Shown here: piece after piece, positions 1 to 64,000 of the stretch
Numbering within the stretch: the first letter of the stretch is position 1
Layout: the number at the start of each line of letters is the position of its first letter
Source: an uncultured Acidimicrobiaceae bacterium
GTDB lineage: Bacteria; Actinomycetota; Acidimicrobiia; Acidimicrobiales; RAAP-2
Assembly: GCA_963736525.1 (NCBI GenBank)
Contig: CAVTPF010000004.1
Span: 44,989 to 108,988, forward strand
Direction of reading: 5' to 3'
Length of the DNA stretch: 64,000 nt
Notes under the pieces: model-generated
Databases searched by the model: none
Told to the model about the DNA's origin: nothing
What the model saw: only the letters and a program-made list of their open reading frames with translations
Position numbers and translations under genes: made by a program

Positions 1-1
1 C

Positions 2-133
2 CTGACGGCGCTGTCCTGCCCCACGACGGCCGGCTGCGTCGCGGTCGGGGGGACGACGCTCGCCCGCCTCACCCTCGTGCAGCCGAAGCGCGCCCCGTCC
101 CCGTCACGCGCCCCGTCCCCGTCACGCGCCTAG
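2..133 (+). CDS. 3' end of a gene entering from the left edge (hypothetical, Cys motif SCPTTAGCVAVGG); partial
   Basis: Open frame from the window edge to TAG at 131-133: LTALSCPTTAGCVAVGGTTLARLTLVQPKRAPSPSRAPSPSRA*. It has no start in the window, so it is absent from the ORF track. Confidence 0.35.
   Translation: MTALSCPTTAGCVAVGGTTLARLTLVQPKRAPSPSRAPSPSRA
91..126. repeat. Perfect 18-nt tandem duplication (cgccccgtccccgtcacg x2)
   Basis: Read directly from the sequence. It encodes APSPSR twice at the C-terminus of the partial CDS. Confidence 0.85.
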
Positions 134-331
134 GGCCCGAGCCGGGCCTCGGCACCGTTGGGAACGGCCCACAGGTCTGTGACCTGGAGCATCGGGGCGG
201 TGCCGGCGTCCGAGGGTCCTAGGCAGGAGCGGCGAACCCCCGTAGAATCTGTGGTGCCGGACTCGAGGAGTCACGAAGCGTGCGGGGGGGGTAGGGGCAC
301 TCCCCGTTCGCCCGAACGATGGAGGACCGCC

Positions 332-949
332 ATGCCGCAGACCTGTCCACAGTGTCAGAGCGAGGCGGTCGACACTGCCGCCTTCTGTCCGAGCTGCGGA
401 GCCGCGCTGAGCGCTGGCTCGACGGGCGCCCAGGCAGCGCACACCGCGAACGCGCCGCCCCCCGCGGGAGCGGCCGCTCATGCCGCCGCGGCATCGAGCA
501 GGTCCGCCGTGCCCGCCTACAAATTCGACGCAGCCCGCTGGTCCCTGGCCGACCGGATCGCCGGGGTCGCCACCATCGTGCTGTTCATTTCCCTGTTCCT
601 CTCGTGGTTCGGCATCACCGTCATCGGCATCACCGTCACCGCGAGCGGCGTGTCGGCGCACGGCTACCTCTACATCGTGATGATCATCTGCATCCTGGAG
701 GTCGCTTACCTGGTGCTGCGGGCCGGCTGGGACCGGCTACCGGTCAGCGCCACCATCCCGCACCTCACCGTGATGATGTCCGCGACGATCGTCAACCTCG
801 TGCTGGTCTTCATCGGCTTCATCTTCAAGCCCGGTGGGTCGGGCGTCGGCTGGGAGTTCGGCGCCTTCCTGGCCCTCATTGCGGCGATCGTGGCCGCGGC
901 ACCCTATGCCATCCCGCAACTGCGCCAGCGGACAGGAGCCGCCAACTAA
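332..949 (+). CDS. Zinc-ribbon domain membrane protein (hypothetical)
   Basis: Internal ATG at 332 of ORF 158..949. The N-terminus MPQTCPQCQSEAVDTAAFCPSCGAAL has a CxxC...CxxC zinc ribbon, followed by about four hydrophobic helices. Confidence 0.6.
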   Translation: MPQTCPQCQSEAVDTAAFCPSCGAALSAGSTGAQAAHTANAPPPAGAAAHAAAASSRSAVPAYKFDAARWSLADRIAGVATIVLFISLFLSWFGITVIGITVTASGVSAHGYLYIVMIICILEVAYLVLRAGWDRLPVSATIPHLTVMMSATIVNLVLVFIGFIFKPGGSGVGWEFGAFLALIAAIVAAAPYAIPQLRQRTGAAN

Positions 950-980
950 CTGGGTCACTGCCCGGGGTCACCACCATGGG

Positions 981-2753
981 TCACTGGCGCATGGCCGCGA
1001 GGAGCAGCCCCGGGATCTTGGCCGCCGACGGTTCGGCCTCGAACGCAACGAACCGGCGCATGACGTCATAGCCGTCCGGGGCGGTGGCGAACCACGGTGG
1101 CTTGGGCCGGGACCGGAAGGGGCCGCGCACGACCGACTTCAGCGGGCGGGCGAACATGGCGGCGTTCCCGACGACGCCCGTGCCCGACTGAATGTCCGTG
1201 CGCGGGTGTCCCGGATAGGCGCCCCAGGTCGTGGAGCCCATGGCGAAGGACAGGCCGTGCCACACGTTGACGCCGATGGAGCCGTAGCGCAGGTCGGCCA
1301 CGGCCCGGTCGACCGCCTCGGCCACGTCGTGCTCCTTCAGGGATGAGGGGCTGACGATGACGGTGGCCCCGAGCGTCCCCCACACGACGTCGTTGCAGAA
1401 GTCGGTGGCGGCGTCGACGAAGGCCGCCGGCGACGGGGCGGTCAGCGCCGTCTCGGCCACCTCCCCGCAGAACGACTCCACGTTGAAGCAGATGTCGTCG
1501 GTTCGACCCGGCAGCACGCCGCGGATGAAGGTCCACGGCAGTGCGTCGCGCGGCCCCGCGCCGAACTCCTCGGCCTCGGGATGCGCCGCCACGAAGGCCT
1601 GGAGCCGGTCGGCGGCACCCGGGTAATAGGCGCGGCGGGTGGTGAGGCCCGACAGCGTCTGTGTCAACGCGCCGAGGAACGCGTCGCGCTGGGGCCAGGA
1701 CGCGTGCGTGACGACGAGCCGCGCCGAGATGCAATTGAAGCCCACGTTGTTCACCAGCATGGTGGCCACGTGCTCCGCCTGGTAGCGCAGCTCGGCGATC
1801 GACCACCGGCCCGGCACGACGATGACGGGTGACACGTTGCCGAGCTCCGCCGTGACCGGCTTGTCCAGGATCGGCTCGTCGGCCGCCTTGCGGCGGGCAC
1901 CGTCGGCCCCGGAGCCGAAGACCACGGCGTCGTAGGTCTTGTCCGAGCCGGTGATGTGCACCTCGTCGATCAGCGGATGGCCCGTGAGGTACTGCCCCGC
2001 CGCCGCGCCGCCCTCCACGATGCGCAGCACGCCGGCGGCGATGAGCGAGGCCAGGGCGCGGCTCCAGTGCGGAACCAGGTAGTCGTTGACCGGGTTGGCC
2101 TTCATCACCACGACCTTGCCCTCGACGAAGAGCTTGGAGAGCACGTCGCGCGGCCCGAGCGAGGCAACGTTGCCGGCTGCCAGCACGAGCGCCGTGCCGG
2201 CGTGGGCGAGCGGATCGGCGTAGGCGGGCGCCTGGCCGGCGACGAGGGACGCCGCGGTGACGCCGGGCTGCATCCAGACCTCGGCCGTGGTCTGGGGGAA
2301 CGTGATACGGTCGAAGGCGCCGTCGGGGAAGACCTGCACCCGCAACCGGCCGTCGGACGACTCCCGGACGGGACCGGCAAACGTGGGCTTGCCTCCCTTG
2401 GCGATGTCCCGCAGCGCATCGCGGTACAGACGAGCCATGCGCACGAACGTCCCGATACCGGCGAAGAGCTCCTCACCCGCCTCGGTCGAGCCCGGTGCCA
2501 GTCCCTTGGCTTCACACGCGGCGGCCAGCCAGTCCTCCTCGGCGGCCATGGTGTCGGCAATCACCCGCTGCAGGAGGTCGGCGCGCGGGGCGGGGGCGGT
2601 CCTGGCCCACGACGCCGCGTGGTCGGCGACCTCGCGCACGGCCGCGTCGAGCGCCGTCATGTCGAGGGGTGTCGCCGTCGCCGCGGCTGCGCCCCGCCCC
2701 GCCCCGGCCTGGTCGGCGGTCGGGGCAACCGCCCCGCGGCTGGCGATGGTCAT
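981..2753 (-). CDS. Aldehyde dehydrogenase family protein (long form)
   Basis: Motifs ELGNVSPVIV and NVGFNCISARLVV (catalytic Glu/Cys region) and ITGSDKTYDAVVFG. The ATG at 2753 is preceded by GGAGGA. The upstream 22 codons of the track ORF are unsupported. Confidence 0.8.
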   Translation of the reverse strand: MTIASRGAVAPTADQAGAGRGAAAATATPLDMTALDAAVREVADHAASWARTAPAPRADLLQRVIADTMAAEEDWLAAACEAKGLAPGSTEAGEELFAGIGTFVRMARLYRDALRDIAKGGKPTFAGPVRESSDGRLRVQVFPDGAFDRITFPQTTAEVWMQPGVTAASLVAGQAPAYADPLAHAGTALVLAAGNVASLGPRDVLSKLFVEGKVVVMKANPVNDYLVPHWSRALASLIAAGVLRIVEGGAAAGQYLTGHPLIDEVHITGSDKTYDAVVFGSGADGARRKAADEPILDKPVTAELGNVSPVIVVPGRWSIAELRYQAEHVATMLVNNVGFNCISARLVVTHASWPQRDAFLGALTQTLSGLTTRRAYYPGAADRLQAFVAAHPEAEEFGAGPRDALPWTFIRGVLPGRTDDICFNVESFCGEVAETALTAPSPAAFVDAATDFCNDVVWGTLGATVIVSPSSLKEHDVAEAVDRAVADLRYGSIGVNVWHGLSFAMGSTTWGAYPGHPRTDIQSGTGVVGNAAMFARPLKSVVRGPFRSRPKPPWFATAPDGYDVMRRFVAFEAEPSAAKIPGLLLAAMRQ

Positions 2754-2905
2754 CGTCGTCCTCCCCGGGTGCGCCACACGAGTGCGCCCCTGATCGACGA
2801 TCGGGTCTCGTGCGCGCAACCAGCCGCCAGCGTACCGAGGAAGTCGTCGGCTTCCCCCGCGCGGCCGTCGCGGGCATCGCGGGCGCGCGGGGGGCGCAGC
2901 GGGAC

Positions 2906-3427
2906 TCAGGCCGGGTGGTCGACGTCCAAGTCGACGTCCGATCGGTGGGCCCGGATGTAGTCGCGCATGCGGACGTCACTGCCCACGCTCAGGGCGGCGA
3001 GCAACCGCTCCAGCGCGTCCGACGGCTCCGGGCCGAGCTCGTCGTACAACCCGCGTTCGATCCGGTCGGCGGCCACGCGGTGTGCCTCCAGGTAGCCCCT
3101 GGCCAGCGGGGTCAGCGAGACGATCTTCTCCCTGGCATCGGCGGCGGAGCCAGCGACGCTCACGTATCCCCGCTCGACGAGGGAGGCGACGACCTTGCTC
3201 GCCCCCTGGCGGGTGATGCCGAGCACGCGCCCGACGTCCGAGATCGTGACGTCGTCCGACTGGGCGCACAGGAGGAGCACGCGCCCGTCGGGGAAACGGC
3301 GGTCGGCAAAGCCGGCGGCGGCCATCTCGGTGTCGAGCCGGATCTGGTACCCCACCCATGCCTGCCGGAGCGACGCGCCGAGCCGCCGGGGTGCGGGAAC
3401 CGCCTGGGTCCCAGAATTGTCAACCAT
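2906..3427 (-). CDS. MarR family transcriptional regulator
   Basis: Winged-HTH stretch ISDVGRVLGITRQGASKVVASLVERGYV. The start was taken at ATG 3427 (MVDNSG); the alternative is 3457. Confidence 0.8.
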   Translation of the reverse strand: MVDNSGTQAVPAPRRLGASLRQAWVGYQIRLDTEMAAAGFADRRFPDGRVLLLCAQSDDVTISDVGRVLGITRQGASKVVASLVERGYVSVAGSAADAREKIVSLTPLARGYLEAHRVAADRIERGLYDELGPEPSDALERLLAALSVGSDVRMRDYIRAHRSDVDLDVDHPA

Positions 3428-3429
3428 AG

Positions 3430-3460
3430 TTGACAGACTAGCCACGGGCGCGCGCATACT
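3430..3460 (+). promoter_or_regulatory. Candidate promoter for the phosphoesterase gene (TTGACA, 19-nt spacer, CATACT, then 5 nt to the ATG), suggesting a leaderless mRNA
   Basis: TTGACA at 3430-3435 and CATACT at 3455-3460, with the ATG at 3466. It lies inside the 38-nt marR/PLC divergent gap. This is a sequence-only prediction. Confidence 0.25.
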
Positions 3461-3465
3461 GGGGC

Positions 3466-5034
3466 ATGCGGCACCGGTGGGCCCGGCAGGCGGGCCGACA
3501 CGCCGGCCCCCTCATGGGCCTCCTCCTCGCCGGCGCCGTGCTCTGCGCCTGCAGCAGCGGCGGCGGGAGCGGCTCGGGCGCACCGGCGGAGCGGGTGAGC
3601 GGCGGCCCCACCGGGCACTACGTCGTCGCGGCGGGCATCCACAAGATCAAGCACGTCATCATCATCGAGCAGGAGAACCGTTCCTTCGACAGCTACTTCG
3701 GCACGTACCCGGACGCCGACGGCATCCCCATGAAGAACGGCGTGCCGACGGTGTGCGTGCCGATGCCGACCGGCGGGTGCCAGGCGCCCTACCACGACAC
3801 GGCGGACGTCAACGGCGGCGGGCCGCACGGCGAGGCGAACGCGCGCAGGGACGTCGACGGCGGGAAGATGGACGGGTTCATCACGGAGGCCTCGAACGCC
3901 AAGAAGGGGTGCGGCGCCAACATCAACACCGTCAACAACCCGCAATGCGCCAACTCGGCCACGCCCGACGTGATGGGCTACCACACGGCGGCGGAGATCC
4001 CGAACTACTGGACCTACGCGAAGGACTTCGTGCTCGACGACCACATGTTCGAGCCGGTCGCGTCGTGGTCGCTGCCCGACCACCTCTACCTGGTGTCGGG
4101 CTGGTCGGCCAAGTGCTCGAGCCCCAGCCCCTCGAGCTGCGTGAACGAGATCAGGGGCCCGTACACCCCGGTGCAGATGCAGGAGTACGTCGACCAGGCC
4201 ATCGACACCGGCACCGCGGAGGTCACCAACGCCTGGACCGACATCACGTGGCTCCTCTACAACAAGCACGTCCCGTGGGCCTACTACGTGCAGACCGGCG
4301 ACCAGCCCGACTGCGACGACGACTCGGCCGTGGTCTGCCCGGCGGTGGCGCAGAGCTACCTGACCCCTGGGATCTGGAACCCGCTGCCGATCTTCGAGGA
4401 CGTGCAGAAGGACCACCAGCTCCGCAACATCCAGCCGCTGAACAACTACTTCACCGCGGCCAAGGCGGGGACGCTGCCCGCGGTGATGTGGGTCACCCCT
4501 TCGCAGGCCGACAGCGAGCACCCACCCGGCAGCGTCCACCAGGGCCAGGCCTACGTCACCGCCGTGATCAACGCCGCCATGAAGAGCCCGGACTGGGACT
4601 CGACGGCCATCTTCTTGCAGTGGGACGACTGGGGCGGCTTCTACGACAACGTGGTGCCACCCCCCGTCGACCAGAACGGGTACGGCCTGCGCGTGCCCGC
4701 CATGGTGATCTCGCCCTACGCCAAGTCGGGCTACATCGACCACCAGATGCTGAGCAGCGACGCCTACCTGAAGTTCATCGAGGACGACTTCCTCGGCGGC
4801 TCCCGCCTCAACCCCAAGACCGACGGGCGGCCCGACCCCCGGCCCGACGTCCGCGAGGACGAGAGCATCCTGGGCAACATGGTCAACGACTTCGACTTCG
4901 ACCAGGCGCCACGGGCCCCGGTGCTCCTGCCCACCAACCCGCCGACCGACTCGCCGTCGGTTCCCGCCTATTTCCAGGGCATGGGACCCTGCGACGGCTG
5001 CACGGCCACACCACCCAGCACCTCCGGCGGGTGA
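3466..5034 (+). CDS. Phosphoesterase family protein (non-haemolytic phospholipase C / acid phosphatase type), secreted or lipoprotein
   Basis: [22 protein letters not shown] is the signature N-terminal block of the phosphoesterase (PlcC/AcpA) family. The signal peptide ends in [14 protein letters not shown]. Confidence 0.8.
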
Positions 5035-5077
5035 CCCGGTCGACCGGGCTGACCGGGTCGACCGACTCGCCTCCTGA

Positions 5078-6007
5078 TCAGGCGACCCGCGGCATGACCT
5101 CCCTCGCCAGCAGCTCGAGATGCTCCAGGTCGTCGAGATCGAGCACCTGGAGGTACACCGTCTGGGCGCCGATGCCGGCGAAGGCCTGCAGGCGCGCCAC
5201 CACCTCGTCCGGTGTGCCGACGACGCCGTTGGCCCGCAACTCGTCGGCCTGGCGTCCGATGGCGGCCGCCCGGCGCTGCACCTCGGCCTCGTCGGCGCCG
5301 CAGCACACCGTCTGCGCGGCCGTCAGGCGCAGGGTCGACGGGTCGCGTCCCCTCTCCGCGCAGGCGGCACGCACCCGGGCGTACTGGGCCTCCGTGTCGG
5401 CGAGCGAAGAGAAGGGCAGGTTGAACTCGTCGGCATAGGTCGCCGCCAGGCGCGGCGTGCGCGTGGGCCCCCCACCGCCGACGATGAGCGGTGGATGCGG
5501 CCGCTGGACGGGCTTGGGCAGCGCCGGACTGTGCTTCAGGTGGTAATGCCGCCCGTCGAAGCTGAAGGTCTCGCCCTGGGGTGTGCCCCACATGCCGGTG
5601 AGGATGGCGAACTGCTCGTCCAGGCGCTCGAAGCGCTCGCCCGTCGGCGGGAACGGCACGCCGTAGGCCGAGTGCTCTGCGTCGTACCAGCCGGCGCCGA
5701 GACCGAGCTCGACGCGGCCGCCGCTCATGGCGTCGACCTGGGCCACCTGGACGGCGAGCAGCCCGGGCAGCCGGAAGGTGGCCGACGTGACGAGCGTGCC
5801 CAGCCGGATGCGCTCGGTCTCGCGCGCGATGGCGCCGAGCGTGACCCACGAGTCGGTCGGGCCGGGGAGGCCGTCGCCCCCCATGGTCAAGAAGTGGTCG
5901 GAGCGGAAGAAGGCGTCGAAGCCGGCCGCCTCGGCCGCCTGCGCCACCCGGAGCTGTTGCTCGTAGGTCGCCCCGAATTGGGGCTCGGTGAAGATGCGGA
6001 GCTTCAC
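5078..6007 (-). CDS. LLM class (luciferase-like) F420-dependent oxidoreductase
   Basis: MKLRIFTEPQFGATYEQQLRVAQAAEAAGFDAFFRSDHF and GLGAGWYDAEH are typical of LLM-family proteins. GTG start. Confidence 0.8.
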   Translation of the reverse strand: MKLRIFTEPQFGATYEQQLRVAQAAEAAGFDAFFRSDHFLTMGGDGLPGPTDSWVTLGAIARETERIRLGTLVTSATFRLPGLLAVQVAQVDAMSGGRVELGLGAGWYDAEHSAYGVPFPPTGERFERLDEQFAILTGMWGTPQGETFSFDGRHYHLKHSPALPKPVQRPHPPLIVGGGGPTRTPRLAATYADEFNLPFSSLADTEAQYARVRAACAERGRDPSTLRLTAAQTVCCGADEAEVQRRAAAIGRQADELRANGVVGTPDEVVARLQAFAGIGAQTVYLQVLDLDDLEHLELLAREVMPRVA

Positions 6008-6079
6008 GGGCCCAAGTTAACCGGCCGTCCGTCCCGCCCGCCCAGGGCACGGCCGTCCCGAGCGGGGCAGACTGCGGCG

Positions 6080-6940
6080 ATGGACATCGGCGTGATCTTC
6101 CCCCAGACCGAGATCGGTGGCGACCGCGGTGCCGTCCGCGCCGTGGGTCAGGCCGCCTCGGATCTGGGTTACACCCACCTGGCGGCGTACGACCACGTGC
6201 TGGGCGCGGACGTCGCGGTGCACGGCGAGCTCGGCGGTCCCTACACGATCGACGACCCCTTCCGCGAGCCGCTGACCATGTTCGCCTACCTGGCCGGCTG
6301 CACGAAGCTGGCCTTCGCCACGTCCATCCTGATCGGGCCGCAGCGCCAGACGGCGCTCCTGGCCAAGCAGGCGGCCGAGGTCGACCTGCTGTGCGGCGGC
6401 CGCTTCCGGCTCGGGCTCGGGATCGGTTGGAACAAGGTGGAGTACGACGTGCTCGGTGTCCCCTTCGACGACCGGGCCGCCATTCTGGAGGAGCAGGTCG
6501 CCGTGCTGCGCGCCCTGTGGACCAAGAAGAGCGTGACGCTCGACGGGCGCTTCCACCACATCCGGGCGGCGGGCCTGGCGCCGCTGCCGGTGCAGCGGCC
6601 GATCCCGATCTGGATCGGCGGCCACGCCCCGGCCGCGCTGCGCCGGGTGGGACGCGTCGCCGACGGCTGGTTCCCCATGGTCCGCCCGGGCGGCGGACTC
6701 GATGCGGCGCTCGAGATCATCCGCGAGGGGGCGGCCGAGGCGGGGCGTGACCTGTCCGGCTTCGAGTTCGAGGGCAGGCTGGAGTACGCCGTGCGCGACC
6801 ATGAGAAGATTGCGGAGCACGCCCGGCGTTGGCGGGCCGCGGGCGCCAGCCACCTGTCGCTGAACACCATGCACGCGGGACTGCAGGGCACCGATGCCCA
6901 CATCGCTGCGTTGGAGGAGATGGCCCAGCTATTGCTGTAG
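6080..6940 (+). CDS. LLM class F420-dependent oxidoreductase
   Basis: Only the last 287 codons of ORF 5120..6940 look real: MDIGVIFPQTEIGGDRGAVRAVGQAASDLGYTHLAAYDHVLGAD and GLGIGWNKVEYD. The rest is antisense to the previous gene. Confidence 0.8.
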   Translation: MDIGVIFPQTEIGGDRGAVRAVGQAASDLGYTHLAAYDHVLGADVAVHGELGGPYTIDDPFREPLTMFAYLAGCTKLAFATSILIGPQRQTALLAKQAAEVDLLCGGRFRLGLGIGWNKVEYDVLGVPFDDRAAILEEQVAVLRALWTKKSVTLDGRFHHIRAAGLAPLPVQRPIPIWIGGHAPAALRRVGRVADGWFPMVRPGGGLDAALEIIREGAAEAGRDLSGFEFEGRLEYAVRDHEKIAEHARRWRAAGASHLSLNTMHAGLQGTDAHIAALEEMAQLLL

Positions 6941-6963
6941 CTGGCGCGGGTGCCCGAAGCGGA

Positions 6964-7611
6964 TCACGGCGCGGGGGTGGCGAGAATCTCCCGGAGGAGC
7001 GCCTCGACCCGGTGCTTGACCGCATCCCTGATGGGCCGGATCTCGTCCAGCGACTTGCTTGTCGGGTCTTCGAGCTCCCAGTCCTCGTATCGCTTCCCGG
7101 GCACCAGCGGACAGGCGTCGCCGCATCCCATCGTCACCACGACGTCGGCGGCGCCCAGGAACTCGTCGGTCCAGGGCTTGGGGAACTCCTTGGAGATGTC
7201 GATCCCAACTTCGCTCATCGCCTTCACCACGTCCTGGTTGATCTCAGATCCGGGTTCTGAGCCACCCGACCATGCGACGGCACGACCTGCCGCCAGATGG
7301 TTGAACCAGCCCAAGGCCATCTGGGAGCGTCCGGCGTTGTGCACACACAGGAAGAGCACCGCCGGAATCCGCTTCAGTGAGTGGTCCTGGGTATGAGCCA
7401 AGGCCTCGAGACGTTGCAGGGCGAACTTCTCGGCGGTCACTGTCAGCCACCTGGTGACCGTGGCCCTCTTCGCGATCTCGTCGTAGCTCTCGAACACGAA
7501 CGCCTCGATGGTCTCGAGGCCGAAGATGCCGTGGAACTTGGAGTGCAGCTGTTTGCACACATGGTTCAGTTGCACTTTCTGCTGCGGTGTCATGCTTTCG
7601 TGCTCAGTCAT
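6964..7611 (-). CDS. arsC: Arsenate reductase, LMW-PTP type, with an N-terminal helical extension of about 80 aa
   Basis: CX5R P-loop LCVHNAGRS and VVTMGCGDACP. GGGGAGAG lies upstream of the ATG at 7611. Confidence 0.8.
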   Translation of the reverse strand: MTEHESMTPQQKVQLNHVCKQLHSKFHGIFGLETIEAFVFESYDEIAKRATVTRWLTVTAEKFALQRLEALAHTQDHSLKRIPAVLFLCVHNAGRSQMALGWFNHLAAGRAVAWSGGSEPGSEINQDVVKAMSEVGIDISKEFPKPWTDEFLGAADVVVTMGCGDACPLVPGKRYEDWELEDPTSKSLDEIRPIRDAVKHRVEALLREILATPAP

Positions 7612-7674
7612 GTCTCTCCCCTTGTGCTCTCACGCCACACCCGTTCTCATGGCCGCCTGACTCTGCACCACGGC

Positions 7675-9078
7675 TCAGTCACCAAGCGACCCCTGCGCCC
7701 GCACCCAGGCCTGGGCCCCCATCTGCACCGCGTCCCACGGGCTCCCGAGAGGCGGCGTGTACGAGAGGTCGAGGTCGCTCATGGCGTCCACGGTCATCTC
7801 GTTGAAGATGGCGGCGGCCGCGATGTCGATGCGCTTGGCCACTTCGGCGTGGCGGTGGCCGAAGAGCTGGACGCCCAGGAGCCGACCGGTCGTGCGGTCG
7901 CCGCTGTAGCGCATACGGATGCGGTGGCTGCCCGGGTAGTAGGACTTGTGGTCGTCGGCCTCAAACTCGACGGTCACGGGGTCGAAGCCGACGGCACGCG
8001 CCTCGTGGTCGCGCAGCCCCGTGCGGGAAGCCACCATGTCGAAGACCTTCACGACCTGGGTCCCGAGGCTGCCTTCGAACTCCCTCCTCCCTCCGATGGC
8101 GTTCTCCCCGGCGACCCGGCCCTGCTTGTGGGCCGTGGTCCCGAGGGGCAGGTAGGTGAGGCCCAACAGTCGGTGGTGCGTCACGACGCAATCACCGGCG
8201 GCGAACACACGCTCGAGGTTGGTCCGCATTTCCCGGTCAACGCTGATAGTCCCGGCGATGCCGAGCTCGGCCCCGGCGGAGGCTGCCAGAGCGGTGTCGG
8301 GCCGAACACCGACGACGATCAGCACCATGTCGGCGAAGGTGGTGAGCTCGGTGCCCGAGGACTCGACGGCATCGACCTGGAAGCGGCCGGCCGAACCCTT
8401 GGGTGCTCGGGCGATCCGCTTGACCGTCGTGTCGGTCCGCACGTCGACGCCGTGCGCGGTCAGCTCCGCGTTGACCAGCGCACCCAGGCTCGGGTCCACC
8501 GTCGGGAGCACCTCCGGCAGCTGCTCGAACTGGGTGACCGAGAGGCCGCGGGCCCGGAGGCCCTCGGCCATCTCGAGGCCGATGTACCCGGCACCCACGA
8601 TCACCGCGCTGGCGGGCTCCGACTCCTCGATCGTGCGCACCAGCTCGAAGGTGTCGCCCATGGAGTGAAGCAGGTGGACCCCATCGGCGGGCCCGAGCGC
8701 CTCGGGACCGGCCAGGCCCTCGATGGGCGGCCGAGCCGAGATCGCCCCGGTCCCCACGACGAGCTGGTCGTAGGCGATCTGGTCCTCGGCCCCGGCCTCG
8801 TCGGTCACGTGGAGTGTGCGCCCGCTGACGTCGATGTTGGTGGCCACGGTGTTGAGGCGGACCTGCATCCCCGTTGCCTTCAAGTCGTCGAGGGTGCGAT
8901 GCGCCAGGTTGCGCCAGTGCGTGACCTCACCCGACACGTAGTAGGGGATGCCGCAGATGGAGAAATTGGGATAGGCGTCGGCGACCACCACCGTCACCTC
9001 GGTGGTCGGATCGAGCTCGCGTGCCCTGAGCGCGGCGCTGATGCCGGCGTCACTTCCGCCGATGGCGACAAGGTGCAT
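7675..9078 (-). CDS. FAD-dependent pyridine nucleotide-disulfide oxidoreductase (CoA-disulfide reductase / NADH oxidase-like)
   Basis: N-terminal GGSDAG dinucleotide fold, a single redox Cys in NFSICGIPYYVSG, and a second GAGYIGLE fold. Confidence 0.8.
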   Translation of the reverse strand: MHLVAIGGSDAGISAALRARELDPTTEVTVVVADAYPNFSICGIPYYVSGEVTHWRNLAHRTLDDLKATGMQVRLNTVATNIDVSGRTLHVTDEAGAEDQIAYDQLVVGTGAISARPPIEGLAGPEALGPADGVHLLHSMGDTFELVRTIEESEPASAVIVGAGYIGLEMAEGLRARGLSVTQFEQLPEVLPTVDPSLGALVNAELTAHGVDVRTDTTVKRIARAPKGSAGRFQVDAVESSGTELTTFADMVLIVVGVRPDTALAASAGAELGIAGTISVDREMRTNLERVFAAGDCVVTHHRLLGLTYLPLGTTAHKQGRVAGENAIGGRREFEGSLGTQVVKVFDMVASRTGLRDHEARAVGFDPVTVEFEADDHKSYYPGSHRIRMRYSGDRTTGRLLGVQLFGHRHAEVAKRIDIAAAAIFNEMTVDAMSDLDLSYTPPLGSPWDAVQMGAQAWVRAQGSLGD

Positions 9079-9111
9079 GAGGATCCTTTCGGGGATGTGT
9101 CGATTCCGAAA

Positions 9112-9846
9112 TCACCGGGTCTCGAGGTCGTTCTCGCCGCGCAGGTGGGGTTCGATCACGTCCGCCGCCTCGGCCTTGGTCATGCCGGGGTAGAGCCCCT
9201 TGATCAGTCCGAAGGCCAAGACACCGCCCACGATCTGGGCGGAGATGAAGCTCGGGACCGAGGAGGGGGCGATGCCGGCAAAGCTGTTGGAGAACATCCG
9301 GCCGACGGTGATGGCGGGGTTGGCGAAGCTGGTCGAGCTGGTGAAGAAGTAGGCGGCGCCGATATAGGCCCCGACGGCCGCCGGGGCGAGGTGGGACCGC
9401 CCCGAGCGGGCCAGGGCGAAGATGACCAAGATCAGGCCCACCGTGGCGACGACCTCGGAGAGCCAGTGCGGACCCGAGGCCCGGTGCTTGGTCGAGATGG
9501 AGATGGCGGCCTCGGAGAACATCCCATTGGCCAGGACCGCCCCGCAGATGCACCCGAGGGTCTGGAAAGGAAGGTAGGCGGCGGCGTCCTTCCACTTGAG
9601 GCCCCCGAACCCGGCGTCGACGAAGGAGACGACCGGATTGAAGTGCCCCCCCGAAATCGGACCAAACATCAAGATGATCGCGAACAGACCCGCCGCCGTA
9701 GCGGCAGCGTTCTCGAAGAGCTGGAGCCCGACGTTGCCCGGGGACAAGTTCTGCGCCGCAATACCGGAACCGATGACGATGGCGGCCAGGAAGGCGCTGC
9801 CCAAGAACTCTGCGAGCAGGCGCCGCCACAAGACGGTGTCCCTCAC
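9112..9846 (-). CDS. MIP/aquaporin family channel (likely arsenite/glycerol-type channel)
   Basis: Two NPx boxes (HFNPVVSF and FANPAITV) and six hydrophobic segments. It sits inside the ars cluster. Confidence 0.8.
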   Translation of the reverse strand: MRDTVLWRRLLAEFLGSAFLAAIVIGSGIAAQNLSPGNVGLQLFENAAATAAGLFAIILMFGPISGGHFNPVVSFVDAGFGGLKWKDAAAYLPFQTLGCICGAVLANGMFSEAAISISTKHRASGPHWLSEVVATVGLILVIFALARSGRSHLAPAAVGAYIGAAYFFTSSTSFANPAITVGRMFSNSFAGIAPSSVPSFISAQIVGGVLAFGLIKGLYPGMTKAEAADVIEPHLRGENDLETR

Positions 9847-9874
9847 GTACCGGTCCCTCGTTCCCCTCGGTCTC

Positions 9875-10363
9875 TCAGCAGCAGGAGGATGATCCGGCCT
9901 GGGTCACACCGATCGCCACCGGAGCGCTTCCGACGGCCTCGGGGACGCAGCACGTCCCATCGCCGGCGATACTCGTCTCGGCCGGCGCGTCGGCGAGGAC
10001 CGTGTACACCTCCCAGGGCGCACCGTCGGGGTCGCTGACCCAGACCTTGTCCTGGACGGCGTAACAACACGTCGTCTGCTCTTCGACCTCGGTCTCAAGA
10101 CCCGCAGCGCTCAGGCGCCCCGTCGCTGCGGTCACCTCGTCCGGCGTCTCGACCTCGACGCCGAGGTGGTTGAGTGCGCCCACTGTCCCATGACCTCGCG
10201 CGGTGTGATCCTCCATCAAGACGAGCTTGAGGGGCGGGTCCGCGATGGCGAAGTTGGCGTAGCCCGGCTCGCGCTTGGCCGGCTCGGTCCCGAAGAGCTT
10301 GGAGTAGAACTCGACGGCTTCCTCGATGTCGCTCACGTTCAGTGCGAGCTGGACCCTCGACAT
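9875..10363 (-). CDS. ArsI/CadI family glyoxalase-fold metalloenzyme
   Basis: MSRVQLALNVSDIEEAVEFYSKLFG (VOC fold), the vicinal Cys pair in QTTCCYAVQDKVWVSDPDG, and a Cys-rich tail. The ATG at 10363 is preceded by AGGAGG. Confidence 0.75.
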   Translation of the reverse strand: MSRVQLALNVSDIEEAVEFYSKLFGTEPAKREPGYANFAIADPPLKLVLMEDHTARGHGTVGALNHLGVEVETPDEVTAATGRLSAAGLETEVEEQTTCCYAVQDKVWVSDPDGAPWEVYTVLADAPAETSIAGDGTCCVPEAVGSAPVAIGVTQAGSSSCC

Positions 10364-10390
10364 GGTGGCCTCCTGTAAGATCGATTTCAG

Positions 10391-10431
10391 TCGATGCATC
10401 GAGTATGGCTGATACATTGACAGGTGTCAAT
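10391..10431. promoter_or_regulatory. Candidate ArsR operator(s) in the divergent arsR/arsI gap
   Basis: Perfect palindrome TCGATGCATCGA at 10391-10402, and an inverted repeat ATTGACA-GG-TGTCAAT at 10416-10431. Confidence 0.35.
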
Positions 10432-10450
10432 GGGAAGGTGGTGACACCCT

Positions 10451-10798
10451 GTGAGCAAGACGGCCGCCGCAACAAAGGTCCGCTTGACGGAGTGCTGTGC
10501 TTCAGTACTGGCTGCACCGCTCGACGCCGCCGATGCCACCGAGCTGGCGAGCGGGTTCAGCGCGCTGGCAGACCCCGTCCGGCTGCGGGTGCTGAGCATC
10601 CTCGCCGCGTCACCCGAGGGTGAGGTGTGCGTCTGTGACTTCGTCGAGCCCCTGGCCAAGAGCCAGCCCACCGTGTCGCACCACCTCAAGGTCTTGAGCG
10701 AGGCGGGTCTCGTCCACGGCGAACGGCGGGGAAAGTGGGTCTGGTACTCGCTCAACCGTGATCGTCTGGCCGAGCTGCGGGCTGCCATCGACAGCTGA
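10451..10798 (+). CDS. arsR: ArsR/SmtB family metalloregulator
   Basis: ALADPVRLRVLSIL, the metal site EVCVCDF, and the HTH motif QPTVSHHLKVLSEAGLV. GTG start. Confidence 0.85.
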   Translation: MSKTAAATKVRLTECCASVLAAPLDAADATELASGFSALADPVRLRVLSILAASPEGEVCVCDFVEPLAKSQPTVSHHLKVLSEAGLVHGERRGKWVWYSLNRDRLAELRAAIDS

Positions 10799-10870
10799 GC
10801 GGAAAGACGCTGCGGTACTGAGCCGGCATGGAGGGGCACCCGCTCCGTAAGGGCGGCGTGCCAACATGTC

Positions 10871-12048
10871 GTGGTGGCGGAGGAATCGGCCCCGGACCAT
10901 GGTCCGGACGTCACTCTCGGCACGATCGCAAAGGAGTGGGGCCGCATCGGCTGCACCGGCTTCGGCGGTCCCCCGACACACATCGCGATGCTGCGTCGGC
11001 TCACGGTGGAGCGGGAAGGCTGGCTGGGGGCGACCGAGTTCGAGGACGCCATCGCGGCGACGAACCTGCTCCCGGGCCCGGCGTCGACGCAGCTGGCGAT
11101 CTTCAGCGCCTGGCGGCTGAGGGGACTCCCGGGCGCCCTCGTCGGGGGTGCGTGCTTCATCTGCCCGGGGCTGGCGGTCATCATCGCCCTCGCCGCCCTC
11201 TTCCTGGCCTCCAACCCGCCCACCTGGATCAAAGGCGCCGCGCTGGGCGCCGGCGCTGCGGTGGCGCCGGTCGCCCTCAACGCGGCCATGGGCCTGATCC
11301 CCGCCAGCTGGCGCAGGGCCGGTTCCGCTCGGGCGCGCCAGGTGCGCTGGGTGGCCTACGCCGTCGTGGGCGCGGTGGCAGCCGCGACCGTCGGTACCTT
11401 CTTGGTCCTCGTGCTCCTCGGCTGCGGGCTGGTGGAGGTCGCATTCTCGGGGAGTGTGCGCCCGTTCGGGCACCCGAACGGCTTCGTCGTGGCGCCACTC
11501 GCCGTCGTGGCGACCGGCGGTCTGGGCGCGTTGACCTGGGTCGCGCTCAAGGTCGGCGCGCTCTCGTTCGGCGGCGGTTTCGTCATCATTCCGCTCATGC
11601 AGGCCGATGCCGTCCACCACTACCACTGGATGACGAACACGCAGTTCCTCAACGCGGTCGCGCTCGGACAGATCACCCCGGGACCGGTCGTGCAGACCGT
11701 CGCGGTCGTCGGCTACGCCGCCGCGGGCGTCGGGGCGCGCTGCTGGCGGCGCTGGTCGCCTTCTCGCCCTCGTTCGTCTTCATCCTCGCCGGGGGGCGGC
11801 ACTTCGGGGCGCTCCGCACCAACCGCATGGCACAGTCCTTCCTGGGCGGCGCGGGGCCGGCCGCCATCGGCGCCATTGCCGGCGCGTCCATCCCCCTGGC
11901 GCTCGGTATCGCCCACGTCTGGCAGGTGGTGATCCTCGCCGGCGCCCTGGTCGTGATCGTCGGGCTGCGGCGCAGCGTCGTGCTCACACTGGTCGGCGCC
12001 GGCGTGATCGGTGCGCTGGGTGCGGCGCTGGGGCTGCCGACCGGCTGA
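10871..12048 (+). pseudogene. chrA: Chromate transporter ChrA interrupted by a 1-nt frameshift (or a sequencing error)
   Basis: The first CHR half reads in frame 2 up to ...VVGYAAAGVG. The second half (GALLAALVAFSPSFVFILAGGRHFGALR...) continues in frame 1 to the stop at 12048. The switch maps to the G-run at 11732-11735. Confidence 0.7.
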
Positions 12049-12072
12049 CGCGTCGGAGCCGGTGGCGCGCGG

Positions 12073-12972
12073 TCACGGCGAGGACGCCGTGCACGGGCGC
12101 GAAACCGCGAAGCCGGTGGAACTGCCCAACGACGGCGCCAGGGCACTGGCGGGCGGGGCGGTGATGTGCACGGGCGTGCCAAAGTCCGAGAAGGTCAGCG
12201 TGTCGGTGGTGGTGCTCGGCCCGATCGCGATGTGGGCAAACGGGGCCTGCCGCCGGACGCCCGCGGGCAGGCGGCCGCTGAACCACTCGCGACTGCGGAC
12301 CTGCACCAGGCGTCCGTGCGCATCGAGCCACACCAGGGAGGGTGCCTGCGTCGAGACCGGCGCTGTCTGGTGGGCCGACGGGCACGGCACCAGTGGCGCG
12401 GTCTGCACCTCGTACTCCGTCGTGGCGATCCTGCCGATGCGGGCGGGCCCGAGATCGCGCACCGCAACCACTGGCTCGGGTCCCTCCAGAGCGCCGATCG
12501 CAACGCCGGCGTTGAGCGCCAAGGTCAACGCCGGTGCCGGTTGCGGCGGGCGCGCCAGGGTGGGCAGTTCGATGAACTCGCCCCCGGCGCCGCCGGGGAG
12601 GAAGGTGCGCTGATAGGTCACGCGGCCGATGGCCACGGCCTCCTCGGTCGTCGTGGTCGGCACGGCGCGGATCGGACCGGACCCTTCACCCTCGAACTCG
12701 ACTTGGTGGTCCACCTCGGTGACCCGGACGTCGCCGTTCGCAAAGTCCACGACACCGCTGCCGCTCAGCGCCGCGTGCAAGTCGGGGTTCGGGCTCGACG
12801 TGACGTGGACGTAGTGGAAACGGGCCGAGCCGGCCTGCGCCGTCGTAGCCAGCACGCCGGCCACCCACTGTGCCGGCGTCGGGGACGGGGTCTCGGCCGC
12901 GCCCACGGCGGCGGCCCCGGCGGCGGCCAGCCCCACCACACTGAGCAAGGCCCACGGGAGAACGCGCCGCAC
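12073..12972 (-). CDS. Secreted hypothetical protein
   Basis: The signal peptide is MRRVLPWALLSVVGLAAAGAAAVGAAE. No catalytic motif was recognised. Confidence 0.5.
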   Translation of the reverse strand: MRRVLPWALLSVVGLAAAGAAAVGAAETPSPTPAQWVAGVLATTAQAGSARFHYVHVTSSPNPDLHAALSGSGVVDFANGDVRVTEVDHQVEFEGEGSGPIRAVPTTTTEEAVAIGRVTYQRTFLPGGAGGEFIELPTLARPPQPAPALTLALNAGVAIGALEGPEPVVAVRDLGPARIGRIATTEYEVQTAPLVPCPSAHQTAPVSTQAPSLVWLDAHGRLVQVRSREWFSGRLPAGVRRQAPFAHIAIGPSTTTDTLTFSDFGTPVHITAPPASALAPSLGSSTGFAVSRPCTASSP

Positions 12973-12975
12973 GGG

Positions 12976-12995
12976 TCAATTCTGCTCAATTCTGC
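12976..12995. repeat. 10-nt tandem repeat tcaattctgc x2 in a divergent promoter gap
   Basis: Read directly from the sequence. It is an AT-enriched stretch between the starts at 12972 (-) and 13103 (+). Confidence 0.7.
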
Positions 12996-13102
12996 GACCA
13001 GGGGTCGCTCGACGGCCCCGGTGCCACCCGCCACGAAGATGCGCATGCCGCCCGAAACGAAGCCCGTACCGGGTGCCGCCGCGCCTTTGGCAGGATGGGT
13101 AG

Positions 13103-13981
13103 GTGAGCGAGCACAGCGGGTACCCCGGGGCGCCCCCGGGGTGGTACCCCGACCCCGCCGGTGGCCCGGGGCAACGCTGGTGGGACGGCTACGCCTGGAC
13201 CCAGGCGACCGTGCTGCCCCAGCGCCCGCCACCGCCGCCGTGGGCCGCCGCCGGGCCACCGCAAGGGCTGCCCACGCAGGAGGCGCCGTGGGCCGTCGCG
13301 TCGGAGCGACTCACCACGCACACGACGGGCACGCTGGTGGCGGCGGAGCTCCAGATGGCACCGGTGGCGCGCGTCGCGGTGGTGATGCCGGCGGTGTACT
13401 ACCTCGTCAATCTGATCGTGCAGCGGGCCAACGCCGACCAGCTGCGCAACGTCGGTCATCAATTCCGGGTGGACTGGCACGACGCGCAGAACGGCATCAC
13501 CCCGCCGCCCTATCACGGGCAGAGCCTCGGCCTCAGCCCGCTCGTCCTCGTCGTCGGCGTGGTGACGGCGGTCGCCATCGTGATGGCCTGCATCTGGCAG
13601 CACCACGCCGCGTCCGCGGCCCGGGCGCTCGGCCTTCCCTCGCGCCGCTCCCCGGCCTGGGGCGTGGGGTCGTGGTTCGTGCCCATCGTCAACCTGTGGG
13701 TTCCCTACTCCGCCGTCCGCGACCTCCTGCCCCCGGACGACCCCCACCGGGCCCGGGTGCTGCGGTGGTGGATCGCCTGGCTCCTCACCGTGTTCGTCAG
13801 CGGTGCGGCCGGTCTCTGCGCGCTGTTCTCGACGGGGGCCGCCCTCGTCCTGTCGATCCCGGCTGCGCTGGCCTGCCTGGCCGTCGTGGCCTGGGCACCG
13901 GGCATCGTCACCGCCGTCGCGGCCGCGCACCGAGAGGCGATGGCGCACCAGGCGCACGACGCCTCGGCCCTGTCCCGCTGA
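13103..13981 (+). CDS. Membrane protein with an N-terminal DUF2510-type motif and a DUF4328-like body
   Basis: GWYPDPAGGPGQRWWDGYAWT at the N-terminus, followed by several hydrophobic helices. GTG start. Confidence 0.6.
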   Translation: MSEHSGYPGAPPGWYPDPAGGPGQRWWDGYAWTQATVLPQRPPPPPWAAAGPPQGLPTQEAPWAVASERLTTHTTGTLVAAELQMAPVARVAVVMPAVYYLVNLIVQRANADQLRNVGHQFRVDWHDAQNGITPPPYHGQSLGLSPLVLVVGVVTAVAIVMACIWQHHAASAARALGLPSRRSPAWGVGSWFVPIVNLWVPYSAVRDLLPPDDPHRARVLRWWIAWLLTVFVSGAAGLCALFSTGAALVLSIPAALACLAVVAWAPGIVTAVAAAHREAMAHQAHDASALSR

Positions 13982-14019
13982 CCCTCAATTCCGGGCGCAA
14001 AACCAAGCCATAGCCAACA

Positions 14020-14063
14020 GTTCACCCTGAGATTGCGCTCCTGTTGCCAGGCGTTCACTTGGC
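14020..14063 (+). promoter_or_regulatory. PHO-box-like array of four phased 11-nt units upstream of pstB1
   Basis: The units are GTTCACCCTGA / GATTGCGCTCC / TGTTGCCAGGC / GTTCACTTGGC. The two GTTCAC units are exactly 33 nt apart, and TACGTT at 14069-14074 is a possible -10. They were compared by eye with the Streptomyces PhoP repeat G(G/T)TCAYYYR(G/C)G. Confidence 0.3.
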
Positions 14064-14198
14064 CTCGATACGTTCCTGGTAGTGGATGACGGACACCCCG
14101 CCGAGTCGCGTAACGAACTCGTTGCGACCGAGGCACAGACGTATGTCGACGAGGCCCTGAAGGCCCTCGACCCCGATGCCGCCCGATCGGAGTGCGTC

Positions 14199-14942
14199 AT
14201 GGAATCGCTCAAGCTGACCCTCGGCTTCTCGGGCCGCACCGTGCTCAACGACGTGAACGTCGCGCTGAGGCGGGGATCGATCACGGCGCTGATCGGGCCG
14301 ACCGGATCCGGCAAGTCCACCTTCCTGCGCACGCTGAACCGGATGAACGACCGCGTCCCGGGCTTCGAGCGCAAGGGGGACGTGACACTCGACGAGGAGA
14401 GCCTGTGGGCGTCGCACGTCGACCTGCTCACCTTGCGCCGCCGGGTCGGCATGCTCTTCCAGCGTCCGAACCCCTTCCCGATGTCGATCAGGGACAACGT
14501 GGTGGCCGGCGTCAAGGCCCACCGCATCGCCAAGGGAAAGCAGCTGGACGTCGTCTGTGAGCGGCGACTGACCGAGGTCGGCCTGTGGGACGCCGTCAAG
14601 GACCGGCTCAACGACTCGCCGTTCCGGCTCTCGGGCGGCCAGCAGCAATTGCTGTGCCTGGCCCGGGCGCTCGCGGTCGGGCCCGAGGTCCTGCTGCTCG
14701 ACGAGCCGACGTCCGCCCTCGACCCGGTGACGACAGAGTCCATTGAGGCGTTGCTCAAGACACTGACGCCCGCACTGACGCTCATCGTCGTCACCCACAA
14801 CCTCGGCCAGGCCATGCGGGTCTCGCACCACACCATGTTCTTCTACCAAGGGCAGCTGATGGAGCACGGCCCGACCGAGGAGCTCTTCAACGCGCCCAAG
14901 CATCCGGACACCGAGCGCTACGTCACCGGGCGGATGGGGTAG
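14199..14942 (+). CDS. pstB: Phosphate ABC transporter ATP-binding protein
   Basis: LKLTLGFSGRTVL...GPTGSGKSTFLRTLNRMND, LSGGQQQLLCLARALAV and LLLDEPTSALD. The ATG at 14199 follows GGAG. The GTG at 14082 is an alternative start, but it would sit 18 nt after the PHO-like array. Confidence 0.85.
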   Translation: MESLKLTLGFSGRTVLNDVNVALRRGSITALIGPTGSGKSTFLRTLNRMNDRVPGFERKGDVTLDEESLWASHVDLLTLRRRVGMLFQRPNPFPMSIRDNVVAGVKAHRIAKGKQLDVVCERRLTEVGLWDAVKDRLNDSPFRLSGGQQQLLCLARALAVGPEVLLLDEPTSALDPVTTESIEALLKTLTPALTLIVVTHNLGQAMRVSHHTMFFYQGQLMEHGPTEELFNAPKHPDTERYVTGRMG

Positions 14943-15044
14943 GCGTCGATCGAACCCAGCGACAAGCCGGTCCGACGGACCGGACAGCGGATCACCGATC
15001 AGCATCACCAAAGCAAGCACAACCACCTCACAAGGAGAGAACCT

Positions 15045-16169
15045 GTGAAGACATTGATGGGCGCGGCACGACTGAAGCGGGGAGTAGTCATCACCGCGAT
15101 GGCGGGGCTGGCGCTGAGCTCGGTCGTCTTGGCGTCGGCCGCCTCGGCCAGCGTCAAGCTCCCCAGCAGCGGCGTGGAGACGCCGGGCGGCGGCACCGTG
15201 ACCGAGACCGGGAGCACGCTGCTGTACCCGCTCTTCAACCTGTGGGCCGGCGGCTACAACACGAAGTTCTCGAGCACCACCATCCAGACGGCAGGCACCG
15301 GATCGGGAACGGGAATCTCGGAGGCGGAGAACGGCACCATCGACATCGGCGCCTCCGACGCCTATCTGTCGCCGAGCGTCGTGTCGGCCAACCCCGACCT
15401 GAAGAACATCCCGACGGCGATCTCGGCCCAGATGGTGGCCTACAACGTCCCTGGCGTCACCGCTCACTTGAAGCTGAGCGGCAAGCTGATCTCGGAGATC
15501 TACCAGGGGCAGGTGACGAGTTGGAACGCCTCGGGGATCGCCAACGCGAACCCGGGCGTGACGTTGCCCAACCTCCCGATCGTCGCCCTGCACCGCTCGG
15601 ACAGCAGCGGAGACACGTTCATCTTCACCCAATACCTGTCGAAGGCTGACCCCTCGGGCTGGGGCACCAAGATCGGGTACAACACCACCGTCCCGTGGCC
15701 GGCCGCCCCCGGCGCGCTGGGCGAGAGCGGGAACTCGGGCATGGTGTCGGGCTGCAAGGCCACGCCGGGCTGCATCGCCTACATCGGGATCAGCTACCTG
15801 ACCCAGGTGTTGCAGGCCGGCCTGTCGTATGCCGAACTGGGCAACGGCCACGGGCAGTACGTGCTGCCGACGCAGGCGACCATCGCCGCCGAGGCGGCGG
15901 GCTTCGTGAACAAGACCCCGGCCAACGGCACGATCTCGCTGATCTACGGCAACATCAACAATGGCTACCCGATCGTCAACTACGAGTACGCCATCGTCTC
16001 GACCCACCAGTCGAGCTCCAGCACGGCCAAGAACATCCGGTCCGTGCTGGAGTGGGCGATCAACAAGAAGTACGGGAACAACACTTCTTATCTGTCGCAG
16101 GTCAACTTCCAGCCGCTGCCCTCCAAGGTCGTGGCACAGTCGGTGAAGCAGATCCTGAGCATCCAGTAG
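15045..16169 (+). CDS. pstS: Phosphate ABC transporter substrate-binding protein
   Basis: Signal peptide, then TGSTLLYPLFNLW, DIGASDAYLS and IVALHRSDSSGDTFIFTQYL (actinobacterial PstS anion-binding loops). Confidence 0.9.
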   Translation: MKTLMGAARLKRGVVITAMAGLALSSVVLASAASASVKLPSSGVETPGGGTVTETGSTLLYPLFNLWAGGYNTKFSSTTIQTAGTGSGTGISEAENGTIDIGASDAYLSPSVVSANPDLKNIPTAISAQMVAYNVPGVTAHLKLSGKLISEIYQGQVTSWNASGIANANPGVTLPNLPIVALHRSDSSGDTFIFTQYLSKADPSGWGTKIGYNTTVPWPAAPGALGESGNSGMVSGCKATPGCIAYIGISYLTQVLQAGLSYAELGNGHGQYVLPTQATIAAEAAGFVNKTPANGTISLIYGNINNGYPIVNYEYAIVSTHQSSSSTAKNIRSVLEWAINKKYGNNTSYLSQVNFQPLPSKVVAQSVKQILSIQ

Positions 16170-17257
16170 TGACGACCGTAGGCGGCGTGGCGGGGAGCAT
16201 CCCCGCCACGCCGCACGCGGAGTCGGTCGGTAAGCCGCCGTGGCCCAAGCGGGTGATGGACTTCGCCCGCCGCAACGAGGAGCACGCCTGGCGGGGTTCG
16301 GCGTGGGTCGCGGTCATCCTCCCTCTCGCCGCGCTGGTCTTCGCCGTCACGGTGCTGGCCGTAAAGGCGTACCCGGCCATCCGGGTCAACGGCTGGTACT
16401 TCCTCTACGGCAGGAACTGGACGTACGGCAACGGCTACGGCGCCGTGGTCCACACCGACGGGGTCGCCCACCTCCAGGGGGCGCAATTCGGCGCCTGGGC
16501 CATCCTGTGGGGCACCCTCGCCTCCTCGCTCATCGCCATCGTCATCGCCCTCCCCCTCTCCATCGGGGCGGCCTTCGCCCTGACCGAGCGCCTCCCGGGG
16601 TTCATCTCGCGGCCGCTGGGGTTCGCCATCGAGATCCTCGCCGGCATCCCGAGCGTGGTCATCGGCCTCTGGGGCATCCTCACGTTCGGTCCCTGGCTGG
16701 CCAAGCACGTGTACCCCATCATCGCCGACCACGCGCCCAACGTGCCGGTGCTGCGCTATTTCCGGAACCCCGTCGGGTCCGGCGAGGGTCTGCTCTCGGC
16801 CGGCATCGTGCTGTCCCTCATGATCGTCCCCATCATCACCTCCACCACACGCGACCTCTTCCAGCAGGTCCCCCCGCTCCCGAAGGAAGGGGCGTCCGCG
16901 TTGGGCATGACGGACTGGGAGGTGGCCAACAAGGTCACGCTGCCCTGGGTGCGCTCGGGGATCATCGGGGCCACGGTCCTCGGCTTGGGGCGGGCGCTCG
17001 GTGAGACGATCGCCATCGCCATGATCGGCGGCGCCGCCCTGCGCATCCCGCTCAACATCTACCAGCCGTTCACGACGGTGGCGGCGACCATCCTCACCCA
17101 GCTCGACGGCGCGCTGACCGACGGCACCGGATTCGCCGTGGCCACCCTGGCCGAGCTGGCTCTCGTCCTCGCCGTCATCTCGGTGGCGGTCAACCTGGCG
17201 GCCCGCCTCATCATCAGGCGAACGGGTCGGATAGGCGCGCCCGTGGGCGGGGCCTGA
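16169..17257 (+). CDS. pstC: Phosphate ABC transporter permease
   Basis: Only the C-terminal part of ORF 15695..17257 is real. The GTG at 16169 overlaps the pstS stop (TAGTG); alternative starts are 16253 and 16256. It has the EAA-type loop and PstC-like helices. Confidence 0.8.
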   Translation: MTTVGGVAGSIPATPHAESVGKPPWPKRVMDFARRNEEHAWRGSAWVAVILPLAALVFAVTVLAVKAYPAIRVNGWYFLYGRNWTYGNGYGAVVHTDGVAHLQGAQFGAWAILWGTLASSLIAIVIALPLSIGAAFALTERLPGFISRPLGFAIEILAGIPSVVIGLWGILTFGPWLAKHVYPIIADHAPNVPVLRYFRNPVGSGEGLLSAGIVLSLMIVPIITSTTRDLFQQVPPLPKEGASALGMTDWEVANKVTLPWVRSGIIGATVLGLGRALGETIAIAMIGGAALRIPLNIYQPFTTVAATILTQLDGALTDGTGFAVATLAELALVLAVISVAVNLAARLIIRRTGRIGAPVGGA

Positions 17258-18219
17258 TGACCACCACGCTGTCCGCCGGCCCTTCGACGAGGCGCCGGCG
17301 CGTGTCGTCGGTCATCTGGCGCGTCCTGACCTACGCCGCGCTCGTCCTCATCATGGGACCCGCCGCCTGGCTGCTCATCGGCGTCCTCGTCCGCGCATGG
17401 CCCCACTGGCAGTGGAGCGTCTTGTGGACGACGCTGACCCCGACAGGAGGCGGGCTGCGCGACCAGATCCTGGGGACACTGATCCTCATGGCGGGCGTGT
17501 TCATCATCGCCGGCACGATCGGCGTGCTCGCCGGCATCCACCTGGCCGAGCTGGCGCGTTCGGGGCGTTTCAGCGGGAAGATCAGCTCTCCCCTGCGGAC
17601 GGCGTCGGACATCCTCTCGGGCTTCCCGTCCATCGTGCTCGGCTACGTCGGCTACACCGCCCTGGTCGTCGGCCTGCACTGGGGCTTCTCGCTCCTCTCC
17701 GCGCTCATCATCCTGTCGATCATGGTCATCCCCTACATCGCCAAGACGACCGAGAACTCGCTGCGCCAGGTGCCGACCGGTTACCGGGAGGGGGCCGAGG
17801 CGCTGGGCATGTCGATGGGCTACAGCCTGCGCAAGGTCATCCTCAAGAGCGCACTGCCCGGCATCGTGACCGGGTTGCTGCTGGCGCTGGCCATCGCCTG
17901 CGGCGAGACGGCTCCGCTGATCTACACGGCGGGGTTCGCGCCCACGCTGCCGCACTCACTGACCCACGCCCAATTCCCCTATCTGACCTACGTCGTCTTC
18001 CAGTACTACAACGCCCCCGAGACCCAGTACCACTACCTCTCCTATGACTCCGCCCTGATCCTCATCGTCATCGTGCTGCTGCTCCTAGTGTCGAGCCGCA
18101 TCATCGTGGCCCGCACCCAGCGTCACTCCGAGAGCGCACGGGGCACGGGACGCCGCCGGCGCCGGCGCAAGACCAATGAGCCCCTGCTGGGCATCGCAGA
18201 GGGCGTCCCCCCGCGCTAG
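17257..18219 (+). CDS. pstA: Phosphate ABC transporter permease
   Basis: The ATG overlaps the pstC stop (ATGA). It contains the EGAEALGMS EAA motif and six helices. Confidence 0.85.
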   Translation: MTTTLSAGPSTRRRRVSSVIWRVLTYAALVLIMGPAAWLLIGVLVRAWPHWQWSVLWTTLTPTGGGLRDQILGTLILMAGVFIIAGTIGVLAGIHLAELARSGRFSGKISSPLRTASDILSGFPSIVLGYVGYTALVVGLHWGFSLLSALIILSIMVIPYIAKTTENSLRQVPTGYREGAEALGMSMGYSLRKVILKSALPGIVTGLLLALAIACGETAPLIYTAGFAPTLPHSLTHAQFPYLTYVVFQYYNAPETQYHYLSYDSALILIVIVLLLLVSSRIIVARTQRHSESARGTGRRRRRRKTNEPLLGIAEGVPPR

Positions 18220-18275
18220 GTCCGCTCGAGCGACGGGTCGGAGACCGACCTGCGCCGGACCTAAGGTGGAAGCTC

Positions 18276-18297
18276 GTGGCGGGACATGGCCCGCCAC
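18276..18297 (+). terminator. Candidate stem-loop terminator after pstA1
   Basis: GTGGCGGG-acatgg-CCCGCCAC, a perfect 8-bp GC stem. There is no U-tract. Confidence 0.3.
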
Positions 18298-18362
18298 TGC
18301 CATGAGGACCGTGAGCGGGCTGTGAGACGCGGACCGTGAAGCGACGACCGTAGGAGGACACG

Positions 18363-18929
18363 TTGAGCGCAGGACCTGAGTGGGGGCCCCTGGCCCGCCT
18401 GGCGGGCATCTGGGAAGGCGAGCGGGGCGAGGACGTGGCCTACGCCAACGACTCCGGGAAGATCGGCCTGACCCCCTACCGTGAGCACGTCGACTTCAAG
18501 CCCTTCGGGCCGGTCGAGAACGGGCCCCAGGTCCTCTACGGCCTCGACTACCGCATGGCGGCCTGGCGGGGCGACGAGGAGAACCCCTTCCACACCGAGG
18601 TCGGCTACTGGATGTGGGACGCCCGCGACAGCGAGGTGGTCCGCTGCTTCCTCATCCCGCGCGGCTCGGCCGTGGTCGCCGGCGGCATCGTGGCCGCGGA
18701 CGCCACCGCCTTCACCCTCTCGGCACGGGTGGGCAGCCAGACCTACGGCATCCTGGCCAACAACTGGCTGGACAAGAACGCCCAGTCGGTCAGCTTCGAG
18801 GTCACCATCGACACCAGCGTGGAGAACGAGTTCACGTACTCCGAGACCACCGTGATCAAGCACGCCAAGGTGGCCGAGGAGGTCATCCACACGGACCGCA
18901 ACACGCTGCGGCGGATCGCCGACGCCTAG
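18363..18929 (+). CDS. Haem-binding beta-barrel (nitrobindin/DUF1794-like) protein
   Basis: LARLAGIWEGERGEDV...GLDYRMAAWRGDEENPFHTEVGYWMWD resembles the THAP4/nitrobindin family. TTG start. Confidence 0.55.
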   Translation: MSAGPEWGPLARLAGIWEGERGEDVAYANDSGKIGLTPYREHVDFKPFGPVENGPQVLYGLDYRMAAWRGDEENPFHTEVGYWMWDARDSEVVRCFLIPRGSAVVAGGIVAADATAFTLSARVGSQTYGILANNWLDKNAQSVSFEVTIDTSVENEFTYSETTVIKHAKVAEEVIHTDRNTLRRIADA

Positions 18930-18992
18930 GGCGGCCCGGTAGGGTCGACCCGGTCGGGCCCCTGCCGGGGCTCGACCGCAGGGAGGCACGCC

Positions 18993-20216
18993 ATGTACCA
19001 GTGGTCCGAAGAGCAGCTGGCGATCCGCGACGCGGTCCGGCGCTTCGTGGAGGAAGAGGTCAAGCCCAACGTCGAGGAGCTCGAGCACGGCGAGACCCCG
19101 CCGTACGAGGTGATCCGCAAGCTCTACCGGACCTTCGGGCTCGACGCCATGGCCAGGGAGTCCTTCAAGCGGGCGCTCGAGCGCTCGACGTCGGGCACGC
19201 CGGCCCCGGAGCGGACCGAGCGCGGCGGCAATGCGGCCCTCACGCTGATCCCCATCATCGAGCTGTGCCACTACTGCCCCGGCATCGTGACCGCGCTCGG
19301 GGTCTCGACGGGCCTGGCCGGCGGCACCATCATGAAGAGCGGCACGCCGGCCCAAATGGAGCGCTGGGGCCTCGACCTGATGACGGTGGACAAGATCGGC
19401 GCCTGGGCCATCACCGAGCCCGACTCGGGCTCCGACGCCCTGGGTGGCATGAAGTCCACGGCCGTGCGAGACGGTGACGAGTACGTGCTCAACGGCAACA
19501 AGACGTTCATCACGAACGGCCCCTACGCCGACACGATCGTCTTCTACGCCAAGCTCGACGACGGGAGCGGGACACCGCTGCGCCAGCGCCCCGTGCTCAC
19601 CTTCGTCCTGGACTCCGGCATGCCCGGGCTCCAGCAGTCGAAGCCGTTCCGCAAGATGGGGCTGCACTCGTCCCCCACGGGCGAGCTCTTCCTCACGGAC
19701 GTGCGGGCGGGCAGGGACCGGCTGCTCGGGGAGAGCGAGGGCCGGCCGGGCGGGACCGAGGGACGCGACAGCGCCAAGGGGAACTTCGTGACCGAGCGGG
19801 CGGGCGTCGCGGCCATGTCGCTCGGCCTCATAGAGGAATGCCTCGCGCTGTCCGTGCAGTACGCCAAGGACAGGCTGCTCTGGGAGCGGCCGATCGCCGA
19901 GTTCCAGCTGATTCAGCTGAAGCTGGCCCGGATGGAGATCGCCCGGCTGAACGTGGAGAACCTCGTGTTCCGCCACATAGAGATGAGCGCCGCCGGCAAG
20001 AGCCTCACCCTGGCCGAGGCCTCGGCCATGAAGCTGTACTCGGCCCAGGCCGCCTCCGAAGTGGCCATGGAGGCCGTGCAGCTCTTCGGGGGCAACGGGT
20101 ACATGTCAGAGTTCCGGGTGGAGCAGCTGGCCCGCGACGCCAAGGTGTTCCAGATCTACGCAGGCACGGACGAGATCCAGGTGACCCACATTGCCCGCGA
20201 CCTCCTCGGGCGCTGA
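18993..20216 (+). CDS. Acyl-CoA dehydrogenase
   Basis: GAWAITEPDSGSDA, NGNKTFITNG and FQIYAGTDEIQ motifs. GGGAGG lies upstream of the ATG. Confidence 0.85.
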   Translation: MYQWSEEQLAIRDAVRRFVEEEVKPNVEELEHGETPPYEVIRKLYRTFGLDAMARESFKRALERSTSGTPAPERTERGGNAALTLIPIIELCHYCPGIVTALGVSTGLAGGTIMKSGTPAQMERWGLDLMTVDKIGAWAITEPDSGSDALGGMKSTAVRDGDEYVLNGNKTFITNGPYADTIVFYAKLDDGSGTPLRQRPVLTFVLDSGMPGLQQSKPFRKMGLHSSPTGELFLTDVRAGRDRLLGESEGRPGGTEGRDSAKGNFVTERAGVAAMSLGLIEECLALSVQYAKDRLLWERPIAEFQLIQLKLARMEIARLNVENLVFRHIEMSAAGKSLTLAEASAMKLYSAQAASEVAMEAVQLFGGNGYMSEFRVEQLARDAKVFQIYAGTDEIQVTHIARDLLGR

Positions 20217-20217
20217 C

Positions 20218-21396
20218 GTGAGCGAGCTCTTCGGGACGGCGCCCGCCGACGCCGTCTACGACGAGATGGTCGACCTGCGGCGGGAGATCCATCGCCGTCC
20301 CGAGCTGGCCTTCGCCGAGCACAGGACCACCGCGCTGATCCGGGACCACATGGCGGCGCTGGGCATCGGCGAAGCAGTGCGGGTCACCGAGACGGGCGGC
20401 ATCTACGCACTGGAGGGCGGCCGGCCGGGTCGCAGCGTGGTGCTGCGGGCCGACATCGACGCGCTCCCGGTGCACGAGGACGGGTCCAGACCGGTGCACT
20501 CCGAGGTGGACGGGGTGATGCACGCCTGCGGGCACGACGTGCACGTGGCCGCCCTGCTGGGGGCGGCCACGGCATTGGCGTCACGCCAACCGGACCTTCC
20601 CGGACGCTACGTCTTCGTGTTCCAGCCGGGCGAGGAGGCGCTGTGCGGAGCCAAGGCGATGGTCGAGGGTGGCGCGCTGGACGTCATGGAGGGGGCGCGG
20701 CTGATCGGTTTCCACGTGACGTCGCAGATCCCCACGGGCCTGGTGGCGGTGCGCGGCGGGGTGACGATGTCCGAGGCCCACTCCCTGCGCGTGACGCTCC
20801 GCGGGCCCGGTGGGCACGGCGCCATGCCCAGCGGCCACGGCGACGTCGTCAAGGCGACGGCGGAGCTCGTCAGCCGGCTGGGCGAGGTGGTCGACGGTCT
20901 CTCTCTCGAGGAGACCAACTGCGTGTGTACCGCCGGCACGTTGCGGGCGGGGACGGCGGTCAACGTCGTCCCGACCTCTGCCACGGTCACCGGCACGCTG
21001 CGGACCTTCACGCCCGTGCAGCGCGAGGAGGCCATCACCCGCCTGCGCGCCCTGTGCGCCGCGATCGCCGATGGCCAGGGTGTGCAGGTCGAACTGGAGC
21101 TGCCCGAGCACACCCCGGCCGTGGTCAACGACCCGGTGGTGGCCGACCTGGTCGAAGCAGAGGCGCGGGCTGCCCTCGGTACCCACGGGGTGTTCCGGAT
21201 GCCGCCCTCGTCCCCGAGCGACGACGTCAGCGAATTCCTCGACAACCTGCCCGGCTGCTACTTCTTCGTCGGCGGCGCGGCCGCCGACGGCTCCAGCGGC
21301 ATGCACCACTCCCCCAGCTTCTCGGTCGAGGACGGATCGCTACGCGTCGGGGCGGGCCTCATGGTGCGCTGCGCGCTGGCGTTGGCCGCGCCGTGA
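20218..21396 (+). CDS. M20 family amidohydrolase (N-acyl-amino-acid amidohydrolase type)
   Basis: RREIHRRPELAFAEHRT, LRADIDALP, HACGHDVH and FVFQPGEE. The GTG at 20218 lies just after the upstream stop. Confidence 0.8.
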   Translation: MSELFGTAPADAVYDEMVDLRREIHRRPELAFAEHRTTALIRDHMAALGIGEAVRVTETGGIYALEGGRPGRSVVLRADIDALPVHEDGSRPVHSEVDGVMHACGHDVHVAALLGAATALASRQPDLPGRYVFVFQPGEEALCGAKAMVEGGALDVMEGARLIGFHVTSQIPTGLVAVRGGVTMSEAHSLRVTLRGPGGHGAMPSGHGDVVKATAELVSRLGEVVDGLSLEETNCVCTAGTLRAGTAVNVVPTSATVTGTLRTFTPVQREEAITRLRALCAAIADGQGVQVELELPEHTPAVVNDPVVADLVEAEARAALGTHGVFRMPPSSPSDDVSEFLDNLPGCYFFVGGAAADGSSGMHHSPSFSVEDGSLRVGAGLMVRCALALAAP

Positions 21397-21415
21397 GGTC
21401 AGTCCATGGGCCACA

Positions 21416-22195
21416 ATGGCGGCCGTGACCCCGGACCTCTTCTCCATCGACGGCAAGACGGCGCTCGTCACCGGCGGGACCCGCGGCATCGGCAGGATGA
21501 TCGCGGAAGGGTTCGTCGAGGCCGGAGCGTCGGTGTACATCTCATCGCGCAAGGCGGAGGCCTGCGCGGAGGTGGCGGCCGAGCTCTCCAAGAAGGGCAC
21601 CTGCATCGGCCTTCCGGCCGACCTGTCCAAGGAGGACGAGTGCCGCCGGCTCGCCGACGAGATGGCGTCGCGGGTGGACAAGCTCGACATCCTCGTCAAC
21701 AACGCGGGCGCCACCTGGGGCACGCCACTGGCCGACTTCGACGAAGCCGCCTTCGAACGGGTCCTGGCCCTGAACGTCAAGGGCGTCTTCCACCTGACCA
21801 AGTTCCTGGTCCCGCTCCTGGAGAAGGCAGGGACGCAGGAGGAACCTGCCCGGGTCATCAACATCGGCTCCATCGACGGGATTCAGGTGCCGATGCTCGA
21901 GACCTACTCCTACTCGGCGTCGAAGGCGGCCGTGCACCAGATGACCCGGCACCTGGCCCGCCGCCTCGCCCCGACCATCACCGTCAACGCCATTGCGCCG
22001 GGGCCGTTCGAGTCGAAGATGATGGCCGCCACGCTCGAGGCGTTCGGGGAGCAGATCGCGGCGAATGCCCCGCTCAAGCGCATCGGACGCCCCGACGACA
22101 TGGTGGGCACGGCCATCTTCCTGGCTTCGCGGGCGGGCGCCTACCTGACCGGTGCCATCATTCCGGTGGACGGAGGCATCGCCACCACCCGTTAG
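21416..22195 (+). CDS. SDR family oxidoreductase
   Basis: TGGTRGIG, NNAG and YSASKAAV motifs. Only the last 259 codons of ORF 20810..22195 are real. Confidence 0.85.
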   Translation: MAAVTPDLFSIDGKTALVTGGTRGIGRMIAEGFVEAGASVYISSRKAEACAEVAAELSKKGTCIGLPADLSKEDECRRLADEMASRVDKLDILVNNAGATWGTPLADFDEAAFERVLALNVKGVFHLTKFLVPLLEKAGTQEEPARVINIGSIDGIQVPMLETYSYSASKAAVHQMTRHLARRLAPTITVNAIAPGPFESKMMAATLEAFGEQIAANAPLKRIGRPDDMVGTAIFLASRAGAYLTGAIIPVDGGIATTR

Positions 22196-22219
22196 CGAGG
22201 ACCACAAGGGGGCTCCGCC

Positions 22220-22930
22220 ATGTTGTTGCTCCATGAAGTGCACCGGGTCGCCGGGTCGCAGGAAGAGAACTTCGAGTCGGCGTACCGGGACCGCCTGCTC
22301 TCCGCCCTCGCCGAGACCGCGGGGTCCCGGCTGCTGTGGTTCCTCCGGGTCGCCCACGGCAGCGGCCCGGCGTACACGGTGGTCACGATCATCGGCTGTC
22401 GCGACGCAACGGCATGGGCGGAGCTGGCCGAGCGCATGCGCGAGGGCGACCTGGCCGAGTGGTCCTCGGAGGTCGACGCCATGCGCCACGCCTGCGACGC
22501 CAAGATCCTCACTCCCGTGTCGTGGTCGCCGGTGCAGGAGATCGACCTGGCGACGGTCCCGACGAGCGGCGCCTCGCACGAGCTCAGCCTGTTCATGGAG
22601 GACACGGCGTGGCCGTACCCGGGCGGGCTCCGCGCCTACCTGGGCAAGGCCGGCACCCTCTACGACACCGAGTTGACCACCTCGAGGCGGGAGGGGCGGA
22701 GCATCATTGAGCTCGAGGCCGCGTTCCAACCCGTCTACGGCTCACACCGCACCAACGAGGTGGTCCTGTGGCAGCGCGTGGTGAACCACAAGGCGCTGCT
22801 CTACCTGCTCGCCAACGACATGCCCCCCTCCGCCACCGCGCCGGGGACGTGGATGCACGACGCCCTGGCCGTGCGCGACCGCTGGGAGAGCCGGATTCTG
22901 CGCAGCGCGGAGTGGTCCCCGCTCTACTGA
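22220..22930 (+). CDS. Hypothetical protein with two similar halves (NIPSNAP-like alpha+beta barrel guess)
   Basis: Both halves end in ...IL(T/R)..(S/E)WSP. The function is not recognised. Confidence 0.45.
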   Translation: MLLLHEVHRVAGSQEENFESAYRDRLLSALAETAGSRLLWFLRVAHGSGPAYTVVTIIGCRDATAWAELAERMREGDLAEWSSEVDAMRHACDAKILTPVSWSPVQEIDLATVPTSGASHELSLFMEDTAWPYPGGLRAYLGKAGTLYDTELTTSRREGRSIIELEAAFQPVYGSHRTNEVVLWQRVVNHKALLYLLANDMPPSATAPGTWMHDALAVRDRWESRILRSAEWSPLY

Positions 22931-23024
22931 GGCGGCGTCGGCGCCTGGGGCCCGGTCCGGGAGCCGCGCAACTCGGGCACAATTGCCACCCTACGCCGGG
23001 GATGCTGCCTTTATCGTCTTCTCC

Positions 23025-23504
23025 ATGACCGCGTACGAGGACCAGGCCTGGCTGCACCCGTCACCGGTGCTGTGGCGGATGCGCAAGGCCGAGCTGGTCA
23101 CCTTCACCGCGGTGCTGGCGGGATGCTTCGGCCTCATCTTCCTCGCGGCGGTGGGCCCGCTCGCGGGGGCGGTCACCGTCGCCGTCGTCGTCGGGATCGG
23201 TGCCGCGCTGTCGTGGTTCGTCCGCCGCCGCTATCGGGCCTGGCGCTACCAGGAGCGTCATGAGGACCTCATCGTCGGCCGGGGGGTCATGGTGCAACGG
23301 CTCTCGGTCGTGCCCTACGGGAGGATGCAGTTCGTCGAGGTGACCGCCGGCCCGGTCGAGCGCCTGTTCCATCTGTCCACGGTCAAGTTGCACACCGCGG
23401 CCGCGGCCAGCGACGCCCGGATCCCCGGGCTCGAGACGGCCGAGGCGGCACGGCTCCGGGACCGCCTGACCGAACTGGGCGAGTCGATGGGGGCGGGCAT
23501 GTGA
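23025..23504 (+). CDS. PH-domain (bPH_2) membrane protein, YdbS-like
   Basis: Two helices, then LIVGRGVMVQRLSVVPYGRMQFVEVTAGPVERLFHLSTVKLHTA. The ATG at 23025 (MTAYED) was chosen as the start. Confidence 0.7.
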   Translation: MTAYEDQAWLHPSPVLWRMRKAELVTFTAVLAGCFGLIFLAAVGPLAGAVTVAVVVGIGAALSWFVRRRYRAWRYQERHEDLIVGRGVMVQRLSVVPYGRMQFVEVTAGPVERLFHLSTVKLHTAAAASDARIPGLETAEAARLRDRLTELGESMGAGM

Positions 23505-24976
23505 CAGCGGACCAGCCCGTGGCGGGGCTCCCCGACGACGGCTGGCGCCGCCTTCACCCGTTCTCACCCGTGGCGCGCGTCGGGCGGCTCGTCCCGGCGC
23601 TCGTCCTTCTCTTCTTGGTCTCCACGGTGCACTCGAAGGCCGAGAACGGCCAGGTGGAGACCGACTACCTCGTGGTGATCACACTGGCCTCGGCGGTCTA
23701 CGGCTACGTGCACTGGATGGTGACCCGCTGGCGCTTCGAGGGCGGGACGCTGCGCATCGAGACCGGGCTGATCCGAAAGGACTCGCGCCGGCTGCCGCTG
23801 GCACGCATCCAAGCCGTCGACATCGTGCGCCCGCTACTGGCGCGGCTGCTCGGCGTGTCCGAGCTGCGCATCCGCCTGGCCGGATCGGGATCGACCGACG
23901 GCAAGCTGGCCTACCTGGCGGAAGCCGAAGCGGCCGAGCTCCGCCTGGCCCTGCTCGCCGGGCACCACCAGAGCGACCCGCCCGTGTCGGCCAACACCGG
24001 GCTCCCCATGGCGAGCGTGACCACGGGCCGTCTCCTCGGCTCCGTCCTGCTCTCCCTCGTCAGCCTCGTCCTGATCGGCACGGTCGCCACCCTGGCCGTG
24101 CTGGACGAGTTCGAGCCCAGGACCGCCGCCGCCGCGGCCGGCTTCCTGGCCGTCTACCTGCTCAGCTTCGCCGGCGTGATCTGGCGGCGGCTCTCGGGCC
24201 AGTACGCCTTCGTCGCCGTGGAAGGGCCGGAGGGGGTGCGCATCCGCCGCGGGCTCCTGCAGACGATCTCCGAGACGATCCCCTACGGACGGATCCAGGC
24301 GGTGCGCCAGGTGGAGCCGCTGCTGTGGCGGCCGTTCGGCTGGTGCCGTCTGGAGGTGGACGTCGCGGGCGCGACGGCGCGCAACCAGCGCGGCGAGGGG
24401 ACGGGCGTGGTGCGCAAGGCGCTGCTTCCGGTGGGGTCGCAGCAGGACTCGTGGCACCTGCTGGCCCGCCTGCTGGGTGGTCCGGACCCGACGCGCACGC
24501 CTCCCCCGCCGCGGGCTCGCCTCAAGGCGCCGCTCAGCTTCCACTTCTTGTCGGCCGGCCACGACGGCACGCACGCCGTGTGCGTGACCGGGCGCATCAA
24601 CCGGACGACCACCTGGGTCTCGTTCGAGAAGTCACAGAGCATCCGCAGAGTCCAGGGGCCGCTGCAGCGGCCGCTCGGGCTGGCCACGGTGCACCTGGAC
24701 GTCGCCGGCAAGCGCGCCCGCGCCGAGTTCCGGGACCGGGAGCTGGCAGAGGCGGACCGGCTGGTGCAGGAGCTGTCCGAGCTCAGCCGGCTGGCCCGGA
24801 TGCACCGGAACCCTGCCCCACCCGCATCCCTCGGCGCGACGGGCGTCGCGCCCTCAGGCTGGTATCCGGACCCGTCGGGACGCCACGAACGGCGCTACTG
24901 GCACGACGGTCGCTGGACCGAGCACGTCGGCGACGGCGGCCGGCGCAGCACGGACGTGCCTATGCCGGCACCGTGA
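23501..24976 (+). CDS. Triple bPH_2 membrane protein, YdbT-like, with a C-terminal DUF2510-type motif
   Basis: The GTG overlaps the upstream stop. It has repeated ...RIQAVDIVRPLLARLLGVSELRI... style units, and the C-terminus is GWYPDPSGRHERRYWHDGRWTEHV. Confidence 0.7.
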   Translation: MTADQPVAGLPDDGWRRLHPFSPVARVGRLVPALVLLFLVSTVHSKAENGQVETDYLVVITLASAVYGYVHWMVTRWRFEGGTLRIETGLIRKDSRRLPLARIQAVDIVRPLLARLLGVSELRIRLAGSGSTDGKLAYLAEAEAAELRLALLAGHHQSDPPVSANTGLPMASVTTGRLLGSVLLSLVSLVLIGTVATLAVLDEFEPRTAAAAAGFLAVYLLSFAGVIWRRLSGQYAFVAVEGPEGVRIRRGLLQTISETIPYGRIQAVRQVEPLLWRPFGWCRLEVDVAGATARNQRGEGTGVVRKALLPVGSQQDSWHLLARLLGGPDPTRTPPPPRARLKAPLSFHFLSAGHDGTHAVCVTGRINRTTTWVSFEKSQSIRRVQGPLQRPLGLATVHLDVAGKRARAEFRDRELAEADRLVQELSELSRLARMHRNPAPPASLGATGVAPSGWYPDPSGRHERRYWHDGRWTEHVGDGGRRSTDVPMPAP

Positions 24977-26213
24977 TGCACATCGGGAAGTGGTCGATGG
25001 AGCGGATGCCGGGCGTGTAGACGAGGGTGTGGTCCGGCTCGATCTCGTAGTCGGGTATCCGCTTGTGCCACTCGCGCAGTGCGACCCGCAGCTCGAGGCG
25101 GGCCAGGTGCGACCCGAGGCAGCGGTGGATGCCGCCGCCGAAGGCGATGTGCGGGTTGACCTCGCGGTCGAAACGCACCTCCTCGGCGTCGGGAAATTCG
25201 GCCTCGTCGGTGTTGGCGGAGCCGATCATGACCATCACCTGGTCGCCGGCGTGAATGGGGCAACCGTTGAGCTCCGTGTCCTCGACCGCCACCCGCGCGA
25301 TCCCCATGACCGGCGTCTCCCAGCGCAGGAGCTCCTCGACCGCGTTCGGGATGAGCCCGGGGTCGTCCACCAGCTGGCGCCGCTGCTCGGGGTGCTGGGC
25401 CAGGAAGGCGAACATGCAGTCGAGTGTGGCGGTGACGGTGTCGAGCCCGGCGATGAGGAAGAGGAAGCAGATGTCGAGGATGTCCTCCCGCGTGAGCCGA
25501 TCGCCTTCCACCTCGGCGTCGAGGAAGCGTGACAACAGGTCGTCGCGCCGTTCCACCTCCCGCTGGTCGAGGATCTCGTTGAAGTAGTCGTAGACGGAGT
25601 CGGCGATCATCTGCTGGTAGTCGCTCGCCTCCTGGGACCCGTACAGCTTCCCGGTCACGTGGTCCGGACGGATGATGCCGTCCTTCATGGTGAGGAAACG
25701 GTCCAGCTCGTCGAGGGGCAGGCCCAAGAGGGTGAGGAACACCTGGGAGGGGAACGGGATGGAGAACTCCTTGGCGAAGTCGATCTCCTCCCGATCGATG
25801 AAACCGTCGATGAGCTGGTTGACCAGGGCCGAGACCCCGTCGTCCATGAGGGCCATCTTGCGGGGCGCGAAGATGGGGTCGAGCAGCTTGCGGTACTTCT
25901 TGTGCTCGGGCGGGTCGATCTGCAGGGGGATCATCGGCCGCTTGTTCTTGAGGTCGACGGCGTCCATGTTGGACGAGAAGATCTCGGGGTGGCGGAGGGC
26001 TTCCGCGATCTCGGCCTTGCGCGAGAGGAGGACACCGGGACCCGAGGGCATGTCGATGGACATGACGGGCATTTCGTCGCGCAAGACCTTGAAGACGGGC
26101 TGCGGGTTGGCGGCCATGCCGGCATCCATGCCGGACAGCGGGTTCTCGCCGTACGAGGACGTCGTGGTGTCCGTCTCCGCTGTGTTCGTTTCGGCTGTGG
26201 TCTCGGTGTCCAT
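24960..26213 (-). CDS. Cytochrome P450
   Basis: The haem loop FGGGIHRCLGSHLA and the EELLRW (ExxR) motif. The ATG at 26213 is preceded by GGAGAG. The N-terminal 221 codons of the track ORF are out-of-gene. Confidence 0.85.
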   Translation of the reverse strand: MDTETTAETNTAETDTTTSSYGENPLSGMDAGMAANPQPVFKVLRDEMPVMSIDMPSGPGVLLSRKAEIAEALRHPEIFSSNMDAVDLKNKRPMIPLQIDPPEHKKYRKLLDPIFAPRKMALMDDGVSALVNQLIDGFIDREEIDFAKEFSIPFPSQVFLTLLGLPLDELDRFLTMKDGIIRPDHVTGKLYGSQEASDYQQMIADSVYDYFNEILDQREVERRDDLLSRFLDAEVEGDRLTREDILDICFLFLIAGLDTVTATLDCMFAFLAQHPEQRRQLVDDPGLIPNAVEELLRWETPVMGIARVAVEDTELNGCPIHAGDQVMVMIGSANTDEAEFPDAEEVRFDREVNPHIAFGGGIHRCLGSHLARLELRVALREWHKRIPDYEIEPDHTLVYTPGIRSIDHFPMCITVPA

Positions 26214-26227
26214 GTGGCTCTCCGTAG

Positions 26228-26836
26228 TTAGTCGGACGTGATCTGAAGAATTCGGTTGATCGACTGCACGAGCGAGGCCTCGTCGGACTCGGGGATGATC
26301 CAGCTCGACGCGAACAGGCGGGCGATGACGTCCACCAGCTGCTCGCGGCCGACGGCGCCGTTCGCCACCGCGGGCACGGTGTCGAGGGCGTCCCCGAGGC
26401 GCAGCACCAGCTCGCGGCGCAGGGAAGGCAGGTGGTCGAGCAGGTAGCTCATGACGAAACCGGGCTCGGACTCGAACAGGGGGCGGCACGGGTGCGAGCG
26501 GATGAAATCGAACGCGTAGGCCATGAAGGCTCCGATGCGGTCCCCGGGCGCCGGCATCGCGGCCAGGACGTCGTCGAGCCCGCTGTTGAAGCGCCGTTCG
26601 TCGTACTCCGCGGCACCTCGCAGCACATGGTCCTTGCTCGGGAAGTAGCGGTACAGGGTCCCCCGCGACACCCCCGCCACTTCGGCGATCTCGCGCATGC
26701 CGAGCCGGAGCACGCCGCGGCGTCCGATCAGGCCCAGGGCCGCGGTGAGGATGCGCTCCTCGGTCGCGCCGATCGGGCGGGGGGGGGCGACGGTCAGATC
26801 CACATCGGGGATGGGGTCCTGAAGGATCGCCGTCAT
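26228..26836 (-). CDS. TetR family transcriptional regulator
   Basis: The HTH stretch MREIAEVAGVSRGTLYRYFPSKDHV. It lies immediately upstream of the P450 on the same strand. Confidence 0.85.
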   Translation of the reverse strand: MTAILQDPIPDVDLTVAPPRPIGATEERILTAALGLIGRRGVLRLGMREIAEVAGVSRGTLYRYFPSKDHVLRGAAEYDERRFNSGLDDVLAAMPAPGDRIGAFMAYAFDFIRSHPCRPLFESEPGFVMSYLLDHLPSLRRELVLRLGDALDTVPAVANGAVGREQLVDVIARLFASSWIIPESDEASLVQSINRILQITSD

Positions 26837-26894
26837 GCAGAGACATATTAGACACATTCCGTTCGATCTGTCTCATCACTGTCCGAGGACGACC

Positions 26895-26963
26895 GGGGGC
26901 AACAAGGTGATGGCCTCGGCGCCGACGGGTGCCATCCCCTTCTCGTCGCTCGTGCCCGGCTGA
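26895..26963 (+). pseudogene. Remnant (last ~22 codons) of a paralogue of the 48693..49439 gene
   Basis: It reads ...APTGAIPFSSLVPG*, compared with ...APTGAIPFSSLVSTSG* at 49366-49439. The similarity is visible at the nucleotide level, and there is no upstream coding body. Confidence 0.45.
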
Positions 26964-26985
26964 CGCCAGGTGCCGCGACGACTCG

Positions 26986-28953
26986 CTACCAGTCGAGGGT
27001 GAAGGTGAAGGTCGCCGGGGCGAAGTCGGTCGACCCGGCAGAGCTGATCGTCACCATGGCACTGGTGCCGGGGAGGCCCGAGAGCTCGTTGGCGGCGATC
27101 GTCCAGAAATAGTCCACCTGCCCTGTGGCGGCATCCGAGGAGGGAGCGCTCTCGCTCGGGTCCGTGATCCCCAGGGCGGTCGTCTCGTCCGTCGTCCCGT
27201 CGACGACGTCGACGGACAACGGACCCGGCGGCGTCCCGTTGCCGGTTGCGACGGCACCCAGCTGCACGCTGATTTCGTTGGCGTCCGCGGGGACAACGGT
27301 GACCGTGCCTCCGTTTGACAGTGACTGTGTGGTGCTCGAGGTGAGGTCCTCGGTGCTGGCGGTGAGGCTCACGGCACCGATGTCGTAGAAGGCCTGGACC
27401 GCGGGGGACGTCGTCGCGAAGTCGCCCGGCGCGTCCGAGAAAGACGAGAAGGTGGCGTCCACCTCGTTGCTCAGTCCCGGGCCGATCGTCGGGTCGGTGG
27501 TGAACGTCGCCTGCCCGTTCACCAGTTCCACCGGCGTGTCGGTTCCCAGCTGGGAGAAGGTGACGTCGCCGGTCGGCGTCAGACCGCCGCATGACGGCGA
27601 GCAGGTCACGGTGGCGGTGTAGGTCACGGGCACACCGAATGGGGTGGACGTCGTGTTCGGGGTCAAGGTGAGCGCCGTCGGCGCCGCGTCGACGGTGAGG
27701 TCGGTGCTGGCCGTGGAGGACGCGTTGAACGCGTCTCCCGTGTAGCTGGCCGTCACCGTGTAGTCACCGGCGTCGAGGTTGTCCGGGGTCGTGAAGCTGG
27801 CCTGGCCGGCCACGAGTGGCACCGTCGTGATTCCGGTGCCGGCGGAGAACTGGACAAAACCGCTCGGCGAAGTGCCACCGGTGACCGTCGCGGTGTAGGT
27901 CACCGCCGACGACTGGTAGGTGACTGGATCGGTCCCGCCGGACAGCGTCAGCGTCGTCGGCTGGGGGATCACCCCGGCACCCTGGACGACAAGCACGAAG
28001 TCCTGCGTCGACGAAAGACCGTTGCTCGCACTCACGTCGATCGGGTAGTCCCCCTGGGTCCCCGCGGCCGGTGCGCCCGACAGGTTGACCGCGAAGCCCT
28101 TTCCGTTGTGCACGGAGTGGAGCATCATGCCCGTGGGGGGCGCGCCAGTGACGGTCACGTTGGCCATCTTCGGAAACCCGGGCGTCCCCGCGATGCTCAC
28201 TGCGGTCGTTGGGGTGGCGCCCGCCGTGACGGTTGCCATGCCCGAGTCCGTGAAGGTCGGCGCCTCGTCGACGACGAGTTTGCAGTGCAGGTTCCGAGTC
28301 GTGTTGTTCGCATCCGAGGAGTACTGCAGCCCGTAATTGCCACCGGTACCCGGTTCGGGCGTGCCCGACAGGACACCGGCATCCTCGTTGTTCACATCCT
28401 GGTTGAACGAGATCCCCGAGGGGAGCGAATTGTTCTCGTCCAGCCCGAAGAAGGGCGGATAGGCGATGTCGGACTGGTCGTCATGGGTGTACTGCCCCAC
28501 GGTCATCGGCCCCGGGCAGAAGTTGCTGGCGAACACGGGGGTTTGAAAGACGGTGAGGTCGTAGGGCTCGGTGTCGGTGCCCTGGCTGTTCGTCGCCGTG
28601 ATCGTGATGAAGTAGTCGTTGCCCGTACCCGGCGCCGGCACGCCCGAGATGGTCGCGGACCCGCTTCCGGAGTTGAACGCCATGCCCGCCGGCAGCGCAC
28701 CCATCTCGGCGAACGTCGGCTTCGGATACCCGGTCGCGGTGATGTGCACCTCCTTGTTCTTGCCGACGACGACGGTGGCCGCGCTCTGTTTGATGGAAGG
28801 AGGCGACAGGGTTGGGGTGGCCGCGACCGGGCCAGCCATCCATACCAGGCCGAGGCCGAGGAACGACAGCGCGCTGACGAAGCACACGCCGCTCCGTACC
28901 TTCGACGCCGTCTTCGCGCCGCGCCGCGCCGCTCGCCATGGCACCCTGTGCAT
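26986..28953 (-). CDS. Secreted Ig-like-domain repeat protein (putative-Ig plus bacterial Ig-like group 3 type repeats)
   Basis: Signal peptide. Repeats include ISGVPAPGTGNDYFITITATNSQGTD and TYTATVTGGTSPSGFVQFSAG...GDYTVTASYTGD. The ATG at 28953 was chosen; the TTG at 28983 is an alternative. Confidence 0.7.
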   Translation of the reverse strand: MHRVPWRAARRGAKTASKVRSGVCFVSALSFLGLGLVWMAGPVAATPTLSPPSIKQSAATVVVGKNKEVHITATGYPKPTFAEMGALPAGMAFNSGSGSATISGVPAPGTGNDYFITITATNSQGTDTEPYDLTVFQTPVFASNFCPGPMTVGQYTHDDQSDIAYPPFFGLDENNSLPSGISFNQDVNNEDAGVLSGTPEPGTGGNYGLQYSSDANNTTRNLHCKLVVDEAPTFTDSGMATVTAGATPTTAVSIAGTPGFPKMANVTVTGAPPTGMMLHSVHNGKGFAVNLSGAPAAGTQGDYPIDVSASNGLSSTQDFVLVVQGAGVIPQPTTLTLSGGTDPVTYQSSAVTYTATVTGGTSPSGFVQFSAGTGITTVPLVAGQASFTTPDNLDAGDYTVTASYTGDAFNASSTASTDLTVDAAPTALTLTPNTTSTPFGVPVTYTATVTCSPSCGGLTPTGDVTFSQLGTDTPVELVNGQATFTTDPTIGPGLSNEVDATFSSFSDAPGDFATTSPAVQAFYDIGAVSLTASTEDLTSSTTQSLSNGGTVTVVPADANEISVQLGAVATGNGTPPGPLSVDVVDGTTDETTALGITDPSESAPSSDAATGQVDYFWTIAANELSGLPGTSAMVTISSAGSTDFAPATFTFTLDW

Positions 28954-29026
28954 CGTTGGCCAATGTACCGGCGACCCCCGCAAGCTTCGAAGCAGATCAC
29001 CCAGGTGTCACCTGGAGGTCACCCAC

Positions 29027-30361
29027 ATGTCGCACAATCGACGGACGCATTTCGGGGCGGTCATGCCCGACGCTATGGTGCCGCTCAGGACAGGCCGAGG
29101 AGTTCGAGTCGTGCCATTTGCACCGCCCGCGAAGGTAGGCCGGGCTCTCCATACGTATGCCGGCGTGGGAGCGGGCGTGGCCCTGCTCGGCACCGCGCTG
29201 GTAACGCTGCTTCGGTTCCCGTCGGCGGCGCAGGCGACCCAACTCGTCCCGCCGGGCACGCAGCCCAACGTGACGGCACAGCCGGGCACGCCTCCCGCCG
29301 GTGCGGTCGTGATCACCGACGATGCCAACGCAAAGCAACTGGTCAAGCGGGAGCCCCCGGGGACGTCGTTCGTCATCGCGTCCGGGACGCACATGCTCTT
29401 CTCTGTGATTCCGCAGGCCGGGGACCGGTTCTACGCACAACCGGGCGCGGTGCTCGACGGCGCCCACATCGCCATCACCGCCTTCAAGCCGCCACACGGG
29501 GCCACGGCGGACAACGTGGCGATCATCGGTTCGAGCGCCGCCGATCCCCTGGTGATTGAGGATTACGGCAAGAGCCAGCATTCGCAGACGGGCGCCGTGC
29601 AGACCAACAGCCAATCGCCCGCCCCGGGTGTCTACTCGACCGGCTGGTGGCTGCAGTGGGTCGAGGTCACGGGGAGTTCGTCGCGCGGCATCTCGCTCTC
29701 CAACGACATGGTGGTCCTGCAGTGCAAGGTCATCGACAACGATCGCCTGGGGATCGGTGGTGGTGGCAACGGCGTCACCATCGTGGACTCCGTCGTCTCG
29801 GACAACGGGCTGCACGTGGCACACAAGGGATGGGAGGCCGGCGGCATCAAGACCATCGCCGACAACGTCCTGATCGCGGACGACCAGATCGACGGGAACG
29901 GGGCCCCGGGAATCTGGACGGACAGCGGGGCGACGGACGTCGCCGCCCTCAACAACCATCTGTCGGGAAACACCTACGGGGTTCGGGTCGAGATCAGCCA
30001 CGACGTGACGATCGCCGCCAACACCATCGTGAACAGCGCGCAGCAGTCGGTGCTCGTGATCGCCTCGTCCGACGTGACGGTCCGCGCCAACGCGCTGGAC
30101 GGGAACTTCGGCGGGATCATCGTCGGTGGTGTCGGCCGGTACAACAAGACAGGGATCCACCTCGACGACGTCTACGTGGACAACAACAGCGTCGTCGACT
30201 CGGGGGCGACCGGGCTGCACCAGACGCCCCCGGCCGGAACGACCATCCAGTTCGACTACGACCACTTCGTCGGCGGGCACCTGCAGTGGGACGGCCACCG
30301 GATCACCTTGAGTGAGCTCCAGGCACTCGGACAGGAGCGCCACGGGACGTGGGCACAGTGA
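29027..30361 (+). CDS. Right-handed parallel beta-helix repeat protein, secreted
   Basis: Repeated short turns such as ...VIDNDRLGIGGGGNGVTIVDSVVSDNG.. and ..LSGNTYGVRVEISHDVTIAANTIVNS. The ATG at 29027 follows GGAGG. Confidence 0.7.
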   Translation: MSHNRRTHFGAVMPDAMVPLRTGRGVRVVPFAPPAKVGRALHTYAGVGAGVALLGTALVTLLRFPSAAQATQLVPPGTQPNVTAQPGTPPAGAVVITDDANAKQLVKREPPGTSFVIASGTHMLFSVIPQAGDRFYAQPGAVLDGAHIAITAFKPPHGATADNVAIIGSSAADPLVIEDYGKSQHSQTGAVQTNSQSPAPGVYSTGWWLQWVEVTGSSSRGISLSNDMVVLQCKVIDNDRLGIGGGGNGVTIVDSVVSDNGLHVAHKGWEAGGIKTIADNVLIADDQIDGNGAPGIWTDSGATDVAALNNHLSGNTYGVRVEISHDVTIAANTIVNSAQQSVLVIASSDVTVRANALDGNFGGIIVGGVGRYNKTGIHLDDVYVDNNSVVDSGATGLHQTPPAGTTIQFDYDHFVGGHLQWDGHRITLSELQALGQERHGTWAQ

Positions 30362-31962
30362 CGACCACCGGGTCGGGCACCCACCGGACCCACCGCGTAC
30401 AGACACCGAAGGCGCACAGAGCGGAAGCGCCGGCGGTCGACACCGACGCGGGTACGTTCGCCAGCGAGCTCCGGCTGCTCACCCGGGGCAGCTCGTTCGG
30501 CTTTGCCGGTCAGGCCGCCAGCGCCTTGCTGGCCTTCGGGTTCTCCCTGGCGGTGGGCCGGCTCTTCCATGCCGAGGGAACCGGGACGTTCTTCGAAGCG
30601 ATGGCCATCTTCACCATCGCCAGCAACGTGGGCGACCTCGGCGCCGACGACGGCCTGAACTGGTCGGTGCCCCGTCTCCGCGCCGCCGGGAAATCCGCCG
30701 ACATTCGTCGGCTGCTGCCGATCGCCTGCGTGCCCGTGCTGGTCATCTCCTCACTCTTCGCTCTGGCCCTCTTTGCCTTCGCGGTGCCAATCGCGCACCT
30801 CTTCACGCACGGGCACAACTCGACCCACCTGTCTTCGTTCATACGGATCCTCTGTCCCTTCGTCCCCGTCGCCGCGCTGGTGGAGGTGCTGATCGCCGGG
30901 ACCCGTGGGTTCGACCGGGTGTGGCCTCTTGCTGCCATTTGGTCGGTCATCATGCCGGCGTGCCGGCTCCTGTTGCTTCCCGTCCTCATCGCATCGGGCC
31001 TGGGGCTGCTCGCCGTCGCATACGCCTGGTCCGTGCCCATCGTGCTCGGTGCCGCCGCCATGCTGTGGACCCTGTGGATGTTCGTGGAGCGCGAGCACAG
31101 GTCGGCGGGCTCCGTCCACTCACCGGAGCGGACGAGGGTCCTGGCCCGCGCGTTCTGGACCTTCAGCGCCCCCCGGGGAGCGGCCTCCATTTGCGCCATG
31201 GCCCTGGTCTGGCTCGATGTCCTGCTCGTCGGCTACATCGTGTCGTTGCGCATGGCGGGGATCTACGGCGTGGCCAACCGCTACCTGGTCGTCGTGACCT
31301 TCGCCCTGGCAGCCGTGGGTGGGACCATCGGACCCCAGGTCAGCCGGCTGCTGTCCCTGGGACGGGTGCACGAAGTGCGGCGCCTGTACCAGGCGGCGAC
31401 GGCATGGGTGATGGCGATCGGGTGGCCCGTGTCGCTGATGCTGGCGCTCTTCGCCCCGTTCTTCATGCGGCTCTTCGGCCGGGAGTTCGCCGCCGGCGCC
31501 ACCGCCCTCACGATCCTGGCGTTGATGATGCTCTACGTCTCGGCCACGGGGAACAACACCGTCCTCCTCGTCATGTCCGGCAAGACGTCGACCAGCCTGT
31601 ACGTCGGCGTCATCACGTTGGCGGTGAACGTGGGGGCCAACCTGTACCTCATCCCGCGCCTTGGCATCAACGGTGCCGCATTGGCATGGGCGCTGAGCCT
31701 GCTCGTCGCCAACGCGATCATCACGGTGATCCTCTACCGGCGGCTGCGGCTCCATCCTCTGGGCCCGGCCTTCCTGCCGGTGATCGCGTCGGCGGTGTTG
31801 CTCGTCGGCGTGCCCGGACTGCTCTTCCGGGTGGCGTTCGGCACGCACTGGCCGGCCCTCCTGGCGACGGGCGTCGTCGCGGGCTCGGCATACCTGTACA
31901 GCCTGTGGAGGCTTCGCGAGAAGATGGAGCTCCCCGCGCTGTCGTCGGCGCTCCGTTCGTGA
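30349..31962 (+). CDS. Polysaccharide flippase (Wzx / oligosaccharide flippase family)
   Basis: About 12-14 hydrophobic helices and a polysaccharide-biosynthesis-protein-like N-terminus. The GTG start overlaps the upstream stop. Confidence 0.7.
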   Translation: MGTVTTTGSGTHRTHRVQTPKAHRAEAPAVDTDAGTFASELRLLTRGSSFGFAGQAASALLAFGFSLAVGRLFHAEGTGTFFEAMAIFTIASNVGDLGADDGLNWSVPRLRAAGKSADIRRLLPIACVPVLVISSLFALALFAFAVPIAHLFTHGHNSTHLSSFIRILCPFVPVAALVEVLIAGTRGFDRVWPLAAIWSVIMPACRLLLLPVLIASGLGLLAVAYAWSVPIVLGAAAMLWTLWMFVEREHRSAGSVHSPERTRVLARAFWTFSAPRGAASICAMALVWLDVLLVGYIVSLRMAGIYGVANRYLVVVTFALAAVGGTIGPQVSRLLSLGRVHEVRRLYQAATAWVMAIGWPVSLMLALFAPFFMRLFGREFAAGATALTILALMMLYVSATGNNTVLLVMSGKTSTSLYVGVITLAVNVGANLYLIPRLGINGAALAWALSLLVANAIITVILYRRLRLHPLGPAFLPVIASAVLLVGVPGLLFRVAFGTHWPALLATGVVAGSAYLYSLWRLREKMELPALSSALRS

Positions 31963-33185
31963 GAGTCCTCGTCGCCGCGTTCGCCTGCCGGCCGGGCGGG
32001 AGCTCGGAGACCGGCGTCGGGTGGGCGGTGGCGCGTGCCAACGCACGGCTCGGGCACGAGACGGTGCTGATCACCCAGCCCCGACATCGTGACGCGATTG
32101 AGGCCGCGCTCGCCGACGACGAGCAGCTGGCGCGCTGTCTCCGCCCCGTGTACATGGGCCTACCGGCGGGGCTGATGGAGACCTGGCAGGCCAAGGGTGG
32201 CCTGCGCGGCCTGCAGCTCTACAACCTGGTCTGGCAGGTGCGCCTGGCCCGGGTGGCGCGGCGCCTACACCGGCAGACCCCATTCGACGTCGGGCATCAC
32301 GTCACCCTCTCGACCGACTGGATCCCGAGCGGGTTGGCCTGGGTGCCGGACCTCAAAGTCGTGTGGGGGCCGCTCGGCGGCAGCGAACGCGTCCCGGTGC
32401 CGTGCCGGCCCTTCCTCGGACCCAGGGGCCGCGTCACCGAACTGGCCAGGGCGCTCGGAACCACGCCGATGCGAGCCGTCTTCGCGGGCGCCGCGGCGCG
32501 GCGGTGCTCGCTGCTCCTGGCGCAGAACGACGACGAGGCGACGGCACTGCGGCGCGTCGGGACGCCCGTCGATGTCAGACCGAACGTCTTCCTCGAGGCG
32601 GATTTCGCCGGAGGGGACATCACGCCACCAGCGACGGCGCACACGGCGCACCACTGCGCCGTGTTCGTAGGTCGGCTGCTGGCCTGGAAAGGTGTGCACC
32701 TGGCGGTGGCGGCGATGGCGCAGCCCGAGGCGGCCGCCTGGACCCTGGAGTTCTTCGGTGACGGACCCGAGCGGGGACGGCTCACCAGGTCGATCGCCGA
32801 GCGCGGCCTGCAGGAGCGCGTCAGCGTCGTGGGCCAGCGACCCCGCGCCGAAGTGCGGACCGCGCTGGCCACCGCGGACGTCCTCTTCTTCCCGAGTATG
32901 CGGGAGGCCGCGGGCTGGGTCGTGGCGGAAGCGCTGGCGGTGGGCTGCCCCGTCGTCTGCCTGCGGGCCGGCGGGCCACCGCTCATCGCCGGCGCGGCGG
33001 GCATCGCGGTGCCGCCGGGCCCCCACCTCGCACGGTCGCTCGCCCAGAGCCTGGCCGCCGCCGTCCAGCTGCCGCGCACCGTCGTGCGCTGGGACGAGAC
33101 GCAGCTGCCGGCGCTCCTCGACCGGTGGTACTCGACCGTCGGCGCGCGCGACGACCTCGACCGCTCCACCACCACACGCGCGTGA
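31959..33185 (+). CDS. Glycosyltransferase family 4 (GT-B)
   Basis: The GTG overlaps the flippase stop (GTGA). Motifs: VRVLVAAFACRPGGSSETGVGW and FVGRLLAWKG...FFPSMREAAGWVVAEALAVGCPVV (E-x7-E region). Confidence 0.8.
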   Translation: MRVLVAAFACRPGGSSETGVGWAVARANARLGHETVLITQPRHRDAIEAALADDEQLARCLRPVYMGLPAGLMETWQAKGGLRGLQLYNLVWQVRLARVARRLHRQTPFDVGHHVTLSTDWIPSGLAWVPDLKVVWGPLGGSERVPVPCRPFLGPRGRVTELARALGTTPMRAVFAGAAARRCSLLLAQNDDEATALRRVGTPVDVRPNVFLEADFAGGDITPPATAHTAHHCAVFVGRLLAWKGVHLAVAAMAQPEAAAWTLEFFGDGPERGRLTRSIAERGLQERVSVVGQRPRAEVRTALATADVLFFPSMREAAGWVVAEALAVGCPVVCLRAGGPPLIAGAAGIAVPPGPHLARSLAQSLAAAVQLPRTVVRWDETQLPALLDRWYSTVGARDDLDRSTTTRA

Positions 33186-34147
33186 GTGCCCTGCAGGTCG
33201 TCTACATCTCGGGGGCGCCGAGGAGCGGCACGACGGTGCTCGGCATGGCGCTCGGACAACTCGAGGCGGCCTGTGACATCGGGGAGTTCTGGGCGCTGTG
33301 GCGGCCGGCGTTCCGCTCCGGTGACCTGTGCGGCTGCGGGACACCGGTGCGGGAGTGTGCGTTCTGGCTCGCGGTCGCGGAGCGGTCCCTCGGGCCCGAC
33401 TTCGAGGCGAGGGGCGCGTCACTGGGCGCCCTCCACAAGCGCACGCTGGGCACGCTCAGCGCCCCCCGGGTCTGGATGCACGTGACGGGCCGGCGGCGGC
33501 GTCCCGAGTACGACGACTACGCCGACGCGCTGGGCCGCCACTACCGCGCCATCGCGGACGTGTCGGGCGCCCGGCTGATCATCGACTCCTCCAAGATGGC
33601 CGCCGACGCTCTGCTCGCCAGCACCGTTCCGGACATCTCCCTCTCGGTCATCCACCTCGTGCGCGACCCGCGCGCGGTGGCGTGGTCATGGCGCCGCCAG
33701 CGCCGCCAACCCGGGCCCCAGGGACGGGAGATGCAGCAGCAGGGCGTGCTCGCCACCGCCGCCCGGTGGGACGCCTACAACGCGTTTGCCGAGGCCCTCC
33801 TGGCTCCCCGCCTGGGTGAGCGGTTCCGCAGTCTCCGCTACGAGGATCTCCTGGCCCGTCCCGAGCAGCACATTGCGGACCTCGCCCTCTGGCTCGGGGC
33901 CGAGCCCGGCGCTGTCACGATCGAGGGGACTCCCCCCGTCCTCGCCATGACACGCGCGTCGCACCCCGTGTGGGGCAACCCCGTTCGCACGGCGACCGGA
34001 TCGATACCGCTGCGGGAGGACTCCGAGTGGCGGGACCGCATGCCCGCGCTCGACCGGGGCATTGCCACGCTCATGACGCTCCCGTTCCTGGTGCGCTACC
34101 ACTACCCCATGGGACGGACGATGGCCGAGGGCCGGCCGACGCGGTAG
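33182..34147 (+). CDS. Sulfotransferase family protein
   Basis: 5'-PSB loop ISGAPRSGTT, 3'-PB HLVRDPRAVAWSW and a CGCG...C motif. The GTG overlaps the GT4 stop. Confidence 0.75.
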   Translation: MSALQVVYISGAPRSGTTVLGMALGQLEAACDIGEFWALWRPAFRSGDLCGCGTPVRECAFWLAVAERSLGPDFEARGASLGALHKRTLGTLSAPRVWMHVTGRRRRPEYDDYADALGRHYRAIADVSGARLIIDSSKMAADALLASTVPDISLSVIHLVRDPRAVAWSWRRQRRQPGPQGREMQQQGVLATAARWDAYNAFAEALLAPRLGERFRSLRYEDLLARPEQHIADLALWLGAEPGAVTIEGTPPVLAMTRASHPVWGNPVRTATGSIPLREDSEWRDRMPALDRGIATLMTLPFLVRYHYPMGRTMAEGRPTR

Positions 34148-35082
34148 CCGTACCGCCCCATGAGGGGGAAGGCACCAACGGTGGCCTTCCGGCGGTCCAT
34201 CTGCATCATCTCCGTCTCCCAACGCCGGTCGGCCGACAGGTGCACGACTCCCGTGCGCATCCGGCTCGGATTGCCGGCAACCGTGTGGGAACGGGCGAGC
34301 CGTACCTCGTCGGTCGCCAGGAACGGGAGATCGGTCGGTGAACGGCCGAAGCGCTCGAGCACGTGACTGAGCTCGCGGGCTGGCTCCTCCATGACGTCCT
34401 CGTAGCGGAGCGCCACGTAGCGCCGCCCGAGGCGTGGCCGGATGAGCATCTCGATCGCACTGTTCCACGCCGTCCACCAGGCGGCGCTGTGCAACGCGCC
34501 ATGGTGCGGCGGGTGATCGACGCCACCCTCCACGGAGCCGTTCCTGTTGGGTCGCTCCCAGGAGAAGGCTACCGCCCGAGGGTCGCGCACGATGTGCAGC
34601 ACCGTGAGATCGACGTCGGGCCGCGACGCCAGGAGTAGCGCCTCGGCCGGGTGCTTCGACGAGTCGACGATGACCGCTTCACCCGTCGAGGCGAGCAGGG
34701 CCTGGTAGATGCCCGAGAGCACGTCCCCGTAGTTGATGGCGGTGTCGGGCGCACGTGGGGACCGTCGCCGCGCCGCCCAGTAGAGCGCGGGGAGGTCGCG
34801 CGTCCGCGCACTCTGATCCCGCATGGAACGGATCGTTCGCGTCGTGTACCCCGTCGCGGTCTCCATGGAATGCAACAACGGGCCCCACAGAGGGCAGTGC
34901 TCGACGACCTCACCGCAACCGCACAGGTGGAGCGCCGGGTCGGTGTCCCACAGCGAGCGCAGTTCGCCGACCGACAAGAACCCGGGAACCTGACCGAGGA
35001 CGCGATCGATGATCGTGGTTCCGCTCCGGCCCCACCCGCAGATGTACAGCACGCGGGATCGGACCAACGGATGTGGCCGCAT
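34102..35082 (-). CDS. Sulfotransferase family protein (paralogue, convergent)
   Basis: ICGWGRSGTT, HIVRDPRAVAFSW and CGCG...C. Only the last 327 codons of ORF 34102..36222 are real. Its 3' end overlaps the other sulfotransferase by 46 nt. Confidence 0.75.
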   Translation of the reverse strand: MRPHPLVRSRVLYICGWGRSGTTIIDRVLGQVPGFLSVGELRSLWDTDPALHLCGCGEVVEHCPLWGPLLHSMETATGYTTRTIRSMRDQSARTRDLPALYWAARRRSPRAPDTAINYGDVLSGIYQALLASTGEAVIVDSSKHPAEALLLASRPDVDLTVLHIVRDPRAVAFSWERPNRNGSVEGGVDHPPHHGALHSAAWWTAWNSAIEMLIRPRLGRRYVALRYEDVMEEPARELSHVLERFGRSPTDLPFLATDEVRLARSHTVAGNPSRMRTGVVHLSADRRWETEMMQMDRRKATVGAFPLMGRYGYRVGRPSAIVRPMG

Positions 35083-35304
35083 GCAGCGAGCGTATCCCCG
35101 CATGTTTCGCCGTCTCCATCCGGGCTGCGGAAGTGAACGTTGCATGGCTGTTTCGCGAACTCCTCGCGTCAGCGTGACACGCAGGAGACAGCCACTCGAC
35201 ATCTCTCCTCTCGCCTCAACGGGCGCGGAACCCCTTCGGTATGCTGCGCGGACCAGGTGGTGGCGACGGATCTCGGAGGCGGTGCAGCCTTGCAGGAGGA
35301 CGAC

Positions 35305-37212
35305 ATGACTGAGGTCGAGCGACCCCTCGACGATGGTGCGGAGGACGTCGGCGGCCGGCTCTCGAGCCGGCGAAACATGCTGCTGATGAGCCTCGCCGCC
35401 ATGGGCGGCGCCGCCGCCGCGACGGCGGGTTCCGAATTGCTGTCGTCGGATCCCGCCGGAGCCGACTTCGAGGCCATCCTCATCGATTCGGTGAACGTGG
35501 GAGCCCCCAATGAGGTCACCGTGCTGCAGCCGAATGCGAGCGGCAACACGTTCGGCAGCCTGTTCCGCGCCGCCATCCAGGACTGGGGCGGGCAGGTCTA
35601 CAACGTGAGGGCGTACGGCGCCACGGGCAACGGGAGCACCGACGACACGGCCGCCATTCAAGCGGCCCAGGCTGCGGCGGGACCCGGCTGCGTGTACTTC
35701 CCGCCGGGGACGTACCTGGTGGGCAGCCCGGGGGACGGGTCGCTCACCATCGGGACGCCGGGCCAGACCTTCAAGCTCGAGGCTGGTGCCGTCATCATGG
35801 CCGCCAGCGGCATGACGGCGCCGGTGATCACGGTCAACGTGGCCGGTGTCTCGCTCCTCGGGCCGGGGACGATCGACGGCAACGCGAGCGGGCAGACCGG
35901 GACGCCCGGCACCCAATTCGACTGCGTGCTGTTCATCACGTCGGGCAGCACGCTGGGCGACGACGGACTGGTCCAGGGCCTGGTCGTGCAGAACTCGGCG
36001 TGGATCGGGATCGAGACCATCAATGTGAATCGGACCCGGATCGTCCTCAACCAGATACTCAGCTGCGCGCAGGGTGCCATCTCGTCCAAGTCCACCAGCG
36101 CCAGTCCTGTCGTCGAGGGACCGAGCGTGATCGGCAACCGCGTCTCTCTCGCCGCGACGAACGTCAATGCCGGCATCAACGTGCAGGCGACCAACTCGAC
36201 CAACCCGGTGCTCTACGCGCAAATCAGTGACAATCAGGTCGACATCCCGAACGACACGGATGCGCTGGGGTACCAGGTCGAGAACTGTGCCTACTCACGT
36301 GTGGTCGGCAACCGGGGCCGCTCGCAGGGCCAGGTGTTCTCCGTCGTGGGAGGCACGGACAACGTCGTGATGGGCAACACGGCCCTCGCCATCGGCAACG
36401 GAACGGGCATAGAGTTGGGATCGAATTACTCCACGTGCATCGGAAACACGGTCGCGGCCCAGAGCTCGGGATCGGGCATCCACGCCGACAACGTCGCCGG
36501 CACCCACGTCGTCATCTCCAACAACAAGGTGACCGGTGCCCACAACGCCGGCATCAGCGTCGGTTCGTACGACCATGTGGTCGTCACTGGGAACATCGTG
36601 CACCAGTCGAGCGCCGCGGCCGCGGGATTCGGGGTGATCGAGGTCTCACCAACCAACGCAGGCCTGATCGTCATCGCGGACAACGTCCTGGACGCCCAGT
36701 CGGCGACCCAGTACGCCGTGCTCGTCGACAACCTCACGTCGACCTCGCTCCAGACCGTGATCCATGACAACACCATCCTCGGGATACCCTCAGGGGCGTC
36801 AAATGCGGCCTTTCGGTTCTCCGGCGCGGGGGTGGTGACGGACCTCCTCGTGCACGACAACACCATCGGCTCGGGCATCGTCGTCTACACACTCCTGCCG
36901 GGGCTGTCCTTCGGAGCCAACGTGCGCTTCGTCCACAACATCGTCGTGGGTGGCGCACCCGGCTTCGGGGTCAGCCCCGTCACCTTGCCGGCGTCGGGAT
37001 CTGCCTACACCAACCCCGGCCCATACACCGAGATCCTCTACCTGCAGGGCGGACGACTGGGCCCCCACAGCGGCGTGGTCAAGGACGGCCGCGACATCGT
37101 GCCGAGCGGCGTGGTCCTGAAGACTCCAGCGGCCATCTGGCTGGACCCGGGTGAGTCCGTGACCACCACCTACACCGTCGCACCGACGGCGTGGAAGGAC
37201 ATCAAGGTCTAG
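35305..37212 (+). CDS. Pectate-lyase-superfamily beta-helix protein with a Tat-type signal
   Basis: SSRRNMLLMSLAAMGGAAAATAG (twin-Arg), VRAYGATGNGSTDDTAAIQAAQ (Pectate_lyase_3-type N-cap), then beta-helix turns. The ATG follows CAGGAGGA. Confidence 0.7.
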   Translation: MTEVERPLDDGAEDVGGRLSSRRNMLLMSLAAMGGAAAATAGSELLSSDPAGADFEAILIDSVNVGAPNEVTVLQPNASGNTFGSLFRAAIQDWGGQVYNVRAYGATGNGSTDDTAAIQAAQAAAGPGCVYFPPGTYLVGSPGDGSLTIGTPGQTFKLEAGAVIMAASGMTAPVITVNVAGVSLLGPGTIDGNASGQTGTPGTQFDCVLFITSGSTLGDDGLVQGLVVQNSAWIGIETINVNRTRIVLNQILSCAQGAISSKSTSASPVVEGPSVIGNRVSLAATNVNAGINVQATNSTNPVLYAQISDNQVDIPNDTDALGYQVENCAYSRVVGNRGRSQGQVFSVVGGTDNVVMGNTALAIGNGTGIELGSNYSTCIGNTVAAQSSGSGIHADNVAGTHVVISNNKVTGAHNAGISVGSYDHVVVTGNIVHQSSAAAAGFGVIEVSPTNAGLIVIADNVLDAQSATQYAVLVDNLTSTSLQTVIHDNTILGIPSGASNAAFRFSGAGVVTDLLVHDNTIGSGIVVYTLLPGLSFGANVRFVHNIVVGGAPGFGVSPVTLPASGSAYTNPGPYTEILYLQGGRLGPHSGVVKDGRDIVPSGVVLKTPAAIWLDPGESVTTTYTVAPTAWKDIKV

Positions 37213-37217
37213 CGGTC

Positions 37218-38030
37218 GTGAACACCGGGGCTGAGCCAGTCCCTCGGGTCGACGTGCTGGGGGTGGGCATCTCGTGTGTCGATCTCGAGACCACGACGGA
37301 GATCTTCGCGAAGTGGATCGCCAACGAGGCGCGCCGGTACGTCTGCGTGACCGGCATGCACGGCGTCATGGAGTCCCAATCGGACGACGCGCTCCGGGAA
37401 ATCCACAACGCATCGGGCCTCACGACGCCCGACGGCATGTCCATGGTCTATGCGGGCCGCTGGGCGGGAGCCCGGCTCGCACGGGTCTACGGGCCCGATC
37501 TGATGGAGGAGGTCCTGGCGGCGGCGCAGGAGGCCGGGTGGTCGAGTTACTTCGTGGGCGGGGCACCCGGGGTCGCGTCGCGTCTCGTCTCGATGCTGCG
37601 GGGCCGGTTCCCAGGCCTCGTGGTCGCCGGATCCTCGAGTCCCCCCTTCCGGCGCCTCAGCGCGGCCGAGGACGAGGAGCTCGTGCAGGAGATCAATGGG
37701 TCGGGGGCCGACATCGTCTGGGTCGGCCTCGGGACGCCCAAGCAGGAGTTCTGGATGGCCGAGCACCGGTCCCGGCTCGAGCCGGCGGTGCTCGTGGGTG
37801 TCGGAGCGGCCTTCGATCTCCTCTCCGGAACCGTCCGCCAGGCCCCCCGCTGGGTGCAGCGGAGCGGCTTCGAGTGGCTCTTCCGGCTGGCCGTGGAGCC
37901 CCGGCGGCTCTGGCGGCGCTACCTCCTCAACATCCCCCGCTTCGCGGTGGCGCTGGTGCGCCGGCCCCCGACGATGCGGCCGACCCCTCCGGGGTCCCCC
38001 CTAGCGCACCTTGACGAACAAGGCGTGTGA
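37218..38030 (+). CDS. WecB/TagA/CpsF family glycosyltransferase
   Basis: VDVLGVGISCVD..., TPDGMSMVYAGR, VGLGTPKQEFWM and SGFEWLFRLAVEPRRLWRRYL. Confidence 0.8.
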   Translation: MNTGAEPVPRVDVLGVGISCVDLETTTEIFAKWIANEARRYVCVTGMHGVMESQSDDALREIHNASGLTTPDGMSMVYAGRWAGARLARVYGPDLMEEVLAAAQEAGWSSYFVGGAPGVASRLVSMLRGRFPGLVVAGSSSPPFRRLSAAEDEELVQEINGSGADIVWVGLGTPKQEFWMAEHRSRLEPAVLVGVGAAFDLLSGTVRQAPRWVQRSGFEWLFRLAVEPRRLWRRYLLNIPRFAVALVRRPPTMRPTPPGSPLAHLDEQGV

Positions 38031-39527
38031 ACTGCTCGGACCGTCGTTGGCGTCGCCCGAGTACATCGCCACCACGTCGAACGGGGAGCCAGGCTGGGGC
38101 AGGCCGCCCGTGAGCGAACAGGTCGCGCCGCTCGGGGTGAGCACGATGGCATTGGAGCCCCCGTCGCACGTGATGGCCGGCGACGACGCCGGGGTGAACT
38201 TGATCTGCTGGTCCGTCGCCGACGTCGGCGTGGTCGACAGGTCCACGGCCGGGCTGGTCGCCAAGACGGTGGTCCCGCCCGTGATGTCGCCCGGCGTCGT
38301 CAGGTCCGTCACGACATCACCGACCTGGACGTCGGCGAGCGAGCATCCCGTCACCCGGCCGACGCTCGACACCGTCGTGAGAGTGCACCCGCTCTGGGTG
38401 ATCGGCTGCGAGGTGAAGGTGAAGGTGACCGTTCCCGTGGGGACCACGCCCTGCAGCGAGGGGACGACCGACGCGGTGAAGTGCACCGGCGTGCCGTGTA
38501 CCGGCGGCATGGGATTGCCCGCCACGTAGGTCTTCGAGGAGAGGGGGTCGATGCCCTGGCTGGCGCTCTGTTGGCTTGAGGAGTAGTTGAGACTCCCGGT
38601 GTAGGCCGCCATCACGGTGTACGGCGCACCGCTGGCGACGAGCTGGCCGGCGGCCACGACGCACGTCGCCGTCCCCGTCCGGCTGACCGTGATGATGGTG
38701 CCGTTGGAACAGGCGATGGCCGGGCCTCCGCCCGTCGGCGTGATCGTGAACACGACACCGCCGGTGGGTGTCCCCGTCCCCGGGGAGACGGCGGTCACGG
38801 TGGCGGTGTAACGGGCGGCGTGGCCCGAGGGATAAAGGTCGTGGGGGTTGTCCTGGAACGTGAGGGATTCGGTGGGTGACCCCGTCGCCGGCAAGGACAG
38901 CACCATGGTGTTCGGCATCGCGTGCTTGTCGAGCGTGACGACCGTCGTCCCGCCCTGGATGGCACCCTCGGTGTCGGTGACGGTCGCACCGGGTGTGACG
39001 CCGCTGAGAGAGGGGCAGGTCACGTTCACGGTGATGTTGAGCACGCACCCGCCCTGGGTCACCGGCGAGGTGACGGCCGTCGACGTGAGCGAGACCGAAC
39101 TGTCGGAAAGGCCCACCGACTGTGTCACCGAATTGGACGAGCTGGGGTCGTTGTTGGGATCGCCGAGGTAATTGGACGTCACGACGACCGACACATCCTC
39201 GGAGGCCGAGAGCGCGGTGGTCGTGCACTGCGCCACACCGGCGACCAGCGGCTCGGTGTCCGTCGCACCCGCACAGACGTTCGGGGCACCCGGGATGGTG
39301 AAGGTCACCGAACCCGTCGGCACTGGCCCGGGAGGCACCTCCGAGACGGTCGCGGTGAAGGTGACGGATTGCCCCGTCACCGATGGGTTCGGCGAGGAGG
39401 CGAGCACGGTCTGGGTGACTGACGGGTTCGCCGACGCCGACCCACTGAACGTATACACGCCGAAACCCGCCCCCGCGAGCACCACCGCCATGGCGGCGAT
39501 CCTGACCTTCACCGGAATTCTCGCCAT
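38001..39527 (-). CDS. Secreted Ig-like-domain repeat protein
   Basis: Signal peptide MARIPVKVRIAAMAVVLAGAG. Repeated units of the form SVTFTATV...PTGSVTFTI. and ...YTVMAAYTGS. Confidence 0.7.
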   Translation of the reverse strand: MARIPVKVRIAAMAVVLAGAGFGVYTFSGSASANPSVTQTVLASSPNPSVTGQSVTFTATVSEVPPGPVPTGSVTFTIPGAPNVCAGATDTEPLVAGVAQCTTTALSASEDVSVVVTSNYLGDPNNDPSSSNSVTQSVGLSDSSVSLTSTAVTSPVTQGGCVLNITVNVTCPSLSGVTPGATVTDTEGAIQGGTTVVTLDKHAMPNTMVLSLPATGSPTESLTFQDNPHDLYPSGHAARYTATVTAVSPGTGTPTGGVVFTITPTGGGPAIACSNGTIITVSRTGTATCVVAAGQLVASGAPYTVMAAYTGSLNYSSSQQSASQGIDPLSSKTYVAGNPMPPVHGTPVHFTASVVPSLQGVVPTGTVTFTFTSQPITQSGCTLTTVSSVGRVTGCSLADVQVGDVVTDLTTPGDITGGTTVLATSPAVDLSTTPTSATDQQIKFTPASSPAITCDGGSNAIVLTPSGATCSLTGGLPQPGSPFDVVAMYSGDANDGPSSSHALFVKVR

Positions 39528-39606
39528 GACCTGCAGCGGCCCTTCTTCCTCTCCGGTCTATCCGGTGACGGGTGACGGTGCGGCCCCACCGACACCGGGA
39601 CCCGTG

Positions 39607-41211
39607 TCAGTACGCTCCCATTCGGCGCAGGACGCTGACCGGCGTCTGGAGGAGTATGCGAAGGTCCCACAAGAGCGACCATGAGCCGACGTAGACCGAG
39701 TCCAGCCGGCAGAGGTCGTCCCAACTCAGATCGCTGCGCCCACTGACCTGCCACAATCCGGTCATGCCGGGGGGCATGTCGAAGCGTGCGGCGGCCGGAC
39801 CCCGCGAGAGGGCCGGGAACTCCTCGACCGGGAACGGGCGAGGGCCGACCAGCGACATCGTGCCGCCGATCACGTTGAAGAGCTGTGGGAGCTCGTCGAT
39901 GCTGAAGCGCCGCAGGAACCCCCCCACCCTGGTGACCCGGGGATCGTGCTCCATCTTGAACCGGGGTCCGTCGGCGTCGCTCTGCTCCATGAGGTCGCCG
40001 CGCAGGGACTCCGCGTTCTCGACCATCGTGCGGAACTTCCAAATGGAGAAGTGCTCCCCACCCAGCCCGGCGCGACGCTGCCGGAAGAAGGCGGGCCCGG
40101 GTGAGTCCAACCTGATGGCGAGCACGGCGGCGAGCAGGACCGGTGCGAACAGGACCAGGGCGAGCGACCCGATCACCAGGTCGACGGCGCGCTTCCCAAA
40201 CCGGGCCAGGGTCCCGTGCTGAGCCGGCACCAGCGGCACCAGCGGCATGCCGGCCAGGTCCGCCGTGCCGGAGCGCCAGGTCATCAACTCGTAGAGCGAC
40301 GGCACAATGGCCACGTCGACCACACCGAGCAGCGGCCGGATGATTTCGGAGACGGCCAACCACGGGACCCGGGGGATGGCGACGATGACGCGGTCGACCT
40401 CGAGCTCCTCGCAGAGCAACGGCAGGTCCGCCAGGGTGCCGATGGTATCGAACCCGGGAAGAGGGTCGTCGTCGACCATGCCCAGTGCCGTGATGAGCCC
40501 GTGGCGCCGCAGGCGCTGCAGGACGTGGTCACCGGCTTCACCCGCCCCGACGACCACCACACGCTGTGCGCGCAACAGACCCAGCCGGGTCCCGAGGTGG
40601 CTCACGGCCGACCGGACCATCGGCACGGAGACGATGCTGGGGACCAGGAGGCACGCTGCCAACGCGAACGTCGCCAGCACGCCGGCCGACGATCCAACGG
40701 AGAGCAGGATGGCGACGGTGCACAGCGCCGCCACCGGCAGCGAACGGGACACCTTGGTCACGACCCCCATCCCCGACGGGATGATGCGCAGTCCGTTACC
40801 CCGGTACATGCCGTGGTACAGGAACGAGATCAGCAAGGCCGGGATGACCAGCCAGGGCGCCCAGCTCGTCGGCGCGCCGAGACCGGCGGCGGTGGCGACG
40901 CCGAGCCCCAATCCGACGGACAGCGCGGCACCCGCCAGGTCCATCGCGAGTGGGGCGATGATGCTCTGCACTCGTCGCCGGTTGGGCCTGACCCCCCTAC
41001 CGGCGCGTGCGGTGCTCGTCCGTTGGACCGGGTCGGCGGTGCGGAGCCTGGCCTCCTGGGCCTGGAGGTGTGCCAGTGGGGAGTCCGCTTCGCCGGTGCC
41101 CGGGATGGCGATCGTCGGTGGAGCGGGCTGCGTCGCGGCGGCGGATCGGAGGGCCTCAGGCGGGGGCCCAGTCTCCTCGCTGATCGCCGTCGCCACTCCC
41201 GGATCGTCCAC
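39607..41211 (-). CDS. Polyprenyl glycosylphosphotransferase (priming sugar transferase, WbaP/CpsE type)
   Basis: N-terminal helices, a Rossmann-like VVVVGAGEAGDH block, then KRAVDLVIGSLALV...RLDSPGPAFFRQRRAGLGGEHFSIWKFRTM...DELPQLFNVIGGTMSLVGPRP. The start is uncertain; the GTG at 41211 was chosen. Confidence 0.8.
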   Translation of the reverse strand: MDDPGVATAISEETGPPPEALRSAAATQPAPPTIAIPGTGEADSPLAHLQAQEARLRTADPVQRTSTARAGRGVRPNRRRVQSIIAPLAMDLAGAALSVGLGLGVATAAGLGAPTSWAPWLVIPALLISFLYHGMYRGNGLRIIPSGMGVVTKVSRSLPVAALCTVAILLSVGSSAGVLATFALAACLLVPSIVSVPMVRSAVSHLGTRLGLLRAQRVVVVGAGEAGDHVLQRLRRHGLITALGMVDDDPLPGFDTIGTLADLPLLCEELEVDRVIVAIPRVPWLAVSEIIRPLLGVVDVAIVPSLYELMTWRSGTADLAGMPLVPLVPAQHGTLARFGKRAVDLVIGSLALVLFAPVLLAAVLAIRLDSPGPAFFRQRRAGLGGEHFSIWKFRTMVENAESLRGDLMEQSDADGPRFKMEHDPRVTRVGGFLRRFSIDELPQLFNVIGGTMSLVGPRPFPVEEFPALSRGPAAARFDMPPGMTGLWQVSGRSDLSWDDLCRLDSVYVGSWSLLWDLRILLQTPVSVLRRMGAY

Positions 41212-41610
41212 CGACCCGGAGGTTAGGGAACCCAGGTAAACGGGGGTCGAACGGATTGTGATACCCGGATGATTCCGGGGTGAACAGGGGGTGGATCCGG
41301 CCTCTGGGCAGTTCGGGAATGCTGTGGGCCGACTGGAAGTCCGGTCCGCCGGCAGCGGGGGGCAGCTCGAGCACGCCCGGGAGGGTCCCGCGGATGGCCC
41401 GCGCCCCGTCCGTGTCCGCCCAACGCCACAACGTCGCCTCCGGAACGAGCCTCTGGCGAATCCGGCCCTGCCACAGGCGCCTGCGGTCGACCGCCCACGC
41501 CCGGTGGGCGAACCCGTGCGGGTCGACGTACCACGAGCCCATGCCCGACGGGTTCGCCGCGCTGCGGAGCCGTGCGGCGGCAAGCTTGGGACGGCGGCGG
41601 CGCAACATGG

Positions 41611-41811
41611 TCAGTTGTCGAAGACCCCGACCTGGGTCTTCCCGTGGAAGCCCTGGGGGGTGATGTACTCGAACTGGTCGATCCCGGCCGGCGGCACCAA
41701 GGAGGCGAAGAGCCAGGCGGGGAGCAAGCCGTTCTTGGTGTAGACGACGTTGTGACCCGTGGACACCCGTGGAGACACCGCGAGGCCGTTCGCCTCGGTC
41801 GACACGGTCAC
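41611..41811 (-). pseudogene. Decayed paralogue of the 49967..50488 lipoprotein gene
   Basis: It aligns to the 3' and central parts of 49967..50488, but lacks the signal/lipobox end (TGA just upstream in frame) and about 35 internal codons (...LPAWLFASLVPPAGIDQFEY versus ...LPAWLFAAKGEPITF...MTPPAGIGQFEY). Confidence 0.5.
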
Positions 41812-41914
41812 CGATTGTCCGTTGACGATGACGGTGCCCGACGCGAACGCGGGAGCCGTGGTGAGGCGGCCAGCGCGCCGATTTCAACAGCGAACATCAT
41901 GATTGGTATCGACC

Positions 41915-43063
41915 TCACAGGGTTGGGGGTAGCAAAAGGTACACATTTGAAAACCACTCGAGTGCCAGCGCGAGCACGATCGGCGTGCTGACGAGATACA
42001 CGGTCCAGATCTGCCGCGGTGCCCTGCGATACACGACGAAGGTCACGATGAGGGCGGCAGCAAAAACGAGGCCCCACAGCACCGACGGACCGATCGCAGA
42101 CGCGTCGCCCGCCAGCGCGCGCTGGGACGCGGGCGCGAGCGTCGTCGGGACCGGGGCATGCGCCGGTGCACTGGTCAGCTTCGCAATGACGTAGGCGCGT
42201 CCGGTGGGGATGAAGGGTGCATTGGCCGTGACCAGCGTGAGCCGCGCCGTCCTGGTGGGGCTGATCGGATCCACTTCACCAGCGGTCGCGGTGCCCACCT
42301 GTTCGACCTCGTAGCGAAACACGCCCAGGCCGGTCACGATCGTGATGGGATCACCGCGACGCAGGCTGAGGATGTGGGCGAACGGCGCACCGCTCGTGCT
42401 CCGACGACCCGCTATGACGGAGTTGCCCCTGGTCCCCGGCCGCGCCGTGCCCACCATGGCACCCGGGCCCTTTGCGGTGTCCGCGGCACTGGTCCCCTCG
42501 ACCACGACCTGCTTCAGGCCGATGCTCGGGATGAGCAGCACGGCCACCGGTTGCCCTTCGGGGGGCACGCGGCCGCTGTAGAGGGCCTGCGCTGACGGGG
42601 TCAGGAACTCGTTGAGCAGCGCGTGCTGCTCCCGCTGCTGCTGCAGGCCGGTGAACATGAACGCGTAGACGACGAAGAGCACGAGGCACGCGCCCACGGT
42701 CACGAAGCTCAGGGCCACGGCCAGCATCAGCCGGTCGGCTCGTTGCTCGGTGCTGGCGGCCGGCGCCGCGTCGGTGCGGATCGCCGTCTTGGCTCGATGA
42801 ATGACCGAGACCCTGTCGATCCCTTCGGGATCACGGAACGCCGGGACTGGCTCCGCGACGAGCGAGCGGGTGATGCGCCCCCCGGGCGCGTCCCCGTGGA
42901 GAACGCGCCGGGCCGCGCCACCCGAGCGGGTTCGCGTGCGTGGGTAACGCCCCTCCGTCGGGTCCGGGACGAAATACCTCCGCAGGCGGTGCAGTGAACC
43001 GCGACGTGGGGGCCAATCGCTCACCGGCGGTGCAGGGCGCGCCTTCTCGGCGACCGGCGTCAC
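41915..43063 (-). CDS. Class E sortase homologue with catalytic His and Cys replaced (pseudo-sortase)
   Basis: IPSIGLKQVVVEGT...KGPGAMVGTARPG..GNSVIAGRRSTSGAPF...RRGDPI...RLTLVTANAPF aligns with the class E pattern IP.LGL..VVVEGT..KGPGH..GTA.PG..GN..IAGHRTTYGAPF...LTL.TC. It has an N-terminal helix and two C-terminal helices. The start lies between 42727 (ATG) and 43063 (GTG). Confidence 0.65.
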   Translation of the reverse strand: MTPVAEKARPAPPVSDWPPRRGSLHRLRRYFVPDPTEGRYPRTRTRSGGAARRVLHGDAPGGRITRSLVAEPVPAFRDPEGIDRVSVIHRAKTAIRTDAAPAASTEQRADRLMLAVALSFVTVGACLVLFVVYAFMFTGLQQQREQHALLNEFLTPSAQALYSGRVPPEGQPVAVLLIPSIGLKQVVVEGTSAADTAKGPGAMVGTARPGTRGNSVIAGRRSTSGAPFAHILSLRRGDPITIVTGLGVFRYEVEQVGTATAGEVDPISPTRTARLTLVTANAPFIPTGRAYVIAKLTSAPAHAPVPTTLAPASQRALAGDASAIGPSVLWGLVFAAALIVTFVVYRRAPRQIWTVYLVSTPIVLALALEWFSNVYLLLPPTL

Positions 43064-43082
43064 GACAGGCGCACCGAGGAGC

Positions 43083-45560
43083 TCACACCGGGCCGGGGCG
43101 GGAGCGCGCCGCCCCCAACCATCCCGGTACCTTCTTGAGGCGGACGGCCACCTTGGCTGACCAGGCTCGGATCCGTGTGGACAGCGCATGGCCGGTGTCG
43201 AAGACGTGGCGGCGCAACCCGGCGCTGAGGAACAGCAGCGAACCCATGAGCAGCGCGAGGATCCCCAGGAGGATCACCACCGGGAGCAGGTTGGAGCTGG
43301 CGCTCGCCACCAGGGAGAGCGAGCTCAGTGATTGGTGATGGCCCGACGACGGGGAAGCCGAAGCCTGATGCGAATTCGTCGAGGGGACACCGCCTCCCGT
43401 CCCCTTGATCGTGCCCGGTGTCGTCGTCGTGTGCGACGGGGAGGCCGAGCCCGAAGGTGCGTTCGCACCAGCGCTCGCGGTCGCGGCACTGGCGGTTCCT
43501 CCCGGCTGCCCGTTGACCGGGGCAGGTCCAGCCGACCCGGCGGTGCCCGACCCCGAGGAGCCCGAGGAGCCCGAGGGCCCGGACGGTGCGGTCGTGGTCG
43601 TCGTCGGTGCACCCTCGTTGGCGAAATCGTTCGCAATGTCGTTCTGTGCCTGCTGGTAGAGCGCACTCGGTAGCGGCACGAAGCCGGCAGGCAGGTCCGG
43701 CGTGTCGGAGCCACCGGTCAGGTTCAAGACCTGGCTCAGCATGGCCTGGTCGGCGGCGGCCTGCGTCGCCGAGACACCCCGCGTGGGAACGACGGCATAC
43801 GTGATGGAGGGCATCGGGTAGGCGTTGGGATCGGTGGTCGTGTAGTTGGGAGTGAGCGAGCCGTCGGCGTTCTCGGTGGCGTCGCTCACCGCGGCGTCGA
43901 GCGACTGCTGCGTCGGTAGCACGAAGTTGCCGGATGGGTTCTGGAGGGCCGCCACGCTCATGCCGAAGTACTCGGCGTCCGCCCAGTCCATAGAGGCAAA
44001 TCCCGCATACGGTTCGGCCTGCTGCAGCGTCGGCTGTACAGCCGCGACGATCTTGAGCGCCTGTTGGGAGGGTCCTTGGTACGCTAAATAGGAGGTCAGC
44101 CCCTGTCGCACCGGGGGGAACTGCTCGTCGGTCGGACACGTCGCCAGCGGCTTGCCGGTCGGGTTCAAGCCGGACTGGAGAACCGCCGCCGCCGTTGATG
44201 GCTCGGAGAAGTTCGCCCCGACCGCCGACACGCTGACCACAGGAGCCTTGCACAGCCAAGCGAACAGTTGCCCCGTGGGACCGGCCGTGTCCGATCGCAC
44301 GTACCCGGCGAAGGACTGCGGCATGAGGAACGCGCTATCGAAGTTGACCTCGTTCATCAAGGAGCACTGCGTGATCGGCTTGTTCTTCTTCGTGGAGACC
44401 GGGCAGGGAGGCACCGTGCAGCCGCTGCTCTGGCACGCCACCACGTCGGACGTTGCGATGTTCTCGTAGTATCCGGTCAGCAAACCGGCCACCATGCGCG
44501 GGGTCAGGTCCATGGCGTCTAAGGGCACCAGCTGCTGGTGTGATGCCGTACGCTCCTCGGCGGTGAAGGAGACGACATTGGCGCTCAATGCGATCGGGAT
44601 GAGGGCGAAGTTGCCCATCTTGAGCTCTACCTGCTGGTCCGCCTGTTCGGGATCGTCGGTGAACGCCACGTCGATCAGACCCTGTTGCAGGGACGTGACC
44701 GCGCTGAGGCCGTCGATGGCCGTGTTGAAGGCGATCGTTGGGTCCGGTCCGCCGCATCCGATCCGGGCGGCCACCGGGAAGAGGATGTCAGATCCGAAGT
44801 CGCTCTGCGTGTTCACCGTGTTGGCCCCCGGGCATCCGCTTCCCGAGGCTAGGAAGCTGACGGGAACCACTGCAGTGGTCGAAGGCACCAGCGTGAGCGC
44901 GCCGCTGTTGGTGGGACCTGTGTCGGTGATGTCGACCGAGCATGGTGAGGCCGCGTTGCAGAAGAACGCGCCCGTGTCGGCGTTGTCTCCAGGTGCTGCG
45001 CCTGAGAGCGGCGTCGACGTGGAGTCCACCTCGAGAACCTGGAAGCTCACACTGGTCGCCCCGTTCGGGAAGGCTTCTGTCTGATAGTCCACTTCGGAAA
45101 CGCCCTGACCGCCGGTGTTCACACAGAGTTGGTCCGAGGGAAGCGGTGCCGTGTCGGAGCAGTAGTTGATCTGTGCGTAATCGCCCACGCCCGGCGTCGA
45201 GGTCCAGTCGTAGAGGTTGACGTAGACCCACTGGGCCGGTCCGAGGTCGCTCACCGGGCCCACCTGGTACGTCGGGCAGGTCGTTCCGCTCGGGCACGTG
45301 GCCGGGATGGTCCCGCAGGCGTCGCCGGTCGGGCAGGCCGGGGGGGCAAGCAGATCGTGTGACACCGAGAAGCTCGGGGTCACAGCCACCCCCGGCGCGG
45401 TCACCGCGGTGGTGGTCGTGCCGTGCGCCTTCGCGACGCTCCCGTGCGCCGGGGGGGAACCGGCAGCCCCGTGGCTCGAGGCCGCGGCCTGCGTCACGGG
45501 GATCACGAGGAGGAACAGGCCGGCCAGGAGCGCCGTGACGGCCTTCCTGCCACGCGTCAT
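43083..45560 (-). CDS. Large exported Cys-rich protein with a PstS-fold (type 2 PBP) domain, a Ser/Gly/Thr-rich stalk and a C-terminal membrane anchor
   Basis: The ATG at 45560 follows GGGGGAGG. Signal peptide MTRGRKAVTALLAGLFLLVIPVTQAAA and about 18 Cys. PBP-like blocks: FALIPIALSANVVSF, YVRSDTAGPTGQLFAWL, YPMPSITYAVVP and GFVPLPSALYQQAQNDI. The C-terminal helix is LLPVVILLGILALLMGSLLFLSAGLRRH. Confidence 0.65.
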   Translation of the reverse strand: MTRGRKAVTALLAGLFLLVIPVTQAAASSHGAAGSPPAHGSVAKAHGTTTTAVTAPGVAVTPSFSVSHDLLAPPACPTGDACGTIPATCPSGTTCPTYQVGPVSDLGPAQWVYVNLYDWTSTPGVGDYAQINYCSDTAPLPSDQLCVNTGGQGVSEVDYQTEAFPNGATSVSFQVLEVDSTSTPLSGAAPGDNADTGAFFCNAASPCSVDITDTGPTNSGALTLVPSTTAVVPVSFLASGSGCPGANTVNTQSDFGSDILFPVAARIGCGGPDPTIAFNTAIDGLSAVTSLQQGLIDVAFTDDPEQADQQVELKMGNFALIPIALSANVVSFTAEERTASHQQLVPLDAMDLTPRMVAGLLTGYYENIATSDVVACQSSGCTVPPCPVSTKKNKPITQCSLMNEVNFDSAFLMPQSFAGYVRSDTAGPTGQLFAWLCKAPVVSVSAVGANFSEPSTAAAVLQSGLNPTGKPLATCPTDEQFPPVRQGLTSYLAYQGPSQQALKIVAAVQPTLQQAEPYAGFASMDWADAEYFGMSVAALQNPSGNFVLPTQQSLDAAVSDATENADGSLTPNYTTTDPNAYPMPSITYAVVPTRGVSATQAAADQAMLSQVLNLTGGSDTPDLPAGFVPLPSALYQQAQNDIANDFANEGAPTTTTTAPSGPSGSSGSSGSGTAGSAGPAPVNGQPGGTASAATASAGANAPSGSASPSHTTTTPGTIKGTGGGVPSTNSHQASASPSSGHHQSLSSLSLVASASSNLLPVVILLGILALLMGSLLFLSAGLRRHVFDTGHALSTRIRAWSAKVAVRLKKVPGWLGAARSRPGPV
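44949..45027. repeat. 79-nt segment matching 50631..50709 with one mismatch
   Basis: Aligned by eye, with a single mismatch (gaacgcgcc versus gaacgtgcc). Confidence 0.85.
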
Positions 45561-45811
45561 GGTGCCTCCCCCGACCGCGGCTCGTCCGTGACGTCGCCGC
45601 GCCGGCGACGCGCGATCGCGACGGCCGGCGGCAGGGCCAGCAGAGCCAGGAGTCCGAACGCGGCCAGAAGAACATCGGCGTTGGGCCCGGGCGACTTCAA
45701 CAGGAAAGCAGTGGTGCGCTGCAGGGCGACGCCGGCAACCTGGCCCGGCGCCGCCGAAACCTCGTTGGCCGCCTTCTTGGCCGCCGCGGCCGCGGCGGCC
45801 TTGGCCTGTGC
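45535..45811. repeat. 277-nt segment about 97 percent identical to 50710..50987
   Basis: Aligned by eye, giving about 7 substitutions and one 1-nt indel. It covers the start of the large PBP gene and the anchor-coding 3' end of the upstream ORF. Confidence 0.85.
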
Positions 45812-46183
45812 CGGGCTCGTCGGCGACGTACTGCTGCTGCCGGCACACCGGGCGCCCCAGCTCTCGGCTCGGGCTCCACCGTGAGCAGGCGCAGCGGTCG
45901 CGAGTCCTCCGGCGACGCCCCCTGTGGTGGGGGCAAAGGTAGCGGCGCCGCCGGCCGATGGCGAAGCCGACGCGCTGCCGGTCACCGGCTGCTGGAGCGA
46001 CGCGCTGGCCGATGATGCAAGGGGCGTCGCGGTTGGACGCAGTCGGGGTCGGGCGGAGGTGAAGTCACTAACCGTCTGCGTGACCATGGGGAATGCCGGA
46101 TCAGACCGCGTGAGGCGGCTCCGCAGGCGTATCGGGGTGAAGCGAGAGTCCTGCGAGGGAATGTCGGGTGCCGAGGCTGTCAC
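45557..46183 (-). pseudogene. In-frame deletion chimera: pstC N-terminus fused to the stalk and anchor of the PstS-like anchored protein
   Basis: MTASAPDIPSQDSRFTPIRLRSRLTRSDPAF matches pstC2 MTVTTPDAPAESPRFTPIRLRSRLSRSDQVF. The C-terminus ...[74 protein letters not shown] matches the tail of 50733..52448. The GTG start is the same as in pstC2, and the stop overlaps the next start (ATGA). Confidence 0.5.
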
Positions 46184-46265
46184 TGAGGATCGCGCTCAAT
46201 TCCTTGAGGTCGGTGGTGACGCTGCAGCGTCGCGAGCGGGGCCGGCCGGGACGGTAGACCGAGAG

Positions 46266-46301
46266 CAACGGGGCCCAGCCCCGAAAGGCTGGACCCCGTT
46301 G
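46266..46301 (-). terminator. Strong stem-loop downstream of the 46363..48138 gene
   Basis: CAACGGGGCCCAGCC-ccgaaa-GGCTGGACCCCGTTG, a 15-bp stem with one mismatch. It lies 62 nt after the stop. Confidence 0.55.
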
Positions 46302-46362
46302 TGCCGCGTCTCTGTCTCGGAAGCCAAAACCTCAACGGATTCCGAGTGTGGATCCCTCTCGG

Positions 46363-48138
46363 TTACTGGTTGGCGTTCCCGTCCGTGGTGGAGACGGCGC
46401 AGTAACCCGGGGGGTTGGGCGCCGTCGGGATGGACGTGTTCACGCCACTCGGGCCAACCGCCGGGCCGCCCACGTCCAGGTAGGTGGCACCGCCAGCATC
46501 GCTCGCGAGGAGGCTGATGGCGGTGTGCCCGACGCTGCCTTCGGAAGCCGCGGCCCCCGTCGGGAAGCTCAGGTCGGCGTACGTGGGGCCGCTCGCGGTG
46601 GCGTCCAGCGGAATGAAGCCCTGCTGGAGGATCGTGTTCTCGATCTCGGTCGCGTACCAGATGCCGGTGGCCGGGTCGACGATCTCGTCGCTGGCCCCCG
46701 TCGGCGTCGCGTTGCCGCTGACCGTTTCGGGCTTGCAGACGAACCCGATCTCGCTGACGTAGTTCAGCGTTGCCGCGGTCGCCGGCGGAATGTTCGGGTT
46801 CGAGCCGTTCGAGTACACGTTGTACACGTCACGAGGATCCGGGAACGACCCGTTCAGGACGCTCTGCGGGGTGGGGGCGATGCCGTTGATCGAGCCGAGA
46901 ATAATCTTGCCGCTCGCGCCGGTCGTCGCCCCGCCTCCGCAATCGGCACCGACCTTGCTGTTCACCGTGCCGTCGAGACCTGGCAACACCGTCTTGTCGA
47001 ACGCCTCGGCCTTCAGCTTCTCGCCTCCGCACTGATCGGCGTACCTACCGAGCGAGTAGAACATGATGGCGTCTGCGTAGGTCGAGGGTTCGACGCTGGT
47101 CAGCTCGTTCTCCAAGATGGTATCCGGACCCGCGCAATTGGTGCCGGGACCGGCCGGGTAGACCGCGGGCTTACCCGACGGCGACGGCGTCGAGGCGCAG
47201 TTGACCGAGTTCGTGCTCGCCGTGGGGTCGAAGCCCATGAAGCTCTTCCACGTCGCCTGGGTGCCAGAGCCCTCCTGGGCCGCGTACACGATGATCGGAG
47301 CGGCCTTACCGCCGACCTGGGCCCAGTTGTAGATGGTCCCGTTCCAGATGCCCTGCAGTTGCGCCTGAGTCAGGCTGGACACCTTTGCCGAAGGCGTCGC
47401 TCCGGCCGAGGTCTTGGTCCAGTGGATCCACGACACACCGTCCGTCGCGTAGGCGACGAAGTTGAGGCCCTGGATGTCGGCGCTGCCGGGCTTCCGGGAT
47501 GACCGAGCGTAATCGATGTACGAGATGTTCTCGACAGAGTTGGCATCACCGATGCCGTTGCCTCCTGAGCCCGAGGCCTGGTTGTCCCGACCCTCCTCCA
47601 GCTGGGCGATGCCGTTCGACGACCCCATCGCTGACTGCGATACGGCGATGTCATTGACCGGGTTGTCGAGGTAGGCATTGTCCCCGCCGGCCGCGCCCAG
47701 GTCGGGTGGGATCTGCTCGCTCGTCACGCCCGCTGCACCGTAGAGGCCGCCGTCTGCCGACGGCACCGTCGTCCCGAGGCAGCTGTAGTTGAGCTCCTGT
47801 TGGGAGGCCGGAGCCACGTACGTAAACGAGGTCGTGGTGATGTTGCACCCCGGCGTGTGGTTGAAGAGGGAGTCCATCGCCTGCATCAAGGCGTAGGTTG
47901 TTTGCGAGCCGCTCCCGGTGATGATGTTGTTCTGCGGCTGTGCACCCGGGACCGAGTAGGTAGACCCGGTCTCGTCCGAATGGACCGTGGGGTTGACCGG
48001 CGGTGTGCTCGCGGCACCGGCCGTGCCAGCCCACGAGAGGCAAATGGCAGCTGCACTCGCCAGGGAGGCGCCCATCGCCAACCGGTGGCGACGCCTGCGC
48101 CCGGGTGGCACCCACGCACCTTTCAGTTCCTTTCGCAT
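46363..48138 (-). CDS. Oversized secreted PstS-family (PBP_like_2-type) substrate-binding-fold protein
   Basis: Signal peptide ...ASLASAAAICLSWAGTAGAAS. Blocks: ITGSGSQTTYALMQ, AMGSSNGIAQL, YARSSRKP and IIVYAAQEGSGTQATWKSF. It is 591 aa, against about 300-370 aa for ordinary PstS. AAGGAA lies upstream of the ATG. Confidence 0.7.
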   Translation of the reverse strand: MRKELKGAWVPPGRRRRHRLAMGASLASAAAICLSWAGTAGAASTPPVNPTVHSDETGSTYSVPGAQPQNNIITGSGSQTTYALMQAMDSLFNHTPGCNITTTSFTYVAPASQQELNYSCLGTTVPSADGGLYGAAGVTSEQIPPDLGAAGGDNAYLDNPVNDIAVSQSAMGSSNGIAQLEEGRDNQASGSGGNGIGDANSVENISYIDYARSSRKPGSADIQGLNFVAYATDGVSWIHWTKTSAGATPSAKVSSLTQAQLQGIWNGTIYNWAQVGGKAAPIIVYAAQEGSGTQATWKSFMGFDPTASTNSVNCASTPSPSGKPAVYPAGPGTNCAGPDTILENELTSVEPSTYADAIMFYSLGRYADQCGGEKLKAEAFDKTVLPGLDGTVNSKVGADCGGGATTGASGKIILGSINGIAPTPQSVLNGSFPDPRDVYNVYSNGSNPNIPPATAATLNYVSEIGFVCKPETVSGNATPTGASDEIVDPATGIWYATEIENTILQQGFIPLDATASGPTYADLSFPTGAAASEGSVGHTAISLLASDAGGATYLDVGGPAVGPSGVNTSIPTAPNPPGYCAVSTTDGNANQ

Positions 48139-48344
48139 GTACCCGTTTCCTTTCGCCCGGCGAGCCGGAGTCGGTTCTGCTCCAAGTGTTCTTTTCCGTT
48201 GCTCAGCGATACCGCTCGTGGTGACGCAACGAACCCGGAGACCCTTTGTGTCGCACGCCTGGCAAAAGAGGGAACGGCACCGCCGTCCCCTCGTTCACCC
48301 TCGCTCGTGGCCGGTATTGCCGGCGGTCGATTCGTCACCGGGGC

Positions 48345-48506
48345 GGACGTTAGGAGCCGAAAGTTAACGGATATCGACCAATACGCTACGGGAGATGAAT
48401 TCTTCAGTGACCCCGATGAAAGACAAGGTCACGGCCTTGCACGGCACAAGCGACCGGTTCCGCACACGAACGGAAGATGGCCGTTTGGTGACATCGTTCA
48501 CCCCGG
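48345..48506. promoter_or_regulatory. Conserved 162-nt non-coding module, copy A (paralogue of 55574..55735)
   Basis: Identical blocks are GGACGTTAGGAGCCGAAAGTTAACGGA (27 nt), GGAGATGAATTCTT and GGTGACATCGTTCACCC. On the minus strand the promoter-like geometry is TCACTG-16 nt-TAGCGT (48410-48383). Confidence 0.5.
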
Positions 48507-48571
48507 TAGCGACGTCGCTGCTTGCCGTAGCACCGTTCGTTGGACCCACCCCGATGCCGTCGGACGAAGAG

Positions 48572-48593
48572 GGCGGTGGGCGGACCCACCGCC
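48572..48593. other. Stable hairpin GGCGGTGGG-cgga-CCCACCGCC in an intergenic region
   Basis: A perfect 9-bp GC stem with a tetraloop, read directly from the sequence. Its function is unknown. Confidence 0.4.
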
Positions 48594-48624
48594 GGCGGGC
48601 AGAGATGCGGGTGCGTCGCGTCCC

Positions 48625-48646
48625 GTTCACCCGCATGTTTCACAAC
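48625..48646 (+). promoter_or_regulatory. PHO-box-like pair GTTCACCCGCA TGTTTCACAAC upstream of 48693
   Basis: The first unit matches 10 of 11 positions of G(G/T)TCAYYYR(G/C)G. It lies 47-68 nt before the GTG start. Confidence 0.3.
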
Positions 48647-48692
48647 TCAAAGCTGCGCCCTGGCACCGTGGAGTCACCGGTAGAGTGCTGCC

Positions 48693-49439
48693 GTGATCCG
48701 ATGCCTGCGCACCGCTAGCTGCCTCTCCGCTCTCGCCGTGTCCGTTCCCGTGGCCCTTTTAACCTCCGCATCTGTGGCCACCGCGACGCCGCCTTCCGCG
48801 ATCAAACTTCTGAGCCAGTCCGTCGAAGCAGCGAATTCCAAGGGGTCGCTGACCTTCTCGGACACCACGCGGAGCGGGAAGAACGTCGAGGTGCTCACCG
48901 GCGCGGTCAGTGCACCGACCGCCGCCGAGTCCCTGACCGAGACGGGACACGGCCCGTTGAACGTGTTGTTGATCGGCGACACTATCTACGTGCGCGGCGA
49001 CAGTGATGTGCTGCACGGGACGTTGGGTCTGCCACTCGCCGCCTCCACCGCCAACTCGGAGAAGTGGATCTCGGTTCAGTCGGGCGATAGTGCGTTCAGC
49101 CAGCTCGTCGCACCGCTCAACATGTCGACTGAGCTCAACAACTACGTCCCTGCCGGCCACCTCAAGAAAGGGAGGATCACCACGGTGGACGGCCACAAGG
49201 TGATCCCTCTGACGGGCGCCGCCTCGGCCTCGGCCGCCCAGGGTGGTGCCGGGGCTGTGGCCTTGTTCGTCTCCACCAATGCGCCGTATCTGCCGGTGGG
49301 AGGGACCCTCGTCGTCGTCAGGAGAGGCTCTCCCGGTCTCAGTGAGGTGGCGGCGTTTAGTGCTTGGGGGAGCAAGGTGGTCGCCAACGCGCCAACCGGT
49401 GCCATTCCCTTCTCGTCGCTCGTCTCGACCTCCGGCTGA
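48693..49439 (+). CDS. Secreted hypothetical protein (LolA/LppX-like guess)
   Basis: Signal peptide MIRCLRTASCLSALAVSVPVALLTSASVATA. No catalytic motif was recognised. A C-terminal remnant of a paralogue lies at 26895..26963. Confidence 0.5.
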   Translation: MIRCLRTASCLSALAVSVPVALLTSASVATATPPSAIKLLSQSVEAANSKGSLTFSDTTRSGKNVEVLTGAVSAPTAAESLTETGHGPLNVLLIGDTIYVRGDSDVLHGTLGLPLAASTANSEKWISVQSGDSAFSQLVAPLNMSTELNNYVPAGHLKKGRITTVDGHKVIPLTGAASASAAQGGAGAVALFVSTNAPYLPVGGTLVVVRRGSPGLSEVAAFSAWGSKVVANAPTGAIPFSSLVSTSG

Positions 49440-49486
49440 GGTCGCCCGCACGTCTGAGGGGACCAGGACACACCCTCCTTTGTTCA

Positions 49487-49711
49487 TCACCAGACGAGGG
49501 TGAAGTTGAATGCCGGCACAAAGTCTGTCGACCCGGCGTAGCTGACGGGCACAGTTGCGCTCGCACCCGTGATCCCAGACGACGCGTTGGCCGGGATGTC
49601 CGGTAGTCGTCCGCTCTCCGGCGGCGGGCCCGGCGGACCAGGCATTGTCGCTGGGGTTTCGTAAAGGGCCATTTGCCACGTCCGGAGCGCCGCATCAAGG
49701 GTACGGCTCAA
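49487..49711 (-). pseudogene. Probable 3' remnant of an Ig-like exoprotein gene (paralogue of 26986..28953)
   Basis: The C-terminus ...ASATVPVSYAGSTDFVPAFNFTLVW* compares with ...SAMVTISSAGSTDFAPATFTFTLDW*. Nucleotide similarity covers the first ~60-110 nt, and there is no Ig-repeat body upstream. Confidence 0.4.
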
Positions 49712-49966
49712 GGGCGCGACCCTGGCGGCAGCTCGCGTACTGGCGCGGCGCCATCATGATCCACCCGACCCTGCACCAGGTCTCGGCAGCCGTATGCGGG
49801 CGATGCGGGCCTTTCGTTCACAACGTGGTACGGCGACGCACGCACAGCGAAACTGTGCGAGTCTGCATACAGGAGAAGGGGGCCGAGGAGACGGGCTTCG
49901 CCGAGGTGGCGCGGGACGCCAGGCCGGACTCAGAGGTGAAGCGAAGCCGTCACGATGCGGACGCCG

Positions 49967-50488
49967 TCACTGGTCGAAGATCCCGACCTGAGCCTTGCCA
50001 TGAAATCCGGTCGACGTCCTGTACTCGAACTGCCCGATTCCCGCTGGCGGCGTCATGGTGTGCGACTGCCCGGGCTGAATGGTGAACGACGGCTGCATCA
50101 GCGGGATGAGCGTGATCGTCACCGGTGACGAAGCGAGGTTCGTAAAGGTGATCGGCTCGCCCTTCGCGGCGAAGAGCCACGCCGGCAGGAACCCCTTTGC
50201 CGTCCAGACGACGTTCTGGCCCGTGGCGAAATGCGACGAAATCGCCAGACCGTTCGCTTCGCGGGGCACGGTGACCGACTGGCCGTTGACCATGACTGTG
50301 GGAGTCGTGATTGCGGGCGCCAGCGTGGTACCCGGGGTCTGCCTGCTGGCGCTGGCGGTGGGGGACCCACCGCTGCTCCCACCACAGGCTGACGCGGTCA
50401 ACGCCAGCGCGACCACTGCACTGGCAACGGCCAGCCCTCGGGTGTTGACGGAGTACCGGCGTGCGGCCTTGGGGACGAGGGGTGTCAT
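49967..50488 (-). CDS. Lipoprotein with a cupredoxin-like C-terminal domain (copper ligands not evident)
   Basis: The ATG is at 50488 and the lipobox is LALTASAC. The pattern GEPITFTN....VTITL...FTIQPGQSHTMT.PAGIGQFEYRTSTGFHGKAQVG follows cupredoxin strand spacing, but there is no Cys or Met at the ligand positions. Confidence 0.55.
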   Translation of the reverse strand: MTPLVPKAARRYSVNTRGLAVASAVVALALTASACGGSSGGSPTASASRQTPGTTLAPAITTPTVMVNGQSVTVPREANGLAISSHFATGQNVVWTAKGFLPAWLFAAKGEPITFTNLASSPVTITLIPLMQPSFTIQPGQSHTMTPPAGIGQFEYRTSTGFHGKAQVGIFDQ

Positions 50489-50532
50489 GGTGACGTCGGA
50501 CCTCACAGAGTCGGGGGAGCAACAGGGACAGG

Positions 50533-50736
50533 TTGGAGAACTATTCGAGTGCCAGGGCAAGCACGATCGGAGCGCCGAGAAGATACACGGTCCAGATCTG
50601 TCGCGGTGCACGACGATGCGCCAGGAAGGTGGCCGCGTTGCAGAAGAACGTGCCCGTGTCGGCGTTGTCTCCAGGTGCTGCGCCTGAGAGCGGCGTCGAC
50701 GTGGAGTCCGTGACGGCCTTCCTGCCGCAGCGTCAT
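50533..50736 (-). pseudogene. Composite remnant: large-PBP gene start plus a 79-nt internal piece plus the sortase-homologue 3' end
   Basis: 50710-50736 matches the start region of 43083..45560, with a frameshifting indel. 50631-50709 matches 44949-45027. 50541-50632 matches 41950-42045 at about 80 percent identity and encodes ...RRAPRQIWTVYLLGAPIVLALALE*. Confidence 0.55.
50631..50709. repeat. Partner of repeat 44949..45027
   Basis: See 44949..45027. Confidence 0.85.
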
Positions 50737-50987
50737 GGTGCGTTCCCCGACCGCGGCTCGTCCGTGACGTCGCCGCGCCGGCGACGCGCGATCGCGACGG
50801 CCGGCGGCAGGGCCAGCAGAGCCAGGAATCCCAGCGCGGCCAGAAGAACATCGGCGTTGGGCCCGGGCGACTTCAACAGGGAAGCAGTGGTGCGCTGCAG
50901 GGCGACGCCGGCAACCTGGCCCGGCGCCGCCGAAACCTCGTTGGCCGCCTTCTTGGCCGCCGCGGCCGCGGCGGCCTTGGCCTGTGC
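50710..50987. repeat. Partner of repeat 45535..45811
   Basis: See 45535..45811. Confidence 0.85.
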
Positions 50988-52448
50988 GGCGGCCTGGGCT
51001 GCCGCCTGCGCCGAGCTGGCCGACGTGCCGCTGGTGGAGGTCTTGCCACCCGCCGACGACGCCGACCCCGGTCCGTTGACCGTGGCGGGACCACCGTGTG
51101 CCGCGGCCGGGCCCGCTGCGGCCGTCCCCGCGGTGGCGGTGGCGGTGGCGGCCCCGCCCGATGACGGGGTTGCGGGCGCGCTCCCGATCACGGGCTCGCC
51201 CTGCAGAGGCAGCTGCCCATCAACGTACGGGTTCGGGCAATTCGACGCATTCGGGGCCGGGAGGGCGGTACCGGTGATGCGTTGCACCGCGTCGAAGTCT
51301 GCCTGGACCAGGTTCGGCGGCAGGGGCGAGTATCCCAGCGCACCGGCCGACTGTTGGCCCCGGCAGGCCACGAACTGGACGAACTGACCCTCCTCGGCCT
51401 GCTTGTCAGACGATATCTCGCTCTGCTCGGCCATGATGAGGTAGCTGTAGGCCGAGATGGAGTAGGCCGTCGGCTGCGTCGACTCGAAGACGGGGACCAG
51501 GTTCTGCTCGAGGTCCGGCTGCAGCGCGTCGGATTCCAACGCGACGGCGTCGGCCGTTTCGGAGGGCTGGACGTACGCCCCGCTGGCGTTCTGTACCGCC
51601 GCGCACGGGTCGTGGTGCAGGATCGCGTAGGCCGTCTCGACGTACGTGATGGAACCCGGGTTGCCGTAGACGTAGTTGGACGCGTTGTCAGACCCGGACT
51701 CGCCGCTCCAGTTGCCGAAGTTGTAGGGGCCCACCGTGCGCTGTCCCCCCTGCGGGATCGGCCAGATGGCCTGCGCCCCGGGCGGCGACTGCACGGCACT
51801 GGTGAAGGCCGACCACGCGGACCCCTGCAGGGTCGAAAGGTAGTCCGAGAAGATGTAGTTGTCGCCCGACGCATCCGTTCGGTAAACGACGACGATGGGT
51901 GTGTTCGGCAGCTGCACGCCCGGATTGAGTGCGGCGATGGCCGGGTCGTTCCACTTCGTGATGGTGCCGCTGAACATGCCGACCATGACGCTGGAGTTGA
52001 GCTTGAGCGACGTGATCTGGTTGCCCAGATTGTCCTGGAGGTTGTACATGAGGCAGGTCGCGCCCGCAACGTCGGGCAGGTACTGGTAGCTGAACCCCGC
52101 TGCCGGCTCCTGGTTCGCCTGCCCGGTGCTGTAGCCGATTTCGCTCGCACCGAAGTCGACCAGCGGGTACTGGGCGAAGTTGTTGAGACCGATCACCGAC
52201 GACGTCGTCGCGTAGTTGATGTTGTCGCCGTAGAGGCTCTGCACCTGCGAGGCCCACTGGTTAATGGCGACGGCGGCATAGCTCGAACCGGTCCCGGAGA
52301 TCGTGGGACCCGACGCGCCGGCGACCTGCGGACGCGTGACGAGCAGACCGCAGGCCGCGGCCAGGCATGCCATTATGCAGGCGATTCGGCTCGCCGCCGC
52401 GGGCACCCGCCTCCTGGTCGGGGTTTCAGCCAAAACGGCCATGGACAT
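50733..52448 (-). CDS. PstS-like phosphate-binding-fold protein with an Ala-rich stalk and a C-terminal membrane anchor
   Basis: The start at 52448 or 52442 overlaps the pstB2 3' end. The signal is [37 protein letters not shown]. The blocks [25 protein letters not shown] and [19 protein letters not shown] mirror PstS1. The tail is [37 protein letters not shown]. Confidence 0.75.
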
Positions 52449-53265
52449 AGTCAGACGTCCTCGGGTCGACGGGTTGGGCGAAGATCTGGGTCGTCGGTCC
52501 CGACTCGACGATCCGCCCCGGCGTGTTCTCCTCGGCGAGGAAGAAGGCGCACGAGTGCGAGACGCGCTGGGCCTGCTGCATGTTGTGGGTGACGATGACG
52601 ACCGTGACATCCTCGGCGATCTCGTCGATCGTCTGCTCGATGCGGTTGGTCGACGCCGGGTCGAGCGCCGAGCACGGCTCGTCCATCAACAGGACCTTGG
52701 GGCGTACGGCGAGGGCCCGGGCGATGCAGAGGCGCTGCTGCTGGCCGCCCGAGAGCGCTCCCCCAAGGTCACGGAGCCTGTTCTTGACCTCGCTCCACAG
52801 TCCCGCCCGGGTGAGGGAGTACTCCACCAGGTCGTCCTTGTCGTGGATCCTCGTTCTCGTGAAGCGCAGGCCCGACAGCACGTTGTCGCGGACCGACATG
52901 GCCGGGAACGGGTTGGGGCGCTGGAACACCATGCCGATCTGGCGCCGCACCTCATTGGCCCGTTGGGTCGCTCCGTAGATGTCCTCGCCGTCGAGTTCCA
53001 CGGAGCCCGCCAGCTGTGCGCCGGGAACGACCTCGTGCATACGGTTGAGGATACGCAGGAAGGTCGACTTCCCACATCCCGAGGGTCCGATGAGAGCCGT
53101 GACCTGGGAGCGCTCCATGTCAAGGTTGACGTCCTCGAGCACGCAGCGGCTGCCGAACCACGCGCACACACCGCGCGCCACGAGCTCACCCGCCTGCGGG
53201 GCCGCGGTCGCAGCCCCGTTTTTGCTCGCCTCGTGCACGGCCGGGGTCGGCTGGGTCGTCGTCAT
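52426..53265 (-). CDS. pstB: Phosphate ABC transporter ATP-binding protein (second copy)
   Basis: [36 protein letters not shown] and [11 protein letters not shown]. The ATGA overlaps the pstA2 stop. Confidence 0.9.
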
Positions 53266-54494
53266 GGCGAGTCCCCTCTCGGGCGCATGACTCCCGAGGC
53301 ACCACGCACGGCCGCGCCCGCCGCGCCTTTCATGGCGGCGTTCGCCTCCCTCGCGTTACGGCGTCCCCGGATCTTGTTCCCGAGCCACGTGCTGCCCAGG
53401 ACCCGGGCCAGGATGAAGATGATGAAGACCATGATGAAGAGCACAAGGGCCGCCGTGTAGCCCAGCTGGATGTCCGCCGCCTGCGACGATCGTACCTCCG
53501 TGTAGGCCAGCAGCGATAGAGCCGACTGGGGCCCGCTGAACGGGTTGGCGTTCATCAGCTTGTTGCCGAAGATGGTGAGGATCAACGGCGCCGTCTCGCC
53601 GAGTGCCACGGCCACGCTGATGAGGACGGCCGTGATCAGGCCCGACTGGGCGGTGGGGAGGACGACGGACCAGACGGTCCGCCACTGCGGCGCGGCCAGC
53701 GCGGCGGACGCCTCCCGCAGGTCGTCCGGCACGATTTTCAGCACTTCCTCGGTGCCCCGGGTCACCGTGGGCAGCAACAGGACGGCCAGGGCCAGCGCCC
53801 CGGCGAAGCCCGAGTAACCGAAATGGAGCGTCTCGATCAGGAGGGAGTAGACGAAGGCACCGGCGACGATGGCCGGGACGCCGCTCATCGCAGTGACGAT
53901 GATCCGGACCCAGCGCGTCATGCGGCCCCCGACCTCGTTTAGGTAGACAGCGGTGAGCACCCCCGCCGGAACGCCCATCATGGCGGCCAGCCCGATCTGC
54001 TCCAACGTGCCGACGATGGCGTGGGCCACCCCCGGCTTCGGGCACGGCTCACCCGGGACGCACAGCTCGAGCACGCCCTTCTGCGTGGCGAAGAGGAGAT
54101 GGATGGACAAGAGCTGCCAGCCCTTGATGAAGAGGAACACCACGAGCAGGACCAGGGGGGCGAACATGCACAACGCCCCGAGCGTGACCAGCGCGGCTAC
54201 CGTGCGGTCCGTGGCGACACGGCGCCCGTAGACCTGCGTGTTCACGGCCCAGTACATGGCCAGGAAGAGGACGAACCAGCAGATGACGAATCCGGTCGGT
54301 CCCGAGAGGAACGTCAGCTGCTCGAAGAGGATCCAGACCGTGGCGAGCGACGAGGCGATGGAGACGGCGAGCACACCCAGTTCGCCGGGCTGCATCTCCC
54401 TCGGCCGGCGCGGCACCTTGCTGCGGGGCCGCGGGTACGTGGGCGTCGGTCGCGGCGGTGGCGCCAGGACGGGTCGCTGATCGGTGAGGGCCAT
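53262..54494 (-). CDS. pstA: Phosphate ABC transporter permease (second copy) with a Pro-rich N-terminal extension
   Basis: The ATG at 54494 overlaps the pstC2 stop (TGATG). It has the [15 protein letters not shown] loop and six helices. Confidence 0.85.
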
Positions 54495-55495
54495 CAGTGC
54501 GCCTTGGACCGGCTGACGATGACGGACGCGATGAAATTCACCGTCAGGGTGAACACGAAGAGCACGAGTCCGCACGCCAGCAGCGCCGAGAGGCCGAGCT
54601 TCCCACCGGACCCGAACCGGTTGGCGATCAGCGCGGCGATGGAGTTGCCGCCGGACTGAAAGATTTGTTCGGAAATCCCGTAGTTGAGACTCAGGATGAT
54701 GGAGACCGCCACGGCCTCGCCGAGGGCGCGGCCCAGGCCCAGCATGATGGCCCCGATGGTCCCGCCGAACCCGAACGGGAGCACGACGTCGCGCACGACG
54801 CGGGCGCGGGTGGCTCCGAGTGCCATGGCGCCCTCGCGCTCACCGACGGGCGTCAACGAGTAGATCTCGCGGGTGATCGACGTGACGATGGGCATGATCA
54901 TGATCCCGACCAGCACCCCGGCTATGAAGTACGAGGACGTGAAGACCACCGTCCCGTTGGCGACGTGGAAGATGGGAATGAAGCCGAGGTGCACCGTCAA
55001 GAACTTCGCGATGTCCTTGAGCCGCGGTTGGAGGAAGAAGAAGCCCCAAAGGCCGTAGATGACGCTGGGTACGGCGGCCATGAGGTCGACCATGGACGTG
55101 AGAAATCCCTTGAGTGGGAAGAAGCCCAGGAAGCTGCGCGGCGCGTACTCGTTGATGAACAGCGCGGATCCGATCGACACCGGCACCGCCACCACGACGG
55201 CGATCAGGGCGATGACGACCGATCCGTACAAGGCGGATTCGACGCCGAACTGGGGATGGGCGCCGGTGGTGACGAAGCCCGTCGTCGTGAAGAACTTCCA
55301 GCCGGCGGCGCGCAGGGCCGGCAAGGCCTGAAGGAAGAGGAAGAGCCCGATCAGGATCAGGACGAGGAAGGTGAAGCCGCCTGCGGCCTTGGTGACGAGC
55401 CTGAAGACCTGATCGGACCGGGAGAGCCGGCTGCGCAGCCGGATCGGGGTGAAGCGGGGGCTCTCGGCGGGAGCGTCAGGTGTGGTGACTGTCAC
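54494..55495 (-). CDS. pstC: Phosphate ABC transporter permease (second copy)
   Basis: GTG start. It has the EGAMALGATRARV EAA loop and a PstC-like helix pattern. Confidence 0.85.
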   Translation of the reverse strand: MTVTTPDAPAESPRFTPIRLRSRLSRSDQVFRLVTKAAGGFTFLVLILIGLFLFLQALPALRAAGWKFFTTTGFVTTGAHPQFGVESALYGSVVIALIAVVVAVPVSIGSALFINEYAPRSFLGFFPLKGFLTSMVDLMAAVPSVIYGLWGFFFLQPRLKDIAKFLTVHLGFIPIFHVANGTVVFTSSYFIAGVLVGIMIMPIVTSITREIYSLTPVGEREGAMALGATRARVVRDVVLPFGFGGTIGAIMLGLGRALGEAVAVSIILSLNYGISEQIFQSGGNSIAALIANRFGSGGKLGLSALLACGLVLFVFTLTVNFIASVIVSRSKAH

Positions 55496-55573
55496 TGAAG
55501 AGCACTTTCATGTTCCCTCTGAGTTGTCAGTGCTGCCGCCCTGATCCGCCGAGAACGCTCAGCCCCGGTCGCC

Positions 55574-55735
55574 GGACGTTAGGAGCCGAAAGTTAACGGA
55601 GTTCGACTAACACGCTACTGGAGATGAATTCTTGAGTAACCCTTGCTATTCCCGAGGTCACTGACTTTCCGCGCCAATGAGCCTGTCACGCCACGCGAAC
55701 AGAAGATGACAACGAGGTGACATCGTTCACCCTCG
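55574..55735. promoter_or_regulatory. Conserved 162-nt non-coding module, copy B (paralogue of 48345..48506)
   Basis: It has the same three identical blocks as copy A. The minus-strand geometry is TTACTC-16 nt-TAGCGT (55629-55602). It sits between divergent pstC2 and the Wzy-GT gene. Confidence 0.5.
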
Positions 55736-55845
55736 TTCTTGTCGAAATAAAAGGCCCTATGATTTTGCCCGTCGAGCGCTTGCCTCGATGGGCAGCGGCG
55801 CACCAATCTGGCGCTCCCTGAAAGCGAATTGACCGAGATGACGCA

Positions 55846-58611
55846 ATGATCGCACGACGAGTCAATGGCGCCAACGGAACCACCGTCGTCCTCGAGCATC
55901 CCGGGTCGCTACCCCTCGTGGAGCACGAGACGTGGGACATCCGGCTGTACCGGTGGTACGGAAACACGCTCGGCGTCCTCGTCGTGCTCTATCTCTTGCT
56001 CGATCGAGGCATCGCACACTTCCATCTGCCCAAGACGCCGGCCTTCATCGGGGAACTGACGCTCGCCCTTGGTGTGCTCGCCATCATGGCGGGAACGCAG
56101 TGGCTGCGGCGGGCCCTGGCCGGCGACGTGTTGCTGGGCACGCTCATCGCGTACATGATCTGGTGCCTGTTCCGCACGGTGCCCAACATGCACATCTTCG
56201 GCATTCAGGTCACCATCCGCGACGCGGCGCTCTGGTACTACGCCGGCTTTGCCATCGCGCTGGTCGCGGCCTGCACCGCAGTGCCAGACCTGTTGGAGAA
56301 GATGGTCCGGGGCTTCAGGATCGTCCTGCCCCTCGTCACGGTCTGGTTGCCCATCGCACTCCTGCTGGAGCGCTCGGGAGTGCTGGGCCCTCGGTTTCGC
56401 TATTCGAGCGTCCCGCTTCTCTCCCACAAGCCGGGGAACATCTGCTGCGCCGCGGTCATCTGCCTCGCCTTCCTCCTCCTGATGCCCCGGAACAGGACAA
56501 ACGGCGACGGGAACGGCGACAGTGGCCGGCCACCGCGGTTCCGCCTGCTCCGTCAGCGCCGCTACCGTCCCGGCGTCTGGGTTTCCCTCATCGTCATCAA
56601 CATCTTCACCATGCTCCTGGGCGCTACGCAGACGCGCGGCGGCGGCCTGGCCGAGCTCGCCGCGGTCTTCGTGATGTTCTGCTTCATGGAGCGCACCCGG
56701 CGCAGCAGGACGCTCGCTGCCTTCATCGCCGGCCTCTTGCTGGTGATCGGGCTCGGATTGGCCACCGGAGCCTCGTACCACACGCAGAAGCGGACCATCT
56801 CCGTGTCACAGCTCTTCGAGAACGCTTCGAGCGTCAGTGGCGGCACGAACTCACAGCTCGGGGGGAGCGTCAGCTTCCGCTTCGATCTGTGGGGGACCAT
56901 CTTGAGCAAGCAGGAGAAGACGTCGCACCTCGTCAACGGGTTCGGATTCGGTGTGAACCTGGCGCGTACGGGAGGCCTCAATCCCCGACCGAACCAGCCC
57001 GCCACCCTGCAGCTGCGGAGCGCCCACAACTCGTGGCTCGACGTGTTCGCCCGGACGGGGATCATCGGTGCCCTGCTGTTCCTCATCGTGTGGATCGGCT
57101 GGTTCCGCCGCATGGGCAGAGCCCGACGACGCGCCCGGGACGAGGAGCTCCGCGGTGTCATCGGGGTCTGCATCTGCGGGAGCATCGCCATCTTGATCAA
57201 TTCGTTCTTCGACCCCACGCTCGAAGGCGCTCAGGTGGCCGCGGTCCTCTTCACGCTGTTCGGTCTCGGCATCGTGGCCACTCGGCGGTCGGAGGACGCC
57301 GGCCCCGAGCCGCCGGAGCCCTCGGACGAGCGGGCCGCGCTCCCCGCGCCCCGCGGGCCGCGCTCCCCGGCTAGTCGGGTGGCGACCCACCTGACCGACC
57401 AGACCAGCTTCGGGGCGGACGCCGGGGCCGCCCGTCGGTGGAGGGTGCTCCAGGTGCACACCCCACACCGTGAGTTCGGTGGCGAGGACGTCGCGGTGGA
57501 GGCGGACCGCCGCCTCCTGGAGGAGGGCGGCCACACTGTCGGGCAGTTCCTCGTCGAGAACCCCCGCGGGGTCGGCTCGGCGACCGGGGCGATCTTGCGA
57601 GCGCCTTGGAACTCATCCTCCGCTCGCCAGGCGCTCGACCACGCTCGTTCGTTCCGCCCCGACATCGTCCATGTGCACAACACCTGGTTCGCTCTGTCAC
57701 CGGCGGTCATCTCGACGCTCAGCACAGCGAGCTATCCGGTCCTCGTGACACTGCACAACTTCCGGACCGTGTGTGCGAACGGGCTCTTGCAGCGCGGTGG
57801 TCGCCCGTGCTCGCTCTGCGTCGGCAGCCACGCCGGGCACGCCGTCATCCACCGGTGCTACCGCGGGTCTGCCGTTCTCTCGGCGTCGGCCGCCCTGACG
57901 ATCGAACTCGCTCGCCGACGCGGCGTGTGGGGCGGAAAAGTGGACGAGTTCTTCGTATTGGAGGAGAGTGCCGTGCCACCCTTGGTCGCGGGAGGCATAC
58001 CGGAGGACCGCATCACGATCCGCCCGAACTTCGTCTCCGACGCCGAACCCCGTGCGGCCACCCCGTCCACATCGTCCGACGTGGTCTTCGTGGGGCGACT
58101 GTCACCGGAGAAGGGTCCGGACCTTCTGCTCGACGCATGGCGGCGCGCCACCCCCGCTGGTCTGCGGCTGCGCGTGTACGGTGACGGACCCCTGCGCCCA
58201 CTCCTCGAGACCACCGGCGCCCCTCAGGTGAGCTTCATGGGTCGGGTGCCTCCCGCCGAGATTCGCCGCGCCCTCGGCACTGCGCGTGCACTCGTCTTTC
58301 CGTCGACCTGTCGGGAAGCCGGGCCGCTCGCGCCGCTCGAAGCAGCCGCGGCCGGGTTACCGATCGTCATGAGCGACAGCGTCGGCATGTCCGGGAGGGT
58401 CGCCGGTGCGGGTGCCGGCTGGTCCTTCCCGTCCGGCGATCCCGGAGCTCTGGCGGCACGTCTTGCACAACTCCGTGACAACGCAGCGGTTGACCGGGCG
58501 GGGGCGGCGGCGTTGGCGATGCACGAGCGTTACTACAGCCCGAACCGAGCCCTCCATGAACTCGAGAGCGCTTATCGACGGGCATATGTCCGGCAGGTGA
58601 CACGACGATGA
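55846..58611 (+). CDS. Fusion protein: O-antigen ligase/polymerase (Wzy_C-type) membrane domain plus a C-terminal GT4 glycosyltransferase
   Basis: About 10-12 helices with RSAHNSWLDVFARTGIIGALLF (Wzy_C block). A Pro-rich linker follows, then RVLQVHTPHREFGGEDV, FVGRLSPEKG and VFPSTCREAGPLAPLEAAAAGLPIV. There is no stop between the two halves. Confidence 0.7.
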   Translation: MIARRVNGANGTTVVLEHPGSLPLVEHETWDIRLYRWYGNTLGVLVVLYLLLDRGIAHFHLPKTPAFIGELTLALGVLAIMAGTQWLRRALAGDVLLGTLIAYMIWCLFRTVPNMHIFGIQVTIRDAALWYYAGFAIALVAACTAVPDLLEKMVRGFRIVLPLVTVWLPIALLLERSGVLGPRFRYSSVPLLSHKPGNICCAAVICLAFLLLMPRNRTNGDGNGDSGRPPRFRLLRQRRYRPGVWVSLIVINIFTMLLGATQTRGGGLAELAAVFVMFCFMERTRRSRTLAAFIAGLLLVIGLGLATGASYHTQKRTISVSQLFENASSVSGGTNSQLGGSVSFRFDLWGTILSKQEKTSHLVNGFGFGVNLARTGGLNPRPNQPATLQLRSAHNSWLDVFARTGIIGALLFLIVWIGWFRRMGRARRRARDEELRGVIGVCICGSIAILINSFFDPTLEGAQVAAVLFTLFGLGIVATRRSEDAGPEPPEPSDERAALPAPRGPRSPASRVATHLTDQTSFGADAGAARRWRVLQVHTPHREFGGEDVAVEADRRLLEEGGHTVGQFLVENPRGVGSATGAILRAPWNSSSARQALDHARSFRPDIVHVHNTWFALSPAVISTLSTASYPVLVTLHNFRTVCANGLLQRGGRPCSLCVGSHAGHAVIHRCYRGSAVLSASAALTIELARRRGVWGGKVDEFFVLEESAVPPLVAGGIPEDRITIRPNFVSDAEPRAATPSTSSDVVFVGRLSPEKGPDLLLDAWRRATPAGLRLRVYGDGPLRPLLETTGAPQVSFMGRVPPAEIRRALGTARALVFPSTCREAGPLAPLEAAAAGLPIVMSDSVGMSGRVAGAGAGWSFPSGDPGALAARLAQLRDNAAVDRAGAAALAMHERYYSPNRALHELESAYRRAYVRQVTRR

Positions 58612-58783
58612 ACAGGGTGAATGGGCGGTTTGACCCGTTTGACAGGGCCTCCGTGCTCGGACACACTGAGCCGCGTTCTGATTGAGCGCGGGGCGCACTC
58701 GTCGGAATGCCAAGCATTGGCATGCCATCCGTTTGACACCTCGGACTGCAGAGAACCTCTTGGCCACATACGACCGACCGCCG

Positions 58784-60979
58784 ATGATCGGACCCACCAT
58801 CATTGGATCGATCCGGAGGTTCTACCGGATCGTCGCCTTGACGACTGGGCTCGCGCTGTTCGCAGGCCTGGTGTGGATCCTCGTCTCCCCGTCGGAATAT
58901 GCGGGAACCGCCAGCATCGTGTTGACGCCTCCACCGGCCTCGTTGACCGTCGGGCTGAACACGTCCCACATCCCGAACGCGACATTTCAGGGCCAGCAGG
59001 TGGCCATCATCCAATCGTCCGAGGTTGCCGCCGGCGCAGCAACGATCCTCAACTCGAAGTTTCCGGACAGCCACGTCACGGCGAGCCAGGTGCAGAGCGG
59101 CACCACTGTGAAGCTCCCGACGCCGGGCGCCGCCGGCAGCAACGGCGCCGCCACGAAGGTCACCGTGACCCTGCCGTCGAACACCTTGGCCCCGGCCGGA
59201 GCGAACGCGGTCATTGCCTCGTATCTCCAAGTGAGCCACGCGGACATCCGTCAGCAGGCGCGCAGCTCCATCAACGCCATCGACTCCGAAATCGCCAAGA
59301 CGACCTCGGCAATCCAGGCCATCCCGGCCCCGACCTCGAGCAAGACGACCCCGACGACGTCGCCCTCACCGTCGAGCACATCCCATACGGGTACCACGGT
59401 GGTCCACGCGCCCCGTACGACGACGACCCGGCCCGCAAGGACGACGACGACACGCGCCCCGCGTACCACCACCACAACGACACGCCCCCCTCGCACCACG
59501 ACCTCGAAGCCGACCACGACGTCCAGTTCGAGCACGTCGACCAGTGCGAGCGCCAGGCTCGCTCCGAACGTGGGCCAGCTGACTTCGTTCACGCCTTCTC
59601 CGGCTGGCCACGTGGTGCTGACCGCCGACGCCGCGTCGACGACGACCACGTCACCGGTCCCGGGCGGCAACACCGGCGCGGGCACGACCGCCACCACGAC
59701 CACGACGAGCTCTTCTTCCAGCTCGTCGGGCGGCTCCTCCGACGACTCGAGCAATGCCAACAACGCGCAGCAGCGTGCGGCGCTGCAGTCCACCCTCTCC
59801 AATCTGAACAAGGACAAGGCGCAGGTCTCGGTCAACGAACAGATCGACCTGGCCTTCACCCCCACGATCTTCCCCGCCACGGCGCCCGGTGTCCCCGCCA
59901 ACGGCAACTACCTGCGGACCTTGCTCATCTCCTTGGCCATCGGGTTCCTGGTCGGCGCGATCATCGCCTTCGTGCTCGCCAGCACGCGGCGACGCTTCGA
60001 GAAGGCGACGGACCCGCAGCTGGTTTACCGGGTGCCGTTGATCACGACGGTACCGGCCTTCGCCGTTCCGGTGTGGACGCGGGTGGCGCTCCCCATCCTG
60101 ACCGCGCCGACGGACGAGGCAGCGGAGGCCTATCGAACCCTGGCCACCGTGCTGCGTGCCCGGCGCAACGAATCCGATTGCATCATCGTCTCGTTCAGTG
60201 CCGCCGACCTGGGCTCGGGTACGACCACGACCGTCGCCAACTGTGGCCTCGCACTGGCCGAAATGGGTGAGCGGGCCTTGGTCATCGACGGTGATCCGCT
60301 GGGCAGGGGCCTCACCCAGGCCCTCGTCGAGGATGCAGAGCCCATGGATCTCGGCATGCCGCACCTGGGTCTCACCGAGCTGCTCGAGGGTCGCTCACTC
60401 GATGAGACGATCGTCCCCGCCATTGGGAATACGGGACTCATGGTGGTCCCCAGCGGGCGCAACACCGACATGGCGATCCACCGCTGGCGATCATCGATCA
60501 TGCGGGTCGCCCTCGAGAACCTCACTGAACGCTTCGACGTGATCCTCATTGACACTCCCCCGATGGGGACGTCCTCGTTCAGCCTCGATCTGGCCGGCAT
60601 TGCCGAGCATCTGGTGATGGTCATTCCGCACTATGACCTCGTCGAACTGCACGATGGCATCGCACGGCGTCTCCCGATGGTCGCGATCGAGCTAATGGGA
60701 TACGTCTACAACGGCACACCGGCGAGTGTCCGCTTCGTCCCGTACTTCCCGATCATTCGGGGCAGCCAACCTGCCCCACTGGGGCCGGCGCCCGCGCCGT
60801 TGTACCGGGCGGAACCGACGACGCTCGGTACGGCACCCGCGGGAACCGTTGGCGCAACGGGAGCGATTGCGACTGCGACGCGTGAAGAGGAGATGGCCAC
60901 CGGCCATGTCCCTCCCGTGGAGAACCCCGACGACACGTTGGCCGTGCCTCTCGTTACGCCGGACGAGCCCCGGTCCTGA
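58784..60979 (+). CDS. Wzz-type chain-length determinant fused to a BY-kinase-like P-loop domain (Walker A Lys absent)
   Basis: N-terminus RRFYRIVALTTGLALFAGLVWILVSPSEYAGTASIVL. The C-terminal domain has EAYRTLATVL, VSFSAADLGSGTTTTVANCGLALAE, ALVIDGD and DVILIDTPP. Confidence 0.7.
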   Translation: MIGPTIIGSIRRFYRIVALTTGLALFAGLVWILVSPSEYAGTASIVLTPPPASLTVGLNTSHIPNATFQGQQVAIIQSSEVAAGAATILNSKFPDSHVTASQVQSGTTVKLPTPGAAGSNGAATKVTVTLPSNTLAPAGANAVIASYLQVSHADIRQQARSSINAIDSEIAKTTSAIQAIPAPTSSKTTPTTSPSPSSTSHTGTTVVHAPRTTTTRPARTTTTRAPRTTTTTTRPPRTTTSKPTTTSSSSTSTSASARLAPNVGQLTSFTPSPAGHVVLTADAASTTTTSPVPGGNTGAGTTATTTTTSSSSSSSGGSSDDSSNANNAQQRAALQSTLSNLNKDKAQVSVNEQIDLAFTPTIFPATAPGVPANGNYLRTLLISLAIGFLVGAIIAFVLASTRRRFEKATDPQLVYRVPLITTVPAFAVPVWTRVALPILTAPTDEAAEAYRTLATVLRARRNESDCIIVSFSAADLGSGTTTTVANCGLALAEMGERALVIDGDPLGRGLTQALVEDAEPMDLGMPHLGLTELLEGRSLDETIVPAIGNTGLMVVPSGRNTDMAIHRWRSSIMRVALENLTERFDVILIDTPPMGTSSFSLDLAGIAEHLVMVIPHYDLVELHDGIARRLPMVAIELMGYVYNGTPASVRFVPYFPIIRGSQPAPLGPAPAPLYRAEPTTLGTAPAGTVGATGAIATATREEEMATGHVPPVENPDDTLAVPLVTPDEPRS
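59408..59506 (+). repeat. Imperfect tandem coding repeat (A/P)-R-T-T-T-T-R, a Thr/Pro/Arg-rich linker
   Basis: It translates to [33 protein letters not shown], followed by a Ser/Thr-rich stretch. Confidence 0.75.
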
Positions 60980-61009
60980 CCGGGCGGTCCTCCCGGCAAC
61001 ACGCTCGGA

Positions 61010-62980
61010 TCAAGAGTTTGGAGAGCTCGATGCCGTGGTTGTCTCGCTCGAGGCCGGTGGCGACGGCGCCGTCGTGGTCGCGACCGAAACCGACCCCGGG
61101 AAGGAGAAGGTGGCCCCGGCACAGTCGTGCGGGATGCGGGCCAGCACGTACAGCACGCCGGGGTCCGAGCTGAAGGAATAAACCCCGAGCGAGGATTCCG
61201 TCGCCAGGCAACCCAGCTCGGGGTCGTTGGTGGTGAACCCGACGAGCGTCCCGACCGAGCTACGCGTCCCCGATCCGGCCGGCGACTTGATCAGGGTCAC
61301 CGTCCCACCCTCCCAACTTCCCTGGTAGCTGTAACTCGGTGGTGGCTGCGTCGTCGGCGGCGGCTTCGAGACCGGTGCTGACACCGGATGCGGGCCACCC
61401 GTCGGCCGCGGGGTGCGGGCCGGTGAGGGGCTCGAAGTGACCGGGGCGACCGCTGGGGGCGGCGAGGCCTGAGGGGTTGCCGCTGGTGCTGCCGCCGGCG
61501 CAGCAACCGGCGCCGCCACGGTCGCCGGGCCACCGTGCGAGGAGCTGGTCGACGTCGGACCCGCCAGGGTGTCCTTCGACGCAGGCGCCATGCCGTCGAG
61601 CGCCGACACCATGGCCGCATCGTTGGAACCATCCATGCCGAGAGCCCAGATGCCGACGCCGCCCAGTCCGTACTGCTCGGACAGCTGCGCCGCGAGATAC
61701 AGCGAGGTGGGGTCTTCGAAGAAGGCCTCGTGCCACTGGCCGCCGCTGAGGTACGACGTCCAGGCCGTCTGGGTGACAGCGTCCCAGTAGATGGGGTGGC
61801 CGCTGGCGGCCTCCTGGCCGTAGGTGACGACGGACGGTGATCCCTGTGCCTGGGCGCCGAGCGTCCCGTTCGCGGTGGGCCAGTCGTAGCCGAAGAAGGG
61901 AAGCCCGAGGATCACCTTGCTCGGCGGCACCGCGGCCACGTACTGCTGGGCTGCCGTCTGGTTCGAGAACATCCCGCTGGTGAGCGGTGATCCGCTGCTC
62001 GGACTCGCCTTGAGATTCAGCTCATACGCCATGACGAAGAATCCGTCGACAACCCGACTGAGCGCGCGGATGTCGTAGTAACCGGCGGGATCGCCGGCCG
62101 ACGATGCATACGTGTCGAGTGTGAGCTGGTAGGCGGGATTGGCGCCGTGCAGCGCGGCCGACACGGCGGTGACGAGGTCGGTCAGACCGGCCTGGTCGCC
62201 TGAGCCCTCACCCTCCAGGTCGAGGTTCGCTCCGTCGAGGCTCTTCGACCTGACCAGACCGAGCACCTCCTGGGCCAGTCGATCCGCTGCCGCCGGGCTC
62301 GAGGTCAACGCGTCGAGCGACGACTGGTCGAAGTCGTTGACGGTGACAACGACCCGGTCACCGGCCGCATGGGCTCGGTCCACCAGATCGATGAATTGCT
62401 GGCTCTCGAAGCCGTCCCAGCCGGGACCCGATTCCGCCAGCGTGCCGTCCGGATTGATACCGATGCTGAAGTAGTCCACGGTCGTGAGCCCGGCCAGGTC
62501 GAAACCGGAACTGTCGGCGAGCGACCAATAGGGGGCGAATCCGAACACCTCGTGCGAGCGGAGTGGAGGCTCGTTGCTCACCGAGGGGAGCGCCGGTTGC
62601 GCGGTCTCCCCCGGCGTGGCGGGCGTCAGCGTCTGCGCGGACCCTCCGGCCGCTCCGACGGCCGACGCGCCGACCGACCCCGCGGCCGTCGGTGGTTCGT
62701 CCTGCGCCGGAATGATGTCGTGGACGAGATCGGCCTGCGTCGTCGGCACCGACCCGCCGCCGGAACGCAGACCCACCAGGCCACCGACGACGGCCGCGGC
62801 AGCCAGGGCCACGAGGACCTTCTTGGTTGTCTTCGGTCGCCACCGCAGTCTCCGAACCACGGGTTCTACCGGCACGCGCTCGTCACCCGCCTGGCCGTCG
62901 ACCCGGAACGTCCGGTCCCACGCCTCGGTTCTCGCAATCAGGCGGTTGAGGATCTCCCGGGGCTGGCGGGGCCGCGGCAC
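61010..62980 (-). CDS. Glycoside hydrolase family 18 protein, membrane-anchored, with a Pro-rich linker and a C-terminal domain
   Basis: VFGFAPYW, SLDGANLDLEGEG (DxE catalytic block, with the middle Asp replaced by Asn as in the YaaH-type), FFVMAYE and GLPFFGYDW. GTG start. Confidence 0.75.
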   Translation of the reverse strand: MPRPRQPREILNRLIARTEAWDRTFRVDGQAGDERVPVEPVVRRLRWRPKTTKKVLVALAAAAVVGGLVGLRSGGGSVPTTQADLVHDIIPAQDEPPTAAGSVGASAVGAAGGSAQTLTPATPGETAQPALPSVSNEPPLRSHEVFGFAPYWSLADSSGFDLAGLTTVDYFSIGINPDGTLAESGPGWDGFESQQFIDLVDRAHAAGDRVVVTVNDFDQSSLDALTSSPAAADRLAQEVLGLVRSKSLDGANLDLEGEGSGDQAGLTDLVTAVSAALHGANPAYQLTLDTYASSAGDPAGYYDIRALSRVVDGFFVMAYELNLKASPSSGSPLTSGMFSNQTAAQQYVAAVPPSKVILGLPFFGYDWPTANGTLGAQAQGSPSVVTYGQEAASGHPIYWDAVTQTAWTSYLSGGQWHEAFFEDPTSLYLAAQLSEQYGLGGVGIWALGMDGSNDAAMVSALDGMAPASKDTLAGPTSTSSSHGGPATVAAPVAAPAAAPAATPQASPPPAVAPVTSSPSPARTPRPTGGPHPVSAPVSKPPPTTQPPPSYSYQGSWEGGTVTLIKSPAGSGTRSSVGTLVGFTTNDPELGCLATESSLGVYSFSSDPGVLYVLARIPHDCAGATFSFPGSVSVATTTAPSPPASSETTTASSSPNS

Positions 62981-63084
62981 GGCGCGAAGCTAGTTCTGGC
63001 CGCGAGCGCCACGTCCATGACCACCGGGGTTGTCACCCCCACTTCATCGTCGATTCATGAGACCGTCACGGGATAACCGGAATT

Positions 63085-63996
63085 TCACCTGCGGTCCCGA
63101 TTCGATGCGGACACCAGGTGTCGATACGTCCGCGACGCCAGATCAAGTCCGTGCGCACTGTTCCCGAGTCGCGACTGGACAACGTGCCTCGCCTGCCGCT
63201 CAATGACGTGGCGGACATATCTCGCGGTCCCGAGGCGGCGCCGGTACTCGTCGAAGTAGTCCGCGAGCTCCTGGCGGGTGCGGGCGTCCCCATTGTCTGC
63301 GTACTTGGCGACGTACGGTGTGACATCGCGCGACAGGTTCGGCACCGGCCACTTCCCGTGCAACGTTGTTCTCATGAAATTCCCGATGAGCAGGTCGTCG
63401 AAGGTCCGCCACTGCACCGCCTTGAGGAGGGAGGCCCGTGGCACCTCGAAGGTGATCCCGCGACCGGGAGCGCTCTTCCCGAGGGGTATCACGTTGTCGC
63501 GTCCACCGACACGCACATTGACGAATTCCAGGCGATCCCGCAGGTGCGCGATCGATCCGAAGTATGACGACACGGCATCGGCTTCCGCGGCGCTCAGCTC
63601 GTCGCTCCACACGTCGCCGAACGCTTCGGGGATTTCGAAGGTTTCCGGGGCGGGTGATGGGTGTAACTCCAGCAGGGTGTCGGAGATGCAGTCATATCGG
63701 ATGAAGGGCGGGAGGATCTCGGAATGCTTGGACCGGTAGCCGACCGCGAAGTCCTCCACGGCAGTCGTGCAGTCATTGGCCCAGGCACTGTCGGTCCGCT
63801 GGTAGCGGTGAAACGAGCTGAAAGGCACGAAGTAGCGGGCCCCGAACGTGTCGGTGACCCGGGCCACCTGGGCCCCGACCCGGTACTCGTTCGCCTTGCG
63901 CAGCGCCGGACCACTCGGAACCCGGTTCCCTGCCTCGTCGTAGAAGTTGATCATGTCGGCATCACCGAAGCCGCTGAGACGTAGGAGGAAGGACAC
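63085..63996 (-). CDS. Hypothetical protein, probably 5'-incomplete at the window edge
   Basis: The ORF stays open to within 4 nt of the window end. No family was recognised. Confidence 0.4.
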   Translation of the reverse strand: MSFLLRLSGFGDADMINFYDEAGNRVPSGPALRKANEYRVGAQVARVTDTFGARYFVPFSSFHRYQRTDSAWANDCTTAVEDFAVGYRSKHSEILPPFIRYDCISDTLLELHPSPAPETFEIPEAFGDVWSDELSAAEADAVSSYFGSIAHLRDRLEFVNVRVGGRDNVIPLGKSAPGRGITFEVPRASLLKAVQWRTFDDLLIGNFMRTTLHGKWPVPNLSRDVTPYVAKYADNGDARTRQELADYFDEYRRRLGTARYVRHVIERQARHVVQSRLGNSAHGLDLASRTYRHLVSASNRDRR

Positions 63997-64000
63997 CGGG

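Follow-up and report, generated by a model that had tools for sequence, protein, structure and literature searches.

The window (the whole 64-kb stretch of DNA analyzed here, from an uncultured Acidimicrobiaceae bacterium) contained two directly adjacent copies of a surface locus in the same orientation, which met at 48504–48636. The genes flanking them were metabolic or cell-envelope genes, and the window had no further long repeats. The following features were mapped in copy 1 and at the junction:

26896–26963, + strand: Lpp stub, last ~22 codons with their own stop in frame
26986–28983, − strand: intact Ig-like surface protein (Big_3_5, He_PIG); orthologue in locus L055 of 642 aa
28619–41583, no strand: polysaccharide biosynthesis cluster, retained in copy 1 only
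41611–41900, − strand: lipoprotein pseudogene, start codon still present
41915–43063, − strand: intact sortase-domain protein, 382 aa
43083–45560, − strand: intact large secreted and anchored protein, 825 aa; 100% match to P0001
45557–46183, − strand: fusion ORF, 208 aa
46363–48138, − strand: intact PstS-family binding protein, 591 aa; orthologue in locus L001 of 589 aa
48344–48503, − strand: upstream module; 64-nt core (48345–48410) conserved in distant relatives
48504–48636, no strand: copy junction with a 9-bp-stem hairpin inside

Copy 2 consisted of the following parts:

48693–49439, + strand: intact Lpp, 248-aa secreted protein of no known family
49487–49612, − strand: Ig-like gene stub, last ~42 codons
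49613–49965, no strand: spacer replacing ~14.5 kb of copy 1 (5' part of the Ig gene and polysaccharide cluster)
49967–50488, − strand: intact lipoprotein, 173 aa
50499–50630, − strand: sortase gene stub, last ~43 codons, with a W-to-stop change and a frameshift
50631–50735, − strand: large-protein gene remnants (start region and a 79-bp internal piece)
50733–52448, − strand: intact anchored PstS, 571 aa
52426–53265, − strand: intact pstB
53262–54497, − strand: intact pstA
54494–55495, − strand: intact pstC (92–94% amino acid identity to L001 across pstB/pstA/pstC)
55573–55732, − strand: upstream module

Gene content and lesions of the two copies

A predicted Pst phosphate ABC transporter (pstSCAB) was encoded in copy 2 by one operon with Pfam matches to a PstS binding protein, two BPD_transp_1 permeases, and an ABC ATPase; PstS scored 198 bits on TIGR00975, just under the equivalog cut-off of 205. 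Read as a 625-aa ORF, the anchored PstS has its start codon too far upstream; exact-protein look-ups found neither this ORF nor P0001 on record. Both the anchored PstS and the large protein had a tail with a hydrophobic segment and a basic end; reading these tails by eye revealed no LPXTG/LAXTG motif. The sortase-domain protein matched PF04203 (69 bits, cut-off 26.6) and TIGR01076 (41.6, cut-off 39.35) and was under the cut-off for all sortase classes. The large protein, named "large PBP" in the initial annotation, was PstS-like only in its C-terminal lobe. The 248-aa Lpp had been labeled LppX-like, for which Pfam, NCBIfam, and PDB profile searches gave no support: none returned a match to the LppX/LprG-like family. 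The polysaccharide cluster, encoding beta-helix proteins, a flippase, sulfotransferases, WecG, a Big_3_5 protein, and Bac_transf, was collinear with that of L001 at 76–100%. The sulfotransferases of the window differed from those of L001 at four residues.

Self-BLASTN of the window produced nine same-strand collinear matches between 26896–48503 and 49366–55732 (E 1e-8 to 1e-131), given here as copy 1 / copy 2:

26896–26953 / 49366–49423: 83%, E 2e-9
26988–27115 / 49489–49612: 70%, E 9e-8
41610–41695 / 49966–50051: 74%
41704–41857 / 50168–50321: 71%
41911–42043 / 50499–50630: 80%, E 2e-27
44949–45027 / 50631–50709: 98.7%
45533–45811 / 50708–50987: 97.1%, E 1e-131
46096–46189 / 55408–55501: 75.5%
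48344–48503 / 55573–55732: 75%, E 2e-22

The remaining self-matches were a local inverted repeat (5684–5762 / 6433–6355) and two weak inverted matches to a separate pst-like set at 14–16 kb; there were no others. The collinear series of eight pairs described in the initial annotation was thus reproduced within a few tens of bases. For the sortase pair the homology stood, with its true start at 41911/50499 instead of the positions given earlier, and the rule of one intact and one stub member per pair held for all pairs except the upstream modules, both of which are whole. That copy-to-copy identity falls into two classes, 70–83% and 97–99%, had not been recorded. With blastn and tblastx, the spacer 49613–49965 (353 bp) and the junction 48504–48636 (133 bp) each gave no homologue, whether against the window itself or against any of the loci.

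Copy 1 lacked ~833 bp comprising the 5' part of Lpp and part of the TetR–Lpp spacer, with 26878–26895 in their place; window 26896–26956 corresponded to L055 2179–2239 at 82%. In its lipoprotein gene, a 127-bp frameshifting deletion had removed the signal peptide and lipobox, and a second deletion of 108 bp was in-frame. The fusion ORF joined pstC codons 1–43 (46054–46183), a PstS linker remnant (45812–46053), and the PstS anchor tail (45557–45811), and its TGA overlapped the ATG of the large-protein gene; the ORF is the scar that a ~4.1-kb deletion of pstC-A-B-PstS left behind. In copy 2, the start region of the large-protein gene carried a 1-bp insertion and was joined with GG microhomology to the 79-bp internal piece, itself bordered by deletions of 505 bp and 2905 bp. 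Deletion of the ~2.1-kb binding-protein gene (55535–55569 in its place) has left the upstream module of copy 2 78 bp away from pstC. The deletions mapped numbered eight or more and measured between 108 bp and ~14.5 kb. The surviving stubs were gene ends abutting retained genes, with ribosome-binding sites, overlapping stop/start codons, or convergent 3' ends; such stubs would reveal the sequences that deletions could not remove.

The single locus in relatives and reproducibility of the arrangement

An undecayed single locus was present in ~50 related Acidimicrobiales loci in the order that had been predicted, and the locus was single-copy in every sampled relative. This order is P450, TetR, Lpp, Ig protein, polysaccharide cluster, lipoprotein, sortase, and large PstS-like protein, and it continues with anchored PstS, pstBAC, a 590-aa binding protein, the upstream module, and Wzy/GT. 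L001, L003, and L004 displayed the right two-thirds of it, and L055 and the P0037 contig displayed the left end in undecayed form, with P450, TetR, an intact Lpp, Ig, and beta-helix. In L023 a single contig carried the whole order minus the polysaccharide cluster, with lipoprotein, Ig, Lpp, TetR, and P450 together. The single-locus order also recurred in L002, L003, L004, L006, and ~45 more Acidimicrobiales loci, and was noted in L054 and L055 as well. None of the relatives contained the stubs as independent genes. The locus is a conserved, undescribed Acidimicrobiales cassette of a pst-like transporter, three PstS-like proteins, a sortase, and a lipoprotein beside a polysaccharide cluster.

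The single locus of L001, the closest relative, mapped onto the window in six pieces that switched between the copies each time, the first lying on copy 2 and the last on copy 1. Retained genes had the lengths of their orthologues (window/relatives, aa: 591/589, 333/333, 410/411, 279/278, 571/569, 825/834, 382/383, 173/170, 248/247), and their partners carried deletions, frameshifts, or a stop codon; by sequence, each gene is intact in exactly one copy. The mapped intact genes agreed with the survivors named in the initial annotation, namely the Ig-like protein, sortase homologue, large protein, and 591-aa protein in copy 1, and Lpp, lipoprotein, anchored PstS, and pstB-A-C in copy 2.

A metagenome-assembled genome is evidently the source, so that concatenation or mis-joining of the haplotypes of two strains at a variable locus could be envisaged, and the same ENA sample did contain a haplotype with the single locus (contig_59067) alongside the rearranged haplotype (contig_59068), both beginning at the same homologous base. 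However, contig_59068 of ENA ERZ25039509 carried the arrangement of the window at 99.72% over 17.2 kb, and a contig of Logan SRR28011923 that reached across the junction, from the binding-protein gene past Lpp as far as the lipoprotein, agreed at 99.96% (2 mismatches in 4745 bp). Three assemblies therefore agree. Concatenation also predicts two complete loci and not eight complementary deletions, an in-frame fusion ORF, and microhomology junctions, and we regard a mis-join as very improbable. Without any whole-locus duplication, the shared pieces could be conserved short modules, e.g., promoters, signal sequences, or anchor tails, or else small segments copied independently between two unrelated neighbor loci; several matches are indeed short (58–160 bp) and located at gene ends. 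This reading is hardly credible: the nine pieces keep one order and orientation, some of them come from gene interiors (79 bp within the large gene and a central part of the lipoprotein gene), the stubs contain frameshifts and a stop codon, and together the pieces tile one locus present in all relatives.

Divergence, selective constraint, and probable gene conversion

The copies differed by a dS of ~0.8 and are thus old; their mutual distance equaled that to the alleles of other genomes. Synonymous branches were 0.25, 0.26, and 0.20, i.e., the three-taxon tree was star-like. Branch-specific omega was 0.58 (0.42–0.79) for the stubs vs. 0.26 (0.16–0.42) for their intact partners (bootstrap P = 0.996): the lost copies evolved under relaxed selective constraint. 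The stubs were not neutral over their entire history either; an omega below 1 indicates that the lost copies were under constraint for about half of it. An early reading of the truncations as very recent, from a pairwise omega of 0.30, was corrected by the branch decomposition. The pstC stub had an omega of ~1.1 over the whole branch, and in the lipoprotein the synonymous branch of intact copy 2 was longer than that of the copy 1 stub (20.9 vs. 11.6 differences). Divergence between the window and L001 was strongly mosaic along the locus (dS 0.10 to 0.91), which indicates frequent allelic exchange.

One tract departed from this divergence:

50631–50987, − strand: near-identical tract, 97–99% to 44949–45027 and 45533–45811, with sharp borders

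The pattern of identity in this ~360-bp tract indicates recent gene conversion. A central foreign block, or a Campbell integration at the tract, had been considered from total-site distances; it was downgraded because over the pstC 5' end the two copies have equal numbers of synonymous differences and the tree is star-like. If the stubs have been pseudogenes for ~40% of the branch, the tract is too young for the original crossover.

Proposed history and comparison with known systems

We consider that two tandem copies of the surface locus, followed by reciprocal gene loss through complementary deletions, explain the window (probability about 0.85); the single-locus relatives, mapped breakpoints, and stub lesions support this course, already suggested in the initial annotation. 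The ancestral unit was ~28 kb long, its limits being the Lpp promoter region and a point ~110 bp upstream of the divergent Wzy/GT gene. The entire locus would have become two direct tandem copies; with every gene redundant, one-copy deletions would be tolerated and last-copy deletions would not. Deletions would then have left two complementary half-loci, one with the Ig protein, polysaccharide cluster, sortase, large PstS-like protein, and 591-aa binding protein (copy 1) and the other with Lpp, lipoprotein, anchored PstS, and pstBAC (copy 2), and later gene conversion would have homogenized ~360 bp covering the PstS tail and the large-protein gene start. We infer that the ancestral single operon is now probably two transcription units, because the conserved upstream module was retained in each half. 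The module is conserved at the sequence level; Rfam searches over 24–58 kb (E up to 1) gave only a chance snoRNA match, its consensus RNA structure (−1.9 kcal/mol) had no support, and a promoter consensus scan around module 1 gave no match. We failed to find an integrase, transposase, IS copies, or tRNA at the borders, nor any tRNA in the 64 kb.

The constraint on the stubs (omega < 1) is not expected from pure redundancy and counts against the simple model, as do the longer synonymous branch of the intact copy 2 lipoprotein and the 133 bp at the junction and 353 bp in copy 2 to which no origin could be assigned. With dS ~0.8 and a star-like tree, a plain in-place duplication would need to be old, and its copies would need to have avoided collapse while still identical. 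Alternatively, the second copy could be a divergent allele from another strain or species, integrated beside the resident locus by single crossover of a circularized fragment or other merodiploid-forming recombination and followed by the same reciprocal deletions. The copies are indeed as diverged as alleles of different genomes, comparably to or beyond the flanking TetR and P450 between the window and L055 (dS 0.48, 0.61); a stub omega of 0.58 would be natural if they had diverged as working genes in separate lineages, and the mosaicism relative to L001 points the same way. All-site counts made the junction-spanning 50630–46054 the more distant partner on both sides, but this asymmetry vanished on the right at synonymous sites (pstC 5' end: 13 differences between copy 1 and L001, 14 between copy 2 and L001), the all-site excess there being due to nonsynonymous change in the stub. 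The pstC stub omega of ~1.1 over the whole branch also speaks against this origin, as do its need for a circular or permuted donor molecule and the failure to find a donor-type allele: the best non-self matches were 63% for the lipoprotein and 65% for Lpp, a metagenome scan with the 591-aa protein found nothing, and one with the large-protein alignment found relatives only, at ≤48% identity. The asymmetries in the paralogue-vs-xenologue comparison were mixed, and we consider allele integration somewhat less likely than not. More tentative still, and rather unlikely, is that the locus is a fixed merger of two divergent surface-locus alleles (a homeologous merodiploid), fractionated to a chimeric locus and with its operon rewired as two promoter-driven units. 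In such a chimera, the transporter would come from one allele and the surface proteins from the other; if true, bacteria would have a route for shuffling surface-locus alleles besides clean allelic replacement.

Bacterial tandem duplications are common and short-lived; to our knowledge, those living long enough to diverge and partition gene by gene are rarely documented. With so few bacterial examples, ideas on duplication–degeneration–complementation rest mostly on eukaryotes. The present case is unusually tractable, as many relatives show the unduplicated state, one haplotype of the same sample among them, and all breakpoints are readable.

Bacterial tandem duplications and amplifications are reviewed in PMC3857721, and plasmid segmental duplications with uneven decay are described with SegMantX (PMC12508797). 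Tandem duplication with reciprocal deletion, as preferred here, shares with these a direct multigene repeat, no border mobile element, and heterogeneous copy similarity. Tandem duplications are usually young, near-identical, and unstable, whereas here the copies are 20–30% different and fully fractionated, in an arrangement common to assemblies 0.3% apart. Merodiploids formed during DNA uptake are documented in Streptococcus pneumoniae (PMC3784515); incoming DNA could likewise make a tandem duplication here, explaining copies that were divergent when joined, but that mechanism uses resident repeats as alternative pairing sites and gives identical copies, and no such repeats were seen. The locus resembles hypervariable surface-polysaccharide loci (capsule/O-antigen type, exchanged through recombination across conserved flanks) in being flanked by Wzy/GT, a BY-kinase-like gene, and glycosyltransferases, and in the strongly mosaic divergence of its co-occurring haplotypes (dS 0.1 to 0.9). 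Its variable core, however, comprises a pst-like ABC transporter, three PstS-like proteins, a sortase, and a lipoprotein, a combination that matches no described serotype cassette.

The closest parallel in pattern is reciprocal gene loss, or fractionation, after the yeast whole-genome duplication (Scannell et al. 2006, in the account given in PMC12508797): two collinear regions hold each ancestral gene in one only, and interleaving against an unduplicated outgroup reveals this. In contrast to yeast, a single ~28-kb tandem segment of a bacterium is involved, loss proceeded by deletion leaving short gene-end stubs, and one operon was split in two with a promoter-region copy in each. The locus is thus a clean example of a known evolutionary process, rarely documented in bacteria, and not a new molecular system.

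Repeat series and gene content of the locus

Self-BLASTN of the whole window (68.8% G+C) with short words returned only twelve internal matches. Nine of them form a single strictly collinear, same-strand series between 26896–48503 (copy 1) and 49366–55732 (copy 2), with E-values from 9e-8 to 1e-131. The collinear duplicated segments described in the initial annotation were thus confirmed, the coordinates of its pairs being offset by only a few tens of bases. By identity the pieces fell into two classes: seven at 70–83%, and two adjacent ones at 97–99% (44949–45027/50631–50709, 98.7%; 45533–45811/50708–50987, 97.1%). Two weak inverted matches to pstB and PstS are due to a second, divergent pst-like set located 35 kb away (14031–18219). 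A 79-bp inverted repeat (5684–5762/6433–6355, 73% identity) lies within or beside overlapping ORFs at 5078–6940. Genes were mapped using third-position G+C and Pfam/NCBIfam.

Genes of the duplicated locus, its flanks and the second pst-like set (window coordinates)
14031–14942: ABC ATPase, second set
14943–16169: PBP_like_2 protein, second set
17005–18219: permease, second set
24960–26231, minus: P450
26228–26857, minus: TetR
26986–28983, minus: Ig-like protein
28.6–41.6 kb, minus: polysaccharide cluster
41915–43063, minus: sortase-domain protein
43083–45560, minus: 825-aa secreted protein
45557–46183, minus: 208-aa ORF
46363–48138, minus: 591-aa PstS-family (binding) protein
48693–49439, plus: 248-aa secreted protein (Lpp)
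49967–50488, minus: 173-aa lipoprotein
50733–52448, minus: anchored PstS, 571 aa
52426–55495, minus: pstB, pstA, pstC
55846–58611, plus: divergent Wzy/glycosyltransferase fusion

The start of the 825-aa protein was confirmed by an identical protein in the database; its PstS likeness is confined to the C-terminal lobe (PDB PstS1, E 1.6e-6; TIGR00975, E 1e-12). The 248-aa protein had no family match in Pfam/NCBIfam, and a profile of 13 homologues found nothing in PDB; therefore, its earlier label "LppX-like" is unsupported.

Undivided locus in relatives and losses in each copy

The 825-aa protein had 34 database homologues, nearly all metagenomic. The closest homologue contigs (L001, with 70% identity to this protein, L003, L004, L002, and L005) carry one locus each with a common gene order: Wzy/GT (divergent), ~590-aa binding protein, pstC, pstA, pstB, ~565-aa PstS, ~810-aa protein, sortase, ~170-aa lipoprotein, Bac_transf, Big_3_5 protein, WecG, beta-helix protein, and sulfotransferases. 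Scans of species-representative genomes and metagenomes added 46 loci with the same core order, most from Acidimicrobiales or Acidimicrobiaceae metagenome-assembled genomes and one labelled only Actinomycetes. The left end in two further relatives (L055 and the P0037 contig) consists of P450, TetR, intact Lpp (plus), Ig-like (minus), and beta-helix protein genes, which corresponds to window 25–30 kb with the Lpp gene put back; L023 carries lipoprotein, Ig, Lpp, TetR, and P450 on one contig. The comparison of synteny proposed in the initial annotation thus revealed an undivided locus, and the DNA of L001 and L055 interleaves both copies. L055 is split between 25498–26877/26982–30066 (copy 1) and 48637–49613 (copy 2), and L001 maps in alternating blocks.

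Blocks of L001 and the window copy to which they map
1–345: copy 2
183–2624: copy 1
2455–7275: copy 2
7001–10971: copy 1
10794–11456: copy 2
11100 onward: copy 1

The part of this order from the ~590-aa PstS-family protein through pstC, pstA, pstB, anchored PstS, the ~810-aa protein, and sortase to the ~170-aa lipoprotein (window 41915–55495) recurs as a conserved cassette in about 50 loci (L001–L053), mostly in Acidimicrobiales metagenome-assembled genomes, and appears to be undescribed so far. Its ~810-aa protein is Cys-rich, with ten invariant Cys and a PstS-like C-lobe; no LPXTG-type motif was found in its anchored proteins. Some genomes contain two cassette loci (L007/L008, L011/L024, L012/L027, L013/L025).

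L001 and L055 served as templates for mapping the deletions. In copy 1, about 833 bp are missing, comprising the 5′-most 676 bp of Lpp and some of the TetR–Lpp spacer; 18 bp at 26878–26895 stand in their place. Its lipoprotein gene carries a 127-bp frameshifting deletion removing the signal-peptide region and an additional in-frame 108-bp loss. An in-frame deletion of about 4.1 kb begins at pstC codon 44 and reaches the PstS linker. It has yielded the 208-aa ORF, which consists of the pstC N-terminus with its start, a linker remnant, and the PstS anchor/membrane tail; the stop codon of this ORF (TGA) continues to overlap the start codon (ATG) of the downstream 825-aa gene, as ATGA. Copy 2 lacks the ~2.1-kb binding-protein gene (L001 346–2454), 505 bp within the 825-aa gene (GG microhomology at the joint; a 1-bp insertion is also present in codon 3), and 2905 bp reaching from the middle of this gene into the sortase gene, of which the final 43 codons remain. 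A stretch of about 14.5 kb, which started in the Ig gene and ran through the polysaccharide cluster, is missing as well; 353 bp with no identifiable source sequence stand there instead. The sortase stub also has a W-to-stop change and a frameshift. The copies adjoin at 48504–48636, a junction with no homologue in any sequences searched.

Retained genes match their orthologues in length (591/589, 333/333, 410/411, 279/278, 571/569, 825/834, 382/383, 173/170, and 248/247 aa); therefore, the ten genes and the polysaccharide cluster are each intact in one copy only, in agreement with the proposed single working version per gene. The claim that every pair joins an intact member to a stub held for the genes and failed for the non-coding upstream module, which is whole in both copies (48344–48503, module 1; 55573–55732, module 2).

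The rearranged locus is not an assembly artefact: two other assemblies carry the same arrangement. Contig_59068 of ENA sample ERZ25039509 (L029) matches window 38694–55915 at 99.72%, collinear across the whole rearrangement, and the Logan assembly of SRR28011923 (L030) matches 45937–50681 with two mismatches, spanning the fusion ORF, binding-protein gene, module 1, junction, Lpp, Ig stub, lipoprotein gene, sortase stub, and large-gene stub. L029, about 0.3% apart from the window, differs unevenly: 31 SNPs in 38.7–41.9 kb, only about 6 SNPs and a few single-base indels in 42–55.3 kb, and clusters at 55.46–55.83 kb; three indels in its pstC may be long-read errors. L001 comes from this ENA sample too (contig_59067), its first base being homologous to that of contig_59068; therefore, single-locus and rearranged forms co-occur. 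The window contains no tRNA, and neither an integrase nor a transposase was found near the locus borders; a mobile element is not behind the arrangement.

Age, constraint and expression of the copies

Stubs and intact partners differed pairwise by dS 0.83 and dN 0.25 (omega 0.30; 226 codons). When L001 or L055 was added to each pair (205 codons), the synonymous tree was star-like (branches: stub 0.25, intact 0.26, relative 0.20), and omega was 0.58 (0.42–0.79) on stub branches versus 0.26 (0.16–0.42) on intact branches (bootstrap P = 0.996). This shows that the stubs are under relaxed constraint, as expected of pseudogene fragments, and were not neutral throughout their history; the pstC stub is an exception (omega about 1.1, 43 codons). 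The distance between the copies equals that to alleles in other genomes, and the flanking TetR and P450 genes have dS of 0.48 and 0.61 with L055; the two-copy state is therefore old. The 97–99% tract is sharply bordered, shows an identical set of 7–8 differences between the copies in both assemblies, and is read as a probable gene conversion of later date. It is interrupted by two deletions of copy 2, which are therefore younger than the tract; the decay has proceeded in steps and is partly recent.

Module 1 would serve the binding-protein gene, fusion ORF, large protein, and sortase, and module 2 would serve pstCAB, PstS, and the lipoprotein. The 64-nt, relatively A+T-rich module core (48345–48410 and 55574–55637) retains 80–86% identity in L002, L003, and L004, relatives in which coding DNA reaches only about 65–70%. 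It showed no consensus RNA fold, Rfam match, or sigma-70 consensus and is most likely a DNA-level regulatory site. Both modules have a GTGAACGATGTCAC palindrome at their 5′ edge. Upstream of Lpp, window 48620–48645 and L055 1430–1455 have in common a GTTCACC..GTTTCACAAC motif, presumably similar to actinobacterial PhoP-box direct repeats.

Every stub adjoins a gene that was kept. The 3′ end of the sortase gene precedes the start of the lipoprotein gene, the PstS tail and the start of the large gene overlap, the 5′ end of pstC comes after the binding-protein gene, and the 3′ ends of Lpp and Ig are convergent. This suggests that deletions may have been limited by the need to keep the neighbours' expression signals.

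Origin of the two copies

Undivided loci in relatives, the mapped losses, and the relaxed stubs support the interpretation of the initial annotation, duplication followed by complementary deletions. The window is strongly mosaic relative to L001: dS was 0.10–0.32 across the polysaccharide genes, 0.46–0.68 across the pst genes, binding protein, and sortase. The large protein and the copy 2 lipoprotein each had a dS of about 0.9. Recombination between alleles of this locus is evident. Across window 33390–41318, identity with L001 rises from about 76–88% near 41 kb to 97–100% at 33.4–36 kb, a gradient which points to probable recent recombination between haplotypes within the polysaccharide cluster; on the pst side, identity with this co-occurring single-locus haplotype stays about 86%.

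Duplication in place followed by slow fractionation has, in our estimate, a probability of about 0.45. A merger of two alleles is a tentative alternative: counted over all sites, the junction-spanning stretch 50630–46054 shows the greater distance on either side, a pattern compatible with a circularised foreign allele having integrated. However, the right-hand asymmetry vanishes at synonymous sites (13 vs. 14 differences), which leaves the copy 2 lipoprotein, with its long synonymous branch (20.9 vs. 11.6), as the sole asymmetry, and no donor-type allele was found in the databases searched; therefore, we do not choose a single origin. Mixed histories, such as duplication and then allelic replacement of the outer parts, take the rest and seem rather unlikely.

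Duplication with subsequent complementary loss is familiar from eukaryotes, and bacteria are expected in principle to show it too. A non-exhaustive literature search found no bacterial case of operon scale that is fractionated to a similar degree and whose unduplicated state is kept in relatives. The present case is an evolutionary curiosity, not a new kind of system.

Follow-up and report, generated by a model that had tools for sequence, protein, structure and literature searches.

Two paralogous sulfotransferases in a Wzx/Wzy polysaccharide locus of an uncultured Acidimicrobiales bacterium

Sulfotransferases in described polysaccharide loci

Sulfated polysaccharides are prized as biomaterials and show strong binding of cations and water. 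Among bacteria, to our knowledge, chemical evidence for them comes from only a few groups. Gene clusters for such polymers can be compared part by part, and several described systems offer themselves for comparison with the locus that occupies us here. The actinobacterial one is wps-1 of Actinoplanes missouriensis (WpsA-K), published in 2026, a Wzx/Wzy system with two sulfotransferases, both of which are needed for sporangium formation; sulfation of its product is a prediction from the genes, without chemical verification (PMC13390465). Our own locus lies in what we call the window, the whole 64,000-nucleotide stretch of DNA that was analysed, and its host is an uncultured, soil-type Acidimicrobiales bacterium, whereas that of wps-1 is a sporangium-forming actinomycete. 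The two are alike in being actinobacterial Wzx/Wzy clusters with a GT26 (WecG-type) transferase, Wzx, Wzy and two sulfotransferases (PMC13390465). They differ in much else. Besides a Wzz-type protein, wps-1 encodes GT2, GH26 and DUF4262 members, a kinase-like protein and a methyltransferase (PMC13390465), whereas our locus has GT4 enzymes, two beta-helix and two Ig-like proteins, and a fusion of Wzy_C to a GT4 domain. The sulfotransferases differ too: going by the published description of wps-1, WpsB and WpsH belong to two different families, whereas ours, ST1 and ST2, are paralogues within one (PMC13390465). A search seeded from a Micromonosporaceae member of that family and aimed at WpsB and WpsH returned no Actinoplanes protein among its best 120 matches.

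The xss cluster of Synechocystis sp. [quoted passage not shown] Judged by gene content, the likeness is a Wzx/Wzy cluster with two cytoplasmic sulfotransferases, XssA and XssE; these come from distinct subfamilies, unlike the paralogous ST1 and ST2, and the xss cluster is cyanobacterial and plasmid-borne, with eight glycosyltransferases, the regulators XssQ, XssR and XssS, and an outer-membrane export step (PMC8205485). According to two further reports, Vibrio sp. KMM 8419 and Cobetia marina KMM 1449 have Wzx/Wzy capsule loci and sulfated structures solved by NMR; those loci carry a sulfotransferase together with PAPS genes, and their hosts are Gram-negative and marine (PMC11641403, PMC11766843). 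In our case the PAPS genes are on another contig and the sulfotransferases are two paralogues of an actinobacterial family. A Wzx/Wzy locus with sulfotransferases is thus a design already published, in synechan, the Vibrio and Cobetia capsules and wps-1, with two such enzymes in synechan and wps-1, and our window is an ordinary example of it.

The reading we favour, with a probability of roughly 65%, is that ST1 and ST2 work in the cytoplasm as soluble, PAPS-dependent O-sulfotransferases and sulfate the lipid-linked oligosaccharide repeat unit of a surface or extracellular heteropolysaccharide of the Wzx/Wzy type.

The locus and its convergent gene pair

Table 1. Features of the polysaccharide locus, in positions of the window
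Feature	Positions	Strand	Evidence and remarks
Ig-like repeat protein, secreted (Big_3_5, He_PIG)	26986..28983	-	Left edge of locus; syntenic in L024, L025 and L026
Right-handed beta-helix protein	29018..30361	+	Beta_helix 6.6e-15; start codon approximate
Wzx-type flippase	30349..31962	+	Polysacc_synt/MatE
GT4 glycosyltransferase	31959..33185	+	Glycos_transf_1 3.8e-25
ST1, PAPS-type sulfotransferase	33182..34147	+	321 aa; Pfam, AF2 model, residue conservation
ST2, paralogous sulfotransferase	34102..35082	-	326 aa; Pfam, same invariant residues as ST1
Second beta-helix protein	35140..37212	+	Pectate-lyase-like N-terminus; divergent from ST2
WecG/TagA/CpsF-family (GT26) glycosyltransferase	37191..38030	+	5.6e-61
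Second Ig-like repeat protein	38001..39527	-	Big_3_5
Priming polyprenyl-phosphate sugar-phosphate transferase	39607..41583	-	Bac_transf with CoA_binding_3, 2.2e-60
Wzy_C polymerase domain fused to GT4 domain	55846..58611	+	Wzy_C 2.6e-11, 44 bits against a cut-off of 31.7
Polysaccharide co-polymerase/tyrosine kinase-like protein	58682..60979	+	765 aa; AAA_31 ATPase domain 4.6e-10

A sequence-only reading of this DNA had proposed a Wzx/Wzy polysaccharide locus with a convergent, overlapping pair of sulfotransferases inside it, and the domain content (Table 1) bears this out with a priming transferase, Wzx, Wzy_C, WecG and two GT4 domains. The 765-aa AAA_31 protein (58682-60979) gave no match to a Wzz domain, and the window holds no nucleotide-sugar genes that would reveal the sugars. 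The first beta-helix protein, whose gene has a counterpart in the related contigs L024 and L026, is a possible glycan lyase, depolymerase or epimerase. The coupling of Wzx to GT4 and of GT4 to ST1, also part of that reading, is visible as a GTGA start/stop overlap at both junctions. At the first, the GTG that opens GT4 (31959-31961) overlaps the TGA that closes Wzx (31960-31962); at the second, the GTG that opens ST1 (33182-33184) overlaps the TGA that closes GT4 (33183-33185). This ST1 start agrees with the N-termini of its orthologues (M/V-S-D/E-L...) and with the 4-nt GT4-ST1 overlap, which is kept in L024 and L025.

The sulfotransferase pair, and indeed the whole locus, is syntenic in these two metagenome contigs, where ST1 and ST2 stand as they do here, between Wzx-GT4 on one side and the beta-helix, WecG and Bac_transf genes on the other. 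The two genes converge and their 3' ends overlap by 46 nt (34102-34147), just as had been claimed; the ST2 orthologue in L025 converges in the same manner and overlaps by about 43 nt. A search of genome contigs for related loci gave a single distant one, at 29% identity.

A module of about 14 kb, resembling pst and sortase genes, interrupts the locus between Bac_transf and Wzy and so separates the Wzy_C-GT4 gene from the core; in L024, Bac_transf is followed directly by Wzy_C and GT4. Such an interruption is what one might expect if the sulfotransferase genes, intact as they are, were functionally idle, the locus having been rearranged and the genes belonging to an accessory cassette that is silent or in decay. 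The rarity of the cassette in the genus points the same way, its GT4 partner being found in one of 60 congeners searched and a sulfotransferase homologue in two of 24. Yet surface-glycan loci are normally patchy in their distribution, the overlaps that couple the genes are intact, every frame is open and free of stops, and both enzymes retain all the invariant residues, and we regard idleness as very improbable.

Sulfotransferase family, fold and acceptor

Both proteins score above the curated Pfam cut-offs for sulfotransferases, with 42.8 bits for ST1 and 39.0 for ST2 on PF13469 (Sulfotransfer_3, cut-off 27), and 33.7 and 28.6 bits, respectively, on PF00685 (Sulfotransfer_1, cut-off 22). NCBIfam offered no family for either, only a faint NoeE match (E 0.02) and noise. 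The AF2 model of ST1 is confident (pLDDT 94.3, pTM 0.92), and when it was compared with the PDB by Foldseek the first 22 matches were all PAPS sulfotransferases, as were most of the 50 listed, with a few weak nucleotide-kinase and CTP-synthetase matches ranking after them. ST1 thus has the alpha/beta fold of the sulfotransferases. The earlier assignment to the sulfotransferases thus stands. Mycobacterial Stf0-type trehalose sulfotransferases (PF09037) were rejected as a home for the pair, the Pfam scan giving no match at E values up to 1.

The motifs that had been read in both translations, the PSB loop, the 3'-PB block and CGCG...C, are all there: GAPRSGTT and HLVRDPRAVAWSW in ST1, GWGRSGTT and HIVRDPRAVAFSW in ST2, and LCGCG-x5-C in both. 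In ST1 numbering the key residues are R14-S15-G16-T17-T18 of the PSB loop, DSSK138, R161...S169 of the 3'-PB block, E35 as the candidate catalytic residue, and a C50/C52/C59...H261 signature. R14, S15, T18, E35, K138, R161 and S169 occur in both enzymes and are invariant or nearly so across 126 diverse family members, and the R161-D-P-R164...S169 block is found in both. The Cys-x-Cys-x6-Cys...His signature is invariant in the family and, on the strength of that invariance, is possibly a structural zinc site. Neither protein has a predicted transmembrane segment or signal peptide.

Among solved structures, the best matches in both sequence and fold are the 'activating' sulfotransferase domains of CurM and OLS (PDB 4gbm and 4gox), the first of these being the best Foldseek match of the ST1 model (E 4.7e-6, TM 0.53/0.59). 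With single sequences the CurM and OLS matches were marginal and a profile was needed; the family profile found the OLS domain at 4e-18, the CurM domain at 6e-14 and the tyrosylprotein sulfotransferases (TPSTs) at about 1e-10. Shared with CurM and OLS are an R-S-G-S/T-T PSB loop, a Glu about 21 residues past the loop Arg, and an RDPR/RHP...S 3'-PB block. The invariant G34-E35 of the family aligns with the P-E of their 'PPEL' segment, and the Glu aligned with E35 we take to be the catalytic base of the CurM enzyme, corresponding to Glu99 of TPST2. The differences are as plain. CurM and OLS are domains inside PKS modules that act on beta-hydroxyacyl-ACP, whereas ST1 and ST2 stand alone without PKS neighbours and carry, besides the Cys-x-Cys-x6-Cys...His signature, a conserved C-terminal H-x3-G-N-x2-R...D-x2-W module; their TM-scores against the ST1 model are only 0.53-0.59.

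What, then, is the acceptor? The substrates of these nearest solved relatives are acyl-ACP or tyrosine rather than sugars, and the conserved genes of the locus include two for secreted Ig-like proteins, so one could imagine that the enzymes sulfate a small molecule, a lipid, or Tyr, Ser or glycan sites on those Ig-like neighbours. The relatives are remote, however, at 13-19% identity and TM-scores of at most 0.6. Because the similarity is so low, ST1 and ST2 are neither placed in the CurM, OLS or TPST clades nor proven to act on sugars; TPST family membership was considered and rejected. Membership of the CurM/OLS group was rejected too, since the pair are stand-alone proteins of about 320 aa with no PKS module or thioesterase. 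CurM-type enzymes require PKS and thioesterase partners, and no such domains were found among the genes scanned over about 13-63 kb of the window. ST1, moreover, is coupled to a glycosyltransferase and a flippase. The wider family tells a similar story. Eight of nine sampled members are set in Wzx/Wzy glycan loci, with members in Wzx/Wzy or glycosyltransferase loci of Acrocarpospora, Actinospongicola, Micromonospora, a Solirubrobacteraceae MAG and another genome. Elsewhere in the family there are fusions to GT4, GT2 or GT28_C domains or to a second sulfotransferase. The exception among the nine, P0098 of Actinomadura, lies beside Lant_dehydr_N, KAS III and LysW/LysX genes in a cluster resembling secondary metabolism, and does lend something to the idea of another acceptor. 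Weighing all of this, we consider a non-polysaccharide acceptor improbable, at about one chance in eight at best in our minds, and indirect support for a glycan acceptor comes from conserved synteny, the glycan-locus context across the family and the glycosyltransferase fusions. NodH, the Nod-factor GlcNAc 6-O-sulfotransferase of Sinorhizobium meliloti, is a PF13469-type enzyme with an R-x-G PSB loop (PMC11625862); likened to our pair by Pfam family and loop, it differs in that its substrate is a lipo-chitooligosaccharide signal, not a polysaccharide repeat unit.

Sulfation of the repeat unit and the wider family

Because two related sulfate-adding enzymes sit inside a polysaccharide gene cluster, the sugar polymer of the locus is probably sulfated. 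Sulfation of the glycan before it is flipped is, we infer, the best reading. Undecaprenyl phosphate would be primed by the Bac_transf enzyme and the unit extended by WecG (GT26) and the GT4 enzymes. At the cytoplasmic face ST1, presumably co-translated with Wzx and GT4, and ST2 would then transfer sulfate to hydroxyl groups of the unit from PAPS supplied by CysD and CysN/CysC, encoded elsewhere in the genome. The sulfated unit would be flipped by Wzx and polymerised by the Wzy_C-GT4 protein, helped by the kinase-like co-polymerase. A supply of PAPS had been named as something to look for, and its genes turned up on another contig, C12, unlinked to the polysaccharide locus: CysD (456 bits on TIGR02039) and a bifunctional CysN/CysC (910 bits on NF004035), both above the NCBIfam cut-offs. 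The genome therefore can make PAPS. Two IMPase-family genes are candidates for CysQ.

Whether each unit carries two sulfates is a separate matter. ST1 and ST2 are 37% identical across their full length (E 4e-57) and are not sister branches in the tree, and on both counts we rejected a recent tandem duplication. This ancient divergence fits different specificities. Each enzyme presumably sulfates a position of its own, and a doubly sulfated repeat unit is plausible. The glycan might instead be sulfated but not doubly, with the paralogues acting as one unit (a heterodimer with one productive site, for instance), being redundant, or serving as alternatives under different conditions, so that a unit would bear one sulfate or none at a given time. 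Tandem fusions of two sulfotransferases are known in the family (P0123-P0125), and therefore such pairs can work as one polypeptide. Transcription of the convergent, overlapping genes could also interfere mutually: the scan for promoters and terminators, which found no promoter-like site and one terminator-like site, inside ST2 (fewer than expected by chance), placed no terminator-like site between ST1 and ST2. A sister locus, furthermore, has a methyltransferase and an unrelated sulfotransferase in place of ST2, so a second sulfation is not a fixed feature. But ST1 and ST2 both retain every catalytic and PAPS-binding residue that is invariant in the family, and an ST2 orthologue is retained in L025 at 57% identity; we therefore hold this alternative to be unlikely, if the least so of those considered here.

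Family members are often found as adjacent pairs, fused to one another or fused to glycosyltransferases, and at least 6,040 clusters (50% identity) match the family at E 1e-30 or better. It is about an even chance, in our estimation, that ST1 and ST2 are part of a large clade of glycan sulfotransferases, as yet unstudied, whose defining mark is the invariant Cys-x-Cys-x6-Cys...His. The family is present in 82 of 397 sampled Actinomycetota genomes (about 21%) and nearly universal in some of their families, and this, together with the publication of wps-1 (PMC13390465), has overtaken the earlier view that sulfated polysaccharides are essentially undescribed for such actinobacterial loci. An uncultured Acidimicrobiales lineage now joins the list of predicted producers. 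If it is true that the family sulfates Wzx/Wzy repeat units, many soil Actinomycetota would be expected to make sulfated polysaccharides, in the envelope or outside the cell, contradicting published statements that limit bacterial sulfated polysaccharides to cyanobacteria. The locus draws attention to a single actinobacterial sulfotransferase family that is well defined, very common and present in culturable hosts, among them Actinospongicola halichondriae, Micromonospora echinofusca, Acrocarpospora species and Phycicoccus endophyticus.

The ST1–ST2 pair

Two convergent genes, ST1 and ST2, sit in the middle of the window's Wzx/Wzy polysaccharide locus. A sequence-only reading had singled them out as sulfotransferase paralogues, and both open reading frames are where that reading placed them (see the table). 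The PAPS-site motifs it named are present, GAPRSGTT and HLVRDPRAVAWSW in ST1, GWGRSGTT and HIVRDPRAVAFSW in ST2, as is the cysteine motif common to both, LCGCG-x5-C. The two proteins align over their full length with 37% identity (E 4e-57), and their 3' ends share 46 nt (34102-34147). Translational coupling upstream also held up: in the GTGA at 33182-33185 the TGA stop of the GT4 gene overlaps the GTG start of ST1, and an identical stop-on-start arrangement joins Wzx to GT4 at 31959-31962.

The recorded ST1 protein (P0003) is shorter, at 303 residues, beginning at an internal GTG and missing the PAPS-binding loop (window 33182-33238). Orthologue N termini agree with a start at 33182, and the 4-nt GT4/ST1 overlap recurs in two related metagenome contigs, L024 and L025, both of which support that start; judged from these sequences, the recorded one is almost certainly wrong. 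At the other end of the gene, the convergent overlap is confined to non-conserved tails that are disordered in an AlphaFold2 model of ST1. A terminator scan found no terminator-like site between ST1 and ST2, so the two transcripts must collide.

Features of the polysaccharide locus (genes identified by Pfam scans) and related genes elsewhere; bare coordinates are window positions
Feature	Location	Strand	Remark
Ig-like secreted protein	26986-28983	-	Pfam
Beta-helix protein	about 29018-30361		Pfam
Wzx	30349-31962		Pfam
GT4	31959-33185		Pfam
ST1	33182-34147	+	321 aa
Cys-x-Cys-x6-Cys...His signature	about 33329-33358 and 33962-33964		ST1 C50, C52, C59, H261
ST2	34102-35082	-	326 aa
Second beta-helix protein	35140-37212		Pfam
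WecG/GT26	37191-38030		Pfam
Second Ig-like protein	38001-39527	-	Pfam
Bac_transf priming enzyme	39607-41583	-	Pfam
pst-like and sortase-like genes	41611-55735		~14-kb module
Wzy_C-GT4 fusion	55846-58611		Pfam; beyond the module
Protein with AAA_31 kinase-like domain	58682-60979		Pfam
GH18	61010-62980	-	Pfam
Genes replacing ST2	L026:10971-12842		
Genes replacing ST2	L027:4477-6347		
Further Sulfotransfer_3 gene	C23:57062-57808		
Further Sulfotransfer_3 gene	C3:41376-42128		
Further Sulfotransfer_3 gene	C4:149812-150546		
Further Sulfotransfer_3 gene	C10:36911-37648		

An uncharacterised branch of sulfotransferases

Profile searches upheld the family assignment, with ST1 and ST2 each clearing Pfam's curated thresholds for both Sulfotransfer_3 and Sulfotransfer_1; in NCBIfam neither protein is covered by a model. 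Computed from an alignment of 40 sequences, the AlphaFold2 model of ST1 is confident (pLDDT 94.3, pTM 0.92), its disorder being limited to the last 8 residues, within the ST2 overlap. When the model was compared with the PDB by Foldseek, the first 22 matches were all PAPS-dependent sulfotransferases, at 13-19% identity, the best being the CurM sulfotransferase domain (TM 0.53/0.59), tyrosylprotein sulfotransferases (TPSTs), the OLS sulfotransferase, mycobacterial Stf1 and Stf9, and heparan 3-OST. Our family profile hit three of these among solved structures (OLS 4e-18, CurM 6e-14, TPSTs ~1e-10) and aligned the invariant Gly34-Glu35 (ST1 numbering throughout) with Pro-Glu of CurM and OLS. The glutamate aligned with Glu35 is, in the work on CurM and TPST2, the catalytic base. 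ST1 and ST2 are thus genuine sulfotransferases on a branch that is still uncharacterised, and their nearest solved enzymes are too remote to fix the acceptor.

Among 126 diverse members, four residues for catalysis and PAPS binding (G16, T18, E35 and R161) are 100% conserved, while R14, R164 and S169 are each kept in 125. Equally invariant are C50, C52, C59 and H261, a Cys3-His pattern that, given the cytoplasmic location of the enzymes, points to a possible structural zinc site. A C-terminal module, H-x3-G-N-x2-R...D-x2-W, is conserved as well. The full catalytic set is kept in both ST1 and ST2, which makes two predicted sulfation activities likely.

The pair appears to be old. ST1 falls within a well-supported sub-clade whose members are known from metagenomes only and ST2 is a long branch amid mainstream members, a separate placement that speaks against recent duplication as the origin of the two.

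The family itself is large: a profile search matched at least 6,040 clusters, defined at 50% identity, with E-values no higher than 1e-30. At least one member occurs in 82 of 397 high-quality Actinomycetota species genomes sampled, some families being nearly saturated (30/33 and 18/24 genomes), and adjacent sulfotransferase pairs are found in many of these genomes. Culturable carriers include Phycicoccus endophyticus. Closer to home the cassette is rare: two of the 24 congeners searched have a sulfotransferase homologue and one of 60 the partner GT4, a patchiness usual for surface-glycan loci.

A probable glycan acceptor and when it would be sulfated

The company these genes keep points to a glycan. 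The window, L024 and L025 have a common gene order: Ig-like, Wzx, GT4, ST1, ST2, WecG, second Ig-like, Bac_transf. Both beta-helix genes are kept in L024 and are not recognisable in L025. ST1 orthologues in the two contigs are 64-68% identical, and the ST2 orthologue in L025 57%; ST2 is convergent in both, overlapping ST1 by ~43 nt in L025. In the window the locus is split by the pst/sortase-like module. Wzy_C and GT4 directly follow Bac_transf in the syntenic L024 (16391-20908), which makes the window's distal genes part of the same locus and the module an insertion. In the window the Wzy_C and GT4 domains share one 921-aa open frame, where L024 has two adjacent called genes. The window's genes before 26.9 kb have no connection with the locus.

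A sister locus, seen in L026 and L027, keeps Wzx-GT4-ST1, with ST2 replaced by two other genes, one for a SAM methyltransferase and one for a Sulfotransfer_3 protein unrelated to it. From gene content, we read this replacement as cassette-like variation of the kind expected for glycan decoration genes. More distant family members (35-40% identity) have GT4, GT2, WecG, Wzy_C, Bac_transf, Wzx and Wzz genes as neighbours in Acrocarpospora phusangensis, Actinospongicola halichondriae, Micromonospora echinofusca, a Solirubrobacteraceae MAG and one further genome, with two sulfotransferases in three of these five loci. The Acrocarpospora locus, besides its second sulfotransferase, also has sortase genes and a PBP_like_2 protein, echoing the pst/sortase-like neighbours in the window. 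In all, eight of nine sampled family contexts are glycan loci. The exception is a member from Actinomadura luteofluorescens (P0098), which adjoins Lant_dehydr_N, KAS III, SDR, transketolase and LysW/LysX genes in what looks like a secondary-metabolism cluster, so family members are not all glycan-linked.

An exhaustive profile search of the family turned up members fused to glycosyltransferases: to GT4 (P0170), to GT2 at either end (P0237, P0265) and to the Alg13-like GT28 C-terminal domain (P0200, P0223, P0262). There are also tandem fusions of two sulfotransferases, both of this family (P0123-P0125). NodH, a known sugar 6-O-sulfotransferase, is likewise a PF13469 protein (PMC11625862).

No membrane segment or signal peptide is predicted in ST1 or ST2, so they must act in the cytoplasm, the site of PAPS. 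The best-supported reading, built from sequence comparison, is that both enzymes would sulfate the undecaprenyl-diphosphate-linked repeat unit on the cytoplasmic side of the membrane, ahead of flipping by Wzx. The same general scheme was put forward for synechan, with assembly and modification of the unit both taking place at the cytoplasmic side and the flip coming afterwards (PMC8205485).

Precedents and sulfate supply

Sulfotransferases embedded in a Wzx/Wzy locus are a design established in several systems. Synechan, an EPS of Synechocystis, involves two (XssA and XssE), and its sulfation has been shown chemically (PMC8205485); sulfated capsules are described for Vibrio sp. KMM 8419 and for Cobetia marina (PMC11641403, PMC11766843). 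The sequence-only reading had called such loci essentially undescribed for actinobacteria, a claim now outdated by the genetic description in 2026 of the wps-1 cluster of Actinoplanes missouriensis, which has two sulfotransferases, WpsB and WpsH (AMIS_7290 and AMIS_7350), both required for normal sporangia, and for which sulfation is predicted (PMC13390465). Chemical proof of sulfation in Actinomycetota is still lacking, according to the same paper (PMC13390465). What seems worth pursuing lies at the level of the family: its Cys3-His signature, its glycosyltransferase fusions, its frequent pairing and its presence in about one-fifth of Actinomycetota genomes.

The PAPS-supply genes that had been proposed for a search of the host genome (4.56 Mb, 25 contigs, 94% complete) are there. 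CysD and a bifunctional CysN/CysC, both far above NCBIfam cut-offs, are encoded on another contig, within C12:12000-24000 (segment L010); for CysD we used a start (position 4336 of L010) that is absent from the records, and the true start may differ. Two IMPase-family genes are CysQ candidates. Proteins named from Acidimicrobiales MAGs share the 90% clusters of RpoC and CysN/CysC, which places the host as an uncultured member of that order, within the phylum Actinomycetota. At least four other genes of the genome match Sulfotransfer_3 strongly (E 1e-34 to 1e-45) and belong to different subfamilies. Immediately downstream of rpoC come cysD and the cysN/cysC fusion, with no sulfotransferase gene nearby.

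Follow-up and report, generated by a model that had tools for sequence, protein, structure and literature searches.

The described systems closest to the locus analysed here are the PstSCAB phosphate importers, as found in E. coli and in M. tuberculosis (with PstS1, PstS2 and PstS3), and the class E sortases, represented by S. coelicolor SrtE1 (5cuw), S. avermitilis SrtE (5go5/5go6) and T. fusca SrtE. ABC importers with tethered or fused binding domains are also known: GlnPQ and OpuA carry them as fusions, and archaeal binding proteins have membrane anchors.

The window, i.e. the whole stretch of 64,000 nucleotides that was analysed, contains a conserved actinobacterial gene set in which a Pst-type phosphate ABC importer is combined with surface components of its own. 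Its core genes encode PstC, PstA, PstB, a stalk-tethered PstS, a PstS-fold protein of approximately 750-850 aa and a Cys-less sortase-fold membrane protein; in Acidimicrobiales an untethered, insertion-rich PstS-family protein is added in front and a small lipoprotein behind. All genes named in an earlier note on this DNA are present on the minus strand at the sizes it gave, and its description of the module as undescribed holds as far as Pfam, NCBIfam and full-text searches of the literature reach, in which no curated family or paper describing it was found. With moderate confidence, we infer that the module is a phosphate importer with membrane-tethered binding proteins and a dead sortase as a non-catalytic partner. 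The features are listed below by position in the window.

55573-55760, minus strand: upstream element, copy B, directly before pstC; promoter/operator candidate
54494-55495, minus strand: pstC, 333 aa (NCBIfam TIGR02138, 251 bits against a cut-off of 196)
53262-54494, minus strand: pstA, 410 aa (TIGR00974, 215 bits against a cut-off of 193)
52426-53265, minus strand: pstB, 279 aa (TIGR00972, 326 bits against a cut-off of 343; Pfam ABC_tran, E = 1.5e-34)
50733-52448, minus strand: tethered PstS, 571 aa (TIGR00975, 198 bits against a cut-off of 205; PBP_like_2, E = 3e-24)
50499-50709, minus strand: deletion scars in unit B, left by the 825-aa gene (79 nt from its interior) and by the sortase-like gene (its 3' end)
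49967-50488, minus strand: small lipoprotein, 173 aa, intact copy with lipobox, Thr-rich linker and beta-rich domain
48693-49439, plus strand: secreted protein, 248 aa, between the units; recurrent neighbour of the module
48344-48503, minus strand: upstream element, copy A, before the 591-aa gene
46363-48138, minus strand: 591-aa PstS-family protein (PBP_like_2, E = 1.8e-11) with large insertions and without a C-terminal anchor
46266-46301, minus strand: GC-rich hairpin after the 591-aa gene, 16-bp stem, z = -3.8
45557-46183, minus strand: remnant ORF of 208 aa, a chimera in which ~35 codons from the start of pstC run into the stalk-and-anchor 3' end of the 571-aa gene
43083-45560, minus strand: 825-aa protein with a PstS-fold domain (partial PstS profile match, E = 1e-12)
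41915-43063, minus strand: Cys-less sortase-fold membrane protein, 382 aa (Pfam Sortase, E = 3e-19)
41611-41883, minus strand: degenerate lipoprotein copy (remnant) without signal peptide or lipobox and with a 38-aa internal deletion relative to nine homologues

Conservation of the gene set

The association of these genes is far beyond chance, because the set recurs in every related locus examined: in all 17, a counterpart of the large or the sortase-like protein adjoins other genes of the set, and in 15 of them pstC, pstA, pstB, the long PstS and the large protein are found together. The conserved neighbourhood expected of a module extends from Acidimicrobiales to Nocardioides cynanchi and Polymorphospora, two cultured genera outside that order, over a range in which the identity of the large protein falls from 70% to approximately 28%. 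In eight Acidimicrobiales loci (L001-L003, L006-L009 and L011) the order is 591-like, pstC, pstA, pstB, 571-like, 825-like and sortase-like, with the lipoprotein last where found, and L005 and L012 contain parts of the same order as far as their short contigs reach. The same core set is present in L014, L015, L017 and L018, and in permuted order in N. cynanchi and Polymorphospora sp.

Binding proteins and the sortase-fold protein

The 571-aa PstS is composed of a signal peptide, a PstS domain, an Ala/Gly/Ser-rich stalk, a C-terminal TM helix and an RRRR tail, with a conserved anchor pattern (PGVAL..LLGxPxP-TM-RRRR). Every PstS phosphate ligand is retained across 15 homologues of this protein, as equivalents of T10, S38, D56, R135, D137, S139 and G140, position 141 being the actinobacterial Asp/Glu. 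The 825-aa protein comprises a signal peptide, a Cys-rich beta domain, a PstS-fold domain with Cys-containing inserts, a disordered stalk, a TM helix and a cytoplasmic helix. Its assignment to the PBP fold in the earlier note agrees both with the partial PstS profile match and with an AlphaFold2 model (confident core at residues 75-645, disordered stalk at 650-755, helix at 758-809), whose top Foldseek matches are PstS proteins without exception: M. tuberculosis PstS-1 as the best, PstS3 and E. coli PstS, with E values down to 6e-15 and TM-scores of 0.74-0.79 on the target. None of the 34 clusters found in this family is functionally named, the few with names being 'hypothetical protein'.

The binding loops read as had been quoted: HRSDSSGD in PstS1, YRTDASGD in the 571-aa protein, RSDTAGP in the 825-aa protein and AAQEGSGT in the 591-aa protein. 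The family of the large protein retains the consensus R-x-D-x-S-G-S/T and an invariant Asp (D302 is invariant; R422, D424 and G427 are nearly so), and hence, judging from these residues, a phosphoryl-type ligand is still the best guess for it. The window's member has Ala and Pro at the positions of PstS Ser139 and Thr141, and the first binding loop of the family is acidic, TESEFG as against GSGST in PstS. The 591-aa protein aligns to the short PstS structures 4q8r and 4gd5 and ends in a conserved GFC.VSTTDGN motif. Its family is the only one in which both loop arginines are consistently lost, having [SA]AQEGSGTQ where the short PstS proteins have sREDGSGTR. Together with the altered pocket of the 825-aa family, this implies that two of the three binders may not bind free phosphate.

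The altered pockets of these two families would also be consistent with a module that takes up a substrate different from free orthophosphate, or removes phosphate from it, for instance polyphosphate, an organophosphate, a different oxyanion, or a wall or capsule polymer bearing phosphate or sulfate groups. The polysaccharide locus in which the module lies in this lineage includes a sulfotransferase (33125-34147), and related loci have sulfotransferases downstream (L002), cysD/N/C beside the module (L001) or an APS-kinase fragment (L015). However, such a ligand seems unlikely, as PstC and PstA are near canonical and keep their pore residues, the 571-aa binder retains the full phosphate pocket, and L013, L014, L016, L017 and L018 are without this polysaccharide and sulfur context. 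On the reading favoured here, that of a phosphate importer, the tethered binders would extend on their stalks into the wall or across it, much as the wall-spanning capture proposed earlier would have it, where they would capture orthophosphate or a phosphoryl group and hand it over to PstCA. The free 591-aa protein would be a further binder with an altered pocket, produced in excess owing to the hairpin behind its gene.

The sortase-like protein was described in the earlier note as a pseudoenzyme, in agreement with its superposition on S. avermitilis SrtE (5go6; rmsd 1.8 A, 33% identity), in which the His is replaced by Arg and the Cys by Ala. Its model (mean pLDDT 83) consists of a sortase barrel flanked by one TM helix and by two, and it scores 94 bits against a cut-off of 160 with the class E sortase model. 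The start taken here is the GTG at 43063, giving 382 aa; the longest ORF begins at 43189, and the NCBI call is of 270 aa. Across a family of at least 150 representatives, Cys occupies the catalytic column in none of 120 close homologues and in one of 147 representatives, its place being taken by Ser (approximately 70%), Ala or Gly (approximately 25-30%), or Thr. The catalytic His column contains Arg in approximately 76-87% of members, with His kept in a minority. No variation is seen at T277, L278, T280 or P380, the last of these lying in the tail. At least 121 of the 147 representatives end in LLPxT[LMF]-COOH, the Pro being invariant in 59 aligned members; the window's protein ends in LLPPTL. 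No LPXTG or LAXTG signal was found in the module proteins.

As most members have Ser at the nucleophile position, residual catalysis is possible in those members, and the protein might be an active enzyme in which Ser (or Thr) substitutes for Cys, cleaving or transferring the anchors of the binders so as to release them or link them to the wall. The TLVT strand, the downstream Arg (approximately 70%), the His of the minority and the sorting-signal-like hydrophobic segment and basic tail of both tethered proteins fit such an activity. It is nevertheless rather improbable, given that the Ala or Gly members belong to otherwise intact modules, among them the window's protein and its closest relatives, that the general-base His is mostly Arg, and that the anchors are not preceded by either sorting motif. 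A dead sortase, as favoured here, would retain its peptide-binding groove and might, speculatively, have a non-catalytic role as partner of the anchors or the wall in docking or assembly.

Transporter genes, upstream elements and layout in the window

PstC and PstA exceed the curated equivalog cut-offs, while PstB and the 571-aa PstS fall just short. The pstC product matches E. coli PstC (9k3x_B) with E = 1e-41, retaining the R237/E241 equivalents as GLGRALGE, and the pstA product matches E. coli PstA with E = 6e-32. The translational coupling proposed for these genes can be read directly in the sequence: pstC and pstA share a 1-nt overlap at CACTGATGG (TGATG), pstA meets pstB at CCATGACG (ATGA), the same junction recurs before the 825-aa gene, and pstB overlaps the 571-aa gene by 23 nt or 17 nt.

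The 70-nt core of the upstream element is 90% identical between copies A and B, and the element aligns with the upstream region of L002 in long invariant blocks; the distant loci L003, L008 and L011 have a related upstream architecture. The element contains GTCAC/TTCAT-type repeats at roughly 11-nt spacing followed by TAACGT, and the canonical pstB is preceded by GTTCAC repeats in 11-nt phase. The PHO boxes of Streptomyces are 11-nt direct repeats (PMC7866108), and on this resemblance the element would be a phosphate-starvation (PhoP-type) promoter. It has no Rfam match, and a simple two-unit pattern search found no enrichment in the window. The hairpin behind the 591-aa gene, noted earlier and present at the listed position, has an equivalent in L002 (z = -5.6) and parallels the termination sites reported between pstS and pstC in Streptomyces (PMC7866108).

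The separate, ordinary pstB-S-C-A operon previously reported in the window is present at 14082-18219. As this genome already has a canonical Pst system, and as Pst systems of other bacteria belong to a phosphate-sensing complex (PMC7866108), the module could mainly sense rather than import, its extra binders modulating PstSCAB-dependent signalling to the Pho two-component system. There is little to be said for this, since phoU, phoR and phoP are absent from the conserved module in every locus examined and the full set of transport components is retained under selection.

The module is present in the window as two diverged tandem copies with complementary deletions. Each copy is missing what the other retains, so that the two units between them make up a complete gene set, and each is preceded by the same conserved upstream element. 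Unit B runs element, pstC, pstA, pstB, 571-aa gene, scars, lipoprotein; unit A runs element, 591-aa gene, hairpin, pstC'::571' chimera, 825-aa gene, sortase-like gene, lipoprotein remnant. The single order that the earlier note obtained by collapsing the duplication is the ancestral one, found exactly in the single copy of the close relative L002, but the physical layout is of two units and not one operon. The lipoprotein is the last gene as an intact copy in unit B, whereas the copy ending unit A is a remnant that matches L002 in pieces only. Among the lipoproteins of nine loci the lipobox Cys is nearly invariant and the C-terminal domain conserved; for the label 'cupredoxin-like' the Pfam match is sub-threshold (Cupredoxin_1, E = 0.013), and no conserved Cys able to bind copper was found.

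Mapping against L002 reveals the complementary deletions and scars in both units. The scars of unit B show 99% identity to 44949-45027 and 80% to 41911-42043. In the chimera, 46096-46189 is 75% identical to 55408-55501 and 45533-45811 is 97% identical to 50708-50987; the stop codon of the chimera and the start codon of the 825-aa gene overlap in ATGA. Homologues of the 248-aa protein between the units, which has no match in Pfam or NCBIfam, adjoin the module in L001, L011 and L015. An assembly artefact disguising one ordinary copy, whether through the joining of two strains into a chimera or through a wrong join at a repeat, is very hard to credit: the contig is probably metagenome-assembled and two patches (359 nt in total) are 97-99% identical between units, but outside these patches identity between the copies is only 71-80%, they are set apart by a unique 1.5-kb stretch containing a gene of its own, and both carry internal scars of lost genes (pstC 5' stub::571 3' end; 79-nt 825 piece::sortase 3' end) that an assembler would not create.

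Comparison with known systems

Relative to PstSCAB, the pstC, pstA and pstB genes are clear homologues, the PstC pore residues are kept, and the phosphate pocket of the 571-aa binder has Asp at the Thr141 position as in PstS-1. The presence of several PstS paralogues in one organism and of a hairpin or terminator behind the first binder gene is likewise shared. The module differs in that, for two binders, a long stalk with a C-terminal TM helix takes the place of the N-terminal lipid anchor, that one binder, of 750-850 aa, has an extra Cys-rich beta domain, and that one is without the loop arginines. Furthermore, the Cys-less sortase-fold protein (and in Acidimicrobiales the small lipoprotein) is a fixed operon member, and phoU is missing.

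The sortase-like family shares with class E sortases the fold, the N-terminal TM helix, the TLVT strand and, in most members, the downstream Arg. It departs from them in the replacement of Cys in essentially all members and of His in most, in two extra C-terminal TM helices and the LLPxT[LMF]-COOH tail, in a score under the NCBIfam class E cut-off, and in its linkage to pst genes rather than LAXTG substrates. In the model, the Cys-rich domain at the N-terminus of the 825-aa family is all-beta, like the neocarzinostatin/macromomycin beta-sandwich; it weakly matches macromomycin (2mcm, E = 0.007), and Pfam PF00960 is matched in one of 34 members, all under every curated threshold. Here, however, the domain is joined to a PstS fold, without chromophore context.

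As in GlnPQ, OpuA and the archaeal cases, several binding domains per transporter are held at the membrane by the translocator. Unlike these, the module has as its tether a disordered stalk of approximately 100-150 residues together with a distinct C-terminal helix, both on a polypeptide of their own, and combines this tethering with a sortase-fold partner.

Organisation of the module and its duplication

The G+C content of the window is approximately 69%, and codon-position G+C was used to distinguish real genes from spurious ORFs, with domains assigned using Pfam and NCBIfam. From 55.8 down to 41.6 kb, the minus strand carries two gene runs with a stretch of 1.5 kb between them. The features of the upstream run (unit B), the downstream run (unit A) and the separate canonical pst operon are as follows.

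Unit B
55573-55760, minus strand: conserved non-coding element, preceding pstC
54494-55495, minus strand: pstC
53262-54494, minus strand: pstA
52426-53265, minus strand: pstB
50733-52448, minus strand: 571-aa PstS with an Ala/Gly/Ser-rich stalk, C-terminal TM helix and RRRR tail
between the 571-aa and lipoprotein genes, minus strand: gene fragments, about 210 nt
49967-50488, minus strand: 173-aa lipoprotein, intact copy

Unit A
48344-48503, minus strand: second copy of the conserved non-coding element
46363-48138, minus strand: 591-aa PstS-family protein
46266-46301, minus strand: strong hairpin 3' of the 591-aa gene
45557-46183, minus strand: 208-aa chimeric ORF
43083-45560, minus strand: 825-aa protein
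41915-43063 or 43189, minus strand: sortase-like gene
41611-41883, minus strand: degenerate lipoprotein copy

Separate from the module
14082-18219: ordinary pstB-pstS-pstC-pstA set

Read directly, the junctions are TGATG between pstC and pstA, ATGA between pstA and pstB, a 23-nt overlap of pstB with the 571-aa gene and ATGA before the 825-aa gene. The checks on genes, domains and junctions agree, and therefore the description in the earlier note is accurate: its gene set, domains, junctions and additional ordinary pst operon were all recovered. The single gene order that it gave equals the ancestral order but, as it acknowledged, is a reconstruction, the physical layout being two units. The stretch between these units encodes a 248-aa secreted protein on the plus strand (48693-49439), without a match in Pfam or NCBIfam, homologues of which adjoin the module in the loci L001 (on the same strand, after the lipoprotein gene), L011 and L015 of other Actinomycetota.

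Duplication with complementary loss has occurred in this genome. The locus of a close relative, L002, lies on a contig encoding a protein 70% identical to the 825-aa protein, and carries on one strand a single copy of genes for a 589-aa PBP, PstC, PstA, PstB, a 569-aa PBP, an 834-aa protein, the sortase-like protein and a 170-aa protein. When aligned to this sequence, unit B is L002 1-345 joined directly to 2455-7275, such that the first PBP gene is cleanly gone. After this segment come 79 nt from inside the 825-aa gene, which are 99% identical to 44949-45027, then the 3' end of the sortase-like gene, at 80% identity, and the lipoprotein gene. Unit A is L002 183-2624 joined to 7001-10971; here pstA and pstB are gone, along with most of the 571-aa gene and all of pstC but its first ~35 codons. 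An ATGA overlap at the end of the resulting chimeric ORF still couples it to the 825-aa gene. These joins and leftover pieces imply that both units were once complete, and that each has lost what the other kept.

Apart from two patches, the segments that survive in both units are 71-80% identical, so the event behind them, either a duplication or the arrival of a diverged second copy, is old. The two patches, which are adjacent and total 359 nt, are 97-99% identical (45533-45811 to 50708-50987, and 44949-45027 to 50631-50709), which suggests later gene conversion or recombination between the old copies. For the lipoprotein gene, the remnant in unit A resembles L002 more closely than does the intact copy in unit B, the opposite of the pattern in the promoter and 5' region of pstC, where unit B is the closer. 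The split arrangement cleanly illustrates, in nature, how genes within an operon can be duplicated and then lost in complementary fashion.

Recurrence of the module in other genomes

The central claim of the earlier note, that a conserved module has formed around the second PstCAB, is supported by its recurrence across loci, and the module is conserved in three or more orders of Actinomycetota. The 825-aa protein forms 34 clusters among 5.8 billion proteins and is thus rare; none of these clusters bears a functional name, the few named ones being annotated as 'hypothetical protein'. A species-level genome scan identified ten more loci, all in Acidimicrobiales MAGs. Using the proteins of the window as tblastn queries, the same order was found in eight loci (L001-L003, L006-L009 and L011), while the short contigs of L005 and L012 show those parts of the order that lie within their reach. 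A search beginning from distant relatives of the sortase-like protein reached four metagenomic contigs (L014, L015, L017 and L018) with a core set in which pstC, pstA and pstB are joined by genes for a 524-617-aa PBP and a 743-852-aa protein lacking Pfam domains, and by the sortase-like gene. Nocardioides cynanchi (CP044344) and Polymorphospora sp. NPDC050346 also have this core set, in a permuted order; as the former is cultured, direct study of the module is possible.

The marker gene that brought a locus into the analysis adjoins other module genes in all 17 loci examined, and pstC, pstA, pstB, a long PstS and the large protein occur together in 15 of the 17. Wherever a context holds the sortase-like gene (15 of 15), it lies beside the Pst importer and stalk-tethered PstS proteins. 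The flanks vary by lineage, with polysaccharide genes in the window and leuCD, tsaD or mfd elsewhere; because of these differences the module can be regarded as a self-contained unit. No curated family or paper describing it was found in Pfam, NCBIfam or the literature searched.

Genes for polysaccharide biosynthesis surround the module in the window (26986-41583 and 55846-62980), a context shared with L002, including the same Bac_transf gene after the module, but not with the distant loci. These genes are as follows.

39607-41583: Bac_transf
38001-39527 and 26986-28983: Big_3_5 proteins
37191-38030: WecG-type transferase
35140-37212 and 28619-30361: beta-helix proteins
33125-34147: sulfotransferase
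30349-31962: flippase
55846-58611: Wzy_C fused to a GT1 glycosyltransferase
58682-60979: AAA_31 (chain-length or kinase-type) protein
61010-62980: GH18

Sulfate-activation (cysD/cysN/cysC-type) or sulfotransferase genes adjoin the module in L001 (14907-17681), L015 (11455-11787) and L002 (18045-19758), and are absent from the other contexts examined. In N. cynanchi (locus L013), an SLT_2 lytic-transglycosylase gene lies directly 3' of the module (15630-16367), with a Big_7 protein and a two-component system encoded upstream. The Acidimicrobiales MAG containing L003 has a further locus, L004, in which an 825-like gene is followed by a 591-like gene (622-4255) without pstCAB or a sortase-like gene, the only ABC-ATPase match, ~5 kb distant, being weak and on the opposite strand; L004 is possibly an incomplete additional copy of the module.

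Transporter, binding proteins and expression signals

Both permeases reach equivalog scores, PstC with 251 bits to TIGR02138 (cut-off 196) and PstA with 215 bits to TIGR00974 (cut-off 193). PstB (TIGR00972, 326 bits against 343) and the 571-aa PstS (TIGR00975, 198 bits against 205) fall just under their cut-offs. The pore charges R237 and E241 of PstC are kept, its GLGRALGE aligning to the identical motif in E. coli. Arg220 of PstA, considered as a substrate marker, is replaced by Val in the module, but is uninformative because the canonical PstA of the window also lacks this Arg.

The three PstS-type proteins differ in how far they retain the phosphate ligands, which were checked at T10, S38, D56, R135, D137, S139, G140 and T141 (E. 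coli numbering). Across 15 homologues of the 571-aa protein the equivalents are S, S, E/D, R, D, S/A, G and D/E, the same pattern as in the window's canonical PstS1, including Asp/Glu at the Thr141 position, where M. tuberculosis PstS-1 presumably has the same Asp. Judged by these kept residues, the 571-aa binder appears to be an orthodox phosphate binder. The C-terminus is conserved in its family, with PGVAL..LLGxPxP followed by a TM helix and then a run of Arg.

The 825-aa protein, modelled with a 34-member alignment (mean pLDDT 72.9), has a confident core at residues 75-645, a disordered region at 650-755 and a long helix at 758-809. Its top matches among solved structures are all PstS (1pc3, E = 5.8e-15; 4lvq; 8ods; E. 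coli 9k3x_E), with TM-scores on the target of 0.74-0.79. The PstS ligand set is only partly kept: D302, the Asp56 equivalent, is invariant in the family and R422, D424 and G427 nearly so, while the first binding loop is acidic (TESEFG) and the consensus loop VRSDxSGSTG reads RSDTAGP in the window's protein. This binder probably still binds a phosphoryl group. In the model, residues 81-234 form an all-beta, Cys-rich domain, which on its own has no match in Pfam or NCBIfam; a neocarzinostatin-like fold is a weak lead, with Pfam PF00960 matching one of 34 family members and one PDB entry matching at E = 0.007.

The 591-aa family, which has no anchor and a conserved C-terminal end (GFC.VSTTDGN), aligns to short PstS structures, but with [SA]AQEGSGTQ conserved across loci in place of their sREDGSGTR, such that the loop arginines of the ligand set are missing. 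Its pocket is consistently altered. The small lipoprotein has the lipobox L-[AV]-A-[SA]-A-C-[SG] in all nine full-length homologues, the motif being absent from the remnant at 41611-41883. Its match to Pfam Cupredoxin_1 is weak (E = 0.013; 16 bits against a cut-off of 27; two of ten members), and no conserved Cys that could act as a cupredoxin copper ligand was found in this domain among the homologues.

The 70-nt core of the element upstream of both units is 90% identical between copies, making it better conserved than the coding DNA; long blocks are invariant relative to L002, and recognisable versions occur in L003, L008, L011 and L012. Within it, GTCACC/GTCATC units are spaced by 11 nt, and the series GGTCAC-ATTCAT-GTAGCG-GGTCGA-GTTAAC stops ~10 nt before TAACGT. 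Upstream of the canonical pstB (13982-14085), the sequence GTTCACCCTGA / GATTGCGCTCC / TGTTGCCAGGC / GTTCACTTGGC comprises four units at 11-nt phasing, with GTTCAC units 33 nt apart and weaker units in between, a form known from the PhoP boxes of Streptomyces. In that genus pstS is preceded by 11-nt direct repeats to which PhoP binds, and excess pstS transcript has been attributed to termination sites between pstS and pstC (PMC7866108), a picture that the conserved hairpin 3' of the 591-aa gene fits. From these likenesses in repeats and hairpin, it is therefore reasonable to infer phosphate-starvation (Pho) control; the likeness of the upstream element to 11-nt PHO-type repeats is the basis on which the module would transport phosphate and be induced by starvation.

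The PhoP reading stays an inference because the first repeat pair in the core element is spaced by 12 nt rather than 11, and because a search of the window for a two-unit PHO-type pattern returned four matches against 2.0 expected, none in promoters. Rfam detected no known RNA family in the window; the upstream element thus does not correspond to any described riboswitch or leader. No sigma-70 consensus promoter was found by scanning 41-56 kb, where terminator-like sites are at background level; the hairpin has no U-tract.

A sortase-like family without the catalytic cysteine

The sortase-like protein matches Pfam Sortase (E = 3e-19) and scores 93.8 bits with the class E model NF033747, not reaching the cut-off of 160. 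In its predicted structure (pLDDT 83.4), a sortase barrel is preceded by one TM helix at the N-terminus and followed by two at the C-terminus; the model superposes on class D, E, C and A sortases, the Foldseek matches including 4d70 (TM-score 0.82) and 5go6 (rmsd 1.8 A). The catalytic Cys of the TLxTC motif is missing (LTLVTA). Relative to S. avermitilis SrtE (5go6), His is replaced by Arg (AGRR for AGHR) and Cys by Ala, while the downstream Arg is kept.

None of 120 close homologues has Cys at the catalytic position, which is mostly Ser, then Ala, Gly and Thr; the His column is Arg in 104 and His in 16, and nearly all end in LLP-x-T/S/L-[LMFIV]. When 1.84 billion representatives were searched exhaustively with a profile, 1971 matched at E <= 1e-30, and among the best 147 of these the Cys column holds S (102), A (32), T (6), G (5), C (1) and L (1), the His column R (112), H (25) and K (6), and the same C-terminal tail is found in at least 121. 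In a 59-member alignment, T277, L278, T280 and Pro380 of the tail are invariant. The family tail, LLP-x-T-[LMF]-COOH (41915-41935 in the window), directly follows the last TM helix in nearly all members, its last three residues being modelled with a pLDDT of 61; in sequence it is like an LPXT sorting motif that stops short of the Gly.

As members with Ala or Gly occur in intact modules, the conserved function cannot need this nucleophile. This pattern is the signature of a pseudoenzyme that would keep a binding site. No LPXTG or LAXTG was found preceding the anchors in either the 571-aa or the 825-aa family, or in the real frames of the window. Many members of the 825-aa family have S..R.LLP at the start of the TM helix, loosely like the tail RLLPATL, which is a lead only. 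One family member, P0178 (980 aa), joins an 825-like beta-domain and PstS-fold protein directly to a sortase-like C-terminal part ending in LLPATL, in a topology that is not obviously consistent. In another, P0249 (838 aa), the sortase-like part is attached to a membrane protein of glycosyltransferase type. Both may be genuine fusions or artefacts of gene calling or frameshift.

In the favoured reading of the module, the stalk-tethered binders would capture phosphate and the sortase-fold protein would have a non-catalytic docking role. A bolder proposal, rather unlikely as it stands, is that the Cys-less sortases form a new non-catalytic class, the retained peptide groove of which holds the C-terminal anchors, or the protein's own strongly conserved LLPxT[L/M]-COOH tail as a pseudo-substrate, thereby organising the stalk-tethered binders around the ABC importer. 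If true, a sortase would have been turned into an assembly adaptor for nutrient uptake that is widespread in Actinomycetota. The family comprises at least 150 diverse representatives, and up to ~2000 at E <= 1e-30, labelled by current pipelines as "sortase A" or "class D sortase". The loss of the nucleophile with retention of the core motifs and LPxT-like tail raises the question of what a sortase fold does without chemistry, and the module opens that of phosphate capture across the thick wall of monoderm Actinomycetota.

Literature searches on Cys-less or pseudo-sortases, on sortases with PstS or in Acidimicrobiia, and on membrane-anchored PstS returned nothing relevant beyond general reviews. 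Pst systems and sortases are textbook Gram-positive surface machines, with no link between them reported in the sources searched. Set against these known systems, the module is a variant of the Pst type, with one component family that is worth study of its own.
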